Source: a bacterium (GTDB taxonomy: Bacteria > Patescibacteriota > Minisyncoccia > Phycocordibacterales > UBA12079). Taken from it: 52,615 nt of DNA. Positions 1 to 52,615 of this stretch are shown one piece after another (the stretch's first letter is position 1; every line of letters starts with the position of its first letter). Where the stretch lies: positions 1-52,615 of the forward strand of contig JAGYLJ010000005.1 in assembly GCA_018401295.1 (NCBI GenBank), given 5' to 3'. A model generated the notes under the pieces. The model ran no database searches and was not told the origin of the DNA. It was given only the letters and a program-made list of their open reading frames with translations. Position numbers and translations under genes: made by a program.

Positions 1-8
1 CGCTCGTG

Positions 9-90
9 TGCCCAGGATGGGACTCGAACCCATATGCTCTAGGAGCCACGGCCCTCAACCGTGTGTGTATACCAATTCCACCACCTGGGC
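9..90 (-). tRNA. tRNA-Leu(GAG)
   Basis: Reverse complement folds as a cloverleaf (GCCCAGG acceptor, anticodon arm CACGG-TTGAGGG-CCGTG, long variable arm, GGTTCGAGTCC T-arm); CCA not encoded. Confidence 0.95.
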
Positions 91-181
91 TTAAACACAA
101 AAGTAGTATAACGAATTATAAGAAAAATAAAAAGAGCCGAGCCCTAATTAGGAAGACTCGACTCTGTTTAAAATCTAATTA

Positions 182-727
182 TTATTTTTCTATTTCTTCC
201 TTATTTTTTACTTCTTCAATAATTTCACCAGACTCTTCTACTACTTCACTTTCTTCTACTTGTTGTAGTTCAGCCTCCTTTTTATTTTCCTCTTCTTGCT
301 TTAACATTTCTTCTTCCTCTTTCTTCATTCTATCTGCTTCTGCTATATCACTTTTAGTAGAAAGGTCCACCATCTTCATTTTTCTCATTTGTCGTCTTAT
401 CTCTCTAGCCACTTTTTCACGAATAAAGTAAAGTTTTGACCTCCTAACTCTAGATCTCTTTATAATTTCAATCTTATCAATAATAGGAGAAAATAAAGGA
501 AAAATTCTTTCTACCCCGACTCCACTAGCCACTTTCCTCACAGTAAACGTTGCACCTGCTTCATTACCGTGTTTCCTCGCTAAAACTAAACCTTCAAAAG
601 CCTGTAATCTAGTCTTTCCTTTTTCTTGAATTTTAACCCATACACGCACAGTATCACCAGACCTAATTCCTAGTTCTTTTCTCTCTTCCATATTAACTGG
701 GGAAATTTGAATTGTTTCTAATTTCAT
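182..727 (-). CDS. rplS: 50S ribosomal protein L19 with acidic C-terminal extension
   Basis: [43 protein letters not shown] motifs; ATG at 727 preferred over the ORF-track start. Confidence 0.95.
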
Positions 728-815
728 GAGCCAAACTTTATCATAAATTGTTATATTTCGCAATATTAATTAAGAAAGTCAGAGAATATGAAACCCCCAC
801 AACTAAACATCAAAA

Positions 816-1538
816 TTATTTAATTAAATCTATGGCTTTTTGAAAATCCTTAGGTAAAGGAGCTTCTATTTTTATTTTTTTTCCATCTAATAAAGAAAAC
901 TCAATAAAAAAGGCGTGTAAAGCCACACGGTTAAAACCTAGGGCAAATTCTCTTTTAGGCGCGTACAATCTATCCCCTACAACTGGATGATTAATAGCTT
1001 TCATATGGACCCTTATCTGATGAGTTCTCCCTGTTTTTAAATTAACCTCTAAAAAGGAAAAGTCTTTATTCCTCTTTAAAACTTTATATTCAGTAACAGC
1101 TTCCCTTAAGACACCCCTTGCCCCTCTTTGAGCCGACCATTGTCTAAAATCACTGCTACTTCTTCCTATTGAGCGATCAATAACACCTTCTTCATCTTTT
1201 ATTTCCCCCCAAACGAAAGTTTTATATATTTTTTTTATTTTCTTATCTTTAAACTGTTGTTTTAAGTTTAAAAAAGTCTCTTGATTCTTTACAATAATTA
1301 AAATACCGCTGGTCTCCCTATCTAATCGATGAACAATTCCCGGTCTTTTTATTTCCTTACCGTTTTGAAGAATCAAAGACTCTCCAACATTCTCCAATTC
1401 AGGATACTTTTCTAAAATCCAACCACATAAATTTGGCTCTTTAGTTTTACCGTCAAAGTGGACAACCAAACCAGCTGGTTTATCAACCACTAAAACATTT
1501 TTATCTTCAAAAAGTATTTTGATATTATTCAAGCTCAT
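816..1538 (-). CDS. RluA/RluD-family RNA pseudouridine synthase
   Basis: VVDKPAGLVVH, HRLDRETSG (catalytic Asp), TGRTHQIRVH, VGDRLY. Confidence 0.93.
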   Translation of the reverse strand: MSLNNIKILFEDKNVLVVDKPAGLVVHFDGKTKEPNLCGWILEKYPELENVGESLILQNGKEIKRPGIVHRLDRETSGILIIVKNQETFLNLKQQFKDKKIKKIYKTFVWGEIKDEEGVIDRSIGRSSSDFRQWSAQRGARGVLREAVTEYKVLKRNKDFSFLEVNLKTGRTHQIRVHMKAINHPVVGDRLYAPKREFALGFNRVALHAFFIEFSLLDGKKIKIEAPLPKDFQKAIDLIK

Positions 1539-2703
1539 TCAATTGTTCCCTTGTTAATTCCCCTACAAATCCTGAAGCCGGTGATATATTATATTCTTTC
1601 TGAAAATCTTTTACAGCTTGCAGAGTACAGTTACCAAAACTACCAGAAATAGGACATATATTCAAATTTGAACCAGAAGGTGGATAGAATCCTTTCTTGG
1701 CCAAAAGAAATTGCAATGCCAAAACCCCTTCATCATTATTTATTCCTTTTCTTAAATTGGAATTCCACTCGTAGGGTAAAATAACATTTTCCTTTTCTGA
1801 ACTTTTATCAAAGTAATCTAAAATACTCAAATAGGTCTGCCAGGCCATTTCTTGCAAAACGTCTTTTCTTGTATTTGAATTAGTAAATTGTGGTTCATAA
1901 ACGTAACCATATTCAATTAAAAGACCTGCTGAATCCAATGTATTGTAAGCACCCAAAGCGATGAATCCCTGTATCTCCTTTATCCCTCCTTCACTCTTTT
2001 CATATTTTAAATCACTATAGGCAGAATATTTACCTAAAAATTCTGATACTGATTCAGCAATCGAACGACTTACTTTAGAATTTGAATATTGTTTATCTGG
2101 TATATAAATAGTCAAACCAGAATATTTACCCACACCATCTGAATATCTTCCCGGATAATCATTAAAATGAACATGAATAACAATATCCATCTCATTTTCA
2201 TTTGACCATTTATTTACACCATATAGCCTTGTTGCCACTTCTGGTAATGATTTACGGTTAGAGTTAAAACCAATATCAGAATCAATTAAACCCGAATCGA
2301 CTAAAGCACTCATAAGATCCTGATTTTCCTTCTGAAAATTAAAAATATCCTCCTTGTTATTTTTTATATAAGCTAAATAATCTTCGTCATAGCCTTGTCT
2401 ATTTCTCAATAAATAAACTTGAAATAAACTCTCCTGTCGCAAATAATTGGTTAAATATTCAGCAAGTTCTACATTTAAATCTGCTTCTCTCACTCCCTCA
2501 AATTCAGTTCCCCAGTATTCATTATCATGACCTGGGACAACCAAAATTCTCACAGTTGATTTCGCTTTAAGTTGTTTCTCTGTTAGGCTATCAACAAAAA
2601 ATATTCCTGCTAACATCTCGCGAGGATTAACATCTGTATATTTTGTTAAAACAAAAATTGTTATAAACAAGAAACCAATAAAAATAAAAATTTTCTTAAA
2701 CAT
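1525..2703 (-). CDS. N-acetylmuramoyl-L-alanine amidase (Amidase_3-like) with C-terminal peptidoglycan-binding domain
   Basis: N-terminal membrane anchor; ILVVPGHD, E-ADLN, IHVHFN, LIEYGY Zn-amidase motifs; C-terminal VLALQ..G.FG..T.QAVKDFQ..G.VG.LT PG-binding motif. Confidence 0.85.
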   Translation of the reverse strand: MFKKIFIFIGFLFITIFVLTKYTDVNPREMLAGIFFVDSLTEKQLKAKSTVRILVVPGHDNEYWGTEFEGVREADLNVELAEYLTNYLRQESLFQVYLLRNRQGYDEDYLAYIKNNKEDIFNFQKENQDLMSALVDSGLIDSDIGFNSNRKSLPEVATRLYGVNKWSNENEMDIVIHVHFNDYPGRYSDGVGKYSGLTIYIPDKQYSNSKVSRSIAESVSEFLGKYSAYSDLKYEKSEGGIKEIQGFIALGAYNTLDSAGLLIEYGYVYEPQFTNSNTRKDVLQEMAWQTYLSILDYFDKSSEKENVILPYEWNSNLRKGINNDEGVLALQFLLAKKGFYPPSGSNLNICPISGSFGNCTLQAVKDFQKEYNISPASGFVGELTREQLNELE

Positions 2704-2790
2704 TTCACTTTTAATTATACACTATTCATTGATTTATGTGGATAATATTGGTATAAATAAGTTGATTTTTAATTACTAATTTGAAAATTC

Positions 2791-2862
2791 GTCCCCGTAG
2801 TTCAATGGATAGAACGAAAGCCTTCTAAGCTTTAGATGTAGGTCCGATTCCTACCGGGGGCA
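2791..2862 (+). tRNA. tRNA-Arg(TCT)
   Basis: GTCCCCG/CGGGGGC acceptor, anticodon arm AAAGC-CTTCTAA-GCTTT; T-loop reads TCCGATT rather than TTCGA. Confidence 0.92.
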
Positions 2863-3363
2863 CAAATCGCAAAAAAACAAAAGCAACAGTTTAAAAACTG
2901 TTGCTTTTGTTTTTTAAAAGAGCAAACTGCTTTGCTCTTTGACGATTTGTGCGGGCACAGGCATATTTTTGCGACCCACAGGGAGCAAAAAAGCCGAGGA
3001 GGGGATAAAAAACAAACTGCTTTGTTTTTTATCCAGTTTTTCTGAAAGAAAAAATTTCCTATATCGAGCGAAGCGAGATAGGAAATAGGTGGGTCAACAA
3101 ACACTTAGATATTTTTGAGTCCGGAGGACAAAAAAAATATTTAGTGATTTGTGTGCGATTCCTACTGGGGGGCACAAATTGAGCAAAGCGAAATTTGGGA
3201 CCCCAGAACGAGCCAACTGCTTGGCTCGTGTTAGAAATCGAAAGCCGGAAGATGTTGCAAACAAGGAGCAACACTGAGGCGGGGTCGCGGAACACTTAGT
3301 AAGATTTTCGAGCCTGCCTGCCGATAGGCGAGGCAAAGCGGAATATATTTAGTGATTTGTGAC
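2863..3363 (+). repeat. tRNA-linked structured elements (about 2 units) behind tRNA-Arg, with duplicated tRNA 3' end at 3156-3177
   Basis: About 100 bp (3001-3100) nearly identical to the reverse complement of 8270-8367 and similar to 23356-23460; TAGTGATTTGTG terminus at about 3142 and 3350. Confidence 0.85.
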
Positions 3364-3399
3364 CACATGATTATGTATACGAAGTATTCCATTAACCTA

Positions 3400-4001
3400 A
3401 CAAAAAAAGACCTTCCGGTCTTTTTTGTGTGTCTGTGGGCGATGAGGGATTTGGTCACAAATATTTTGCTTCGCAAAATTTCGCTACCCCGACTCGGCGA
3501 CAAGCACTCGCTTCGCTCATCTTGTATACCGCCTCCGTCTTTCAAATCCCTATCGCTCCTACAAAATCAAAAATCCCAAAGCATTCGCTTTGGGACTTAA
3601 GATTTTGTGGGCGATGAGGGATTTGGTCCCCAGTTCTAATTATTTTAGTTCGCTTCACTCCTAAAATAATAAGAACTCTTGACCTCGCTCAGTCATATTT
3701 TTCTTTCGCTTCGCTTCAGAAAAATATATTCCCTCGGTTCAAATCCCTATCGCTCCTACAAAATCAAAAATCCCAAAGCATTCGCTTTGGGACTTAAGAT
3801 TTTGTGGGCGATGAGGGATTTGGTCCCCAGTTCTAATTATTTTAGTTCGCTTCACTCCTAAAATAATAAGAACTCTTGACCTCGCTCAGTCATATTTTTC
3901 TTTCGCTTCGCTTCAGAAAAATATATTCCCTCGGTTCAAATCCCTATCGCTCCTACAAAATCAAAAATCCCAAAGCATTCGCTTTGGGACTTAAGATTTT
4001 G
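3400..4001 (-). repeat. tRNA-Val-linked tandem array: two 197-bp units plus one divergent 172-bp unit, each ending in the tRNA 3' end
   Basis: GTGGGCGATGAGGGATTTG starts at 3435, 3607, 3804 and 4001 (the tRNA itself). Confidence 0.92.
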
Positions 4002-4074
4002 TGGGCGATGAGGGATTTGAACCCCCGACCTTCGCAGTGTAAATGCGCTGCTCTACCAACTGAGCTAATCGCCC
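4002..4074 (-). tRNA. tRNA-Val(TAC)
   Basis: Reverse complement GGGCGATTAGCTCAGTTGGTAGAGC..CGCA-TTTACAC-TGCG..GGTTCAAATCCCTCATCGCCCA. Confidence 0.95.
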
Positions 4075-4243
4075 AAGTATAATTTTACTTGGTATTGTGT
4101 ATTTAATTTTCAATTCTCTGTAAAGCGCATTTACACTTAAGTGTAAATGATAGAAACTCCACCGTTTCTATCTCCGTCAACTGAGCTAATCGCCCTTTTG
4201 TGTCCATAATTATATAGAAAAAACTAATCAAAATCAATCTAAT

Positions 4244-4834
4244 TTACAAAACAAAAATCAAGATCACAATAATCACAAAGACTACAAGAATCCAATTAAA
4301 ATATTCAAAAGCATTCTTCGCCACTTTTTTACCGAACAATTTAACAATATAACCCACAGCGAAAAATCTCAACCCCCTCCCTATCAAAGAGGCTAATAGA
4401 AATGTAAAGATATTTATATTGAAAAAACCCGCAGAGATAGTAAAAACCTTAAAAGGAATAGGAGTAAAGGCTGAAATAAAAATTGTCCAAAAGGCATTCT
4501 GAGAAAACATCTGAGAAACTGTTAACATCTGACTTTGTAAATTATAAGTATTCACAATAAACTCACCCACCAAACTAAAAAAGAAAAAACCTATCAAATA
4601 ACCAAACAATCCACCAACAACAGAAGCAACAGTAGTAATAAGAGAATAATATACCCACCTAGCTCCATTTTTTATCAAAATTGCCAAAAGGAAAACATCT
4701 GGTGGAATTACGAAAAAAGAAGCCTCTGTGAAAGAACAAATAATCAACCAAATTTTAGCCCTTCTCCCTTGAGATTTATTATCGACCCAGTCTTCAGTCC
4801 TCTCTTTTATTTTTTGTAAAAAATTTAAAATCAT
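4244..4834 (-). CDS. YqaA/DedA (VTT domain) membrane protein
   Basis: FTEASFFVIPPDVFL, FTPIPFKVFTISAG, GRGLRF motifs; several TM helices. Confidence 0.88.
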   Translation of the reverse strand: MILNFLQKIKERTEDWVDNKSQGRRAKIWLIICSFTEASFFVIPPDVFLLAILIKNGARWVYYSLITTVASVVGGLFGYLIGFFFFSLVGEFIVNTYNLQSQMLTVSQMFSQNAFWTIFISAFTPIPFKVFTISAGFFNINIFTFLLASLIGRGLRFFAVGYIVKLFGKKVAKNAFEYFNWILVVFVIIVILIFVL

Positions 4835-4839
4835 ATTAA

Positions 4840-5223
4840 TTATATTTTTCTTTTTTTATCTAGGTAACTTGTCAAAATAAGAGCTGCCGCCGACGCATCT
4901 ATTTTATCACTTTTACCTTGAATCCGCTCAGCTTCAGCACTAGTTAAGAATTCTGGTTCTAAGTGAACTATTAAATTATTTCTTTCTAAATCTGTTTTAA
5001 ATCTTAAAATATCTTTCATAATAAAATTAGGCTCTCCAGAAAAATTAAACGATTCTCCGAGAACCACAACTTCAATTTTTTCCTCAAGACAAATTTTCAG
5101 AATACTTTCCAAAAGTTGTTTACCATTATGCAAAACAGTTTTAGCAAAAGCTAAGTTCCCACCATCATCCGAGACAGCAATTCCTACGTTCTTTTCTCCA
5201 TAATCTATACCTAAATATTTCAT
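4840..5223 (-). CDS. ruvX: YqgF/RuvX pre-16S rRNA nuclease
   Basis: YLGIDYGEKNVGIAVSD, E.LTSAEA, IDASAAALIL. Confidence 0.92.
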   Translation of the reverse strand: MKYLGIDYGEKNVGIAVSDDGGNLAFAKTVLHNGKQLLESILKICLEEKIEVVVLGESFNFSGEPNFIMKDILRFKTDLERNNLIVHLEPEFLTSAEAERIQGKSDKIDASAAALILTSYLDKKRKI

Positions 5224-5227
5224 ATAA

Positions 5228-5623
5228 TTAGTCTAATCGATGTCTCGATTTATTCCCTGTTTTCTCTTCATAAACCTTATTAAACAATTTTTCACCTAAA
5301 TAAGAACCTTGATACTCCTTATTCTTAATGCTTTTCACTATCTCATAAAATTTAGTAAGTTCATTCTTTATTTCTCCATTATCAGCCTTAATCAAAAATT
5401 CTTCTAAGCTCATATCATATAATCGATTTTTTATAGCCTCTAAAGCTATATTCTCAGAGTAAAGATAGCCAAGAAAATACAAAATTGCCCTAGCGCGATA
5501 GACTTCATCTTCCGTGCATCCTTTGTTCTCAATAATATGTATATATTTACTCCACAGGTTTTCAATGGCTTGTGATAATTTTTCTAAATCAAACCTATAT
5601 GTGTATATCAAAATTTCTTCCAT
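5228..5623 (-). CDS. hypothetical protein
   Basis: 131-aa ORF overlapping the upstream gene and in operon-like arrangement with ruvX. Confidence 0.65.
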   Translation of the reverse strand: MEEILIYTYRFDLEKLSQAIENLWSKYIHIIENKGCTEDEVYRARAILYFLGYLYSENIALEAIKNRLYDMSLEEFLIKADNGEIKNELTKFYEIVKSIKNKEYQGSYLGEKLFNKVYEEKTGNKSRHRLD

Positions 5624-5901
5624 ATTTTTTTATCGAAATCTACTTCAATAAAGTCTCCTGTTTCAAGTTGTGAAGTAACTTTTGCTTGCCCCATGATTAA
5701 AGGGATATTATTTTCTCTAGAAATAATAGCAGCGTGACATAATAAATTATTTATCTCAGTAATAATTCCAGAGGTTCTTGATAAAATAATTTGTACATCT
5801 GGAGTCGTATTTTTAACCACAAGAGTATCACCGGTTTCAAAGCCAACTAAATCCTCATCCTTCCACAATCTTTTTTTAATAACAAACACTCTTTTTTTCA
5901 T
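5608..5901 (-). CDS. stand-alone PEP-utilizing enzyme mobile (phospho-His swivel) domain protein
   Basis: GDTLVVKNTTPD..SGIITE..LCHAAIISRENNIP..L.TGD.IEVD. Confidence 0.8.
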   Translation of the reverse strand: MKKRVFVIKKRLWKDEDLVGFETGDTLVVKNTTPDVQIILSRTSGIITEINNLLCHAAIISRENNIPLIMGQAKVTSQLETGDFIEVDFDKKIWKKF

Positions 5902-5965
5902 AGAATTAAAAAGAAAACTCTCGCTTCTTTGTGCTATTATAGCACATTAAAGCGAGAGTCCCTGC

Positions 5966-6301
5966 TCAATAATAATCGGCCAGTTGGGATAATAAATCAA
6001 CGAAATCCCATTTATTACCACCACTACGACAACCCTTTTCAATCATTTCTTTCCTCATATCCAAATTCTGCGAAGTAGAAATAACAACCTGAGATATTTT
6101 CAACAAGTCAGAGATAAAAGGAATTGTCGATTTCTCCCCCAACCATCCATCCAGAGCGACAGCGAAGAACTTATGATTAGAGGAAATCACAGCTCTTAAC
6201 TCATCTTCAGAACGAGCTACAATAATTTCTGCTTTTTTCCCCAACCGATGAGTAATAAGTTGCTCCCAACGAGCAATGTCTTCCACAATAAGAACCTCCA
6301 C
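5966..6301 (-). CDS. single-domain response-regulator receiver-like protein
   Basis: VLIVED, VALDG, ISTS, G..K pattern of CheY-like receivers; GTG at 6301 follows GAAAGGGGG. Confidence 0.6.
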   Translation of the reverse strand: MEVLIVEDIARWEQLITHRLGKKAEIIVARSEDELRAVISSNHKFFAVALDGWLGEKSTIPFISDLLKISQVVISTSQNLDMRKEMIEKGCRSGGNKWDFVDLLSQLADYY

Positions 6302-6384
6302 TTGAAACACCCCCTTTCAGGATAAAATTAAAAAAGGACTTCTCCTAAAAAGATTTATAACACAATTCTTAAAAAAATCAATTT

Positions 6385-7623
6385 CTAGAAGACCAACAAA
6401 CTTGGAGCAAAAAGAAGTAAAGCACCAAGTATTATCATTAAAATCCCTCCAATTAAAGACGATAAATTAGAGTACTTTTGTCCTACTGCGTAAAACTTAC
6501 TAAAACCGTAAAGGGCTAAACCGAAAATTAAAAAATCGTCAAACATATACGAGAAAGTATATAGAAGTATATAAAGTTGTTCTGTAACCAAACTCAAGCC
6601 ATTTAACTCCAAGATTTTAGTAAAAGCCTGAGGTATTCCAATTGAACAAGCAAACTCAACAACATTCACAGATAAAGCTACCCCGATAACTCCTAAAGCC
6701 GTCAAAATCGTCATCGGTCTATTAATAAGTTTTTTTATTTTTGATTCTGTTTTTGATTGTTTTTCTATATCGGTATTACAAACCAATTCCCCACGTGTCT
6801 TCCAGTATCTATAAAGAAAATAAAAACCTGCTCCAAGAGCCAGTAAACCGATTAACGGGGTTATAAATTCGTCCAAACCAATAAAATCCCACGTTTTAAA
6901 CCAAAAATTCAAGATCAACCAATACATTATGGTCTCTGCTAAAATAAACAAACCAGCCACCTGAAACATCTTTTTTCTATCTTTAACCTGCCATAGAATT
7001 AGTAGAAAGGTCATCAAAACCCACATAGCACAAGGATTAAAACCATCCACCAAACCTAAGATAAACGACAGTGAAAACAAAGAAAAATCTTTCGAATCAA
7101 CTACTCCTAAAAATGGGATGTTAAAATCAAAACCTTTCTGCGGGTCTTTAATAGCTCCTGATTTCGATTGTTCTATCAACCTAATTATTTCCTGACCTGT
7201 TGTTTCAGGAGAATCAAAACCTTGAAAAATATTCTCCCCAATTATAGTGGTTGGAGTAACTTTTGGTAGATTGTATTTGTTGGTCAATAAATCAAATTGT
7301 TGTCTGTTTCCTTCCTGAGCGATATCAACAATAATTAAATTAAAATCATCTCTCTGAGTAATTAAATCCTCAAAAAAAGCCATTTCTTTTGCACAAAAAG
7401 AACAGTCTTCTCTTTCAAAAAAATAAATGTCTACTTTCTCAACTGTGTTTGCTGCTATGGTCTCAGGATCAATAGGTGTTTCAGCTATAGAAACAAGGGG
7501 TATGGCACAGGCAACCGCCAAAGTTAAAATTAAAAAATTCCTTTTTAAAAGGTTGTACCCCATTAAAAATTTATTTTCATTTTTACTCGATTTTATAATA
7601 TTATACTTTAACGGGGTAAACAT
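6385..7623 (-). CDS. glutaredoxin/thioredoxin domain fused to DsbD/CcdA-like membrane domain
   Basis: CSFC motif, then LGLVDGFNPCAMW and VEFACS membrane Cys motifs; true start may be about 7563. Confidence 0.8.
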   Translation of the reverse strand: MFTPLKYNIIKSSKNENKFLMGYNLLKRNFLILTLAVACAIPLVSIAETPIDPETIAANTVEKVDIYFFEREDCSFCAKEMAFFEDLITQRDDFNLIIVDIAQEGNRQQFDLLTNKYNLPKVTPTTIIGENIFQGFDSPETTGQEIIRLIEQSKSGAIKDPQKGFDFNIPFLGVVDSKDFSLFSLSFILGLVDGFNPCAMWVLMTFLLILWQVKDRKKMFQVAGLFILAETIMYWLILNFWFKTWDFIGLDEFITPLIGLLALGAGFYFLYRYWKTRGELVCNTDIEKQSKTESKIKKLINRPMTILTALGVIGVALSVNVVEFACSIGIPQAFTKILELNGLSLVTEQLYILLYTFSYMFDDFLIFGLALYGFSKFYAVGQKYSNLSSLIGGILMIILGALLLFAPSLLVF

Positions 7624-7710
7624 AGTCTTCTTATAATATCACTATTGTATTAAATAATAAACTTGTTAAAATTAAGGGTAACAATTAGCAATTAAAATTA
7701 ATTAAAAAAT

Positions 7711-7944
7711 ATGGATCTTTTAACATCAACAACTACAACAACATTAGGTAGCATTGACCCCACAACTATTCCTCTCTGGATATTGCTGGTTATTATGCTC
7801 TGGGTCTTGCCATGGAAAGGGTATGCTCTTTGGCATGCAGCTCAAAATAAACACAAAAATTGGTTTATAATTTTATTAGTCATCAATACATTAGCAATTT
7901 TAGACATCATCTATATTTTCTTTGTTAGTAAAAAGAAAAAATAA
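7711..7944 (+). CDS. small membrane protein (DUF5652-like)
   Basis: LW..PWKGYALWHAAQN.HKNWFIILLVINTL.IL.IIYIF pattern. Confidence 0.75.
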   Translation: MDLLTSTTTTTLGSIDPTTIPLWILLVIMLWVLPWKGYALWHAAQNKHKNWFIILLVINTLAILDIIYIFFVSKKKK

Positions 7945-7959
7945 AACAATAATCTCAAA

Positions 7960-8465
7960 ATGACACAAAACAGTGCTTAAGCACTGTTTTGTTTTGGTCA
8001 AGCGGAGGGGGTGGGATTCGGTCACTCTTATGGATATTTTATTTCGCAAGCTCATAAAATATCTCATCCCATTGACCTCCACTCGCTCGAGTTCGTCGTC
8101 GCAAGCTCTTCCTCACATACTCGCTCGGTTCGAATCCCTTACTCTCTTCTAGAAGTTAACAAAAATAAATACCTCAGTCGGTATTTATTTTTGTTAATGC
8201 GGAGGGGGTGGGATTCGGTCACAAATCACTAAGTATATTTTTTCGCTTCGCTCAAAATCTACTAAGTGTTTGCGTCCTCCTATTTCCTATCTCGCTTCGC
8301 TCGATAAAGGAAATTTTTTCTTTCAGAAAAACTGGATAAAAAACAAAGCAGTTTGTTTTTTATCCCCGACTCCCTCGCTTCGCTCAGTCCGTCTTTCGAA
8401 TTCCACCCCCTCATCAAAATGTTTGAAATTAAAATACCCCTTAAGGGGTATTTTAATTTCAAATG
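7960..8465 (-). repeat. tRNA-Ser-linked array of two structured elements with duplicated tRNA 3' ends
   Basis: GCGGAGGGGGTGGGATTCG at 8002, 8199 and 8465; AT-rich hairpins at about 7961, 8156 and 8422. Confidence 0.88.
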
Positions 8466-8552
8466 CGGAGGGGGTGGGATTCGAACCCACGGTACAGTTT
8501 CCCGCACTCCAGTTTTCAAGACTGGCGCATTCGACCTCTCTGCCACCCCTCC
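8466..8552 (-). tRNA. tRNA-Ser(TGA)
   Basis: Reverse complement GGAGGGG acceptor, CCAGT-CTTGAAA-ACTGG anticodon arm, long variable arm, GGTTCGAATCC. Confidence 0.95.
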
Positions 8553-8554
8553 AA

Positions 8555-8911
8555 TTAATATTCAATTATCAACAAATCTTTTTCTTGTAAACTTACAGAC
8601 CGACGCCTACATAAACACGTCTTAAATAAATATTCATCACGATTCTTACTCAAAACATAAAGCCAATCATAAGAATCTTCTTCTGTTTTTTTGATAACAT
8701 AGCCCTTTGAATTAGAGTGGATCCTTCTCAAATCAACTTCATTCCCGCTAGTATATTTTACTTGGACTCTTTTTAATTCGTTTCCAACATCAACAACCAA
8801 ATCATAAGAAGCAGACTCCGTTAGAGGTAACAAAACATCCCATCCTAATTTAGTAAAAGTAGATATAGCTTGTGCAACAGCAATATCTCCTTTCCTTTGT
8901 GTTGTTCTCAT
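8555..8911 (-). CDS. group I intron-associated-type PD-(D/E)XK endonuclease (I-Ssp6803I-like)
   Basis: T..KGDIA......F.KLGW.V..P......YDLVVD....LKRVQVK signature. Confidence 0.75.
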   Translation of the reverse strand: MRTTQRKGDIAVAQAISTFTKLGWDVLLPLTESASYDLVVDVGNELKRVQVKYTSGNEVDLRRIHSNSKGYVIKKTEEDSYDWLYVLSKNRDEYLFKTCLCRRRSVSLQEKDLLIIEY

Positions 8912-9340
8912 CTTTCTATTATAAACGGTATAGGCAACCGTTGCAACATATAATTAAAAGATAATAATTATTATACCAAAATAAACACTAAAAATCTACT
9001 GATTATTTCATCATTTTAACAATCCCCTAGGATAAAATTCCAAAACTTGTATTATAATGTAAGATGTAAGATTAATTAATAAAAAATCATGTTATTAGAA
9101 CAAGAGACATCAAACATATTTTTTCTGAAGAAGCTCAACAAAATATGTCTAATTTAGATAAACAAATTCTAATTAAAAAAGCCGAAGCGACCGCTTTACT
9201 AAAATTACAAGGAAAGACCAATAATTAAAGCCAAAATTCTAAATAAACCTCTCTTTGCTTTAATTCCGATAAGAGTTTATACTTAAATAAATGGGTTAAA
9301 ACCTAAATTATTAATTGTTACCAACTAAAAAAATAAAATT

Positions 9341-10057
9341 ATGAAAAATAAAATTTTAATGTTTGGTTTGTTGGTCGGAATTTTTACCTTCACTAACAAT
9401 GCCTCAGCTGTCAGCCAAAATAGTCCTAAAGTGGTAGATACAATAAATCAAGTTCAACAAGTACAAGCTAACAACCAAGGAGAAAATACCCCTCTCCAAG
9501 AGCAAACACAATTACAAACACAAGAAGCAGAAACAAACGACGTTCCTGTTCAAAACCAGAATCAGCAACAAAACCAAGGTGAAGAAAACCAGATCCAAAA
9601 TCAAGAAACAATTGGAATAGAAGAAAGTGGTTCAGCCATAGCAGAACAAAGAAAAAGCCAAGTCGCCAATGCTGTCCACGAGATGCTACAAATTGCTGAA
9701 AGAAATAGTGGAATCGGCGAACAAGTCAGATTGATTGCTCAAGCTCAAAATCAAAATCAGGAACAATTAGAATCCAGTTTAGAAAAAGTTCAAAAAAGAA
9801 ACGAATTTACTAAACTCTTTTTTGGTCCAGATTACGGAGAAATTAGTAAAGCGGAACAAGTTTTGGAACAAAACAGAGAGCAAATTGAACAATTAAGTCA
9901 ACTACAGACTCAATTAACAAATCAGGCTGATCAACAAGTTTTAACTCAACAAATTCAATTATTAGAACAAGCTAATTTAGAAATTGAAAATTCTCTAAAT
10001 AAACAGAAAGGCGGGTTTAGTTTATTAGGTTGGATGTTTAAATTATTTAATAAATAA
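9341..10057 (+). CDS. secreted Gln/Asn-rich coiled-coil hypothetical protein
   Basis: Signal peptide ending ASA; Q/N-rich low-complexity region; coiled-coil C-terminus ending FSLLGW. Confidence 0.8.
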   Translation: MKNKILMFGLLVGIFTFTNNASAVSQNSPKVVDTINQVQQVQANNQGENTPLQEQTQLQTQEAETNDVPVQNQNQQQNQGEENQIQNQETIGIEESGSAIAEQRKSQVANAVHEMLQIAERNSGIGEQVRLIAQAQNQNQEQLESSLEKVQKRNEFTKLFFGPDYGEISKAEQVLEQNREQIEQLSQLQTQLTNQADQQVLTQQIQLLEQANLEIENSLNKQKGGFSLLGWMFKLFNK

Positions 10058-10111
10058 TTTTAGACAAAAAATAAAATAATCAAATAAAAATCTCTTCGGT
10101 GGAAGAGATTT

Positions 10112-10387
10112 TTATTTGATTATTTTAATCGCCTGCCCTTTAATTAAGGCAAGAGAGATTTTTTTATAGGCAGAAGATAAAATTCTTTGAAAAGTGCTTT
10201 GAGATGTCTTCATTTCTTCAGCACATTCATTTTGATCCAAATTTTCTAAATTTTTCAAACGCAAAGCCTCTAACTCTTCTTTGGTTAACTCAACCTCATT
10301 CAAAATCCGCAAAGGTACTCCTCGCGGTTTAAAATATGTTATTTGCGGATTAAAACGTACCCGCCTTCCTAATCTTGGTCTTGGCAT
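10112..10387 (-). CDS. DUF134 family HTH protein
   Basis: MPRPR..R.V...P...YFKPRG, EELEALRL, Q.ECAEEM..SQSTFQRIL. Confidence 0.9.
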   Translation of the reverse strand: MPRPRLGRRVRFNPQITYFKPRGVPLRILNEVELTKEELEALRLKNLENLDQNECAEEMKTSQSTFQRILSSAYKKISLALIKGQAIKIIK

Positions 10388-10452
10388 AAAATTAAAATAA
10401 TTATACAGCAAAACCCCGTCTTGCCCACCTTAGACAAGTCGGGGTTTTTGAC

Positions 10453-10653
10453 TTAGGCATTCCGTCCGCATCCATTAGGACGGTTACGCAATCCTAGGCC
10501 CGTACCTTTACGTCTTCGGCCTTGCCCACATCCCATTCCTTGACCACGACCATCCATTGGTCGGTTTTGAGGATCAGCATCGGCACATCTACCCATTTGT
10601 CCGCCAGTTTTAGGACCTTTACCAGCAGGGCCTGTTCCATCAAATTTCGGCAT
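10453..10653 (-). CDS. DUF5320-like Gly/Arg-rich small protein
   Basis: MPKFDGTGPAGKGPKTG..MGRC N-terminus; usual neighbour of DUF134. Confidence 0.8.
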   Translation of the reverse strand: MPKFDGTGPAGKGPKTGGQMGRCADADPQNRPMDGRGQGMGCGQGRRRKGTGLGLRNRPNGCGRNA

Positions 10654-11165
10654 AATATTATATTTAGTCGAAAGTCTCTAATGTCTAAAGTCGAAAGTGA
10701 AAAATTTGCTTCCTAAACCAAAACTTCGTTTTGGTCGGACGAACATCAAAGATGTTTTAGTCGCAAATTTTTTGACTTTATGGACTTTACGGACTTTATG
10801 AACTTCTGACTATATTTATTAATTCATTTTATTAAACAAGATAAATAGTTCGACCCACTGGCTATTCCAAAGCTATCTATAGTTATGAGTATATACCCAT
10901 TAGATTTTAAAGTCAAATGATTTTCTTGTCATCTACTTTTATGATAAAATATTTACCCTGTTAAATAAATTTAAATTTTTATAGAGATATGTTTTATGTA
11001 TATGTGATATAATTAAAAAGAGATAAGAAATCCTACACAAGACATACAAAAAATTTAAAGTTAAGATTTGACGAAAGCAAGAGATAAAATAGTATAAATA
11101 AAAAATATTATTAATTAACAATTAATATTTAGATATAGAGTCAAATCTTATTTAACAGGGTGAAT

Positions 11166-11655
11166 ATGGAAAAAGAAATAAAATGGCAGGCTTTTGAATA
11201 TGAACATACAACAAAATCCGCTGATTGGTTTTGATTGTTTGGATTATAGCAATCGGTATTGCAATCACAAATTCTCATTTATTTAACAACCCTCCTCTTT
11301 GGAAGATGTATTCTTATTAGTGCCTTTAGTCTTTCCATTTACGCAAGCAGAAAACCAGATTTATTAAATTTTACTTCCTCTCAGAGAGAGGATTTCTCAT
11401 CAAAGGGAAATTAGTACCATTTTCTGCAATACAATCATTCTGGGTAGAAAAGACCACCCGACCTCAACAAAGATAAACGGGCAAGGAAAGATCATTCTTC
11501 AATCCCAAACTAAAACTATCCCATATATTATCATTCCTCTATCAAAAGATGTTGACAAATTGAAGAGATAAGAGAGTATCTATTAAAACATCTTAAAAGA
11601 GGAAGAACACCAAGAAACTCTATTTCAAAAACTTTTCGAGAAATTAGGTTTTTAA
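11166..11655 (+). pseudogene. frameshifted CPR-type membrane hypothetical protein
   Basis: Begins MEKEIKWQAFEYEHTTKSADWF, then repeated indels; fragments ..IQSFWVE.. and ..FEKLGF* remain readable. Confidence 0.6.
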
Positions 11656-11665
11656 TTTTTTAAAT

Positions 11666-11737
11666 GTCCCCATAGTTTAATGGATAGAACGTGACTTTGC
11701 GGAAGTCATGATGTAGGTTCGATTCCTACTGGGGGCA
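11666..11737 (+). tRNA. tRNA-Arg(GCG)
   Basis: GTCCCCA/TGGGGGC acceptor, TGACT-TTGCGGA-AGTCA anticodon arm, GGTTCGATTCC. Confidence 0.9.
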
Positions 11738-11839
11738 CAAATTCGTCAAGACGGTAAAAAGCCACTGCTCTACATGTACCCATGTCTTGACCACAAAAAG
11801 GACCTGAACACACTTCAGTTCTTTGTATTTTTATCTATG

Positions 11840-12356
11840 TTATTTTGTTTTATTAAACTAATTATGTAACTTTTAGGAACTGCCCCAAAATTTCTAGAAT
11901 CTTTACTGTCCGTTATATTGTCACCGAAAACAAAACTGTATCTTTGGTAAATATCCATCTTCTGGTATATAGTCCTAACATTTTTATTTCATTAGGCTAA
12001 AAATATAAATCTGTCCTACTGAATTTTTCATTACATCCCCATTTATCAGTAAATTTTTATCTTATTTCAAGGAAATCTCTTTATCAGTGGCCTTTACTAC
12101 CTTTATTAATAAATTTTCATTGGCAGAATGCTTAAATAAAACAATATCACCTCTTCTCTACTGTGTTATTTTTATAATAATCATCAACAACATTTACCAC
12201 TTCACCATGTGAAAACATTGGTTGCATAGAACTTCCGTTCACTATAATCTAATTTTTGCCCAACAATTTCTAAACAGAATTGTTTTGAAAGAAAAATACT
12301 TAATACAATAACGAACACTGTAAATAAGATTAAATGTATCTTTTTTTGTTATGCAT
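11840..12356 (-). pseudogene. frameshifted signal peptidase I (S26) homologue
   Basis: Manual translation gives VNGSSMQPMF, RGDIVLF..LLIKVV and VFGDN...SKDSRNFGAVP in different frames; 3' end approximate. Confidence 0.7.
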
Positions 12357-12419
12357 AGAGTTGATTATATCATTTTTAATCTGATTTTTTAATAATTTTA
12401 TCACTTATTATTTAGCATC

Positions 12420-13606
12420 TTCTAAACCTTGAAAGAAGGGGAAAATGCTTTTTTATGCCTTTTGTTATACAAATGTATTTAGCAAAATCAAAAGAGAAAG
12501 ATTTTTATAAACAAGTTGACACAGTTATAGTTACAGAAAATTTATAAAAACAACCTTAAATATGAATTTAAAACTGCTAAAAATTCTTTAGTTGATTTTC
12601 AGTTATCTCTCCATTTTGATTTTCTATAATCTTGTTCCATTCCATTATCTTTTTATAAAACTTCTTTTATTTCTTTGCCCAATATAAATACGGTAAGGTT
12701 TAATTATTACCCCTAAAAATGAAACCCCTTAGTAAAAACTGTAAATAAATTTTTTTAGGGTGAATTTCCAAACTGCCTTTTTCTTAAATAATTGTGCTGA
12801 TTTTCGGAATTTAGAGATTTTTAAATTATTCTTTTATCTTGATGAACAAAACCATATCATCAACATACCTTATGTAATATTTACACCTTAATTAGTTTTC
12901 ACAAAGTGGTCAAAATCATTCAGGTAAACATTTCCAAAAAGTTGCGAGGTTAAATTACCAATCGGTAGACCCTCCCTGTTTAGTACAAAATAGGGATTTA
13001 GTTTTCGGTAAACCTACCCAATCACTCCCTTTACCTCTAATACAAAACAATGTTTTGGTTGATCATGAAAGATATTTAAATTGATTAAATGAAGTAATAA
13101 ATCTTTATTAATATTCAATTGCCCACCAAAACGATCAATCACTTTTTCTACTTTTTTGAAGAAAATTTCTATCAATCGACATAAAATACCCTTTAATATC
13201 TAATTTCAACACGTAACAATCTTGAGAATAATTTTTAGAGCAAGTACAAATAAAATAATCAAGTCTTTAATTCCTAAAGAAACTCCTTTTTTAAGTCGGC
13301 AACTATAGTAACTATCATAAATAAAAAGCCGTTCAAAAATGGATTTAAATGATTATAAATCAAATGATGGACAATTTATCTCTAAAATTGTCTAAAAATT
13401 TCTTCGTTGCACGGGGACTAAAAGACACAAAACACAAAACTACGAGAGATATCGTATTGATTATTTATAATTTCCTGATAAAGTTGAAATAAATTTTTTT
13501 CATAATTCATTTCAAAAGCTAAACAGTCTGAAGATTTTCTTTTATTTTTTCGGGCATCATAATAGGCCTTAAATAAATCTACTAAAAGTTTAGGTGGTTG
13601 TTGCAT
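12420..13606 (-). pseudogene. DGR reverse transcriptase, multiply frameshifted as given
   Basis: LFKAYYDARKNKR N-terminus, YVLKLDIKGYFMSID, GLPIGNLTSQLFGNVYLNDFDHF (about 12903-12971), RYVDD (YVDD 12856-12867), FLG; 3' end approximate. Confidence 0.9.
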
Positions 13607-13619
13607 ATATTTTAAATTA

Positions 13620-13646
13620 AAGAGCGGATGCTTCGCATCCGCTCTT
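13620..13646 (-). other. hairpin between TR and RT
   Basis: AAGAGCGGATGC-GAA-GCATCCGCTCTT, 12-bp perfect stem. Confidence 0.75.
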
Positions 13647-13664
13647 AATAATTCACCAGTCCTA

Positions 13665-13840
13665 TAGACAACGGACGGAAAAGCCGTTCGCCTGATCGTT
13701 TGGGTTGCGGTTGACAGTAGAGTTGCTAGAGTTCAGGTTGCGTTTCCAAGCATTAGCCCCTGAGATAGAAGACGACCAAAAGTTCGCGTTCGTACCCAAA
13801 TTGTTGAAAGACCCATCGGTATTGCGGTTGCCGGAAAGAA
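13665..13840 (-). repeat. DGR template repeat (TR)
   Basis: 176-bp ungapped match to 14439-14614; AAC-rich in the target frame; all 20 mismatches are A in TR. Confidence 0.97.
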
Positions 13841-14019
13841 CCTATAGCTATAAGTAACCGTTTCATTCCTCTTTCATTCTGAAAGAAAAAAAGAAGTTTA
13901 ACAAAAAATGTCAAAAAATTCCTTAGTCTAAAAAACTAAGCAGGTTACGGAACTGATGTTATGTGTACTCTTATTTTTGCCTTAACAAAAATAACTCTGA
14001 CAACGATATTATATCATAC

Positions 14020-14364
14020 TTATTCACAAGATTTTTTCCAAGCTGATAATTGTTTACTGATTGATTCTATTTGTTCATTTAATATTATAAATTTTTTTAA
14101 ATTTATTTGTTTTAAATCTTTTATTAATCTTAAATATAATCGGATGGTTTCAGTATTTTTCTGAGCAATAATAATTTTTTCTTTTCTTTCAACAATTTCT
14201 CTATTGCTAAAATAAATATTACTTAGCAAGTCTACCACTTCCTTTTTAATACTTTCACCTAAAGTATATTTATAATCCTTAGAAAAATTATTGCTAAAAA
14301 TAAATAAATTTAATAACAATTCGTAACTTGTTCTATAAACTGGGAGATTAGAATAAATAGACAT
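14020..14364 (-). CDS. avd: DGR accessory variability determinant (four-helix bundle)
   Basis: LPVYR.SYELL...F.KDYKYTLGE.IK..IRL.LRL.KDL..I.KQL.AW; located between target and TR. Confidence 0.88.
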   Translation of the reverse strand: MSIYSNLPVYRTSYELLLNLFIFSNNFSKDYKYTLGESIKKEVVDLLSNIYFSNREIVERKEKIIIAQKNTETIRLYLRLIKDLKQINLKKFIILNEQIESISKQLSAWKKSCE

Positions 14365-14377
14365 TTTTCAAAAAATT

Positions 14378-14428
14378 AAACGAGGCTTCGCCTCTTTAAA
14401 AAAAGAGTCAAAGGGTCAAAGGGTCGAA
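14378..14428 (-). promoter_or_regulatory. candidate cis-acting hairpin and short repeats 3' of VR
   Basis: GAGGC-GAA-GCCTC hairpin at 14382-14394; CCTTTGAC tandem repeats at 14407-14428, just after the target stop codon. Confidence 0.6.
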
Positions 14429-14429
14429 T

Positions 14430-15932
14430 TCAGTTCTTTAGACAACGGACGGAAAAGCCGCTCGCCTGATCGCCTGGGAAGCGGTGGACAGTAGAGTAGC
14501 TAGAGTACAGGTAGCGTTCCCAAGCACTAGCCCCTGAGATAGAAGACGACCAAAAGACCGCGTACGTACCCAAACCGTCGAAAGACCCACCGGTACTGCG
14601 GTAGCCGGAAAGAAGACCTTCAAAACCTGAGGAACCCCCCGTTTTTAAAGCTGTTCCTGCAGGATCACAGTCCCATACCCCTGAACGGCTTGTGTCACAA
14701 GTCCCTGTTGATAAATATTGATCAAGAGTGTCCTGTTCTGCGTCTGTAGGAATATGCCAACCAGCAGGGCAAATTCCTTGAGCTCCTGCTGTTTCAACAT
14801 ATTGCATCGCTTCATCCCAATTGTAGAAACCGCCGTAAGTAGTACAGTTAGCATCACTGTTGTCATAACACCACTTTTCTATTGTTCCGTTGTTAGTCGG
14901 TTCGGTAGCTCCTGAGGCTAATTTTGTTCCGATGTTTAAGTTTTCAGAGAACCAACACTGTGCCCCTATTTGGACAGTTGCGTAACTTTGCCCTCCATGA
15001 CGAATTGTTTTTCCACAACCTGTTTCTTCCACAATCCAGTTACTTCCATCACAATAGGTTATGGCACTGGCCCCTTCATCCCAACCTAATTGGTTTTCTA
15101 TCCCAGCTGTACAAGTTGTTCCGTCTGGCCACAATTCTGTTTTACTGGTTCCTGAAGCAGCGTCTACATAAGCTTTGGTAGCTACGTGGTCATCGGCTGT
15201 AGGAGTATCAGCAATGATATTTCCATTAATTTCTAATTTAGCGATTGGCGTAGTCGTCCCCACCCCCACATTCCCACTTGTATCAATAGTCATCTTAGAA
15301 GTCCCATTAGTAATAAATCTTAAGTCTGTATTAGTGTAGGTACCTATGAGACCTTGGGAGGTTCCTGACCAGATACCTGTGGTAATAGAGTTAGTGACAT
15401 CTGTGACTTTGAGAGCTTGTTGTCCTGTACCTGATAGTTCTAAGAGAGCTGAAGGAGTGGAGGTACCTACTCCGATGTTGCCTATGTTGTAATAGATATC
15501 AGAAGAGCCACTCCATTTACCCATATCTCCTACAGCATCAATCAGAGTACCGTCAGGTAATTGGAAACCTTCTGTGGAATAGATTTTACCTACTACTGAT
15601 AGCTTCTGTACTGGAGTGGTAGTGCCTACTCCGACATTCCCTGTGTTGTAATAGAGGTTATCTCCTAGTTTAGTCCAGAGGGTAGCTAAAGCTGTAATGA
15701 TGTATTCTAGTCTTTCTATGAGACTACCGTCATTGTTAGCTGTAACGGTGGAAGAATCAAAGTCATTGTCTGCATTGTTAGCTCCGAGGATGTTTTGTGG
15801 GAAGTCTTGATTGGAAGAAGCTGGACCCACTGTGGGTTCGATGAAGGCAGCTTGGGTGGTATTAGTAACTACAATGATTAACATCATTGTAGTTAGTAAT
15901 ATCACTGTTAAATTTCCTAATCCTTTGTGCAT
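14430..15932 (-). CDS. DGR target: secreted GNVG(I/V)GT-repeat protein with C-terminal Fibrobacter major paralogous (C-type-lectin-fold) domain
   Basis: Signal peptide; YATVQIGAQCWFSENL, YGGFYNW, GICPAGWHIPT..E, FWSSS, GFSVRCLKN. Confidence 0.93.
   Translation of the reverse strand: MHKGLGNLTVILLTTMMLIIVVTNTTQAAFIEPTVGPASSNQDFPQNILGANNADNDFDSSTVTANNDGSLIERLEYIITALATLWTKLGDNLYYNTGNVGVGTTTPVQKLSVVGKIYSTEGFQLPDGTLIDAVGDMGKWSGSSDIYYNIGNIGVGTSTPSALLELSGTGQQALKVTDVTNSITTGIWSGTSQGLIGTYTNTDLRFITNGTSKMTIDTSGNVGVGTTTPIAKLEINGNIIADTPTADDHVATKAYVDAASGTSKTELWPDGTTCTAGIENQLGWDEGASAITYCDGSNWIVEETGCGKTIRHGGQSYATVQIGAQCWFSENLNIGTKLASGATEPTNNGTIEKWCYDNSDANCTTYGGFYNWDEAMQYVETAGAQGICPAGWHIPTDAEQDTLDQYLSTGTCDTSRSGVWDCDPAGTALKTGGSSGFEGLLSGYRSTGGSFDGLGTYAVFWSSSISGASAWERYLYSSYSTVHRFPGDQASGFSVRCLKN
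14439..14614 (-). repeat. DGR variable repeat (VR)
   Basis: 3' end of target gene; differs from TR only at TR adenines. Confidence 0.97.
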
Positions 15933-16168
15933 AAATTTATTTACTTTATTATTATTTTAACATAAATAGTGGGGGGGGGGTAGAGAGATTTAAATTTATA
16001 TGTGGATAACTAAGTTATTTAACTTATTTGTTGTTTGTTTAATTACCATGAACTTACCATCTTGTGATAGTGTAGATTTCTGATAATATAGCATCAATGT
16101 AACGATGATTTATTAACTTTTTTAACCTCTGTGACTAAATTTCGGAAGTTGTCTCGACAAGGATAGCA

Positions 16169-17143
16169 CTATTTACTTAAAACCCTCACATCCAAAATCC
16201 TAGCCAAGGACTCTATCTCCCCTGTTCGTGAAAATGTTGGTGTGCCTAAATAACAATTTTCTTTAAGTAAAACAGCGGCTCCACCAGAGTTGCCTTTTTC
16301 CACCTTAGCTGAAGTGATAAAATAATCGGAATCAAAACCTGCAATAATTCCCTCTGTCACCGTCACATTTTTTTGGTCACCAATACTAGGATAACCTAAA
16401 ATAACCAACTCATCTCCTAAATTAGGATTGTTTGTACATAATAATGGGGAATTTTTTACAAGAGTCTTCACATATTCACTAGGAAAATCTATAGTAACAA
16501 TTCCCCAATCAAAACCTCCATCTAAGACAGAAATATTATTAGAGACAATAAAAACATCTTTCTGTGGAAATTTAACAATACAATTATTAGCAACAGTATT
16601 ATTATTTGAAGATATATCAGAAATAACATGTTTATTTGTTAAAACAGTAATCGAATCCCCTTCCCATTTAACCAGTAAACCTGACCCATTGGACTGTAGA
16701 ACTAATTCCCCTGTATTAGGATGATAGGAACGACATTCTAAAGAAACAACATAGGGGCCCCACTGATTAACAACACTCGTTAATTCAATTTTTTCAGTCT
16801 CTGCAATTTTTTCCTCTAAACTTAAAATCTGTTTTTGAGCTAATACTTTTTCGTCAGTTTGACTTTCCTCAAAGGAAATTCTCTTTTCTCTTTCTGAAAG
16901 TAAATCTGACTCTAGCTTTGACAAACCTTCTTCGTTTACTTTTTGTAGTTGTTTAACTTCTGAGTTAATTTCATCTAATTTATCTGACTGTTTAGCAATT
17001 AAATTATTTATCAATAAAAAATTAGTCTTTATTTCCCGTAATTGATTAAATCCGAACCAAACTGACAGCAAAACAACCAAAAATAGCAATATTAATAATT
17101 GAGTGACCTGTTTCTTTTTAATTTTAAAATTTAAATTTAACAC
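16169..17143 (-). CDS. membrane-anchored trypsin-like serine protease with coiled-coil stalk
   Basis: GSG, VLTNKHVI (His), DWGIV (Asp), LGYP, GNSGG (Ser). Confidence 0.85.
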   Translation of the reverse strand: MLNLNFKIKKKQVTQLLILLFLVVLLSVWFGFNQLREIKTNFLLINNLIAKQSDKLDEINSEVKQLQKVNEEGLSKLESDLLSEREKRISFEESQTDEKVLAQKQILSLEEKIAETEKIELTSVVNQWGPYVVSLECRSYHPNTGELVLQSNGSGLLVKWEGDSITVLTNKHVISDISSNNNTVANNCIVKFPQKDVFIVSNNISVLDGGFDWGIVTIDFPSEYVKTLVKNSPLLCTNNPNLGDELVILGYPSIGDQKNVTVTEGIIAGFDSDYFITSAKVEKGNSGGAAVLLKENCYLGTPTFSRTGEIESLARILDVRVLSK

Positions 17144-17215
17144 TACTTATATTATATGATATATAAAAAAATCACGAAACTAATTTTTATTTTCGTGATT
17201 TTTTAATGTAATTTG

Positions 17216-17476
17216 TTAAATATTTTTAATCGCCCTTGCTAAACGAGATTTCTTTCTCGCCGCGGTATTTTTTTTAATCACTCCTCTCTTAGCTGCTTTA
17301 TCTATTGCTTTGTAAGCTGAAGACAAATTATTCATAGCTTCCTCCTTGTTTTTACCAAGGACAAGTTTATCAATAGTTTTAATTGAGTCCTTCATAACTC
17401 TCTTACGACGCAAGTTAAAAACCATCTTCCTCTGAGAACCTCTTAAAGCTTTTTTAGCTGATTTAATTACTGGCAT
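17216..17476 (-). CDS. rpsT: 30S ribosomal protein S20
   Basis: MPVIKSAKKALR..AYKAIDKAAKRGVIKKNTAARKKSRL. Confidence 0.96.
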   Translation of the reverse strand: MPVIKSAKKALRGSQRKMVFNLRRKRVMKDSIKTIDKLVLGKNKEEAMNNLSSAYKAIDKAAKRGVIKKNTAARKKSRLARAIKNI

Positions 17477-17551
17477 ATGCAAAGAGATTACTATATTTTA
17501 TAAAAAAAAGCAATAAGAAAGGCGGTCCAGAGGACCGCCCTTAAGTAAAAA

Positions 17552-17941
17552 TTATTCATAGGTCTTCACCAAAAGAGGATCTCTATAGCCACACCTCTTA
17601 CCCTTCAAACGACCAGTTGCATCGGCCTCACAGAGCCTTTTATAAAAAAATTCTGCTTTTGTGTGGTTATCAAACCAGAAGTAAAAGCGCTTCTTAGAGA
17701 ACCATCCCTGAAAGAGACATTCGACTGAATACTGCCCAATTTTCTCTCTAAGATATTTTAAGAGAAAAGAATTGTCTTGATGACCTGTCCTTAAAATAAT
17801 CTGATCGGAATACCAAGAGAGAAAAAATTTTCCTTCTTCCCCATCCACGAGAACTTTCCCCGAAACTCTCTTCTTTTGTTTATTCACATTAACAGAAAAA
17901 AACAAATCTCCCAAAAAATCATCGGCGTATTTCTCAAACAT
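17552..17941 (-). CDS. orphan hypothetical protein with strong SD and own terminator
   Basis: 129-aa ORF; AAGGAGG upstream; GGCGGTCC hairpin at about 17519-17542. Confidence 0.7.
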   Translation of the reverse strand: MFEKYADDFLGDLFFSVNVNKQKKRVSGKVLVDGEEGKFFLSWYSDQIILRTGHQDNSFLLKYLREKIGQYSVECLFQGWFSKKRFYFWFDNHTKAEFFYKRLCEADATGRLKGKRCGYRDPLLVKTYE

Positions 17942-18038
17942 TAGTTTTCCTCCTTATAATTAGAGATTAACCATATAAAAAAGAGCGACAAAACTTTTAT
18001 ACTTTCTACTTTTCCTTTTTTAATCTATACTTATTTAT

Positions 18039-18608
18039 ATGATTAGTCAATTAACAGGACAAATTAGTTATAAAAGTGATAACTACACTATCCTAAACGT
18101 TTCGGGGATTGGTTATAAAGTCTTTGTTACAATAGAGATATTACAGGAATTACAATCAAATAAACCAGAGGATAAAATAACACTCTGGACTCACCTAGCT
18201 GTTAGAGAAAATTCTCTTGACCTATATGGTTTCCTAAACAAAACAGACTTAAACTTTTTTGAAATGCTCATTACTATCTCGGGAATAGGTCCTAAAACAG
18301 CTCTAGGAATTTTAAATGTAGCCACAGTAGATACTTTAATTTCTGCTATTTCTTCCAAGGATACAAGCTACCTGACAAAGGTATCCGGTATTGGCCAAAA
18401 AAATGCTGAAAAAATAATATTAGAACTAAAAAATAAAATAACCGATATTGAGAGCAATAATCCAAACAACCAAGATGACATTGATGTTATTGATGCCTTA
18501 AAAGCGTTAGGTTATTCTGGAAGAGACGCTATGGAAGCTCTCAAAAAAATACCTAAGACAATCACAGATGTTGGTGGTAAAATTAAAGAAGCTATCAAAT
18601 TTCTCTAA
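18039..18608 (+). CDS. ruvA: Holliday junction branch migration protein RuvA
   Basis: MISQLTG, GIGYKV, HLAVRE..LDLYGF, ISGIGPKTAL, GIG.K.AEKIILELK, ALKALGY. Confidence 0.96.
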   Translation: MISQLTGQISYKSDNYTILNVSGIGYKVFVTIEILQELQSNKPEDKITLWTHLAVRENSLDLYGFLNKTDLNFFEMLITISGIGPKTALGILNVATVDTLISAISSKDTSYLTKVSGIGQKNAEKIILELKNKITDIESNNPNNQDDIDVIDALKALGYSGRDAMEALKKIPKTITDVGGKIKEAIKFL

Positions 18609-18668
18609 AGAAACTATATAGTTTCTTTAAAGAAACTTGAATTAAAAATGATAAATTAAAAATTAAAA

Positions 18669-19022
18669 ATGACTGAAAAAGATAATTTGATACAAAAGAA
18701 AAGTTTTGATTTTGCTCTAAAAATTATTTCTTTATACAAAGAGCTTATTGAACAGAAAGAATATATAATATCTAAACAGTTAATTAGGAGCGGGACAAGT
18801 ATCGGGGCGAATATAGAGGAGTCTCTCGGAGGTCAAAGTAAAAAAGATTTTGTCCACAAGATGACAATATCTTTGAAGGAATCGCGAGAGACTAGATATT
18901 GGTTGAATTTGTTAAAAGAAAGTAATCTAGTTAATATAAATATTGATAGATATCTAGTTGAAATTAACGAAATAATATGTATTTTAACAAAAATAATAAA
19001 AACATCGTTAAAAAATTTATAA
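18669..19022 (+). CDS. four-helix bundle protein (23S rRNA IVP / TIGR02436-like)
   Basis: KSFDFALKII..ISKQLIRSGTSIGANIEE...QSKKDF..K..I.LKE.RET.YWL. Confidence 0.9.
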   Translation: MTEKDNLIQKKSFDFALKIISLYKELIEQKEYIISKQLIRSGTSIGANIEESLGGQSKKDFVHKMTISLKESRETRYWLNLLKESNLVNINIDRYLVEINEIICILTKIIKTSLKNL

Positions 19023-19058
19023 TCTTTCATTTTTAATTTTTAATTTTTAATTCCATTT

Positions 19059-20324
19059 ATGGATAATATTTTATTTAAAATAAAAAAAATAATCCCCATT
19101 AAGTTATTCAAAAAACTTCAACCTTTTTATCATTATTTTCTTTCTTTATTAGGAGCTATAATCTATCGCTTCCCTTCCAGAAAAATCTTTGTCATTGGAG
19201 TTACAGGTACCAAAGGTAAAACTAGCACCACAGAATTGGTCAGTACAATCTTAGAAACTGCGGGCTATAAAACGGCATTAGCTGGAACTTTACGATTTAA
19301 GATTGGTGACCAAACCGAAAATAATAAATTTAAAATGACTATGCCGGGAAGATTTTTCCTGCAAAAATTCTTAAGAAAGGCTGTTCGAGAAAAATGTGAT
19401 TTTGTGATATTAGAAATGACTTCTGAGGGAACTAAACAATTTAGACATAAGTTTACTCAATTAAATTCATTGATTTTTACAAATTTAAGTCCTGAACACA
19501 TTGAATCTCACGGCTCCTACGAAAAATACCGCGAAGCAAAACTAAAAATAGTTAAAGCCTTAGAACACTCCCCTAAAAAAAGAAAAACCATTGTTGTAAA
19601 CAAAGACGACAAGGAGAGTCATTACTTTCTAGACAATAAAATAAAAGAGCAATACCAATATTCTCTCACAGATGCAGAACCTTTCGAGTTAAAAAAGTCT
19701 GGTTTATCAATGACTTTCGATGGAGAAAAAATAAATTCTTGTCTATCTGGGCAGTTTAATATCTATAATATTTTAGCAGCAATTAGTTTTGTGAAAAGTC
19801 AAAATGTCGGAATAAAAACAATTAAAGAAGCAATCGAAAATTTTAAGGGTATTCGTGGACGAGTAGAAAGAATTGAAGAAGGACAAGACTTCACTGTGGT
19901 CGTTGATTATGCTCACACAGCCGATTCATTAGAAAAAGTTTACGAAGCCTTCCCAAACTCAAAAAGAATTTGTGTTCTAGGGAACACAGGAGGAGGACGA
20001 GACAAATGGAAAAGAAAAGTTATGGGTTCTATTGCTGATAAATATTGTTCAGAAATTATTTTAACTAACGAAGACCCTTATGACGAAGACCCAAAAAAAA
20101 TTGTAGAGGATATTGCAGAAGGGATTGAAAAACCAATTTATGAAATAATTATGGACAGAAAAGAAGCCATTCAAAAAGCTATTTCGTCAGCTCAAACAGG
20201 AGATACTGTTTTAATTACTGGTAAGGGCACCGATCCATACATCATGGGTCCAAATAACTCCAAATTGGAGTGGGATGATGCTACAATAGTAAGAGAAATT
20301 ATTATTAACTCACTTAAAAAATAA
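19059..20324 (+). CDS. murE: UDP-N-acetylmuramoyl-tripeptide synthetase MurE
   Basis: IGVTGTKGKTST, FTNLSPEH, VVVDYAHT, GGGRDK.KR, TNEDP, GKG. Confidence 0.9.
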   Translation: MDNILFKIKKIIPIKLFKKLQPFYHYFLSLLGAIIYRFPSRKIFVIGVTGTKGKTSTTELVSTILETAGYKTALAGTLRFKIGDQTENNKFKMTMPGRFFLQKFLRKAVREKCDFVILEMTSEGTKQFRHKFTQLNSLIFTNLSPEHIESHGSYEKYREAKLKIVKALEHSPKKRKTIVVNKDDKESHYFLDNKIKEQYQYSLTDAEPFELKKSGLSMTFDGEKINSCLSGQFNIYNILAAISFVKSQNVGIKTIKEAIENFKGIRGRVERIEEGQDFTVVVDYAHTADSLEKVYEAFPNSKRICVLGNTGGGRDKWKRKVMGSIADKYCSEIILTNEDPYDEDPKKIVEDIAEGIEKPIYEIIMDRKEAIQKAISSAQTGDTVLITGKGTDPYIMGPNNSKLEWDDATIVREIIINSLKK

Positions 20325-20326
20325 AA

Positions 20327-21298
20327 ATGGATGAAGGAGCAAAAGGAATATTATGGGTCTTCGTCGGGGTCGGTCTGATTTGGTTGTTTTTAGGTGGACC
20401 AGGGAGGATGGCAGAAAAAACTGGAATCTTTATTAAACCACCCTCACCAATAGACACTGGCGAAACCTATGGGCAAATATCTTTTTGGGAATCTTTCAAA
20501 AATAATAAAGAAGTAGAGCCTTCTCAAAACCTAACAGACCAAGAAAAAGTAGCTATAGAATTGGAGAGAGTAAAAAAAGAAACCGAGGAGTTACAAAAAA
20601 CTCTAATAGAACTTGAGATAGAACAAAATACCTCACCTTATAATAAAAAAGTAAGTATTAGAAGAAGCTTGGGCTCACAAACAGACGTTAATCAAGAGTA
20701 TATAGAATTAAGCGTTAATCTCCCGGCAGGGGAAAAAGTTTTAATATCTGATTGGTCTCTGAAGAGCGAAATGACGGGCACGGAAATTAAAATAGGAAAT
20801 GCCACTAAACTGCCATATACCTCACAAATAAACAAAGAGTTCCCTATTTTTGCATCAGGAGGAGATAAAATAATTATTACAACAGGGAGATCTCCTATCG
20901 GGGTTTCTTTCCAAATAAATAAATGTTCAGGTTATTTAGAGCAATTTCAAGATTTCAAACCTTCTCTAGATAAAAATTGTCCCCTTGTAAAAGACGAAAA
21001 TTTACCTGTCTATGGTCCTAACTCTTTTAATGATGATTGTTGGAACTATATAGATAGAATTTCCCGTTGCGAAACCCCCCTTGTCTTTCCTTTAGATATG
21101 CAATACGAATGTCGTTCTTATCTAACAACAGAAGTTAATTACAACGCCTGTGTAAATAAATATAAAAATGAGAATAATTTTTACCAACCAGAGTGGAGAG
21201 TCTTTTTTGGTCGCGTTACTGAACTATGGAAAAAAGAAAGAGAAGTCATAAAACTTCTCGATGCCCAAAACAAAGTTGTTGATGTTTATTCATATTAG
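20327..21298 (+). CDS. membrane-anchored hypothetical protein (lamin-tail-like beta domain, Cys-rich)
   Basis: N-terminal TM; EYIEL..ISDWSLK..W....E.IKLLD...KVVD pattern. Confidence 0.65.
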   Translation: MDEGAKGILWVFVGVGLIWLFLGGPGRMAEKTGIFIKPPSPIDTGETYGQISFWESFKNNKEVEPSQNLTDQEKVAIELERVKKETEELQKTLIELEIEQNTSPYNKKVSIRRSLGSQTDVNQEYIELSVNLPAGEKVLISDWSLKSEMTGTEIKIGNATKLPYTSQINKEFPIFASGGDKIIITTGRSPIGVSFQINKCSGYLEQFQDFKPSLDKNCPLVKDENLPVYGPNSFNDDCWNYIDRISRCETPLVFPLDMQYECRSYLTTEVNYNACVNKYKNENNFYQPEWRVFFGRVTELWKKEREVIKLLDAQNKVVDVYSY

Positions 21299-21473
21299 TA
21301 AAATTTTTAATTTCGTAATTTTTCCACCCAAGCCTACCTGCTGATAGGCAGGACGAATCAACCTCGGGCTAACAATTTTTAAATAATTTTTAATGATTAA
21401 ATGTTCAATAAAAAAAGTGGTTCTTGCAAAGCAAGAACCACTTTTGACATAAAGTCATGGGTTTCTTCTTTCT

Positions 21474-21872
21474 TCAATAGGGGACTTCTTCGATAGAAAT
21501 AGGAAGAATTTCAGTGGCTGTGATCAAATCAGCGTGTTCTCTCAATGCTTTAGCTCTTCTGTTGAGATACTTCGCTATTCGCGGGCCTTCGTTGATTAGA
21601 AATTGTTCATATTTATGAGCTGTATCGCAACAGCAACCCCAAACGATTTCTTTTCCGCCGACGTTAAGCGTCCACACAGTACTGTCCCAATGAATATAAC
21701 TATCTGGATCAACCTTTTGTTTTTTCTGAATATCTTCAAGTTCTCCCTCTTCCCAATTCTGTGATTCATCCACAGAGAAGTAAGTTCTTCCACAAGCACA
21801 AACACGGATTTGCCCTCCGCCATGTGAGTCAAACACATCTCCAAACAACTTGGAACACTGTTCTTTTTCCAT
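21474..21872 (-). CDS. orphan Cys-rich hypothetical protein with perfect SD
   Basis: CACGR and GCCC motifs; AAAGGAGGTGAT upstream; terminator hairpin at about 21412-21444. Confidence 0.7.
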   Translation of the reverse strand: MEKEQCSKLFGDVFDSHGGGQIRVCACGRTYFSVDESQNWEEGELEDIQKKQKVDPDSYIHWDSTVWTLNVGGKEIVWGCCCDTAHKYEQFLINEGPRIAKYLNRRAKALREHADLITATEILPISIEEVPY

Positions 21873-21982
21873 AAAATCACCTCCTTTCTTTGTTTAATTT
21901 AAGAACGACAAATCTATAAACAAACTAACATAAATAAAAAAGAACGTCCATCAAAAAAAGTGATAGCCACCCTTTTTTCTTC

Positions 21983-22459
21983 TTAGAGATCCAACATCCT
22001 AAACAAAGCCACTCCGGTAGCTACAGACACATTGAGAGATTCTTTTTGCCCCTGCATAGGAATTTCCGCAATGATATCACACTGTTTCAACAAACTTTCA
22101 GAAATACCTTCCACTTCATTACCCAAAATAAAAGCGGTAGAATTTTTAATTTTTACCTTTTTATAATCAACGGAATTTTTTACTTGTTCAATACCAATAA
22201 TAGTAATGCCTTCTTTTTGTAACTTCTCGATTATTTCCTCTGGTTGTGAAAAATATTCCCAAGCCACATGTTTTTCCGCCCCCAATGCTACTTTGGTTAT
22301 GGCAGACACTTCTCTCCCAAATCTATCAATAGGTGTGGGTGTATAACCAGTCAAAAAAATCTTGGAAATACCACAAGCATCCGCGGTTCTGAAAATAGAC
22401 CCGACATTATAGGTACTTCTAATATTATGTAAAATTAAAAAAGTCTTCATATCTTTCAT
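21983..22459 (-). CDS. TrmH/SpoU-family RNA methyltransferase
   Basis: HNIRS.YNVGSIFRTADA, LGNEVEGI, IPMQG.KESLNVSVA. Confidence 0.93.
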   Translation of the reverse strand: MKDMKTFLILHNIRSTYNVGSIFRTADACGISKIFLTGYTPTPIDRFGREVSAITKVALGAEKHVAWEYFSQPEEIIEKLQKEGITIIGIEQVKNSVDYKKVKIKNSTAFILGNEVEGISESLLKQCDIIAEIPMQGQKESLNVSVATGVALFRMLDL

Positions 22460-22478
22460 ATTATGTTATAATACACTC

Positions 22479-22868
22479 ATGAATATACTAAATCCACTAC
22501 CAGATCTTCTTTCTTTTGCTTCTTTTGCTCCCCTTCTTCTACGTTTGGTCATTGGTTTTTATTTCTTAGAACAATTTTCCACTATAATCAATACTAAATA
22601 TATCAGTAAAGTTGATATAAAAATTAAGAGTATTTTTAAATATATTATTGGAATTAAAACTATAGCCACTATAGCTTTAATCATTGGATTTTATACACAA
22701 ATAGCTGTTTTAATTTTGATCACACTAACAATAATAGATATAATTTTGGAGAAAAAAGCGCATGAAATTAAAAAAACAAAGATACAACTTTACGCCTTTG
22801 TTCTAGTTATTTTACTTTCTCTCCTTTTCACAGGAGCAGGCTTCTTCTCAATAGATTTACCTCTTTAG
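22479..22868 (+). CDS. DoxX-like membrane protein
   Basis: APLLLRLVIG..LIIGFYTQIA..LLFTGAGFFSIDLPL. Confidence 0.8.
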   Translation: MNILNPLPDLLSFASFAPLLLRLVIGFYFLEQFSTIINTKYISKVDIKIKSIFKYIIGIKTIATIALIIGFYTQIAVLILITLTIIDIILEKKAHEIKKTKIQLYAFVLVILLSLLFTGAGFFSIDLPL

Positions 22869-22936
22869 CTTTCTCATAAACTGGACTTTTCTTCATTTTT
22901 TGTTATTATTTCTTTTGTATTTAAGTAAGTACTAAA

Positions 22937-23009
22937 CCGCTCGTAGCTCAGCCGGTAGAGCAGCAGCCTTTTAAGCTGACGGTCGCAGGTTCGATCCCTG
23001 CCGAGCGGA
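22937..23009 (+). tRNA. tRNA-Lys(TTT)
   Basis: CCGCTCG/CGAGCGG acceptor, CAGC-CTTTTAA-GCTG anticodon arm, GGTTCGATCCC. Confidence 0.93.
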
Positions 23010-23515
23010 CATTTTTATTTATATCTTTGAGCGAAATAGCGAAGACGGTGGAGATGAAAGCGACGTCTAGGAGCTTTCATGGCTTTTAAGCTGACGGTCG
23101 CAGGTTTGATTTCTCATAAAAGCCAATTGCTTGGCTTTTATGAGAAATCAAAAAGCTTTTGAGATATTTTTGATCCTGAGCTTGCCGAAGGAGAAAAAAA
23201 TATCCAAAAGGTATACTGTTCTGTAAGAAAGATCCCTGCCGAGCGGACAAATGTAGCGAAGCGGAATTTGTCCGCTTGGAGAAAGCCAACTGCTTGGTTT
23301 TCGTCAGGGAGCGAAAGCCGGAATATGTTGCGACTAAAAGGAGCAACAATGAGGCGGGGATAAAAAAACAAACTGCTTTGTTTTTTATCCAATTTTTGCG
23401 AAGCAAAAAATTTCCCATAGCGAGCGAAGCGAGTTGGTAAATAGGAGGACGCAAAAACTTATGGTTTTGAAGCCCACAGGGCGAACAAAATCATTAGTGA
23501 TTTGTGTACGATCCA
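23010..23515 (+). repeat. tRNA-Lys-linked structured elements, including a split copy of the tRNA 3' half
   Basis: tRNA fragments at 23083-23106 and 23231-23249; blocks shared with 3001-3100 and 3240-3285; TAGTGATTTGTG at about 23496. Confidence 0.85.
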
Positions 23516-23589
23516 TACTCACACATCTTAACCCTAAAGCATTAACTTTAGGGTTTTAGTATTTTGTCTATGATATAATTTTATTTACA

Positions 23590-24039
23590 ATGAAAAAATC
23601 AAATATAAAACTAGATGAATTTGATGAAAAATACCTTAAAAACCTCGACGATCATAAAAAAATCTTACTCACAGAAAAAGGAATTTATCATACCATCTTA
23701 CGTGATAATGAAAAGATTGGAATAGTCGGTTATATACCTGCAAAATCTCCTGACCACTCAGGCTTTGTTCAAATTGTAATCACCCCTAAACATAGGGGTG
23801 AAGGAATTGTTGAGGTTGCAGAGAATTTACTGGCACAAAAATATAATTTAAAGATTCTTTATGCCACAATTGAAAAAACCAATGTAACTTCAATTCGAGC
23901 CCACCAAAAAATAGGTTTTACTGCTCTGGATAACAAAAAATTAACTGATCTGAAAGAGAAAGGGCTCCTAAAAGGAAGTGAAGTTAGATTAGAAAAAACA
24001 TATATTCAAAACTACGATAAAAATAAAAATCTATCTTAG
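23590..24039 (+). CDS. GNAT family N-acetyltransferase
   Basis: I.PKHRGEGI..A, N..SIRAHQKIGF. Confidence 0.8.
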   Translation: MKKSNIKLDEFDEKYLKNLDDHKKILLTEKGIYHTILRDNEKIGIVGYIPAKSPDHSGFVQIVITPKHRGEGIVEVAENLLAQKYNLKILYATIEKTNVTSIRAHQKIGFTALDNKKLTDLKEKGLLKGSEVRLEKTYIQNYDKNKNLS

Positions 24040-25383
24040 ATTCTTAACCAACTTACAAAACTGGTCTCCTCGATCAAATTCATTCTTAAAATATTTTCCA
24101 AAAGAAGCAAAAGCAGGACTAAACAATAGAACACTCCCCTTTTTAGAATTATCCAAAGCTCTTTTTAAACAATCTTTTAAACCATCTTCTTCAAAACATT
24201 CTATTTTCTTATAAGACAATAGATCATCTTTTATTTCATCAGTCCCTTTCTCTTTAAACAAAACAACCCTTTGACATTTTTGTTTTATGATTCTAACTAA
24301 ATTTTTTGTATCTAAACCTTTACTACTCCCACCTGCAATCAAAATAATTTCCTTCTTTCCGAAAGAATTTAAAGCTGAGATAGTTGCCTCTGGCGAAGTA
24401 GCATTATTATCATTATAGATTTCAATCCCTTTATATTTTCTTAAAAACTGAAGCCTACCTTCCACAGAATCAAAATTCTCAACACTTTTTCTTATATTTT
24501 TTAAAGAAAGTCCAAAACTTAAAGTTACCGCAATGGCTAAAGCTATATTTTCTTTATTATGTTCACCTAACAATTTCAATTTCCAATTTTTTGGCAAAAC
24601 ATCTGTGTTAACCAAAAATTTTTGACAAAGACTTTTGTTTTTAAAATATTTTTTGATATTTTTTTCAGCTTGTTTAGTAAAAAAGAATAAATCTTCCTTT
24701 TTTTGATATTTAAAAATATTGGCTTTATCATCAAAGTATTTTTGACGATTATTTTTATAATAATTTAAATGATCGTCATAAAAGTTAGTAAAGACAGATG
24801 TTTGAGGACTAAGTTTGGCCTCACCAAAACCTTGTAACTGCCAAGAAGACAATTCCATGACCACAATATCTGCTTTTTTAACCTTTTCTAATAAAGGTAA
24901 GGTTGCCACTCCTTTAATATTTCCTCCTAAATAAACTTTGCGACCTAATTCTCGTTCATTGTCTTTTAAAATTTGAAAAATTAAAGTCGCCACAGTAGTT
25001 TTTCCACGAGTTCCTGTTACCCCAACAACCTCAACATCTGCTAATTTTGCGAACAAAGACTCATCCATCTCGATAGGAATTTTATTTTCTTTAGCCTTCT
25101 CCAAAAACTCAGATTTTAAAGGAATACCAGCTGATTTTAAAATCATATCTCTGTTTTCAAAATCTTTTAAACGATGTTCGCCCAAAACATATTTAATACT
25201 TTTATATTTTTTTAATTTATTTAAAGAAGTCTTCAGGTCATTCTCACTTTTCAGATCGGTAATGATTAAACTAGCCTTATTTTTAGACAAAAAAACAGAG
25301 TCACCTAACCCTCTCCCTAATAAACCCAAACCCATTAAAGTAATCTTTTTATTTTCAAAATATTTTTTATAAGATATTCTCAT
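24031..25383 (-). CDS. murD: UDP-N-acetylmuramoyl-L-alanine--D-glutamate ligase
   Basis: MGLG, GVTGTRGKTT, MELSSWQL, DHLNYY, YNDN.AT.P, LIAGG..KG, LFSPAFASF..F.NEFDRG. Confidence 0.94.
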   Translation of the reverse strand: MRISYKKYFENKKITLMGLGLLGRGLGDSVFLSKNKASLIITDLKSENDLKTSLNKLKKYKSIKYVLGEHRLKDFENRDMILKSAGIPLKSEFLEKAKENKIPIEMDESLFAKLADVEVVGVTGTRGKTTVATLIFQILKDNERELGRKVYLGGNIKGVATLPLLEKVKKADIVVMELSSWQLQGFGEAKLSPQTSVFTNFYDDHLNYYKNNRQKYFDDKANIFKYQKKEDLFFFTKQAEKNIKKYFKNKSLCQKFLVNTDVLPKNWKLKLLGEHNKENIALAIAVTLSFGLSLKNIRKSVENFDSVEGRLQFLRKYKGIEIYNDNNATSPEATISALNSFGKKEIILIAGGSSKGLDTKNLVRIIKQKCQRVVLFKEKGTDEIKDDLLSYKKIECFEEDGLKDCLKRALDNSKKGSVLLFSPAFASFGKYFKNEFDRGDQFCKLVKNLR

Positions 25384-25390
25384 AATAATT

Positions 25391-26680
25391 TTAATTTTCT
25401 AAAAACATATCCCCAACTTTCCATACGTCCCCTGCCCCCATGGTTATTACTATATCTTTATCTTTTATATTATTAATTCTTTCTACGGCTAAATTAAAAT
25501 TAGAAGCAAATACCACGTTCCTATTGTACTTTTTTATTTCTTCCACTAACATTTCAGAGTTAATACTTTCATCAAAACTCTCACGAGCTGCATAAATCGG
25601 CAAAATAATTACTTCGTCAACATCACCGAAACTTTGGGAAAATTCTTTTAAAAATATCTTCGTCCTACTATATAAATGAGGTTGGAAAACAACAACAATC
25701 TTTTTACTAGGAAAAAAATCTCTAAAACCCTTCAAGGTAATAGAAACTTCTGTAGGGTTGTGAGCATAATCATCATAAACTTTGATGCCTTCATTAATTT
25801 CTCCTTTATACTCTGATCTCCTCCAGGTTCCCTCAAAGCTATTTAAAGAATCTAGAGCCTGACGCCTCTCTATATTTAAAATTTCAGCCAAAGCTAAAAC
25901 GCTCTGGGCATTAACAATATTATGTTCTCCAGGGATTTTTAGTCCCAAACCTTCTCTTAAAATATTTTTATAATCAACTACACGGCATTTCGCCAAAGCC
26001 ACAACAGGTTCAAGATTTTTATGTTTAACATCACAAATTAAATAATCACCTTCTGACATTTTGGAAACAAGTTCATTAAAAGCACTTTGGATATCAACTA
26101 AATCTTTATAATAATCTAAATGATCTAAATCAATATTAGTAATAATTAAAATATGAGGTTTAAAATTCAAAAAGGACCTTTTGTATTCACAAGCTTCAAT
26201 AATTAAATACTCTCCTTGCCCAGAAATATAATTAGTCCCAGTTTCCTTAAGTAAAGAACCAACCACCACTGTGGGGTCAAAATTTGCTTCAATTAAGACT
26301 TTAGCCGTCATGGCTGTAGTAGTTGTCTTCCCATGAGTTCCTGACACAGCTATTAAAGAATAATTCTGAGAAAACAAACCTAAAGCTTGTGGATAAGACA
26401 ATGTAGTAATTCCTAATCTTTTAGCTTCAAGTATTTCTGGGTTAGATTCGTTTATAGCAGGGCTATAAACGATTAAATCAATATCCTTGGCTACATTAGC
26501 CGATTGATGACCGATAAAAATCGTAACCCCTAAATCCTTCAAACTCTGAGTTATTTTAGATTCAGACATATCAGAACCACTCACTTGCTTTTTACCGTCT
26601 AAAAACATTCGTGCCAAAGCAGAAACTCCAATTCCGCCAACCCCAACTAAGTGTATTTTCTTCAAATCTTTTAAATCCAT
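25391..26680 (-). CDS. murC: UDP-N-acetylmuramate--L-alanine ligase
   Basis: HLVGVGGIGVSALA, SGTHGKTTTT, IEACE, DDYAHNPTE, FQPHLYSRT, MGAGD. Confidence 0.95.
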   Translation of the reverse strand: MDLKDLKKIHLVGVGGIGVSALARMFLDGKKQVSGSDMSESKITQSLKDLGVTIFIGHQSANVAKDIDLIVYSPAINESNPEILEAKRLGITTLSYPQALGLFSQNYSLIAVSGTHGKTTTTAMTAKVLIEANFDPTVVVGSLLKETGTNYISGQGEYLIIEACEYKRSFLNFKPHILIITNIDLDHLDYYKDLVDIQSAFNELVSKMSEGDYLICDVKHKNLEPVVALAKCRVVDYKNILREGLGLKIPGEHNIVNAQSVLALAEILNIERRQALDSLNSFEGTWRRSEYKGEINEGIKVYDDYAHNPTEVSITLKGFRDFFPSKKIVVVFQPHLYSRTKIFLKEFSQSFGDVDEVIILPIYAARESFDESINSEMLVEEIKKYNRNVVFASNFNLAVERINNIKDKDIVITMGAGDVWKVGDMFLEN

Positions 26681-26681
26681 A

Positions 26682-27431
26682 TTACAATTCTAAGATAAAT
26701 TTTTCTAAAGCTAAATCAAATTCTAAACCCCCACGACGAGCATCATGGTAAATAGAAACTAAGCTTGAACTCATATTTTCCAATTCATCTTTAGAATATT
26801 TTCTCAAATAACCTCTTGCCTTATTAAAAACAAAAGGTTTCAAACCTGATTCTGCCACATTTTTTGATTTTAGAACCTGAAACATTGTTTTCAGCTGCCA
26901 AAACAAAATACCACTCACTTCTTCTGTTGGAATATCTTTTGCTTTTGTTTTTTGATACAAGACCCATAAATCTTTTTTATTGCGATTTCCAAAACAGGTA
27001 GCTAAATCAAAAATATTAAATTCGCTTGGATTAAAACTACTGCTGTTTGTAGAAAAATCTCTCCCAACATTTTTCTTTAAAGGAAATTCCTGTACCTTGG
27101 CAGAATATTTTTCTATTTTTTTTAAAAAAGGACTCTTAATTTTAGTTTCAATAAAAATAAAAATATTTTCTGATTTTTCTAAATCTTCCAATTTATCTAA
27201 TAAAAATTTAGAAATGGTTAAATCTTCAAATAAACCGTCCATTTGAACAATATATTTTTTTTCAAATAGGCCTTGGCTCTCTATAAATTCTTCTAATTTA
27301 ATTTCTATAAAACTATCACTATCCAACTTAAAAAAACCAGCGTTAGGTTTTTTTAAAAACAAAGATTCTAGAAGAGATTTTAATTTTCCTCTTGATTTAT
27401 TGGTATCTTCTCCATATAAAAAATAAATCAT
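26682..27431 (-). CDS. holA: DNA polymerase III delta subunit-like protein
   Basis: MIYFLYGED N-terminus, GLF, NIFDL, LKPFV..KA, LALEKFILEL C-terminus; shorter than canonical. Confidence 0.65.
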   Translation of the reverse strand: MIYFLYGEDTNKSRGKLKSLLESLFLKKPNAGFFKLDSDSFIEIKLEEFIESQGLFEKKYIVQMDGLFEDLTISKFLLDKLEDLEKSENIFIFIETKIKSPFLKKIEKYSAKVQEFPLKKNVGRDFSTNSSSFNPSEFNIFDLATCFGNRNKKDLWVLYQKTKAKDIPTEEVSGILFWQLKTMFQVLKSKNVAESGLKPFVFNKARGYLRKYSKDELENMSSSLVSIYHDARRGGLEFDLALEKFILEL

Positions 27432-27563
27432 CAAAATTAAGTATAAAGTCAAAAACCTATAAAGTCTACAAAGACTAAAAAACCCCAAAATAAACTCTTC
27501 TCATAAACGGAGAGGTTAAACCTCTCCGTTTTTACTTTCGACTTTATAGACTTTTGAATAATT

Positions 27564-28088
27564 TTATTCTCTCTCTGAATAACGATTAAAACATTCAGTT
27601 TTATCAACTTGGATCTTTAGCCTATCTTTTTGTTTATATGGTTCTATTTGTCTATTACACTCTTCATTATTAAATAATTTTTCCCCGTTAAGACCCAAGT
27701 CTATATTTATACATTGCACCAACACATCATTATAATGTTTTTGTAGTTGAGTCCATTCATCCTCAGCTTTTGCTAAACAAATATCTAACAGGTCCCGATT
27801 AAGAGAGCTACCTAGTCTTACTTTGTTATCATCCTTATTTAGAGTTGTTGTTAATTCACTTATTTTTTCTTTATTTTGATTTAATAAAGCAACATTCTCT
27901 TCATCGTTTAGCTTAATATCAACAAACAAACCTTTTATAAAATCAACCATGGTCTGAAAGCTAGAATCTTGATTAACACTTTCTAAATTTTCAGCCCTTG
28001 TAATTGAAGCATAATAAACAGTTGCCATAATTAGCACAACCACGAATGATCCAATAACCGGCCATTTTAATTTTTTTTTGTATTCCAT
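27564..28088 (-). CDS. secreted or membrane-anchored hypothetical protein
   Basis: 174-aa ORF with N-terminal hydrophobic segment and four Cys. Confidence 0.65.
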   Translation of the reverse strand: MEYKKKLKWPVIGSFVVVLIMATVYYASITRAENLESVNQDSSFQTMVDFIKGLFVDIKLNDEENVALLNQNKEKISELTTTLNKDDNKVRLGSSLNRDLLDICLAKAEDEWTQLQKHYNDVLVQCINIDLGLNGEKLFNNEECNRQIEPYKQKDRLKIQVDKTECFNRYSERE

Positions 28089-28290
28089 AATAAAAACATG
28101 TACCCCAACTGTGCTGGAGAAATATAATTGATTTTTTTAAAATTTTATTTGGTAAAAATAATTTAAATTTATAAATTTATATTATTTTCACCTGGTAAGT
28201 TTAGTCCCTATGTTAAGACACAACTAATCTAGTATTTTATAGAAAAAAATATTTTTGTCCACTTACCACAATAAAATATTTAATGTGTAA

Positions 28291-30690
28291 TTAAAAAATG
28301 TCAGTTAAATTGTTCCAGTTCTCTCCTTTTTTAACATTGACTCCAAAAATAATACCTTTAGTTTTTTGGAGAGGTAAGATAGTTTCCATAATTTCTTTTA
28401 TTTTTAAAATGTATTTCTCTTCAACATCTTTTTTTACTTCAAAAATCAACTCGTCATGCACTTGTAAAAGCATTTTGATTTTTTCTTCTAATTTATTTTG
28501 GATAATATATTTATCTATACGTACCATGGCTATCTTCAAGATATCAGCACTGGTTCCTTGCACGGGGAAATTAACAGCCATCCTCTCCGCCATAGCTCTA
28601 ATAAAGGGTATTTTGGACTTAATGCCTTCAAAATATCTCAATCTACCAAAAAAAGTTCTCATGTATCCATCTACTAACACCTGTCTTTTAACACCTTCTA
28701 AATAATCAGCAACAATCCTAAAAGTCTCAAAATATTGATTATAGAATTCCTGGGCTTCCTTACGAGTTATTTTTTCAACTCCATCAGAAGCATCCTCCAT
28801 ATTCTGTCTCAAAGAGTTAACCCCCATTCCATAAATCATTCCGAAGTTTACAATTTTGGCTTTCCTCCTCATTGATCTGTTAACTTTTTCAAGAGGCACA
28901 CCAAAAATTTTAGAAGCCACCGCTGAGTGAACATCGTCACCGTTCTTAAAAATCTCTATAAGATTTTTATCACCAGACAACATCGCGATAACCCTTAACT
29001 CTACTTGAGAATAATCAAAAGCTACCAAATCAAAACCTTGTGAAGCCTCAAAAACTTCTCTTATCTTTCTTCCGTGTTCAGTCCGAGTAGGAATATTTTG
29101 CATATTTGGATTATTAGAAGAAAGACGACCCGTGGTTGTGCCTGTTTGTAAAAAGGTAGCGTGAATATAATTATTTTTATCAACTAACTCTGGTAAATTA
29201 TCTATGTATGTAGAAAGAAGTTTTTGTAACTCCCTGTATTTTAAAATCTCTTCAACGACAGGATGAAGCCCTAGCATTTTTTTTAATTCCGACTCCTTTG
29301 TTGATTGTTTCCCTGTTGATGTTTTTCTTTGCCCTTTAACTTTTAAATCTAGTTTTTCAAATAAAAATTCAGCTAATTGCTTAGGTGAATTAATATTAAA
29401 TTCACCCTCAGAATATTTCCAGATTTTTTTCTCTAATTTATTTAATTCCTTGTGATATTCTATAGAAATCTTCTTTAAATTTTCAATATTTAATTTAATA
29501 CCAGCTTTACTCATCCTTTTTATGACAGGAATTAGAGATATCTCTATCTTATTTAAAACGAACTCTAATCCTTTAACTTTGATTTCATTCAAAATATATT
29601 GCTTAGCTTCCTGAAAAGTTTTTTTACCACTAAACAAGAACAAATCCTCCTTGGTTGGTTTGGTAATATTTGAATCTAACAACCAGAGAGCAATTAAAAC
29701 TTCCTGTAATTCATCTTCGTCTATAACTTCATCAGGTTTGGTTTCTTCTACTAAGACTTCACCTTCATTTTTATTATCAAAAAAATCACGAACTCTTTGG
29801 GTCAAAGTCCTAAAACCAAATTCTTGAAACAACGAAATTATTTCTTCTTTATTCACCCCTTCCCTCCAAGACTGCTTCGGTAAAGAAAAATTAACAGGAA
29901 CATCCAGCCGAATTGTCGCTAACTCTTTGGAAAAAATAGCCTCTTCCTCATTATTTTTTAATAAATTTAAAATTCTAGGGGTTATTCCTTTGTCTAATAA
30001 AGATTCTTCGTCTTCCCTTATTTGTTTGTAAATATCCTCAATACTCCCAAAACTTTGGATTAAAATAGTAGCTGTTTTTTCACCAATTCCTTTTACCCCA
30101 ATAATATTATCAGAGGGGTCACCTCTTAAGCCTTTATAATCAACCAAAAGTCTAGGTTTGAAACCAAAACGATCAATTACCGCTTTTTCATTATACAAAA
30201 TAGTATCGTTAATTCCCCTTTTGAGGGTATAAACACGAACCTTATCATCATTAACTAACTGCATAGTATCCATATCACCTGATGCAATAATAATATCAAT
30301 ATCTTCATCTTTTAATTGTTCAACAATAGTTCCTAAAACATCATCAGCTTCAAACCCTGATTTTTCATAAACAGGCACGTTAAAAACCCTGAACAAATCC
30401 CGAGATCGATCAATTTGTTTTATTAAATTTTCATCAGGTTTTTGACGACCAGCTTTATAATCATCGTAAATTTTATGACGATAGGTTTGTTCAGGTAAAT
30501 CATAACAAGCCACCATATAATCTGGCTTTAAATCTTTTAAAATTTTTAACAACATAGCAGAAATACCATACAAAGCTCCTGTTGGTTCTCCTTTTTGGGA
30601 AGAAAAATCAGGTAAAGCATGGTAAGCCCTATGAATAATTGCATAAGCATCGAGTAGAACTAACCTTTTATTTTTATCTTGTTTTTTCAT
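28291..30690 (-). CDS. polA: DNA polymerase I (5'-3' exonuclease plus polymerase)
   Basis: LLDA..IHRAYHA, GFEADDV, GDPSDNI, TGRLSS.NPNMQNIP, DYSQVELR, AK.VNFG.IYG, QVHDEL. Confidence 0.96.
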   Translation of the reverse strand: MKKQDKNKRLVLLDAYAIIHRAYHALPDFSSQKGEPTGALYGISAMLLKILKDLKPDYMVACYDLPEQTYRHKIYDDYKAGRQKPDENLIKQIDRSRDLFRVFNVPVYEKSGFEADDVLGTIVEQLKDEDIDIIIASGDMDTMQLVNDDKVRVYTLKRGINDTILYNEKAVIDRFGFKPRLLVDYKGLRGDPSDNIIGVKGIGEKTATILIQSFGSIEDIYKQIREDEESLLDKGITPRILNLLKNNEEEAIFSKELATIRLDVPVNFSLPKQSWREGVNKEEIISLFQEFGFRTLTQRVRDFFDNKNEGEVLVEETKPDEVIDEDELQEVLIALWLLDSNITKPTKEDLFLFSGKKTFQEAKQYILNEIKVKGLEFVLNKIEISLIPVIKRMSKAGIKLNIENLKKISIEYHKELNKLEKKIWKYSEGEFNINSPKQLAEFLFEKLDLKVKGQRKTSTGKQSTKESELKKMLGLHPVVEEILKYRELQKLLSTYIDNLPELVDKNNYIHATFLQTGTTTGRLSSNNPNMQNIPTRTEHGRKIREVFEASQGFDLVAFDYSQVELRVIAMLSGDKNLIEIFKNGDDVHSAVASKIFGVPLEKVNRSMRRKAKIVNFGMIYGMGVNSLRQNMEDASDGVEKITRKEAQEFYNQYFETFRIVADYLEGVKRQVLVDGYMRTFFGRLRYFEGIKSKIPFIRAMAERMAVNFPVQGTSADILKIAMVRIDKYIIQNKLEEKIKMLLQVHDELIFEVKKDVEEKYILKIKEIMETILPLQKTKGIIFGVNVKKGENWNNLTDIF

Positions 30691-31123
30691 AAGAAATTTC
30701 TCTCGTTTCTTCATTAATAAATTTAAAATATATTTTTTCAATATCCATTATTAAAATATCAGCAACTTTTTCTGGCCATTCAATAAAAATAATATTTTTT
30801 GAATCATTAACTATTTCTTCCCAACCAAGAGTTAACAATTCTTTCCCACTCCCCAATCGGTAAGCATCAATATGAATTAAATTTTTAAAATCAAATCCAT
30901 GTAAACCGACCCCATATCTTTTTTGAATCACAAAAGTTGGACTGGTAATATGGTTTTCTATCTTCAAAACTTTGGCGACACTTTGAACAAAAGTTGTTTT
31001 CCCTGAACCTAGATCACCAAATAAACCGACTATAACAGCCTTGTTCTTTTTTGGTTTAAGTTCCTTAATAAAAAAAGCTGAAAAAGCCATCATTTCTTCT
31101 AAGTTATTAATCATCTTTTCCAT
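30674..31123 (-). CDS. tsaE: tRNA threonylcarbamoyladenosine biosynthesis ATPase TsaE
   Basis: GDLGSGKTTFV, ITSPTF, HIDAYRL, IEWPE. Confidence 0.95.
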   Translation of the reverse strand: MEKMINNLEEMMAFSAFFIKELKPKKNKAVIVGLFGDLGSGKTTFVQSVAKVLKIENHITSPTFVIQKRYGVGLHGFDFKNLIHIDAYRLGSGKELLTLGWEEIVNDSKNIIFIEWPEKVADILIMDIEKIYFKFINEETREISYEKTR

Positions 31124-31222
31124 GATAAAATAGTAACATATTTGAGCAGTTATTGGGACAATTTTTATAATTTCCCCAATTGACTACTTAATACTTAACA
31201 AGTAATACTGTATAATATATTT

Positions 31223-32893
31223 ATGATACAATTTGACGAAGAAAAACAAGATGTAAGACTTCAAGAACTTTACAAAAGAGAAGCTGAACAGTTATCCAAA
31301 ATTCTTTCTGTAAAATATGGTCTTCAATATCTTGACTTATCAACTGTTCCAGTTAACACAGATGCCCTTCGTCTCATCCCTGAAGAAGTTTCTAAAAAAA
31401 CTCAAGTAGCTGCCTTTGAAAAAAATGGTCAAAAAATAAAAATAGCAGTGGTTTCTCCTAAAAATGCTGAGACAGAAGAACTACTAAAAAAGTTAGAGGA
31501 GGATGGTTATAAATTGACTATTTTTATGGTTTCTCCTCGAAGCATGGAAAAACTTTGGGAAATATATGCAGAAATTTCTTACTCAGTAAACACCAAGGCG
31601 GGAGTCATCGATATATCCAGTCAAAATATAGAGCAAATAGTTAATAAGATAACTAGCTTAGAAGCTACAAAAGAAATAATACAATCAGTATTAAATTCAA
31701 AAGATTCTTACCGTGTCTCACGTTTCTTTGAGAGTGTTTTGGCTAGCGCATTTGCACTAAATGTTTCCGATATCCATGTTGAACCAGAAGAAGAGTACGT
31801 GGCTATAAGATTTAGATTAGATGGAATTCTTGTAAAAGTTTTAGATTTTGATGTAAAAACATATAGATCCTTCCTGTCTCGTCTTAAATTAATAGCAGGG
31901 TTAAAACTTAGTATTGATAAAAAACCACAGGACGGAAGATTAAGTATTAAACTAGGAGATAAAGAAATTGAAATTAGAGTATCCGTCTTACCAGATGCTT
32001 ATGGAGAATCTGTTGTATTAAGAATTTTAAGCCCTGATGCTATTTCTGTCCCTATAAAAGACTTGGGAATAGAACCACAACTTTTAGAAATCCTTATAAA
32101 AGAAATCGGCCGACCTAACGGGATGCTCCTCAACACAGGACCAACTGGTTCTGGTAAAACAACAACCCTATACGCCTTTTTAAGAAAAATTCACACCCCA
32201 GAAATTAAAATTATCACAATTGAAAACCCAATTGAATACCATCTCCCAGGAGTAGTTCAAACTCAGGTTGATACCAGCAAAGGATACACCTTCTTAGAGG
32301 GACTTCGATCATCACTCCGACAAGACCCTGATGTAATAATGGTAGGAGAGATAAGAGATACAGAAACAGCCAAGATTGCTGTCAACTCAGCTTTAACAGG
32401 TCACCTTGTTTTTTCAACTCTGCATACTAATGATGCTGCTGGTACATTTTATCGTCTAGTTGATCTAGGAATAAAACCAGAGGTTATCAGTACAGCTGTT
32501 AATGTTATCATCGCACAACGTCTAGTTAGGAAACCTTGTAAATATTGTATGGAAAAAGTTGATGCCACAGAAGAAGACAAAAAAATTATTGATGACACTG
32601 TTAGTGGAATCACTAATCTTGAAAAGTACACAGAAAATACAACCCAAGTATATAAGCCAGTAGGTTGTGATAAGTGTAATGAAACCGGCTATAAAGGTAG
32701 GATAGGAATTTTTGAAGCAATCCTAATAAATAACGAAGTAGAAAAAATATTTGAGAAAAACCCAGACAAAAAAGAAATTGAGAATATTTTTAGGAAGCAA
32801 AATATTTTAACTTTAAGGCAAGATGGAATAATAAAAGTATTAAATGGGTTGACAACAATCTCAGAATTAAGAAGAGTTATTGATTTGGAATAA
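31223..32893 (+). CDS. pilB: type IV pilus / T2SS assembly ATPase (PilB/GspE)
   Basis: SDIHVEP, RFRLDG, PQDGR, TGPTGSGKTTTLY, LRQDPDVIMVGEIRD, TGHLVFSTLHTN, Cys pairs. Confidence 0.9.
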   Translation: MIQFDEEKQDVRLQELYKREAEQLSKILSVKYGLQYLDLSTVPVNTDALRLIPEEVSKKTQVAAFEKNGQKIKIAVVSPKNAETEELLKKLEEDGYKLTIFMVSPRSMEKLWEIYAEISYSVNTKAGVIDISSQNIEQIVNKITSLEATKEIIQSVLNSKDSYRVSRFFESVLASAFALNVSDIHVEPEEEYVAIRFRLDGILVKVLDFDVKTYRSFLSRLKLIAGLKLSIDKKPQDGRLSIKLGDKEIEIRVSVLPDAYGESVVLRILSPDAISVPIKDLGIEPQLLEILIKEIGRPNGMLLNTGPTGSGKTTTLYAFLRKIHTPEIKIITIENPIEYHLPGVVQTQVDTSKGYTFLEGLRSSLRQDPDVIMVGEIRDTETAKIAVNSALTGHLVFSTLHTNDAAGTFYRLVDLGIKPEVISTAVNVIIAQRLVRKPCKYCMEKVDATEEDKKIIDDTVSGITNLEKYTENTTQVYKPVGCDKCNETGYKGRIGIFEAILINNEVEKIFEKNPDKKEIENIFRKQNILTLRQDGIIKVLNGLTTISELRRVIDLE

Positions 32894-32962
32894 CTTTTAT
32901 GCTTAGATGTAAAGAGACCCATCAAATGAGTCTCTCGTCATTAAAAAAATCAAAAGTTGAGA

Positions 32963-33087
32963 ATATAATTCTCTAAGTAATTGCATTTTTAGACAATTTA
33001 TTTAAGGAAAGTTCAAGTAAATTAGTAATGAAACTAATAACTGGAAAAACCTCAATAAAGTGTTCTCAATTACTTAGAGAATTATAT
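32963..33087. repeat. 125-bp element with 21-bp perfect terminal inverted repeats
   Basis: ATATAATTCTCTAAGTAATTG at 32963 and CAATTACTTAGAGAATTATAT at 33067. Confidence 0.75.
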
Positions 33088-33149
33088 CCTTAACAACGCA
33101 TATAACTTAACATAGAAACTAATCTGTGTCAAGGATAAAAATAAACCCT

Positions 33150-34157
33150 ATGAAAAACCCCCCTCAACCAGATAAGACAATCGATATTAAAAAAGAGGGA
33201 GTATTTTTAGATCAAACTCTTCGCCCAGCCAAATGGAATGATTATATCGGACAACAAGATATAAAAAACAACCTATTTATTTTACTAAAAGCGGCCGAGG
33301 AACGTTCTCAGCAACCAGAACATATCCTATTTTATGGTCCCCCTGGATTAGGTAAGACCACTCTTGCTTATCTAATCTCAAAAGAAACAAATAAACAAAT
33401 CAAAATCACTTCTGGTCCAGCTATTGAAAAAGTTGGTGATCTAGCTTCCATACTAACTAATCTTTCCCCTGGTGATATTTTATTTATTGATGAAATTCAC
33501 CGTTTAAATAAAAATATTGAGGAAATTCTTTACCCTGCCATGGAATCAAGTTCCTTGGACATTATTATTGGTAAGGGCCCTTCTGCTAGAACCATTCAAC
33601 TAGAACTTCCCCCTTTTACCCTTATTGCTGCCACCACCAGAATGTCAATGTTATCTTCCCCACTTCGCTCTAGATTCTCAGGTGGAACATTTAGACTGGA
33701 ATTTTATTCCGACGAAGAGATCGCTCAAATAATAAAACGCTCAGCTTCTATTTTAGAAGTTGATGTAGATGAAGAGACTTCCTTAGAGATTGCTAAGAGG
33801 AGCCGTTTCACCCCCAGGACAGCTAATTTTCTTCTAAAAAGATGTCGAGATCTAGCTCAAGTAAATAAAAATGATTTAGACAAGGAAACTGTCACAAAAA
33901 CTTTAGAAATGTTAGGTATAGATACTCTAGGATTATCCCAATTAGACCGACAAATACTCTCAACTATTATTGATAAATTCAAAGGTGGCCCAGTTGGTTT
34001 AGGCACTATTGCGGCTGCACTTTCAGAAGAAAGTTCTACTTTAGAAGAAGTTAATGAACCCTATTTAATTCAACTTGGTTTAATAGAAAGAACCCCCCGA
34101 GGGAGAATGGCCACCGAAAAAGCTTTTAAACACCTTAAGGTAAAATTTGAGAAATAA
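33150..34157 (+). CDS. ruvB: Holliday junction branch migration helicase RuvB
   Basis: LRP, YGPPGLGKTTLA, FIDEIHRL, LYPAME, FTLIAATTR, GGPVG, RTPRGR. Confidence 0.96.
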   Translation: MKNPPQPDKTIDIKKEGVFLDQTLRPAKWNDYIGQQDIKNNLFILLKAAEERSQQPEHILFYGPPGLGKTTLAYLISKETNKQIKITSGPAIEKVGDLASILTNLSPGDILFIDEIHRLNKNIEEILYPAMESSSLDIIIGKGPSARTIQLELPPFTLIAATTRMSMLSSPLRSRFSGGTFRLEFYSDEEIAQIIKRSASILEVDVDEETSLEIAKRSRFTPRTANFLLKRCRDLAQVNKNDLDKETVTKTLEMLGIDTLGLSQLDRQILSTIIDKFKGGPVGLGTIAAALSEESSTLEEVNEPYLIQLGLIERTPRGRMATEKAFKHLKVKFEK

Positions 34158-34197
34158 AAAGAAAACTAACCACATTTCTCTAATATAAATATCTATT

Positions 34198-35301
34198 TTA
34201 TATTTTTTGAACCCATGTTGTTCCATTATAATACCAAATTGTTCCATTCTTCCTAAATTCCCATTGAATATTGTCACTCCACACAACCTCAAAATTATCA
34301 CCATCCCAACGAACATAATTAGCGCCCCAGAACAATTGACCACTAGTACTAGTAATCTTAACATCACCATTTACCTCCAATTTCTCACCTGGATTCGTCG
34401 TCCCGATGCCGACGTTGCCTCCAGAAAAATTAAACACACCACCCTTAAATTGCATCTGTGTGTATTCGTTTATGGCATCATTGAAGGATGATATTGTAGC
34501 ATAACCATCATCAGTCATTAAACCTATGTTATTATTGGTTGCCATGTGTATCTGTAGTTTGCTATAAGTTGGGCTCGCCGTTCCGATGCCAACATTACCT
34601 TGTAATCCTAACCAAGTCTGTCCATTACTATTAAATGTTGCGTAGTCAGTTCCTTCATACTTTAAATCAAAAAGACTTGAACCATTATCCATACCTACTG
34701 ACCAATCCACAGTATCTTCGCTTATTCCCAAAAATGTTCCACTTATACCATCTTTGATATGTAGTTTCTGTCCCGGCCCCGTCGTCCCCACCCCCACATT
34801 CCCACTTGTATCAATAGTCATCTTAGAAGTTCCATTAGTTAAGAAACGAAGATCTGTATTAGTTAGAGTTCCTATGGAGCCTTGAGTAGTACCTGACCAG
34901 ATACCTGTGGTAATAGAGTTAGTGACATCTGTGACTTTGAGAGCTGATTGTCCATCTCCTGAGACTTCGAGGAGAGCAGAAGGTGTGGAGGTACCTATAC
35001 CTACATTACCTGTGTTGTAATAGAGTAAGTTACCTACTTTTGTCCAGAGGGAGGAGAGAGATGTAATGATGTATTCTAGTCTTTCTATGAGACTACCATC
35101 GTTATTAGCTGTGACATTGGTAGAATCAAAGTCATTGTTGTTATTGTTAGCTCCTAGGATGTTTTGGGGAAAGTCTTGATCTGAAGAGGATGGGGCTGTT
35201 GTGGGTTCGGTGAAGGCTGCGTTTAGTGTTTTAGTAAAGATAAACATAGTGAAAATCACTATAGTTAGTATTCTAATAGATTGTAAGTGGTTTTTTTTCA
35301 C
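34198..35301 (-). CDS. secreted GNVGIGT-repeat protein, paralogue of the DGR target lacking the VR domain
   Basis: N-terminal part highly similar to 14430-15932, with identical DNA blocks of 36, 54 and 50 bp; four GNVG(I/V)GT repeats. Confidence 0.88.
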   Translation of the reverse strand: MKKNHLQSIRILTIVIFTMFIFTKTLNAAFTEPTTAPSSSDQDFPQNILGANNNNNDFDSTNVTANNDGSLIERLEYIITSLSSLWTKVGNLLYYNTGNVGIGTSTPSALLEVSGDGQSALKVTDVTNSITTGIWSGTTQGSIGTLTNTDLRFLTNGTSKMTIDTSGNVGVGTTGPGQKLHIKDGISGTFLGISEDTVDWSVGMDNGSSLFDLKYEGTDYATFNSNGQTWLGLQGNVGIGTASPTYSKLQIHMATNNNIGLMTDDGYATISSFNDAINEYTQMQFKGGVFNFSGGNVGIGTTNPGEKLEVNGDVKITSTSGQLFWGANYVRWDGDNFEVVWSDNIQWEFRKNGTIWYYNGTTWVQKI

Positions 35302-35470
35302 TTTTATTATTTTATCTTTGATTTTCTATAGTTAAATTTGCTTTACCCTGTTCACAGTTTATTAGTTAACAAGGCTGTTTTAAACAGACTTAACTATATT
35401 ATTATAACTAACATTAGAGAAAAACACATCGTTAATATGTATGAAAATGTGGAAAAGAGAAAACCAATAC

Positions 35471-36874
35471 TTAATTAGATAATAAATCTATGTCCTTCTG
35501 AAACTCTATAGCACGGCTAGCCACTTTGTAACCATAACTGTAAGTAGGCCTCATGTGTTGCAATAATGTTCGACTGGTAGTATTAGAAAGACCTGAATAA
35601 TATTTAGCTGCTGTACAACTCCAGATGTCAAATTGACTACTAAAAGCTGTCTCACATCTTTCCATGGCATCGCTTAAATACAAAGCCGTGGCAGTGAAAG
35701 CATCCAGACTATTAAAAGGTGAAGGAGTATCAACTCCCAAAACTTTAGCTACTCTCTTCTTATAACCAAATTCATTATTTATATCCCACCAAGTAGTTGG
35801 CATAAACTGTGAAGGTCCCATTGCTCCACCATAGGCCCCATCAGAAGCAATTGGACAAGACACAGGGGTTGTTTCAGCATCCATTCCTAATTCTTCAAGA
35901 ATTTTTAGGAAAGAAGGTTTTTGTGTATTACTCATTACAGTCCCGGCTTTATTAGAAGCCGATTGGTTATAAGTGCACCTACCTAAATTTTTTCCAATGA
36001 CCCCATCAATACCAGATTCCTGAGACAATATAGACAAAGTCAAAGCTGCCTCCACACCTATTCTTTCTTCATAAAGTTGAACAAGTTTTAAGGCTTCACC
36101 AAATGTTAATTCTGTTCCTCCTACTGTTCGGAATAAACGATTAGTAATAGCTTTTTTAACTCTTTCCTTTTCAGCAATTGCTTTTTGATATTCAGCTTCC
36201 TGATCTCGATTAAGTGAAAGTAAAGTATCTTTTTCTTCTTTGTAATTTATTTGTTTTTGTTTTTCTGATTCCTGAGTTATTTTTAAACCCCTTTCGTTCA
36301 TTTCCTTTTCTCTTAAAACTTCCCTGGTTGCTACCGTCTCTTCTCTAAAATCCCTTAACTCTAGCAAAGACTCATTTAAATCTCTTTTTATAACCCCATA
36401 ATCATCAACATCAAGAAAAAAATTAGATAAAGACTCTTGTGCTAATATTGCTTCCAAAAAAGAAAATGAATCTAGTTCATTGGTCTTCCTAATGAGGGAC
36501 CCTAGATGTCCTACTATCACATCCATCTTTTCCTCAAGAGATAAAAGTTCCTCTTCTTTCTGTTCTATATCCTTTCCTAACTGATAAATTTTAACCTGAC
36601 TAGTTCTAATATTTAAATCAGTTTTTTTAATATTAGTATCGGCAATAAGTATGTCTCTTTCAATAGTAACAGACTCTCTCTGTTTTAAATCAAGCAAAGC
36701 TTTTTGCTCTTGGACCTCCTTTTCACATTGTTCTGCAATTATTTTTAATTCCTCATCTGTCTTTCCTTCAATATTTAAAATAACACATTCTGTAGAAACA
36801 GCTAGAACAGAAAAAGGGGAAAATAAGAGAGTATAAAGCATTAACGAGAAAATAGTTTTATAAAATTTAAACAT
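35471..36874 (-). CDS. coiled-coil protein with lytic murein transglycosylase (SLT-like) domain
   Basis: Signal peptide, long coiled coil, ILSQES (catalytic Glu), GGAMGPSQFMPTTW, DAFTATALYL. Confidence 0.85.
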   Translation of the reverse strand: MFKFYKTIFSLMLYTLLFSPFSVLAVSTECVILNIEGKTDEELKIIAEQCEKEVQEQKALLDLKQRESVTIERDILIADTNIKKTDLNIRTSQVKIYQLGKDIEQKEEELLSLEEKMDVIVGHLGSLIRKTNELDSFSFLEAILAQESLSNFFLDVDDYGVIKRDLNESLLELRDFREETVATREVLREKEMNERGLKITQESEKQKQINYKEEKDTLLSLNRDQEAEYQKAIAEKERVKKAITNRLFRTVGGTELTFGEALKLVQLYEERIGVEAALTLSILSQESGIDGVIGKNLGRCTYNQSASNKAGTVMSNTQKPSFLKILEELGMDAETTPVSCPIASDGAYGGAMGPSQFMPTTWWDINNEFGYKKRVAKVLGVDTPSPFNSLDAFTATALYLSDAMERCETAFSSQFDIWSCTAAKYYSGLSNTTSRTLLQHMRPTYSYGYKVASRAIEFQKDIDLLSN

Positions 36875-36954
36875 AGGATTAATTATAGCAAATTATACAA
36901 AAAAAATAGACCCCCGACAAAAACCGAGAGTCTATTTAAAATAAAATTTATTTT

Positions 36955-37605
36955 TTAAGCTTTTTCATCTTCTACTTCTTCCTTCTTTCCCTTCTTTTCT
37001 ATTTCTATATCAGCAATATCAGAAACTACTTTTTCATCTTGTTCTTCTTCCACCTTTGTAACAAGGGCAACAACTTCTTCGGGATCATCTAAAAGGGTGG
37101 CAGAAGCAGGAATAATTAAATCTTTAGCTAAAATTCTACTTTCAAAGTCTTTCAAAGAAGAAACATCCACCTTTATATCTTTTGGTAAATCCTTAGGTAA
37201 AACTTCAATCTTCAATTCACGTAGAGTTTTCACAAGAGTTCCTCCCAACTCTTTAACAGCAGGGGCTTCACCAATAAATTCTAAAGTAACATCAGCTTCC
37301 ATAACTTTACCTCTTTCGATCACATAGAAATCAACGTGACGTATAATTTCAGAAACTGGATCAAAGTCAATATCTTGGATAACAGCTTCTTTGTCTTCTC
37401 CTATACCTTTAAGAGTAATCAACGAGGAACCACCAGCTTCTTTCCAAACTTTTTTAAAAGCAATGTATGGAATTGAAATCGGAGTAGTTTTTTCTTTTTT
37501 TCCATAAAAAACACCACGAAGCAATTCAGTCTTACTTTCCACCTTATTAGGTTTTGGGAATTTTTTAGTTAAATCCCTCTCTTTTATATTTAAAATTAAT
37601 GACAT
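36955..37605 (-). CDS. rplY: 50S ribosomal protein L25 (Ctc form)
   Basis: GVFYGKK, DIDFDPV..IRHVDFY, GEAPAVKELGG, LPKDLPKDIKVDVS.L. Confidence 0.92.
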   Translation of the reverse strand: MSLILNIKERDLTKKFPKPNKVESKTELLRGVFYGKKEKTTPISIPYIAFKKVWKEAGGSSLITLKGIGEDKEAVIQDIDFDPVSEIIRHVDFYVIERGKVMEADVTLEFIGEAPAVKELGGTLVKTLRELKIEVLPKDLPKDIKVDVSSLKDFESRILAKDLIIPASATLLDDPEEVVALVTKVEEEQDEKVVSDIADIEIEKKGKKEEVEDEKA

Positions 37606-37756
37606 ATTAGGTAGCATTATAGCTAATTTTGACTAAAAAGCAACATTATTAGAACCAAACTCAATCTCCTGCTGGACAATAACCAATTTCTATGATATAC
37701 TGTTCTAAGAAGTTAGTTCTTTTTTCATAAATCTCGAGGAAAGGAGGTGATGAGAG

Positions 37757-37807
37757 ATGAAGAGGTTCATGATACCAAGAGTAGCCCATTGTGGTGAAGG
37801 CTGCTAA
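37757..37807 (+). CDS. putative 16-aa peptide MKRFMIPRVAHCGEGC
   Basis: AAGGAGGTGAT SD at 37741, upstream TATGAT -10, downstream GC-rich terminator. Confidence 0.45.
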   Translation: MKRFMIPRVAHCGEGC

Positions 37808-37810
37808 ATG

Positions 37811-37849
37811 CGGGGAGATTTCGACTTTGTCGGAATCTCCCCTTTTTTT
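37811..37849 (+). terminator. rho-independent terminator
   Basis: GGGGAGATTTCGAC-TTT-GTCGGAATCTCCCC followed by T7. Confidence 0.8.
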
Positions 37850-37910
37850 ATCCACTTAAAATAGAAAAAAATAATCCAATGAAAATTTTTCTATGTTATA
37901 ATTTGTACTA

Positions 37911-38945
37911 ATGATAAATAAAAAAAATGATTTTGATTTTGTTGCAATCGGTGACATTGTCATCGATGCGTTTATTAATCTAAAAGCCGCCCGAGTTCGT
38001 GACGAAAAAGGAAGGCCCGAACTCTGTCTAAGCTTTGCTGATAAGATCCCTTACAATTGGGTTGAAGTTGTGGCAGCCGTTGGAAACAGCGCTAACGCCA
38101 GTGTTTCCGCTAGTCGCCTAGGATTAAAATCAGCTCTAGTAGCTAATATCGGAGCTGATGATAATGGAAGAAAGTGCCAAGAAGTTTTAAGAAATGAAAA
38201 AGTCGCAACTGATTTTATTAAGATTCATCCTAACGAAAAAACCAATTACCACTTTGTTTTATTATACGAAGCTGATAGAACTATTTTAGTTAAACACGCT
38301 GAGTTTGATTATCAATTACCAGACATCAAAAAACCAAAATGGATTTATTTAAGTTCTCTAGCAGAGAACTCGCTTCCCTTTCATAATAAAATCACAGAGT
38401 ACCTAAAAGAAAACCCTGAAATAAAATTGTCATTCCAACCTGGGACTTTCCAGATGGAATTAGGTTACGAAAAGTTAAAAGATATTTACCAAGCTGCTGA
38501 AATATTTTTCTGCAACGTTCAAGAAGCAAAGAGAATTTTAGGAGAGATAAAACCAATGATTTTAAATGACTGTCTTAAGATTGATAAAAAGAAAACTATT
38601 ATCACACTGCTAAATGAAATGAACAAATTGGGACCAAAAATTGTAATTATTACAGATGGACCTGATGGAGCCTATGCTTTCAATGAAGGAAAAACTTTTT
38701 TCATTCCTATGTATCCAGACAAAAGACCTCCTATAGACCGTACAGGAGCTGGTGATGCCTTTTCATCTACAGTCACCAGTGCTCTTGCCTGTGGAAAAAA
38801 CTTAGAAGAAGCTCTTCTCTGGGGTCCAATTAATTCAATGTCCGTTGTCCAATATGTCGGTGCCCAAAAAGGGTTGCTCACTCTAGAAAAAATAGAAGAA
38901 TATCTAAAAAACGCCCCGGAAGAATATAAAGTCATTACAATCTAA
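37911..38945 (+). CDS. PfkB family carbohydrate kinase
   Basis: AIGD..ID, G.SANA.V..SRLGL, IITDGPDGA, IDRTGAGDAF. Confidence 0.92.
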   Translation: MINKKNDFDFVAIGDIVIDAFINLKAARVRDEKGRPELCLSFADKIPYNWVEVVAAVGNSANASVSASRLGLKSALVANIGADDNGRKCQEVLRNEKVATDFIKIHPNEKTNYHFVLLYEADRTILVKHAEFDYQLPDIKKPKWIYLSSLAENSLPFHNKITEYLKENPEIKLSFQPGTFQMELGYEKLKDIYQAAEIFFCNVQEAKRILGEIKPMILNDCLKIDKKKTIITLLNEMNKLGPKIVIITDGPDGAYAFNEGKTFFIPMYPDKRPPIDRTGAGDAFSSTVTSALACGKNLEEALLWGPINSMSVVQYVGAQKGLLTLEKIEEYLKNAPEEYKVITI

Positions 38946-39146
38946 AAAACAGCTACATATATAGCTGTTTTTTAGATTGTAAAATTTTATAATTTTTAAT
39001 TTTATAATTTTGTAAATAATTTTTAATGACTAAATTTTTAGCCCCGGCAACGAAAATTTACTTTGCAAATTTTCGTCGAGTTTAGAAATTAGAAATTTTG
39101 ATTTATTTAAAAATTACAAAATTAAAAATTAAAACCCTCATAGCTA

Positions 39147-40091
39147 TTACAAGTTAGAATTCAATAATTTATACACCACCTCTTTTATGGCACGACTATC
39201 TAATTCATAATGCCTCAGCAGTTCCTCTGCTTTGCCTGACTGACCGAATTGATTTTTGACTGCTACAAATTCAATTTGGATTGGGTGATTCTGAACAAGA
39301 AATTCAGCAACAGCTGAACCCATTCCCCCTGCCAGTTGGTGATCTTCAACGGTTACTAAAGCTTTAAACTTTTTAGCAAAATCTAAAATTAATTTTTCAT
39401 CCAGAGGTTTTATGATAGACAAATTAAGAACCGTTGTTTTAATCCCCTCTTTCTCAAGTTCCAAGGAAGCTTGTTGAGCTTGATAAACAAGATGCCCAGT
39501 CGCAATAATCCCCACCTGAAGAGAATTAGAAGCTAAGCTTCTAAATGGACTTAGAAGCTCGGCTTCTAAGTCTAGGTCTGGGGTCGGGAGACGAGATAGG
39601 CGTAGATAAACAGGACCTTCTATTTTCACGGCCTCTAACGTCATCTGTTTAGCCTCCTCAAAATCAGCTGGTGAAAAAACCGTCATTCTTGGAATAACTC
39701 TCATTAAGGCAATGTCTTCAAGCATTTGGTGGCTACCACCATCAGGACCAGTCACCACTCCAGCATGAGAACTAGCAATTTTTACATTGGTATTGTTATA
39801 AGCAATAGTTGTCCTAATCTGTTCCCAATTTCTCCCAGGAGAAAAAATAGCAAAAGAAGTCATAAAAGGGATCTTCCCCATGGCTGCCATGCCTGAAGCA
39901 ACGCTAGCTAGGTTTTGTTCAGCTACTCCTACCTGAATGAATCTTTCTGGAAATTTTTCTGCAAATAAATTAGTCCGAGTTGATTCAGTTAAGTCAGCTG
40001 ACAAGGCCACTACATTTTCATTTTGAATTCCAGCTTCTAATAAACCTTCACCAAAACCATCTCTGGTTGATCTTAATTCTCTTTTTGTCAT
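39147..40091 (-). CDS. transketolase C-terminal (pyrimidine-binding) subunit
   Basis: TRDGFGEGL, LSADL, PERF..GVAEQN, GPDGGSHQ.LEDIA, GPVYLR, IKPLD, TVEDH. Confidence 0.92.
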   Translation of the reverse strand: MTKRELRSTRDGFGEGLLEAGIQNENVVALSADLTESTRTNLFAEKFPERFIQVGVAEQNLASVASGMAAMGKIPFMTSFAIFSPGRNWEQIRTTIAYNNTNVKIASSHAGVVTGPDGGSHQMLEDIALMRVIPRMTVFSPADFEEAKQMTLEAVKIEGPVYLRLSRLPTPDLDLEAELLSPFRSLASNSLQVGIIATGHLVYQAQQASLELEKEGIKTTVLNLSIIKPLDEKLILDFAKKFKALVTVEDHQLAGGMGSAVAEFLVQNHPIQIEFVAVKNQFGQSGKAEELLRHYELDSRAIKEVVYKLLNSNL

Positions 40092-40178
40092 AAACAGATT
40101 ATATAACACAAAAAATAATTTGGAAATAAAAAAAGGGAGCCACAAGGACTCCCTTTGAACAGTCTGTTGTTTGAAAGA

Positions 40179-40391
40179 TCAAACAGCTGCTCGCCTCTTT
40201 GCAGAGGCCAAAACTTTTTCTTGAAGAATTTCAGTGGACGTTTTTTCTTTTTCAACTTCAATCCCAGCTTTTTTATATTCCGCACGCTTCAGACACTTCC
40301 TGATCGGAAAGTTATCTACCGAAAAGTAAATCCTTACTCCTATCCTATCAGCCTGCTCATTTGCCCTTCTTACCAATTCGCTTTTTTCCAA
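40179..40391 (-). CDS. orphan small basic protein (70 aa, TTG start)
   Basis: GAAAGGAG upstream of TTG; AAGGGAG..CTCCCTT terminator at about 40131-40156. Confidence 0.45.
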   Translation of the reverse strand: MEKSELVRRANEQADRIGVRIYFSVDNFPIRKCLKRAEYKKAGIEVEKEKTSTEILQEKVLASAKRRAAV

Positions 40392-40458
40392 ATTATTTTT
40401 TCTCCTTTCTACTTTTAATAAAATTAAAAACAAAAAAACCGCCCAACCGTTTCCTCCT

Positions 40459-40602
40459 CTACTTTCGCAACTTCTCGAAATCAGGACAAGATTCTGTCTC
40501 TGGAGAAGAAACCGGTTCATCTCTTTTCTGGCACCAAGGGACAAAACAAGGTCCCATAAACTTTTCCCCCCGAAATTGACAATTCTGACAATTTTCTTCC
40601 AT
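40459..40602 (-). CDS. orphan 47-aa Cys-rich protein (MEENCQNCQFRGEKFMGPCFVPWCQKRDEPVSSPETESCPDFEKLRK)
   Basis: Manual translation, below ORF-track cutoff; AAAGGGG SD; CxxC plus three more Cys. Confidence 0.55.
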   Translation of the reverse strand: MEENCQNCQFRGEKFMGPCFVPWCQKRDEPVSSPETESCPDFEKLRK

Positions 40603-40758
40603 GATTTTCCCCTTTTTTTATATTTATTTACAAGAACACTCTAATTAACATGATAACACATTTCTTAAAAAAGATAAAGAGGAGCTAGTCGTTGACTCAC
40701 TCCTCTCTCTTTTCTTATTGTTTGCAATACTTTTCAGTACTCAGACTACTGAAAAATT

Positions 40759-41538
40759 TTAATCTTTTATTTCAAGACTAACAGGACAATGATCAGAACC
40801 CATTATTTCATCATGAATTTGAGTTGATTTTATTTTATCTAAAAATCTCTTAGCTACAATAAAATAATCAATCCGCCAACCAATGTTCCTTTCCCTAGCC
40901 ATAGCCCGATATGTCCACCAAGTATATTGTTTTTTATCTGGATTCTCTTTACGGAAAATATCTACAAAATCTTTCTTCAAAAAAGCATGAATCCATTTTC
41001 TTTCCTCTTTAGTAAAACCAGCGTGTCCTTTATTATTTTCTGGCCGAGCCAAATCAATTTCATCATGGGCAACATTAAAATCCCCCCCTAAAATAACTGG
41101 TTTCTTTTTATTTAATTTTTCTACATACTTTTCCAAAGCTAAATCAAATTCTATCTTATAATCCAGTCTAGTTAATTCACGATTAGCATTAGGGAAATAA
41201 ATATTTAACAAATAAAAATCAGTAAATTCTAAAGTTTGTACTCTTCCCTCTTTATCGAATTTTTCAACCCCAATTCCATTTATAACTCTAGGAGATTGTA
41301 TCCCTTTAAACCTAATAAGAGCGAGAGTTCCGCTATATCCAGGCCTTTCAGCCGAATTCCAGAAAGCCTGATAACCCATCACCTCAAAATCAATATTCTT
41401 TGTTTGACGAGCCTCTTCTGTAATCTTAACTTCCTGCATTAATAAAACATCAGGACTTTCTTGTTCCAAAAAATTCTTAAATTCAGGCTTTTTTAACACA
41501 GCCCTAATACCATTAATATTCCACGAATATATTTTCAT
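40759..41538 (-). CDS. xth: exodeoxyribonuclease III / AP endonuclease
   Basis: MKIYSWNINGIRA, QEVK, GYSG, EGR, YFPN, GDFNVAH, YTWW.YR, GWRIDY, GSDHCPV. Confidence 0.95.
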   Translation of the reverse strand: MKIYSWNINGIRAVLKKPEFKNFLEQESPDVLLMQEVKITEEARQTKNIDFEVMGYQAFWNSAERPGYSGTLALIRFKGIQSPRVINGIGVEKFDKEGRVQTLEFTDFYLLNIYFPNANRELTRLDYKIEFDLALEKYVEKLNKKKPVILGGDFNVAHDEIDLARPENNKGHAGFTKEERKWIHAFLKKDFVDIFRKENPDKKQYTWWTYRAMARERNIGWRIDYFIVAKRFLDKIKSTQIHDEIMGSDHCPVSLEIKD

Positions 41539-41752
41539 CCATGGATTATAACACAAAAAAGCAGAATATTATATATCCTGCTTTTTTTGAAACTTTTTCT
41601 TTTGTTTCGTTCCTCGGGCGACCATTTTAATGGTTTAGCCCAATGATCTCAACTTAAGGTTCCGAGATCAACACCCTTTTGCATTAGATGCAAAAATCAA
41701 CCGATTAAGCTTCTTTAATTTGCCTTGTGAACAAAATAAATAAGCATGTTCA

Positions 41753-43246
<1,494 letters not shown>

Positions 43247-43495
43247 AAATTGTAAACAATTTTTGTTAGCAAAATTTGTAAAAAACAAATTTGCTCTTAG
43301 TATAGAGAAACGAAACAAAAGAAAAAGTTCCATATCTACCAGATAACCAATCTTGATTATTTGGTGATTTTTTTAATTTGATCCTGCTACTAAAATCATC
43401 AAAGGTTGTTTTTTTGTCTAAAAATTCGCACAAATTTTTAGACGACAACAATGTTTAGAATATCATAATTAAACAATATTCTATGGATTATTTCA

Positions 43496-43520
43496 TTTTT
43501 AAAGAACGTGTATCATTATA
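43496..43520 (-). promoter_or_regulatory. rRNA promoter -10 and boxA-like antitermination site
   Basis: Minus strand TATAAT-GATACA-CGTTCTTTAAAAA about 250 bp upstream of 16S. Confidence 0.6.
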
Positions 43521-43732
43521 ACTAAAATTAAAAGAAAAGCAAATAAATCTCATTAGAATATAGAAAATAAAAAATTCCTATATTTTCTAACAGGATGAAA
43601 CAAGGCGAGCGCTTCGCGTTCGCCTCTATGTGTAAAATAAAACATTACCACTTAAAAGACCCCCAAAGCATATATTGAGGAATATTTTTTCAAAGTTGAC
43701 AAAGAAATATACCAACTTTTAAAGTTCTAAAT

Positions 43733-44662
43733 TTATTTCCTTTTTTGAAAAAGAGTTAACAAAGGCGAAGCCAAGAAAATTGAAGAATATGTTCCAAATA
43801 TAACTCCGATAGATAATACTAACGCAAATTGTTTAGTTGCTTCTCCCCCCCAAAAATACAAAGTTAATAAAACTATCAAAGTCGTCAAAGATGTATTAAT
43901 TGAACGAGCAATTGTTTGCTTCAAACTTTTACCAACAATTTCATCGAAATCCTCTTTTTTGGATAGTCCTAAGTTTTCTCTAATCCTATCAAACACCACA
44001 ATAGTATCATTAACTGAAAAACCAAGAATCGCCAAGAGAGCCATAACAAACACTGTATCAATTTGATAGTTTATAAAATAATGGCCTAATAAAGCAAAGA
44101 TACCCGTAGGAATTAAAATATCGTGAACCAAAGCGACAATGGCAGCAAAACCATATTTCCAAGAGGATACTTTGTTATTTGAATTAGCCACTTCTGCTAC
44201 CTTACGAAAAGCAAAGGCTACAAACAAGATAATTGCCAATACCACTATCAGAATCGCCCAAATAGCTTTTCCTCTTAATTCTTTACCAATAACTGGACCA
44301 ATAGAATTATATCTTTTTTCTTCAATTTGATATTGACCCTCCTGACTAATTGTAGAAATTATCAATTCCCTCTCCACCTCTGTTAAATCTCTCGTTCTTA
44401 GAATGACTCCCTCCACTTTATCCTGATCTTCCCCAAAAGCAGTTTCCTGAACTGTAAAATTACCTAAATTAAGAACTTGAAGATTTGTCTTTAATTCTTC
44501 TATAGAAGGATGTTCAACATCAGAATAAGCGACTTCCAAAATAGAACCGCCTTTGAAATCAATTCCAAAATTTAAACCGAAGACTGAAATTATAAAGATA
44601 GAAGAAGCCACCAAAAGACCGGAAAAGATAAAAAATATTTTTTTGTGATTAATAACGAACAT
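43733..44662 (-). CDS. secF: protein translocase subunit SecF
   Basis: LNFGIDFKGG, IGPVIGKEL, ALVHD, GFSVNDTIVVFDRIREN, RSINTS, GTYSSIFLA. Confidence 0.96.
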   Translation of the reverse strand: MFVINHKKIFFIFSGLLVASSIFIISVFGLNFGIDFKGGSILEVAYSDVEHPSIEELKTNLQVLNLGNFTVQETAFGEDQDKVEGVILRTRDLTEVERELIISTISQEGQYQIEEKRYNSIGPVIGKELRGKAIWAILIVVLAIILFVAFAFRKVAEVANSNNKVSSWKYGFAAIVALVHDILIPTGIFALLGHYFINYQIDTVFVMALLAILGFSVNDTIVVFDRIRENLGLSKKEDFDEIVGKSLKQTIARSINTSLTTLIVLLTLYFWGGEATKQFALVLSIGVIFGTYSSIFLASPLLTLFQKRK

Positions 44663-44666
44663 ATAA

Positions 44667-46025
44667 TTAATTTTTAAACGACTCATTTTCTCCACTTACT
44701 AAACCAGAACTAAACAAAAATCTCTTAAACGAGCTATCTTGTTTAGGGCTAATCGCCAAAAGAAAAGAACGTGTAACAGTAATAGCAGTAAACATACTGA
44801 CAAGAACACCCAGACCAAAGGTTAGGGCAAAACCTTCTACTAAAGAAGTTCCAAACCAAAATAAAATGACAGCAGTAATGATACTAGAGATATTACTATC
44901 ACGGATACTCAACCAAGCCCTCGAAAAACCTTCTCGAACAGCCGAATCAATATCCCTACCACTTTTCAATTCTTCCTTTAATCTTTCAAAGATAAGAACA
45001 TTAGTATCAACGGCCATCCCAATAGATAGAATAAAACCAGCAATACCAGCTGAAGTTAGTGTCACAGGAATTAATTTAAAAACAGCTAGCACCAAAGAAA
45101 TATAAATCAACAAAGACACTGCAGCTAATAAGCCTGGTAATCGATACCAAACAATCAAAAAAATCATTACTGCTAAAATTCCATAAAGGGCAACCCAGAT
45201 CCCTTTATTCAAAGTTTCTGAACCAATAGAAGCACCAACTGACTGTGTTGAAATTAATTCAATCGGCAAAGGCAAAGCTCCATAATTGATATCTCTAACT
45301 AAAGTTTTAGCCTCCTGAGGTGTAAAACTACCGCTAATTTGGGCTTTTCCATCTCGGATTGCTTCCCTAATAACCGGAGTAGAAATTATCTGATTGTCTA
45401 AAAAGATTGCCAAAATTTGACCAACATTTTCACTTGTCACCTTAGCAAATAAATCTTTACCTTCACTATTAAAAGATAACGAAACAGTTGGTTCTCCGGA
45501 AGTTGAGTCAAATTGAAGTTGAGCCCTTTCAATAACACGTCCGGAAATACCTGTCTCAATAAAAACAAAAGTTGGTTCTTGTGCAACAGTGCTTGTGCCT
45601 TGTTCTAATGATATATCTAAATCTTCAGCTGGAACTTCTTGAGCTAACTTAAATTCTAAAAGAGGGGTTTGACCAATCATCTGAACAGCTTGACTAATAT
45701 CAGTCACTCCAGGCAACTCTACAATCAGACGATGTTCTTTCTTTCCTCCTTCAAGAGAGGAACCCTCTTCGGTTTGAACAAGAGGTTCCGACACCCCAAA
45801 AAGATTAGTTCTTTTTTCAATGACATCTCTCAAGGCTGACATAGAATCCGTTATTTCTGAAGATTCAATTTGAGAAATATCAGCTCTATAAACAAGGTGG
45901 GTTCCTCCCGCTATGTCTAACCCAAATCTATAAGGAAATTTAGTATCTTCCACATGAATAACAAAATAGCCGACTAAAATACTGGCGACTAAAAGGGAAA
46001 TAGCAATTAAACGATTTTTTAACAT
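44667..46025 (-). CDS. secD: protein translocase subunit SecD
   Basis: GLDIAGG, GVSEP, IVELPG, GALP, LT.AGIAG.ILSIGMAVD.NVLIFER.KEE, IRDSN. Confidence 0.96.
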   Translation of the reverse strand: MLKNRLIAISLLVASILVGYFVIHVEDTKFPYRFGLDIAGGTHLVYRADISQIESSEITDSMSALRDVIEKRTNLFGVSEPLVQTEEGSSLEGGKKEHRLIVELPGVTDISQAVQMIGQTPLLEFKLAQEVPAEDLDISLEQGTSTVAQEPTFVFIETGISGRVIERAQLQFDSTSGEPTVSLSFNSEGKDLFAKVTSENVGQILAIFLDNQIISTPVIREAIRDGKAQISGSFTPQEAKTLVRDINYGALPLPIELISTQSVGASIGSETLNKGIWVALYGILAVMIFLIVWYRLPGLLAAVSLLIYISLVLAVFKLIPVTLTSAGIAGFILSIGMAVDTNVLIFERLKEELKSGRDIDSAVREGFSRAWLSIRDSNISSIITAVILFWFGTSLVEGFALTFGLGVLVSMFTAITVTRSFLLAISPKQDSSFKRFLFSSGLVSGENESFKN

Positions 46026-46135
46026 AATATAATAATGAGATATTACCACCAGAAAAATAAAAAAACAAGAACTCCATTCAATTTAATCCCCTTCTTCTAA
46101 AAAAAAAATAAAGAAAATATGTTAAAATATTTTAA

Positions 46136-47326
46136 ATGAATGTCATATCTAAAAATAAATATCTTGATCATAAAATTTCCAAAGGTTTTAAAGCCCTCTA
46201 CAAAAGTCGGCTTATAATCTATGTCGCCACAGGTTTATTAGGTTTGTATACCCCAATTTTCTTATTTGATATTTTTGGTCAAAATTTAAGAAGTGTTGCA
46301 TGGTTTTACCTTATTGGAAATGTTACCTATGGTTTATCAGTAATGTATGGTGCAAAGTTTCTAAACAAATTCGGTTTTAGAAAATCTCTTCAAACAGCAG
46401 CCTTTGTGGGAGCGCTTTATTTTTCTTTTTTTTATTTTTTAAATGAAAATAATATAAAATTATTGATACCATTAATAATCTTTACCCTCTTAATTTACCG
46501 TCTTCTTTATTGGATACCTTACAATGTTGACTTTGCTAAGTTTACCAATAAGAAAAGTCGAGGAAGAGAGATTAGCTTGATAGGGGCTAGCAGTAATATT
46601 GTTGCTATTTTTACCCCTTTAATTGCTGGTTTTATAATCACTAAATTTTCTTTTCAAGTTCTCTTTATTACTGCGGTTCTCCTATATGTCGTATCTGTTA
46701 TCCCCTTATTTAAAATACCCAGAACATACGAAAAATTTACATGGACAATTAAAAAAACCTGGCAAAATTTTTTTTCTAAAAAAAGAAGACCCGAGGTTTT
46801 AGCTTTTATGGCAGACGGAGCAGAAAGTTCAATCGGAACAATCGTCTGGCCAATTTTCATGTTTCAAATCTTAAATGGAGACTATTTAAAACTTGGAGTA
46901 ATTTCAACCATAATTGTCGCGGTAACTATCATTTTACAGCTACTCGTTGGTAAATATAGTGATAAAAATAAAAACCGCCAGAAACTTTTACGTTTCGGTA
47001 GTACTTTTTACGCGATAGGTTGGATTATCAAAATATTCATTGCAACAGCCTTTCAAATATTTATTATTGACTCCTATCAAAAATTGATGAAAATATTTAT
47101 GCGGATACCTTTTGATGCTATGACCTACGAAAAAGCAGCTGATGAAGGTCATTATGTAGATGAATTTACTGTCATCAGAGAAATGGCAATTAATGCTGGG
47201 AGGGCTTTAATGCTAGTCTTTGTAATCTTATTTTCCTTTTTTGTTGGAATCCAAATAACCTTTATTTTAGGGGCAATAGCATCAATGCTTCTTAATCTTT
47301 TAAGAGTAAAAGAAACTGTTAAGTAA
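46136..47326 (+). CDS. MFS transporter
   Basis: About 12 hydrophobic segments; G.....KFG.RK and GKYSDK..R loop motifs. Confidence 0.8.
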   Translation: MNVISKNKYLDHKISKGFKALYKSRLIIYVATGLLGLYTPIFLFDIFGQNLRSVAWFYLIGNVTYGLSVMYGAKFLNKFGFRKSLQTAAFVGALYFSFFYFLNENNIKLLIPLIIFTLLIYRLLYWIPYNVDFAKFTNKKSRGREISLIGASSNIVAIFTPLIAGFIITKFSFQVLFITAVLLYVVSVIPLFKIPRTYEKFTWTIKKTWQNFFSKKRRPEVLAFMADGAESSIGTIVWPIFMFQILNGDYLKLGVISTIIVAVTIILQLLVGKYSDKNKNRQKLLRFGSTFYAIGWIIKIFIATAFQIFIIDSYQKLMKIFMRIPFDAMTYEKAADEGHYVDEFTVIREMAINAGRALMLVFVILFSFFVGIQITFILGAIASMLLNLLRVKETVK

Positions 47327-47338
47327 TTATTATTTAAA

Positions 47339-48328
47339 TTAATATCTTCTACGGAAACCTTTCCTTACTATTTTCCACATAAAATATAATAAAACTAAAA
47401 TTGAACCTAATAAAATCCACCAACTATTGAATATATAAATTAATATGGCAAGAACAAAACTATAAACCTCTTTTAACTCTGGAATACTTCCAAGGATAGA
47501 AGCAACATAGGGGTTTCTGTTTTCATCTATTTCTGGAACACCCTTTAAAGTTTCTTCCTTTTTTGATTGAGCTAATTCCTCATCAACCTTATCCTTCTGT
47601 TTTTCTAAAAAATCCTTAGTATTCCCTACAGTTTCTATGGTTTTTTCTTTAGCTATATTAGCCAATTCCTTACTTTTTCCTACAACATTTTCAATAAAAG
47701 TATTATCTTCCGTGTCTTTATTCCCATTCGTCTCTAACTTTTTTTCTGATGTCTGAGATTCTGTGACTTTTTCCACAACGACTGGTTTATCAAAGATAAG
47801 AGGATTGGTCCCATTTTTTTCTTCCTCTTTATCAGTAAGACCATCATCGTCATCATCTAAATCGTCTTTGTTCCCTAAACCATCACCATCTGTATCTAAA
47901 TCAACCTCGTAGGTCTCAGTTATAGAGGTGCGTGCCTCTAGATTAATAACTTCTGGTTCTTTCCCAATTTCAATCTTTTTTGTATTTGAAATTTCAACAG
48001 AGACATTATGTTTACCATAGGTTGTTTTCCAATCTGCCCACTTTTCTATTAACCTTCCATTAACGATAGAAAAATCTGATTGCCCTAGTAAGGAATCATT
48101 ACTAAAAAATTTAACCGTGCCTGTGATATCAAAACCAGATTGATTTTGAATAACAGTATAAATACGAATTTCTTCTCCTGCAAAAAAAGGTGTTTTAGAA
48201 TACCAAAGCCCATTTACAAAACCAGCATTAAAGCCCGCTTGAGCAACAGAACCCATTAACCCCCAAAATAAAATTGTTAATAGAAAAACTTTTGACGATG
48301 TTTTCATTTGTACCATATTATACAACAA
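47339..48328 (-). CDS. surface protein with Ig-like domain, Ca-binding TSP3-like repeat and C-terminal TM anchor
   Basis: Signal peptide; DTDGDGLGNKDDLDDDDDGLTDKEE..GTNP; C-terminal TM followed by basic tail. Confidence 0.75.
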   Translation of the reverse strand: MLYNMVQMKTSSKVFLLTILFWGLMGSVAQAGFNAGFVNGLWYSKTPFFAGEEIRIYTVIQNQSGFDITGTVKFFSNDSLLGQSDFSIVNGRLIEKWADWKTTYGKHNVSVEISNTKKIEIGKEPEVINLEARTSITETYEVDLDTDGDGLGNKDDLDDDDDGLTDKEEEKNGTNPLIFDKPVVVEKVTESQTSEKKLETNGNKDTEDNTFIENVVGKSKELANIAKEKTIETVGNTKDFLEKQKDKVDEELAQSKKEETLKGVPEIDENRNPYVASILGSIPELKEVYSFVLAILIYIFNSWWILLGSILVLLYFMWKIVRKGFRRRY

Positions 48329-48407
48329 TTATTTTTAATAAAAAAATCCAATTCAAAATTAACCTATAATTTACTTATAGCACTCGGAAGTTGGACCTCC
48401 AAGTTGA

Positions 48408-49325
48408 TTATTTTAAAAAAACAGAAACTATGTCTCTAATTTTCTTAACATCCGATAATTCAAACCACTGAATTCTTTCATCTCTTTTAAACCAAGTCAT
48501 TTGCCGTTTTGCGTACCTTTGTTCTGATTTAATTGATTCTTCTATAAATTCTTCTTTTTTGATTTTATTTTGTAGATACAAAACTAAATATTTATGAGCC
48601 AAACCAATTTCAGAAAATCTTTCGTAAGTTAATCCTTTTTTGTGTAATTCTTTTGCCTCTCCCACAATCCCTTGTTTTACTCTTATCAAAAATCTCTTTG
48701 CAATTCTATCTTTTAAAATATCTCTGTCTGTCTTTATCCCAATCTGCAAAACATCCCATTTGGTAATCCGATTACCAAATGACACGGATTTGGTAATCGG
48801 ATTACCAAATAAAAATGATTGAGCAACTTCAATGGCGCGGATAAGGCGACGAGGATTATTTGCATCAATTGTATTTGCTTTTTCTGGATCCAGTTTCTGC
48901 AATATCGCAAATAGCTCACTTGGAAACCGAGTTTCCAAGTGAGCACGGAGTTCTAGATCGGGCTTAACTTCAGGAAAGATTGTACCATCCACGATAGACT
49001 GAATATAAAAACCCGTGCCTCCGCAAATAATCGGCAACTTCCCTCTTTCCAAAATATCTTCAATTTTTTCTTTAGCTAATTTTTGAAAATCTAAAACTGT
49101 AAAAGTCTCCTGTGGATTAATCACATCTAAAAGATAATGCGGGACTCCTTGCATCTCATCTGGAGTAATTTTCCCAGAACCAATATCAAGCCCTTTATAA
49201 ACTTGCCTTGAATCAGCTGAGATGACTTCCCCATTAAATTGTTTAGCCAAACTAACAGCCAAATCACTTTTGCCTGAGGCAGTCGGACCGAGGATAACTA
49301 AAATTTTGTTTTTATTCTTTTGCAT
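48408..49325 (-). CDS. miaA: tRNA dimethylallyltransferase
   Basis: ILGPTASGKS, ISADSRQVY.GLDIGSGK, GGTGFY, NPRRLIRAIE, YAKRQMTWF. Confidence 0.96.
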   Translation of the reverse strand: MQKNKNKILVILGPTASGKSDLAVSLAKQFNGEVISADSRQVYKGLDIGSGKITPDEMQGVPHYLLDVINPQETFTVLDFQKLAKEKIEDILERGKLPIICGGTGFYIQSIVDGTIFPEVKPDLELRAHLETRFPSELFAILQKLDPEKANTIDANNPRRLIRAIEVAQSFLFGNPITKSVSFGNRITKWDVLQIGIKTDRDILKDRIAKRFLIRVKQGIVGEAKELHKKGLTYERFSEIGLAHKYLVLYLQNKIKKEEFIEESIKSEQRYAKRQMTWFKRDERIQWFELSDVKKIRDIVSVFLK

Positions 49326-49412
49326 AGATAAAAAGTAGCATAACTTTTATTAAAATAAAAAGCACTTCCAAAAAGACAGGGAGTGCTTTGTTCGTCAGAG
49401 GATCCTCTCAAA

Positions 49413-49712
49413 TCAGGAGTAAATTATGAGAAGATATGTACCTTTACAGCATTTAACGTCAGAGATCTGCCCTATCAAGTTTTCTTGGCCCATCCTTACT
49501 GCCGAAAGAGCTGCCTGACAAAACGAGTCAACAGATTTTATGTCATAATTAGACGATATGATAATTTGTCCAATACCCCCCGAAGGTAAAGCTCTAACAA
49601 ATGACACAACCTCTGCCAATGCTTCAAAAAATTCATGTTTTGTCACATCTCCGCTTTCCAAATAGGCAGCACGAATTAATGGCTTTCTTACCTCAAGCAA
49701 TTGTTTTAACAC
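49413..49712 (-). CDS. orphan hypothetical protein with strong SD
   Basis: GTG 7 nt after AGGAGG; GTGCTT..AAGCAC hairpin downstream; start uncertain. Confidence 0.5.
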   Translation of the reverse strand: MLKQLLEVRKPLIRAAYLESGDVTKHEFFEALAEVVSFVRALPSGGIGQIIISSNYDIKSVDSFCQAALSAVRMGQENLIGQISDVKCCKGTYLLIIYS

Positions 49713-49825
49713 CCCCTTTCCTCCTCTCAAGATTAAAATGAACAAAAAACCCAAAATCAATATAAAAGAAAAAATAAATTAAATCAAGGATTTTGTTTGA
49801 CAAAATACAATAAGGTAATAGAATT

Positions 49826-50006
49826 AAGAGACAAGTGATTGCTATGACTACCAATCATAGGTTCGCAAAAGCGAATTCTCTCCTAGGGACTAAACTTCAG
49901 ATAAATAATTAAGTTGTTTGCCTTAGGCAAAAAATTGGGTGGAACCGCGGAGAAATTCGTCCCAATATTTTAAAAGTATTTTTAAGATATTGGGACGAAT
50001 TTTTTT
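49826..50006 (+). promoter_or_regulatory. T-box riboswitch (Thr) with terminator
   Basis: TTGACA-16-TAGAAT promoter; AATTGGGTGGAACCGCG T-box (49933-49949); terminator AAATTCGTCCCAATAT..ATATTGGGACGAATTTTTT; upstream of thrS. Confidence 0.85.
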
Positions 50007-50057
50007 GTTTATAAAAACAAAACTACCAGTAAATTATTAATTAACAATTAATTTAAA

Positions 50058-50174
50058 ATCCACAAAATTAGATGCAATTCGAGGAGACAAAGAAAAATTT
50101 TCTGAGCCTTACTATTCGGTAAGGTGAAGAGAATTTTTCCGAAGACGACAAAGAAGTGCGCTAATTTTGTGGAT
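50058..50174. repeat. long imperfect inverted-repeat element between T-box and thrS
   Basis: ATCCACAAAATTAG ... CTAATTTTGTGGAT arms with nested CCTTAC/GTAAGG hairpin. Confidence 0.7.
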
Positions 50175-50183
50175 TATAATACT

Positions 50184-51896
50184 ATGGAAAAACAAAGACA
50201 CTCATTAGCACACTTACTAGCTATAGCTGTTCTAAAAAAAGACCCCCAAGCTAAATTAGCCATCGGTCCAGCTATTGAGAATGGTTTTTATTACGATTTC
50301 GATCTTTCCGAAAAGTTAGAAGAAAAAGACTTACCAAAATTAGAAAAAGAAATCAAAAAATTAATTTCTCAAAAATTAGATTTTAAAAAAGAAGAAATTA
50401 CAAAGAAAGAAGCCGCGGAAATCTTCAAAGACCAACCCTATAAATTAGAACTCCTATCTGAATTGGAAGACCCAACCATTTATCGTACCAGTGAATTTGC
50501 TGATTTATGTTCAGGTCCTCATATCCCTGATACTTCAGAGTTAAATCCCGAAGCCTTTAAATTAACCAGTATTGCTGGAGCTTACTGGAAAGGGGATGAA
50601 AAGAATAAAATGTTAACCCGTATCTACGGATTAGCTTTTGAAACTAAAGAAGAATTAGAAAAACATCTAGAAATGTTAAGAGAGGCAGAAATGAGAAATC
50701 ATCGTAAAATAGGTAAAGAAATGGAATTATTTGCTAATATTCAAGAAGTGGGACAAGGTTTACCAATTTGGTTACCTAAAGGTTATGCTATGCGTCGGGT
50801 TTTAGAAGACTATATGCTAAAGATGGAAAGATCATACGGTTATCACCACCTATTGTCACCTCATATCAATAAAGCTGGACTGTTTGAAACTTCTGGACAT
50901 CTTGGTTTCTACAAGGATTCCATGTATGCTCCTCTAGAAATAGATGGCGAAACTTTTTATTTAAAACCAATGAATTGCCCTGCTGCTATGATGGTCTATA
51001 AAATAAAACCAAAAAGTTATCGTGAACTTCCTTTAAAATGGGGGGAGTTAGGCACCGTCTATCGTTACGAAAAATCTGGAGAACTACACGGGTTACAAAG
51101 AGTACGCGGATTTACCCAAAACGATGCTCATATCTTCTGTACACCAGAACAATTGGAAGATCAATTTATGGAAGTTATGGAAATGTTAGAAAGATTCTAT
51201 AAGGATTTAGGATTCACTAATTATACCTACCGTCTTTCGTTATCAGGAGATGATAAAAACAAATATGTAGGAGACCCTAAGGATTGGGATAAGGCTGAAG
51301 AAACTCTCCGAAATGTTTTAATAAAAAGCGGAGTAAAATTCAGGGAGGAAAGAGACGAGGCTGCCTTTTATGGCCCTAAATTGGATGTTCAAGCTATAAA
51401 TGTCTTTGGAAAAGAAGATTCTATTTCAACTATCCAAATTGATTTTAATTTATCAGAAAGATTTGATTTAGAATACATAGATAAAGATGGGGGAAAAAAG
51501 AGACCCTTCGTTATTCATAGAGCTCTGATAGGTTCATTTGAAAGATTTTTTGCTTTTTTGATTGAATACTATGCAGGCAAATTCCCTCTTTGGTTAGCCC
51601 CTGTTCAAATCAAAGTATTATCAATTTCTGATAAACATAAAGAATATGCTCAAGAAATTTATAAAAAATTACTGGCTGAAGACTTCAGAATAGAAAATGA
51701 TACCGATGATGAAAGTCTAGGCAAAAAAATCAGAAAAGCTAAAATGGAGAAAGTCCCCTATCTCTTAATAATTGGTGATAAAGAATTAGAAAGTGGAAAA
51801 GTAACAGTTGAAAGCAGAGATAAAGGAGATCTCGGACAATCATCTTTAGAAAATTTTATTGAAAAAATTAAAACAGAGATTAAAAATAAAAAATAA
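50184..51896 (+). CDS. thrS: threonine--tRNA ligase (no N-terminal TGS domain)
   Basis: RHSLAHLLA, GPAIENGFYYD, DLCSGPH, LKPMNCP, YRYEKSGELHGL.RVRGFTQNDAHIF, IHRA..GS.ERF. Confidence 0.97.
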   Translation: MEKQRHSLAHLLAIAVLKKDPQAKLAIGPAIENGFYYDFDLSEKLEEKDLPKLEKEIKKLISQKLDFKKEEITKKEAAEIFKDQPYKLELLSELEDPTIYRTSEFADLCSGPHIPDTSELNPEAFKLTSIAGAYWKGDEKNKMLTRIYGLAFETKEELEKHLEMLREAEMRNHRKIGKEMELFANIQEVGQGLPIWLPKGYAMRRVLEDYMLKMERSYGYHHLLSPHINKAGLFETSGHLGFYKDSMYAPLEIDGETFYLKPMNCPAAMMVYKIKPKSYRELPLKWGELGTVYRYEKSGELHGLQRVRGFTQNDAHIFCTPEQLEDQFMEVMEMLERFYKDLGFTNYTYRLSLSGDDKNKYVGDPKDWDKAEETLRNVLIKSGVKFREERDEAAFYGPKLDVQAINVFGKEDSISTIQIDFNLSERFDLEYIDKDGGKKRPFVIHRALIGSFERFFAFLIEYYAGKFPLWLAPVQIKVLSISDKHKEYAQEIYKKLLAEDFRIENDTDDESLGKKIRKAKMEKVPYLLIIGDKELESGKVTVESRDKGDLGQSSLENFIEKIKTEIKNKK

Positions 51897-51900
51897 AACA

Positions 51901-51936
51901 AAAAAAGAGCACTGATAATATCAGCGCTCTTTTTTT
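51901..51936. terminator. bidirectional terminator
   Basis: A7-GAGCACTGAT..ATCAGCGCTC-T7 between convergent genes. Confidence 0.75.
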
Positions 51937-51948
51937 ATTTAAAAAATT

Positions 51949-52615
51949 TTAATTAGCCATAAAGAAAACCTGCTCTACAACAACCTCTTTCCTAAGTAAT
52001 CCCGTATATGGAACCTGACTAAGGTATATAAATGTTGAGGTTGGTTCCTGAGGCAAGTAAGAACTGGCTAGATTAACAGTTGGTTGGTTAGATCCGCCTC
52101 CCCCACAATTTTCAGTACAGCCACTGGAAGTAACTGAAATTGAGACTGCACAATTAACAGTTCCACTTGGGCCAGTAAAGATACCACTGTAAGTAGTAGC
52201 ATCACTTGGGGTAATAGACACCGAACCATTTGGATTAACCGAACCGATTCCGTTATCAATTGTAACTGAAGTTACATTAGTAGATGTCCAAGATAAAGTT
52301 GAATTACCTCCTCTCGCTATGGTACCTGGGTTAACCGTTAAGGAACAAGTTGGGGTTGTTATTGGAGGCGTTGAAGTTACAGTAACTGCAGTTGAACAAG
52401 TAACTGTCCCACCAGCACCGACAAAAGTCCCTGTATAAGTAGTAGTTGTAGTTGGGCTAACGGTCCTAGAACCGCTGATAGGACTGACACTACCAATGCC
52501 TTGGTCAATAGTTACTGAAGTCGCATTAGAGGCCGTCCAAGAGATAGATGAACTACTACCTGTTTGAATAGACGCTGGTGTTGAAGTCATAGAACAAGTA
52601 GGAACCGGCAAAGCC
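51949..52615 (-). CDS. Thr/Ser-rich surface protein with tandem Ig/PKD-like repeats (5' part outside the window)
   Basis: Two PTCS....P..I..G.SSTLSWT..N.TSVTID.GIGSV...GS....P..TTYTG.F.G..GTV.C repeats. Confidence 0.75.
   Translation of the reverse strand, partial: ALPVPTCSMTSTPASIQTGSSSSISWTASNATSVTIDQGIGSVSPISGSRTVSPTTTTTYTGTFVGAGGTVTCSTAVTVTSTPPITTPTCSLTVNPGTIARGGNSTLSWTSTNVTSVTIDNGIGSVNPNGSVSITPSDATTYSGIFTGPSGTVNCAVSISVTSSGCTENCGGGGSNQPTVNLASSYLPQEPTSTFIYLSQVPYTGLLRKEVVVEQVFFMAN

Follow-up and report, generated by a model that had tools for sequence, protein, structure and literature searches.

Tandem units behind four tRNA genes

The analysed window, a stretch of 52,615 nt, carries four tRNA genes, each recognised by both ARAGORN and Rfam and each followed by a tandem array of related units (Table 1). 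The first-pass annotation had described junctions, termini, and shared blocks at these loci, and all of them were present on direct reading. The block of about 100 bp held to be common to three sites (3001, 8270, and 23356) corresponded to 96% complementarity over 97 nt (2996-3092 versus 8276-8372) and to an 88% match over 99 nt (8263-8361 versus 23363-23461), and the motif first written as GAAAG(A/C)CGGA-hairpin-GAG(G/T)CGGG was found, as GAAAG-N-CGGA...GAG-N'-CGGGG with complementary N and N', 10 times in the genome.

In the window, the tRNA 3' end recurs as a perfect 18-nt copy downstream of tRNA-Val (three times), tRNA-Ser (twice), and tRNA-Lys (once); genome-wide, such copies lie behind 7 of 31 real tRNA genes, the latter total being 35 ARAGORN calls minus 4 pseudo-calls within a Thr repeat array. 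Chance is excluded as the source of an exact 18-mer tail copy within 2.5 kb of a tRNA.

Table 1. tRNA genes, cassettes, and junctions in the window. Slashes mark junctions; minus-strand features are given in forward-strand coordinates.
Feature	Coordinates	Strand	Details
tRNA-Arg(tct)	2791-2863	+	ARAGORN and Rfam; T-loop C56 at 2845; 3' segment D0, 2845-2863
Cassette A1 (trailer-type subfamily)	2864-3155	+	Model match 3078-3164; trailer CACAAATCG; terminator hairpin ~2879-2915; hairpin at 2920-2937 (GAGCAAACTGCTTTGCTC); trailer copied in inverted form at 2943-2952 (CGATTTGTGC); three hairpins at 2996-3092 make up an inserted module, absent from the G002 orthologue
A1 terminus	3141-3155	+	TTAGTGATTTGTGTG
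Junction behind tRNA-Arg(tct)	3155/3156		...TAGTGATTTGTGTG/CGATTCC; direct sequence reading
Cassette A2	3156-3364	+	Model match 3237-3372, 96.6 bits; begins with an Arg-gcg-type direct copy of the tRNA end (3156-3175), then a spacer hairpin (3176-3196), the acceptor part of the inverted copy (3197-3206), a further hairpin (3207-3231), and the T-arm part of the inverted copy (3232-3240); core; terminus bare, 3350-3363, direct sequence reading
Last direct tRNA-Val end copy and hairpin	3404-3453	-	Copy 3453 to 3435; hairpin AAAAAAGACCGGAAGGTCTTTTTTT (minus-strand reading) bidirectional, terminator-like, common to the convergent Arg and Val arrays
Junction, tRNA-Val side	3454/3453	-	...ATATTTGTGAC/CAAATCCC; direct sequence reading
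Cassette V3	3454-3625	-	Type-1 short core; model match 3445-3546
Cassette V2	3626-3822	-	Type-2 core; model match 3617-3721; terminator 3795-3768
Cassette V1	3823-4019	-	Model match 3814-3918; terminator 3992-3965; the working tRNA-Val supplies its 3' end as the first 19 nt (4019 to 4001); 100% identical to V2 over the 197-nt period
tRNA-Val(tac)	4001-4074	-	ARAGORN and Rfam
Last direct tRNA-Ser end copy	8002-8020	-	Followed by terminator 7992-7965
Cassette S2	8021-8217	-	Type-2 core
Junction, tRNA-Ser side	8218/8217	-	...TAGTGATTTGTGAC/CGAATCC; direct sequence reading
Cassette S1	8218-8483	-	Model match 8209-8327; opens with the tRNA-Ser 3' end (8483 to 8465) and a terminator (8463-8422), then the inverted copy GATGAGGGGGTGGAATTCGAA; module 8276-8372 inserted in the core; ends in a terminus at 8218
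tRNA-Ser(tga)	8465-8552	-	ARAGORN and Rfam
tRNA-Lys(ttt)	22937-23010	+	ARAGORN and Rfam
Degenerate unit L1	23011-23230	+	Direct reading; partial tRNA-Lys copy, anticodon loop to T loop (~23083-23110)
Cassette L2	23231-23508	+	Model matches 23310-23398 and 23434-23517; direct copy 23231-23248, then a spacer, the inverted copy, and a hairpin; module 23363-23461 inserted in the core; ends in the terminus 23494-23508
Junction behind tRNA-Lys	23508/23509		...TAGTGATTTGTGTA/CGATCC; direct sequence reading; 6-nt copy CGATCC at 23509-23514

Cassette anatomy and core fold

The repeating unit is best read as a five-part, non-coding cassette of approximately 100-300 nt that starts from T-loop C56. It consists of a tRNA 3'-end copy beginning at C56 (D), a hairpin that is often a terminator, an inverted copy of the same tRNA end (I), a conserved core made of two covarying helices, P2 (with a tandem G.A loop) and P4, and the terminus ...TTGTGAC; P2, P4, and the inverted:direct pairing form a three-way junction. 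This order was read in 10 units of this genome (G000), 12 of the complete relative G009, and 30 class-wide. The tRNA-end copy, at first taken for a tail fused to the preceding terminus, makes better sense as the opening part of the cassette that follows, and recognition of tRNA structure rather than of one sequence was left as no more than a suggestion, since every cassette has a tRNA-specific direct and inverted copy. Junction at the T loop held for most units, which join at position 56, whereas in one subfamily (2864-3155 and relatives) the junction lies at the 3' end and trailer of the tRNA and the terminus is bare. The inverted copy, the identity of V1 and V2, and this subfamily had all escaped the first-pass annotation. 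The direct copy ranges from 6 to more than 30 nt among units, the inverted arm carries a recurrent extra A, and in some units a hairpin interrupts the inverted copy at precisely the boundary of its acceptor and T-stem complements, which yields a stack of two helices resembling a tRNA. Truncated and decayed copies are also present.

In 100 distinct matches, the core pairing held in 95.4% of cells against 74.2% in shuffles, and the covariation score was 0.568 against 0.188 in shuffles (none of 500 reached 0.568) and 0.05-0.08 in slid-partner controls; since the alignment was fitted to the model, these counts lean toward structure. One P2 pair occurred as CG (30), GC (26), UA (19), and AU (15) and was never unpaired, one P4 pair kept G.U in 75 of the 100 matches, and the core also has conserved unpaired nucleotides. 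Such strong, strand-specific covariation showed that a single strand folds, either as RNA or as single-stranded DNA. Pairing between D and I was found in 458 of 600 cells, compared with 360 ± 8.7 in shuffles; its mismatches included G.U (32) no more commonly than A.C (36), and the D:I relation looks like copied DNA.

One rival explanation dispenses with an element altogether, the direct-inverted-direct copies being fold-back or template-switch replication errors at hairpin-rich tRNA ends and the core a nested, decayed tRNA-tail palindrome. Such errors would fit the long near-perfect palindromes formed by tRNA end, terminator, and inverted copy (with arms of ~40 nt behind tRNA-Ala), the partial direct and inverted tRNA copies that lie upstream of tRNAs as well, and the resemblance of the P4 5' strand (GGTCGCGAA) to a transition-decayed GGTCACAAA tRNA tail and trailer. 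Random errors, however, do not converge on a core of 100 nt whose helices, junction nucleotides, and four-way covarying pairs stay the same across many families of a class, and the variable hairpins common to different tRNA loci within a lineage point to the copying of a defined unit, so that we regard this explanation as very unlikely.

Distribution and linkage to tRNA and tmRNA genes

The units do form one family, and it extends far beyond the window. The model matched 22 times in this 619-kb genome, 9-20 times in each of four relatives, and in 52 of the 151 genomes sampled from the same class (Patescibacteria, Paceibacteria-like); the other 99 gave no match under stricter filters. The association with tRNA genes was likewise confirmed. 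In G009, a tRNA on the same strand preceded 15 of the 20 matches by at most 550 nt, in 11 cases by 41-92 nt, and one further match lay 79 nt behind the tmRNA. Among the best 30 class-wide matches, 28 closely followed a tRNA or tmRNA gene on the same strand (26 tRNAs by ARAGORN, one tmRNA, and one tRNA by Rfam). More than 30 different tRNA species bear units, the tmRNA is followed by units at a distance of 63-79 nt at three loci (L045, L102, and L054), and about one third of the tRNAs have a unit, whose orientation is that of its tRNA.

In the main rival explanation, the unit is a co-transcribed functional RNA domain forming a 3' trailer of tRNA and tmRNA genes and serving maturation, quality control, or regulation. 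Its inverted segment would pair either with the second copy or with the 3' half of the tRNA itself, as an alternative-pairing device or tRNA minihelix mimic, and copy number would shift by unequal recombination and gene conversion instead of transposition. The strand-specific covariation, the conserved unpaired nucleotides and kept G.U pairs, the class-wide conservation, the constant orientation, and the tRNA-like two-helix stack all speak for such a role, as does the failure to find a mobilising enzyme in the Y1, RVT_1, and PF00589 surveys described below. Moreover, many units in distant genomes have no terminator between tRNA and unit, so that they are probably co-transcribed. In this family, on the other hand, a terminator with a T run separates the tRNA from the core; units occur on only a third of tRNAs, and which ones varies among congeners; truncated and decayed copies exist; a single tRNA can be followed by a stack of as many as three different cassettes; the D:I mismatches show no G.U preference; and 99 of the 151 genomes gave no match. 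On balance, we consider an RNA function somewhat unlikely.

Turnover between congeners

The spacer between Arg-tct and Val-tac measured 1137, 411, and 581 nt in three congeners, and the cassette sets differed; the difference between G000 and G002 at Arg-tct could alternatively be due to deletion between homologous cores. At the Phe locus, G000 has one complete cassette and a truncated second, G001 at least three, G002 one, and G003 at least two, and in G003 the terminator after the last tRNA tail differs from the cassette-borne ones. Cassette A2 bears an Arg-gcg-type tail and was, over 3156-3298, ~88% identical to the unit behind the Arg-gcg fragment in G001; two congeners thus have one cassette in common but at different Arg tRNA loci. 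Immediately left of this shared cassette, 6 of 10 nt were identical, and its left border is therefore imperfectly sharp. In family f44, a lineage-specific P2 hairpin is common to units at Ser, Leu, and Arg tRNAs. No excised form, circle junction, transcript, or empty-site pair with clean borders was seen.

Enzymes and known RNA families

In agreement with the absence of an integrase noted at the outset, cassettes of 100-300 nt are gene-free. Y1_Tnp domains showed no association with them: 30 of the 52 genomes with the element have one, as do 64 of the 99 without it, and in family f44 the element was present in five of five genomes and Y1_Tnp in none of the five. The RAYT-like gene of this genome has its own palindromes, unlike the cassettes. 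A derivative of IS200/IS605 or its guide RNA was rejected, as G000 (77% complete) contains no PF07282 (TnpB-type) domain and Rfam gave no match, and so was a retroelement (retron, group II intron, or tRNA-primed), as RVT_1 was found in 16 of 52 element-positive versus 43 of 99 negative genomes. The reverse transcriptase of G000 is fused to a protease-like domain and lies on another contig. Exactly one match to PF00589 (tyrosine recombinase) was detected in 37 of the 52 element-positive genomes.

No Rfam family matched the cassettes: only tRNA, tmRNA, rRNA, and LOOT reached the gathering threshold, and at E values up to 10 only sub-threshold hairpin-like matches, with no known self-cleaving ribozyme, were added.

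The insert is flanked by direct repeats of the tRNA 3' segment, one of which belongs to an intact gene. Direct repeats of this type and tmRNA targeting are, according to PMC9897764, the hallmark of tyrosine-integrase elements, and the units might thus be phage or island integration scars, that is, attR remnants of departed elements. One cassette-flanked stretch behind tRNA-Ala does bear two genes, NYN and NUDIX. Almost all units, however, are without cargo, every such "scar" would contain the same covarying conserved core, most hosts possess a single tyrosine recombinase, and the core appeared in only 1 of 80 viral-contig candidate loci, there again as a tandem array. We accordingly rate scars as highly improbable.

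Proposed mechanism and its implications

The first-pass annotation had left a new non-autonomous element and a co-transcribed RNA side by side. Both are kept here, and the reading that we prefer, with about even confidence, is that the cassettes are small, non-coding, non-autonomous mobile elements located on the 3' side of genes for tRNA and tmRNA. An incoming cassette would bring a replacement tRNA 3' end, and the displaced original 3' end would follow the terminus, which would make cassettes seem fused to a fresh tRNA tail and allow them to stack. Crossover would occur where P4 meets the D:I helix, the folded single strand forming a quasi-duplex mimic of the T-arm region of the tRNA gene, akin to the integron attC or CTX phage attP hairpin. 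Since the cassette encodes nothing, the recombinase would be supplied in trans, and the sole candidate common to the hosts would be their single Xer-like tyrosine recombinase. The scheme as a whole is tentative and rather unlikely to hold. The T arm of a tRNA offers symmetric arms of 5 bp only, a poor fit to known Xer sites, and a cut-and-paste or integrase model does not explain retargeting without a chimeric tRNA, because the tRNA-specific D and I interleave with conserved segments.

A bolder version, which we hold to be decidedly doubtful, makes the three-way junction a new catalytic or guide RNA, or a folded single-stranded DNA, that itself directs T-loop cleavage and joining in tRNA and tmRNA, with the inverted copy serving as a guide that docks either tail copy; the cassette would then be a T-loop-specific, "intron-like" mobile element free of protein genes.

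If the cassettes are mobile, DNA without genes can colonise the most conserved genes of ultra-small bacteria by carrying a folded recognition core together with a spare tRNA tail, most hosts having no recombinase dedicated to the task; this would provide a tRNA-targeted counterpart to integron cassettes and Xer-dependent elements and account for the differences in tRNA tails, T loops, and terminators among close relatives. If they are working RNAs, they constitute a widespread, uncatalogued class of structured RNA tied to the tRNA and tmRNA genes of Patescibacteria. Either reading bears on how tRNA gene evolution in these genomes is interpreted, and the cassettes matter for annotation and assembly, since pseudo-tRNA calls arise from them and contigs break at their repeats.

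Comparison with known systems

Tandem 178-bp units (rtT), each containing the tRNA-Tyr 3' end, lie downstream of E. coli tyrT and resemble the cassettes in being stacked behind a tRNA gene and ending in a copy of its 3' end. The rtT repeat, however, is a single-locus duplication, whereas here one conserved core stands behind more than 30 tRNA species and the tmRNA across the class. With REP/BIME- and MITE-type repeats the cassettes share a short, non-coding, hairpin-rich, modular, multi-copy form and an intergenic position downstream of genes. Unlike REP/BIME-type repeats, they are oriented, strictly linked to tRNA or tmRNA, and not associated with Y1/RAYT; unlike MITEs, they have neither fixed terminal inverted repeats nor a target duplication of fixed length, and their inverted copy is internal.

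Integrative elements of tRNA and tmRNA genes, of which direct repeats of the tRNA 3' segment and tmRNA targeting are reportedly typical according to Williams in 2002, have non-autonomous derivatives, the cis-mobilisable elements (CIMEs). As in these, the gene would be restored by an element-borne 3' segment, the displaced segment remains as a direct repeat, the tmRNA is also targeted, and accretion is tandem. The cassettes differ in their size of 100-300 nt, in lacking an integrase or any other gene, and in possessing, besides a conserved, folded, covarying core, the target segment in inverted copy; most of their hosts have one tyrosine recombinase.

In integron cassettes (attC) and CTX-type Xer-dependent elements, the att site is a folded single-strand hairpin, and neither encodes its own recombinase. 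The cassettes likewise encode none and stack in tandem at one site, an imperfect inverted repeat adjoins the putative crossover, and the strand-specific fold appears to matter; their recurrent extra A recalls the extrahelical bases of attC. In contrast to these systems, the target is the T loop of a tRNA, not attI or dif, and the arms copy a specific tRNA; no IntI-type integrase was identified, unlike in integrons, and a single-strand mechanism is here only a proposal. Taken together, the cassettes look like an undescribed kind of gene-less mobile element.

Cassettes behind tRNA genes and their common plan

Six tRNA genes were located in the window by ARAGORN and Rfam. Direct reading of the sequence bore out the first-pass annotation in that tRNA-linked units, here called cassettes, were found behind the genes for tRNA-Arg(tct), tRNA-Val(tac), tRNA-Ser(tga) and tRNA-Lys(ttt); the junctions that it had proposed between a terminus and a tRNA copy were present, as was a bare terminus with no tRNA copy behind it (see table). 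The terminus, TAGTGATTTGTG(TG/AC/TA), was conserved, and the copy of the tRNA 3' end, which runs from C56 of the T loop, begins directly after it. The presence of a common block of about 100 nt was likewise confirmed, with 96% identity over 97 nt between 2996-3092 and 8276-8372, and the block at 8263-8361 was 88% identical to 23363-23461 over 99 nt. On the tRNA-Val side, two 197-nt units were 100% identical. In the whole host genome (G000; 619 kb, 27 contigs, 77% complete), perfect 18-nt tRNA-end copies were detected downstream of 7 of the 31 real tRNA genes, and inverted copies with up to four mismatches downstream of 6 of the 31. Across window positions 2700-4200, contigs from four DNA runs broke at the repeats and gave no usable empty site or circle junction, and a few low-depth joints came from other runs at 85% likeness.

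Side-by-side reading of the loci revealed a common plan. The tRNA is followed by a trailer, which mostly starts CACAAA, a hairpin, which in the host's bacterial family is terminator-like with a T run, and an inverted copy of the tRNA 3' half (I) ending in TCGAA. Helix P2 (G-N-C GGA ... GAG G-N'-C), a GGGG, an optional three-hairpin module and helix P4 (GGTCGCGA...TTGTGACC) then lead to the next direct copy of the tRNA end (D); P2 and P4 are referred to as the core. In the host's family, the tRNA end, terminator and inverted copy together form long palindromes, and 11 terminator-like sites were counted within 2700-8700 versus 3.5 ± 1.9 in shuffles, with a tRNA-end copy immediately preceding several of the 11. 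In some units, I is interrupted by a GCCAACTGCTTGGC-type hairpin placed exactly between the acceptor and T-stem complements. P4 and the terminus are also common to a second core type (Val V1 and V2, Ser S2 and Ala) and to a trailer-type subfamily (window 2864-3155 and Glu units in relatives), in which the inverted segment is a copy of the trailer only and the unit end is bare. The units of distant genomes often comprise only a hairpin, a 9-nt inverted segment, the core and a full tRNA-end copy, often with no terminator ahead of them.

Several other origins were ruled out. The inverted copy is not the tRNA's own 5' strand: it has AATCG where the loop is CGATT and, at tRNA-Gly, GCGGATA where the tRNA itself has GCGGGTA, and is therefore truly the reverse complement of the tRNA 3' half. 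An obligatory T-loop intron was rejected because the unit is always preceded by an intact tRNA end, and tRNA-primed reverse transcription because the palindrome extends into the trailer and terminator, which are absent from mature tRNA.

Distribution and linkage to tRNA and tmRNA genes

With one unit as the query, BLAST gave matches in 30 of 41 genomes, among which were all 18 further members of the host's family. R1, a covariance model of the core, had 22 matches in G000 and 19, 9, 18 and 20 in four relatives, and in a sample of 151 genomes drawn evenly from the class, scanned at E <= 1e-4 with stricter filters, 52 had matches. In the complete genome of a relative (G009; 752,630 bp), 15 of the 20 matches had a same-strand tRNA upstream within 550 nt, the distance being 41-92 nt for 11 of them, while one apparent orphan lay 79 nt behind the tmRNA and another behind an unannotated tRNA-like 3' end. 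Among the best 30 class-wide matches, 26 stood 18-145 nt behind a tRNA detected by ARAGORN, one behind tmRNA and one behind a tRNA that Rfam identified. Units were associated with more than 30 tRNA species. In viral contigs, a 15-letter core pattern occurred in 102 stretches, and a true R1 match in only one of 80 loci examined, which was a bare tandem array with no integrase in view. Our favoured reading, to which we assign about an even chance, is that the units constitute a non-autonomous cassette family targeting tRNA and tmRNA genes.

Folding and covariation of the core

Alignment of seven units (A2) allowed RNAalifold to recover P2 and P4, and R1 was built from this alignment. Covariation was evaluated on 109 R1 matches (100 distinct) from the window and 88 loci. 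In the resulting alignment, which is model-fitted and biased toward structure, 95.4% of the cells were paired versus 74.2% in shuffles, and the covariation score was 0.568 versus 0.188, with none of 500 shuffles as high and with values of 0.05-0.08 for slid partners. Despite this bias, the four-way covariation of the middle pair of P2 (CG 30, GC 26, UA 19, AU 15) without a single unpaired case is hard to obtain otherwise. Such a conserved covarying core is left unexplained by pure replication error, which we regard as improbable, and by ordinary integration scars, which we regard as highly improbable; partial tRNA copies left by integration are well known (PMC9897764).

One P4 pair was G.U in 75 of the 100 matches, which would be an A.C mismatch on the other strand, and therefore it is the tRNA-sense strand that folds, in the form of RNA or of single-stranded DNA. 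The main rival, namely that the units are a co-transcribed functional RNA, agrees with the covariation as well as with the absence of terminators noted in distant genomes; considering also the turnover described below, we judge it rather unlikely. Between D and the inverted T-arm segment, 458 of 600 cells were paired versus 360 ± 8.7 expected by chance, and the mismatches were G.U in 32 cases and A.C in 36, a pattern that looks like a decaying DNA inverted repeat rather than a selected RNA helix.

Turnover between loci and congeners

The spacer between tRNA-Arg(tct) and tRNA-Val(tac) measured 1137 nt in G000, 411 nt in its congener G001 and 581 nt in G002, and the set of cassettes differed; taken alone, the difference between G000 and G002 could be a deletion between homologous cores. 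At the tRNA-Phe locus, one complete cassette and a truncated second were present in G000, at least three cassettes in G001, one in G002 and at least two in G003, and in each of these four congeners any change in the gene's T loop was matched in every copy downstream. The terminator after the last copy in G003 was unlike the cassette-borne ones and similar to that in G001, as expected if cassettes bring their own tail and terminator and displace the original downstream. Furthermore, window cassette 3156-3298 has an Arg-gcg-type tail (CTACTGGGGG) yet is located at the Arg-tct locus; it shares about 88% identity with a G001 unit behind an Arg-gcg 3' fragment, over a stretch that runs from the first base of the cassette through the spacer, inverted copy, hairpin and core, and only 6 of the 10 nt to its left are identical. 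In f44, one family in the sampled class, a single lineage-specific P2 hairpin is common to units behind Ser, Leu and Arg tRNAs. Taken together, the spacer, tRNA-Phe, two-locus cassette and f44 hairpin are explained most economically by a unit running from D to GTGAC, and they suggest that units have been copied from one locus to another. A functional RNA is hard to reconcile with copies that are patchy in occurrence, variable among congeners, truncated and stacked.

At the G001 Arg-gcg locus, about 120 nt of GC-rich hairpins separate a distinct tRNA-Arg(gcg) gene from a downstream 3' fragment (D loop onward) of the window-type gene, an arrangement suggestive of gene replacement through a D-loop crossover.

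Search for partner enzymes

The cassettes were without genes. Y1 transposase was encoded in 30 of 52 element-positive versus 64 of 99 element-negative genomes, and in none of the five f44 genomes, all of which had the element; the corresponding figures for reverse transcriptase were 16 of 52 versus 43 of 99. A tyrosine recombinase was present in 147 of the 151 genomes, in exactly one copy in 37 of the 52 element-positive ones, and no TnpB-type domain was found in G000. None of these candidates, whether Y1 transposase, reverse transcriptase, TnpB or a further tyrosine recombinase, was associated with the element.

The G000 reverse transcriptase (549 aa), encoded on a contig other than the window's, carries a fused C-terminal region that is protease-like by eye only; its gene adjoins a DNA-methyltransferase-like reading frame, and the two probably belong to a defence locus. 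A palindrome different from those of the cassettes, TTTGGTAATCSGATTACCAAA, lies on either side of a RAYT-like Y1 transposase gene (about 225 aa, HUH motif NHYHF) and in one case interrupts it in frame; perfect DnaA boxes (TTATCCACA) lie nearby, and this may be an origin region.

Other repeats and genes near tRNAs

Upstream of tRNA-Val in the window, a copy of the tRNA's first 18 nt (GGGCGATTAGCTCAGTTG) is followed by a hairpin and then by a palindrome on the anticodon-loop sequence (CATTTACACTTAAGTGTAAATG), and partial and inverted tRNA copies therefore exist on the 5' side too. In G000, 5' fragments broken in the D loop were observed upstream of intact genes for tRNA-Glu(ctc), tRNA-Ser(gct) and tRNA-Thr; the three-hairpin module also inserted in window cassettes is attached to these fragments in the Glu and Ser cases at least, and the fragments may be a mirror-image phenomenon on the 5' side. 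Behind tRNA-Thr(tgt) are four 89-nt tandem repeats, each with T arm and 3' end and without the conserved core, which ARAGORN miscalled tRNA-Ser(act). Immediately after tRNA-Leu(caa) comes a LAGLIDADG-type endonuclease-like frame (PF14528, E 3.4e-9), a possible free-standing homing endonuclease adjoining a tRNA gene. An NYN-domain gene and a NUDIX gene are situated between two cassettes behind tRNA-Ala; copies of the T-arm segment of this tRNA, 9 nt long, bound the whole stretch, which might represent a cargo-bearing cassette. One contig-end cassette stops 26 nt ahead of the start codon of a frame that is CCA-adding-enzyme-like as judged by eye only. Three copies of an element consisting of ACCCCAGTGAAAT...ATTTCACGGGGT and a GAGCGAAGCGAA-capped hairpin lie directly upstream of start codons, one being that of rplB, and are a repeat or leader family separate from the cassettes. 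Two pairs of diverged direct repeats in the window (79-88% identity over 184-256 nt) apparently lie within coding regions of paralogous genes.

Coordinates of cassette junctions and neighbouring features (C, contigs of G000)
Feature	Position	Locus
Terminus/tRNA-copy junctions	window 3155/3156; 3454/3453 (minus); 8218/8217 (minus); 23508/23509	
Bare terminus	window 3350-3363	
5'-side copies at tRNA-Val	window 4118-4196 (minus)	
Diverged direct repeats, pair 1	window 15253-15868 and 34781-35237	
Diverged direct repeats, pair 2	window 13657-13840 and 14431-14614	
G001 Arg-gcg locus	about 1226-1700 (reverse strand)	L056
Reverse transcriptase	C27:401-2050	L004
RAYT-like gene	C12:26480-27330; also C25:35040	
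5' tRNA fragments	C21:18186-18300; C24:10866-10995; C1:1990-2210	L037; L039; L031
tRNA-Thr(tgt) repeats	C1:2214-2643	L031
LAGLIDADG-type frame	C1:2690-3280 (minus)	L031:891-1478
NYN and NUDIX genes	C22:50950-52640	L029
Contig-end cassette	C25:36540-36812	L026
Leader element	C22:2000-2100; C22:7780-7880; C27:13000-13100	
LOOT RNA match (61.7 bits)	C24:28500-28612	L025

Proposed mechanism and relation to known systems

If the units are mobile cassettes, their anatomy suggests that the crossover point would fall exactly where P4 and the D:I helix meet. Once a single strand has folded, the stacking of P4 on the D:I helix would imitate the duplex of the T-arm region, P2 would project from the side opposite the crossover, and strand exchange might be performed by a trans-acting recombinase, perhaps the single Xer-like enzyme. 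The origin of the tRNA-specific direct and inverted copies at a new tRNA is left unexplained by this mechanism; the trailer-type subfamily could offer a way in, requiring only the common CACAAA trailer, and the direct and inverted copies might then be extended by hairpin-templated correction.

The family had been put forward in the first-pass annotation as possibly undescribed, and this view held against known Rfam families: the window and 25 loci gave only tRNA, tmRNA, rRNA and LOOT at the gathering threshold, and window 2700-4200 gave no further family at E up to 10. Full-text literature searches and Rfam 15 yielded no account of such a structured cassette lacking genes and occurring class-wide, and the chance that its core represents a new nucleic acid with a functional or catalytic role is a real one. 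T-loop and tmRNA sublocations were reportedly catalogued by Williams in 2002. Stacked duplex-like helices with a branch opposite the crossover are also characteristic of integron attC and the CTX phage attP hairpin, whose geometry the folded cassette, as proposed, would share. We rate the cassettes as a variant akin to tRNA-targeting integrative elements and hairpin-att elements.

Follow-up and report, generated by a model that had tools for sequence, protein, structure and literature searches.

The question raised by this locus is why small, solitary genes should carry strong Shine-Dalgarno (SD) sequences in a cell whose ribosome lacks the anti-SD. The window, i.e. the whole stretch of DNA that was analyzed, is 52,615 nt long (contig JAGYLJ010000005.1, assembly GCA_018401295.1, UBA12079), and it contains six such units (u1 to u6) together with housekeeping genes and a 16S rRNA gene. 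The original prediction regarded the units as a separate expression class, consisting either of recently acquired single-gene cassettes or of mRNAs formatted for the ribosomes of a host cell. The genomes used were the own genome of the window (G000), relatives of the same genus (G001, G002 and G003) and further relatives including G006, G007, G009 and G012, of which G009 is a closed genome of 752,630 bp. All start and SD counts are based on gene calls from a home-made ORF picker, and the looser lists of SD-led genes contain false positives, seen as discordant ortholog pairs at internal TTG/GTG starts. The G000 bin is 77% complete, and its ortholog and composition statistics were restricted to nine large contigs. 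The bin also contains the small contigs C10, C11 and C20, which carry partial 16S genes from other organisms.

Organization of the six units

The units and their predicted signals are listed below.

5966..6318 (-): u1, 111-aa receiver-domain-like orphan; ORF 5966-6301, or 5966-6310 via an upstream GTG
5914..5962 (-): u1 terminator hairpin, then UUUUCUUUUU; fold -28.7 kcal/mol, z -7.6
17552..17955 (-): u2, 129-aa orphan; ORF 17552-17941, AAGGAGGAAAA at 17955-17945
17964..18050 (-): u2 leader and promoter; GCTCTT 17986-17981, TTGACT-N17-TAGATT 18050-18022
17518..17542 (-): u2 terminator, first-ranked terminator-like site; 11-pair stem with 7 G-C
21474..21891 (-): u3, 132-aa Cys-rich orphan; ORF 21474-21872, AAAGAAAGGAGG(TGAT) at 21891-21880
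21896..21954 (-): u3 leader with two GTTCTT, 21945-21940 and 21906-21901
21413..21445 (-): u3 terminator, 15-pair stem, then a T run
37673..37842 (+): u4, complete small cassette with promoter, leader word, SD, ORF and terminator
37673-37701 (+): u4 promoter TGGACA-N17-TATACT, from sequence
37716-37721 (+): u4 leader word GTTCTT, from sequence
37736-37752 (+): u4 SD GAGGAAAGGAGG+TGAT (GGAAAGGAGGTGAT ahead of the ORF), from sequence
37757-37807 (+): u4 16-codon ORF MKRFMIPRVAHCGEGC, from sequence
37812-37842 (+): u4 terminator, from the terminator scan
40459..40637 (-): u5, 47-codon Cys-rich ORF 40459-40602; AAAAAAAGGGGAAAA 40619-40605, GTTCTT 40637-40632
40132..40544 (-): 121-codon ORF 40179-40544 overlapping u5 in another frame, and terminator 40156-40132
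49413..49743 (-): u6, 99-aa orphan; ORF 49413-49712 with GTG start at 49712, GAGAGGAGGAAAGGGG 49728-49713, GTTCAT 49743-49738
49359..49389 (-): weak hairpin 3' of u6, U-rich tail; fold -15 kcal/mol, z -1.9

A strong SD had been proposed for every unit. This holds for u2 (AAGGAGG, 7 nt upstream of the ATG), u3 (AAAGGAGGTGAT), u4 and u6, while u1 and u5 have G-rich variants, namely GAAAGGGGG at 6318-6310 upstream of a GTG at 6301 or 6310, and AAAGGGG upstream of the ATG at 40602. The proposed downstream hairpins were found by the terminator scan for u2, u3, u4 and u5 and by folding for u1; that of u6 is weak. The extent given to u5 (40179-40602) was incorrect, since it is not one reading frame: the ATG at 40602 opens the shorter ORF and the longer one lies in another frame. 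Either frame may be real, or the gene may be frameshifted.

None of u1, u2, u3, u5 and u6 matched a family at or above the curated cut-offs of Pfam, PHROGs, NCBIfam or PADLOC. The only sub-threshold matches were u2 to nqrA (21 bits, cut-off 321) and u3 to a PHROG (E 0.009). As 15 of the 52 window ORFs scanned lack a Pfam match, this status is not unique to the units. Their GC content is 0.37-0.45 (0.39 for u1), compared with a genome median of 0.333.

The units differ in apparent age. u2 is present in one of 41 genomes, its own, and the S20-RuvA gap that houses it is 487 bp here versus 10-70 bp in G001-G003, where u2 is absent. Similarly, the miaA-thrS gap at u6 exceeds 500 bp here but measures 93 and 58 bp in G001 and G002, respectively, which lack u6. 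These absences at syntenic sites fit acquired cassettes. On the other hand, u1 has an ortholog in G002 (60-62% identity) that retains GAAGGGGGTGATTGAAGTG, and u3 is present as an ortholog at the syntenic site of G012 (54% identical, GGGGG located 6 nt upstream of the ATG) and as a pseudogene in G006, so that both are older, and the distribution of u3 is patchy. The proposal of recent acquisition therefore suits u2, u6 and the lineage-specific, compositionally atypical class described below, but not u1 and u3. Among 5.8 billion protein clusters, u2, u3 and u6 had one, two and no homologs, respectively; none was found in viral contigs, no PHROGs or PADLOC match was obtained, and no donor was identified. 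Mobility genes or repeats flanking the window units were not found.

Loss of the anti-SD and translation starts of the bulk genes

The 16S rRNA gene of the window and the boxA-like element in its leader are located as follows.

41753..43246 (-): 16S rRNA gene (Rfam match, 1357 bits)
43497..43508 (-): boxA-like element of the 16S leader, CGTTCTTTAAAA, located 6 nt past a TATAAT box; GTTCTT at 43507-43502

The 3' end of the gene reads ...GGTGGTCGTGGATTATTTCAAATTGAAC, terminating in GGAUUAUUUCAAAUUGAA, and the tail 3' of helix 45 (gene sequence, approximately 41748-41766) is GGAUUAUUUCAAAUUGAAC. As had been predicted, there is no anti-SD: a sequence scan found no CCTCC in the whole gene, tail included, nor in any of the 26 readable 16S 3' ends from the own genome and 25 relatives within its genus, family or order, all of which have GGAWTATTTCAA-like tails. 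An anti-SD-bearing 16S elsewhere would have spoken against the original prediction, but closed G009 has a single 16S whose tail lacks the anti-SD, and G007 likewise has one 16S. In three genomes, the 3 kb that follow the 16S contain no CACCTCCTT-like tail. G007 has one bare CCTCC some 370 nt beyond the end of its 16S, which stands in a non-tail context and is not conserved. At the level of gene sequences, the loss of the anti-SD in this lineage is real and old. Additionally, uL1 (PF00687) was found in none of the four relatives searched, closed G009 among them, whereas it was detected in all 14 control genomes. Loss of both the anti-SD and uL1 has been published for a subgroup of Parcubacteria (Tsurumaki et al. 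2022, RNA 28:1041, PMC9297842), and, as far as the sections of that paper used here describe it, the combination of missing uL1 and CCUCC-less tails matches that subgroup. The genome of the window is apparently of this uL1-less Parcubacteria type, the uL1 search covering the four relatives.

The expectation that core genes have no SD was confirmed. At 406 confident starts of G000 the frequency of G is only 0.04-0.16 at positions -20 to -1 and that of A is 0.5-0.6 at -11 to -3, which indicates that the bulk genes lack an SD. The motif TAnAAT begins at -16 to -12 in 66 of 405 G000 starts, with a similar peak in G009, i.e. -10 boxes end some 6-8 nt upstream of the start, as in leaderless genes. 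Most genes are thus predicted to have leaderless or A-rich starts.

The statement that this ribosome cannot pair with the SD sequences goes too far for GGAGGUGAU-type sites. In duplex calculations the u3 SD formed nine pairs with its own 16S tail, three of them G.U (-7.1 kcal/mol, compared with -19.8 for a canonical tail); the plain AGGAGG of u2 reached only -1.8 kcal/mol. A partner for the SD was nevertheless not found: by duplex energy, ribosome-binding windows had no advantage over control windows in pairing with the own tail. GAAAT/TGAAA, the perfect complement of the altered tail, showed no positional peak upstream of starts and is not enriched there as a compensated variant SD/anti-SD pair would be, and the upstream enrichment of AAATAA does not exceed that of its permutations. 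GAAA-type sites should evolve easily if pairing with the tail were of importance.

A minority class of SD-led genes

In the window, GGAGG-N5-9-RTG occurs 19 times versus 6.6 +/- 2.9 expected, and none of 100 shuffles reached 19. The positional signal extends genome-wide. Within -80 to +60 of the 406 G000 starts, 23 of 63 GGAGG begin at -14 to -9 (mode -12); the corresponding values are 19 of 54 near 484 starts in G009, with none at -30 to -15, and 26 of 77 near 515 starts in G007. The spacing between SD and start has its mode at 7 nt, inside the canonical 5-10 nt. By this motif, a putative SD is located about 7 nt upstream of the start codon in about 5-10% of genes, the six window units included.

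SD-led genes on the large G000 contigs rarely have a reciprocal best match in G009 (5/43 versus 284/540 for other genes, p 1e-7), and they differ in composition (GC 0.390 versus 0.333; GC3 0.374 versus 0.250, p 1e-14). The gap persists among genes without an ortholog, at 0.390 (n=38) versus 0.330 (n=256). Both properties recur in G009, some SD-led members of which have GC3 values of 0.5-0.68. A Pfam match was obtained for 16 of 40 SD-led genes and none for the other 24; the families include YcaO-nitroreductase, rSAM-SPASM, ABC exporter, C10 peptidase, C5 DNA methylase, IS110, Phd, MFS, OmpA and LysM-DPBB, among others. The genes are scattered singly among housekeeping genes, and no borders or clustering were seen. 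The SD-led class exists, and it is accessory, compositionally distinct, and mostly small and lineage-specific. The separate expression class that had been suspected is thereby supported genome-wide and in two relatives, one of them closed.

Promoters and the leader word

The class in the two relatives has putative canonical promoters: TTGACW-N15-19-TAnnnT precedes 25/98 SD-led versus 28/848 other genes in G007, and 26/88 versus 19/758 in G009. The distance from the -10 box to the start is mostly 42-83 nt in SD-led leaders.

The leader motif of the original prediction is present at the sites given for it, but in its bare form, GYTCTTT, it occurs no more often in the window than expected (31 seen, 31.1 expected). 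The related word GTTC[AT][TC] is enriched at -80 to -20 of SD-led genes compared with others (10/33 versus 20/545 in G000, 12/98 versus 34/848 in G007, 10/88 versus 20/758 in G009), while control words were flat in the same comparison, so that leader word and SD co-occur above chance. GTTCTT is the most enriched 6-mer upstream of SD-led genes in G000, and GTTCWY often lies 12-20 nt past the -10 box. It is important to mention that among G007 genes with a TTGACW promoter the word is not SD-specific (4/25 SD-led, 5/28 non-SD).

The consensus of rrn boxA, the Nus-factor antitermination element, is GCTCTTTAACAA, and this element lies much farther from its promoter than the leader word does here. 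Candidate boxA-like sequences of the 16S leader are CGTTCTTTAAAA just past the promoter in the window, GTTTCTTTGAAAAC in G007 and a weaker match in G009; GYTCWY words similarly occur early in SD-led leaders. The leader word is short and, in G007, not confined to SD-led genes. Judging from resemblance and position, it might correspond to boxA.

Conservation of the SD and alternative explanations

Of the 379 ortholog pairs between G009 and G007 whose starts are co-located, both members have the SD in 8, one only in 3 and neither in 368 (odds ratio 1472, p 4e-14). Put differently, it was kept in 8 of the 10 SD-led pairs, the only informative ones and from related, hence non-independent, genomes, versus gained in 1 of 369. 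In seven of the eight sharing pairs protein identity is 33-59% and flank identity 0.24-0.40; three of these seven are not syntenic. The orthologs of the LysM-DPBB protein, which has a signal-peptide-like N-terminus, have GGAG/GAGG 5-9 nt upstream of the ATG in all eight genomes that could be evaluated (44-77% identity, GC3 0.34-0.49), and their identities track genus membership. The neutral decay that would have spoken against the class was not seen: because eight of ten pairs keep the SD despite randomised flanks, and LysM-DPBB in all eight genomes, the motif is not simply decaying. As judged from these alignments, the SD is conserved between orthologs, in the manner expected under purifying selection.

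On balance, we consider it somewhat probable that the six units belong to a lineage-wide minority class with classical cassettes, whose signals were horizontally acquired, whose expression is carried out by the cell itself and whose SD is under selection. The most serious alternative is that the SD sequences are neutral relics of recent imports from SD-using donors, functionless and either not yet decayed or maintained by shuttling through an outside gene pool. This would agree with the strong enrichment among lineage-specific genes, the atypical GC and GC3 (up to the high GC3 of the G009 members), the mobile-type functions (IS110, DNA methylase, Phd, RiPP enzymes), the absence of u2 and u6 at syntenic sites and the three non-syntenic conserved pairs. 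It is at odds with the retention of the SD next to flanks of random identity, with the genus-wise LysM-DPBB identities, with the G-rich site in both copies of u3, which is syntenic in two genera, and with the failure to find donors. We regard it as unlikely, although it deserves serious attention. Less probable still is that GGAGG is a regulator site, bound by a protein or a C-rich small RNA, for a regulon of accessory genes rather than a site of ribosome docking. A motif conserved without an rRNA partner, in genes that have promoter type and leader word in common, does look regulon-like; yet CsrA was above cut-off in none of four genomes, intergenic CCTCC in G009 is mostly the reverse strand of SDs or part of terminator stems, with no conserved RNA candidate by eye, and the spacing is as sharp as that of ribosomal SDs, with exactly their mode of 7 nt.

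The idea that the cassettes are formatted for the machinery of another cell, such as host ribosomes reached by T-DNA-like RNA or DNA transfer, appears very improbable. Indirectly in its favour, promoter, SD and GC3 depart from the genome's own style towards that of ordinary bacteria, and the SD is conserved. Direct support for this part of the original prediction was not obtained. The genes are dispersed singly among housekeeping genes, and the products (transposase, DNA methylase, MFS transporter, a LysM protein of secreted type with its own signal-peptide-like N-terminus) make sense inside the own cell; moreover, no transfer mechanism is known. An artefact, through mis-binned contigs or a second, anti-SD-bearing 16S missing from the bin, is hardly credible. 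The incompleteness of the bin and its foreign partial 16S genes would allow it, but a single contig of 52.6 kb carries SD-led units, housekeeping genes without SD and the 16S in an interleaved order. It is largely refuted by the statistics, which hold on the nine large contigs alone, and by closed G009, which shows the same class with its single 16S lacking the anti-SD.

Comparison with known systems

The lineage resembles the Parcubacteria subgroup of Tsurumaki et al. (PMC9297842) in its CCUCCU-less 16S 3' end, in uL1 not being found in four relatives and in its small CPR-type genome. Those authors reported the loss and presumed that no SD helices are formed; conserved canonical SDs and promoters in a minority of genes are not described in the sections of that account used here. 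Bacteroidia have, according to the portions cited, SD-"blind" ribosomes, and rpsU is among the few of their genes that bear an SD (McNutt et al. 2023, PMC9976891; PMC13000457). The likeness lies in bulk genes without SD but with upstream adenines, and in a small gene set keeping strong SDs. As described there, however, the Bacteroidia retain an anti-SD masked by bS21, bS18 and bS6, so that their SDs have a latent partner, whereas the rRNA in the present case lacks CCUCC, and a search for bS21 gave nothing above its cut-off. The bulk outcome is the same as in the survey of CCUCCU-less organisms by Amin et al. 2018 (PMC6107228), where the regions upstream of ORFs are not dominated by an SD motif. 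As far as its cited parts state, a dominant motif was sought per genome and SDs were concluded to be absent; a positionally sharp minority of 5-10% would escape such a search.

Like horizontally acquired ORFans and genomic islets, the genes are small and patchy or absent at synteny, have atypical G+C and no family matches, and lie between conserved neighbours. Unlike these, the window units have no flanking mobility genes or repeats and no donor was found, and the translation signal is conserved even though the cell that carries it should be unable to read SDs.

According to the preferred explanation, acquisition with retained signals, CCUCC would have been lost from the 16S long ago, and most genes would initiate from leaderless or A-rich mRNAs. 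Horizontal transfer would have brought in genes together with their signals, i.e. a sigma-70-type promoter, a leader often with GTTCWY, AGGAGG some 7 nt upstream of the start and an intrinsic terminator. The cell itself would transcribe and translate these SD-led genes, and selection would maintain the SD. Its partner might be the C-to-U-mutated tail, through weak in-register pairing (GAGG with CUUU, extended through UGAU), or else a GGAGG-binding protein or another RNA. The loss of the anti-SD is known background; the conserved SD class is what is new. A few genes, for the most part small and of foreign appearance, keep the classic docking signal, in relatives too, despite a docking-less ribosome, and something may read it.

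Genome bin and contents of the window

The window is contig C23 of a genome bin (G000) of 619 kb in 27 contigs, with about 33% G+C and 77% completeness. Pfam analysis of the window returned ribosomal proteins, Mur ligases, PolA, RuvAB, SecDF, ThrRS, DUF5652 and bAvd and, judging from these sequences, its housekeeping genes are typical of a CPR/Parcubacteria-like cell. The following features were located in the window:

41753-43246, minus strand, 16S rRNA gene, the only one found with Rfam, along with six tRNAs
13657-13840 and 14431-14614, template/variable repeat pair (184 nt) of a diversity-generating retroelement (DGR), with minus-strand genes at 14020-14364 and 14430-15932
about 11100-13730, minus strand, 2.6-kb patch with a G+C of 0.29 and no ORF of at least 60 aa in 11121-13418
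38983-39134, palindromic element (about 150 nt) lying between the genes for PfkB and transketolase, with several matches on both strands in the relatives G008 and G012
18637-18678, 21370-21410 and 50063-50176, shorter stretches with multiple matches

The two DGR copies are 88% identical according to the repeat finder; by our own count, 162 of the 184 alignment columns are identical, and adenines of the downstream copy account for about 20 of the 22 mismatches. A gene of 500 aa with a Fib_succ_major domain has the variable copy as its 3' end, and the bAvd gene lies between both copies. The 2.6-kb patch contains a signal peptidase I-like gene and a reverse transcriptase with the motifs DIKGYFMSID and GLPIGNLTSQLFGNVYLNDFDHF, both readable only in fragments across frames that are either broken genes or the product of local indel errors.

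The bin also carries three small contigs (C10, C11 and C20) whose partial 16S genes belong to other CPR-like organisms, and for this reason the key statistics were rerun on the nine large contigs only. Two of these partial genes have readable tails (GGATCAATTAAC... and GGAATAATTAATT...), both without CCTCC, and one of the three appears to hold an insertion.

16S rRNA tails without the anti-Shine-Dalgarno sequence

Past helix 45, the G000 16S gene reads GGATTATTTCAAATTGAAC, at a position where other bacteria have GGATCACCTCCTTA; the canonical tail is quoted in a passage of PMC6107228. In RNA letters, the tail of the lineage is predicted from the gene as ...UUAUUUCAA(AUUG). The 3' region was searched in 41 genomes (G000 and 40 relatives), of which 30 matched, and the helix-44/45 anchor was present in 26 of the 30 loci returned. 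All 26 anchored loci, which span the same genus, family and order, have a GGAWTATTTCAA-like tail without CCTCC. A 16S with an anti-Shine-Dalgarno (anti-SD) elsewhere would have spoken against the original prediction; the closed genome of a relative of the same family (G009; 752,630 bp), fetched in full, has exactly one anchor of this type, followed by a tail without CCTCC, and another relative, G007 (782 kb in 15 contigs), likewise has one.

CCTCC is absent from the whole G000 16S gene, ruling out a CCUCC at another site of this rRNA. A downstream 16S exon with CCUCC was also rejected, as no CACCTCCTT-like tail lies within 3 kb downstream of the 16S gene in G000, G009 or G007; a single bare CCTCC about 370 nt beyond the 16S end of G007 has a non-tail context and is not conserved. 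Class-wide counts of the 13-mer GGATCACCTCCTT (76 of 301 genomes) were discarded as evidence on 16S tails, and the pattern CGTGGAWTATTTCAA, with matches in 3 of 301 genomes, proved too strict. An exact copy of the 13-mer occurs at C1:86691-86703 of G000, antisense to a cyclophilin-like coding run (IQGGDP), so that matches to canonical-tail patterns can fall in coding DNA and need not be 16S tails.

The uL1 gene was found in 0 of 4 relatives; the control genomes were positive in 14 of 14 cases. Parts of PMC9297842 describe a subgroup of Parcubacteria lacking both the anti-SD and uL1, and the tails without CCTCC, together with the failure to find uL1, assign the lineage to this published subgroup. 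The loss of the anti-SD is therefore already known and not new.

Start regions of the bulk of the genes

Genes were called with a home-made longest-ORF, non-overlap picker, which selected 714 ORFs in G000. Starts were regarded as confident when ATG was the first start codon, at most 15 codons from the upstream stop, of an ORF of at least 80 aa. Upstream of the 406 starts so defined, the frequency of G stays at 0.04-0.16 over -20..-1; that of A reaches 0.5-0.6 over -11..-3, with A and T at -3 and -1, respectively. TAnAAT boxes pile up with their first base at -16..-12 (66 occurrences at 405 G000 starts, and the same peak in G009), a position that implies that many mRNAs are leaderless. Examples in the window are:

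37890-37913, TAnAAT box of the PfkB gene
17483-17510, TAnAAT box of the S20 gene

A replacement SD fitted to the altered tail was rejected: the duplex energy with the genome's own tail is no better in ribosome-binding windows than in control windows, GAAAT and TGAAA show no peak upstream of the starts, and AAATAA does not exceed its own permutations.

A minority of genes led by Shine-Dalgarno sequences

A minority of genes carries a GGAGG-type SD about 7 nt before the start codon (SD-led genes). At -80..+60 of the 406 confident G000 starts there are 63 GGAGG, of which 23 begin at -14..-9 and 10 at -12. The same register holds 19 of 54 GGAGG in G009, with none at -30..-15, and 26 of 77 in G007. 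GGAGG-N5-9-RTG occurs 19 times in the window, versus 6.6 ± 2.9 in shuffles. From strict to loose definitions, 43-77 genes of G000 and 87-141 of G009 count as SD-led, and false positives at internal TTG/GTG codons occur in the longer lists. All six solitary units (u1-u6) that the original prediction had placed between the housekeeping genes of the window belong to this class, two of them with corrected structures: u4 is a plus-strand ORF of 16 codons, and u5 an ORF of 47 codons in a frame different from that of the overlapping longer ORF.

SD-led genes are dispersed singly or in pairs across the closed genome G009. A stretch at C21:7741-22073 of G000, with seven SD-led genes including OmpA, an ABC exporter, LysM-DPBB and several without family match, may be an island. 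On the large contigs, reciprocal best hits in G009 are less frequent among SD-led genes (5 of 43) than among the others (284 of 540; p 1e-7). The medians are 0.390 versus 0.333 for GC and 0.374 versus 0.250 for GC3 (large contigs; p about 1e-14); the difference holds among ortholog-less genes too, and G009 shows the same picture.

Pfam was run on 40 of the 60 flagged SD-led G000 genes, and 24 had no match. The other 16 matched YcaO-nitroreductase, rSAM-SPASM, ABC exporter, C10 peptidase, GT1, C5 DNA methylase, MFS, IS110, Big_1, OmpA, PAS, LysM-DPBB, NUDIX, a sigma-54 DNA-binding piece, DUF3850 and Phd. A thymidylate kinase-like gene (G009:305460-306107; N-terminus MFITLEGGEGAGKTT) and its G007 ortholog are SD-led in both genomes with raised GC3; with this gene of housekeeping type, the class does not consist of orphans alone. 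For the orphans, Pfam, PHROGs, NCBIfam and PADLOC gave no match at or above the curated cut-offs, the ESM Atlas gave no usable match, and no relatives were found in viral contigs. No paralogy was seen among the SD-led proteins, no donors of the SD-led genes were found, and the family holds only paralogs of about 30% identity of the ABC exporter adjoining the LysM gene.

The units had been proposed, as one of two alternatives, to be recently acquired. This agrees with u2 and u6, whose sites are nearly empty in same-genus genomes: the S20-RuvA gap holding u2 is 487 bp in the window versus 10-70 bp in G001-G003, and the miaA-thrS gap at the u6 site measures 93 bp in G001 and 58 bp in G002. The u2 protein occurs in 1 of 41 genomes, its own, with one homolog in a large database; no homolog of u6 was found. 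It does not agree with u1, shared with G002 at 60-62% identity, or with u3, which is missing from three same-genus genomes and G008 but stands at the same place in G012, after the SpoU methylase gene (54% identity, GGGGG 6 nt before ATG), and is a pseudogene in G006. These distributions indicate units of mixed age, not all recent. Upstream of u1 and its G002 counterpart, GAA(A)GGGGGTG(A/T)TT(G/C)AAGTG is conserved, unlike the remaining upstream region; if translation begins at the upstream GTG, some of these bases may be coding sequence.

Conservation of the SD between orthologs

G009 and G007 share 461 reciprocal best hits, 379 with co-located start codons, and an SD was scored as a GGAG, GAGG or GGGG core 4-11 nt upstream. 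An SD was present in both members of 8 pairs, in one only of 3 and in neither of 368, related genomes not being independent samples. SD concordance is 8/10 versus 1/369 (odds ratio 1472, p 4e-14), based on a small number of pairs and home-made gene calls. In seven of the eight conserved-SD pairs the proteins are 33-59% identical, and the ungapped flank identity at -60..-19 is 0.24-0.40, which we take to be near random for such base composition; the eighth, a 51-codon ORF beside the 16S gene, is uninformative. Some local synteny is seen in four of the seven and none in three, and GC3 is raised in most conserved pairs. The comparisons of G000 with G009 and G007 add little, with one concordant and three discordant of 243 + 243 pairs; they left out pairs whose alignment started only after residue 40, including the LysM pair.

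The LysM-DPBB gene (C21:21531-22073 of G000) has a match in 10 of 41 genomes. Nine loci were inspected, one of them cut at a contig end, and in all eight copies that could be evaluated GGAG or GAGG stands 5-9 nt before ATG, in the relative G040 only with the third candidate start. Identity to the G000 protein is 77% in the same genus and 44-51% in another genus of the family; GC3 is 0.34-0.49 in seven family members versus 0.20-0.30 in the ribosomal protein genes of the window. Decay of the SDs in relatives, which would have spoken against the original prediction, is not what these genes show.

Promoters and leaders of SD-led genes

When 6-mers at -100..-17 were compared without bias between SD-led and other genes, GTTCTT ranked first in G000 (9/33 versus 14/545) and TTGACA in G007 (18/98 versus 25/849) and G009 (21/88 versus 19/758). 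The promoter TTGACW-N15-19-TAnnnT precedes 25/98 SD-led genes versus 28/848 others in G007 and 26/88 versus 19/758 in G009, but only 3/33 versus 14/545 in G000. From the -10 box to the start codon there are mostly 42-83 nt. Alignment of 17 of the 26 G009 leaders (nine with a -35-to-ATG span outside about 74-89 nt were omitted) gave the consensus TTGACA-N17-TATAnT-N6-AGAAA...GAGG-N5-ATG.

Bare GYTCTTT, the form of the leader motif originally proposed for the units, is not enriched in the window (31 versus 31.1 expected); the relaxed word GTTCWY (W, A or T; Y, T or C) is enriched upstream of SD-led genes, with 10/33 versus 20/545 in G000, 12/98 versus 34/848 in G007 and 10/88 versus 20/758 in G009, and reverse-complement and permuted control words are flat. 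The relaxed word alone is enriched in G009, where strict GYTCTT is not (2/112 versus 26/734; 1/88 versus 24/758). It lies 12-20 nt past the -10 box in G007 and G009. Among promoter-bearing genes it is equally frequent in SD-led and non-SD genes of G007 (4/25 and 5/28, respectively), and in G009 it occurs in 7/26 SD-led versus 0/19 non-SD genes. We read GTTCWY as a putative early-leader element of the TTGACW promoter class. The resemblance of the leader word to boxA and to the 16S leader (CGTTCTTTAAAA; boxA-like stretch GTTCTTTAAAA) is real as a likeness between sequences. A 5'-terminal AGRAA/GTTCY leader hairpin was rejected (mean z -0.13 to -0.54, same as controls).

Discussion

Import of genes together with a complete classical cassette best explains the SD-led class. 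Simple neutral relics of such imports do not fit, as the SDs are conserved and the composition persists; either GGAGG is selected in these cells, or the families are repeatedly re-imported. Formatting of the mRNAs for the ribosomes of a host cell, as once suggested for the units, is improbable: no positive evidence for it was found, and the contents of the SD-led genes do not fit it.

It is conceivable, though we consider it rather unlikely, that these anti-SD-less Parcubacteria read SDs without CCUCC, and that this route serves as a translation channel reserved for a regulon of accessory genes, which have kept their classical promoters, their SDs and a codon composition of their own. Candidates for the reader are a protein (ribosomal or accessory), a different site in the rRNA, and wobble pairing with the tail after its C-to-U changes. 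The tail still offers only a pairing in register with the old one: the former CACCUCC has changed from C to U, so that G.U pairs allow GAGG(UGAU) to bind CUUU(AUUA); the energy of the tail duplex is -7.1 kcal/mol for u3 and -1.8 for u2, and the UGAU extension is not favoured among SD-led genes (list judged by eye). CsrA and bS21 were above the cut-offs in 0 of 4 genomes, and inspection by eye of G009 for an intergenic CCUCC small RNA gave nothing convincing.

Passages of PMC6107228 describe genomes without an anti-SD as generally without SDs, and parts of PMC9976891 and PMC13000457 offer a parallel in Bacteroidia. In the openly accessible literature, we found no description of a conserved SD-led class in anti-SD-less CPR.

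In at least three genomes with a single 16S that lacks CCUCC, a coherent minority of genes is set apart by an SD at a sharply defined position, and orthologs keep it. Where the anti-SD has been lost, SD sequences are commonly assumed to play no part. Should this conservation be functional, GGAGG has a second reader in start-site selection. Should it stem from gene flow, the SD-led class is a ready-made marker for the imported fraction of CPR genomes, and foreign expression signals last much longer than one would expect. In both cases, a gene caller whose training set is the bulk of such a genome will mis-start or miss precisely these small genes.
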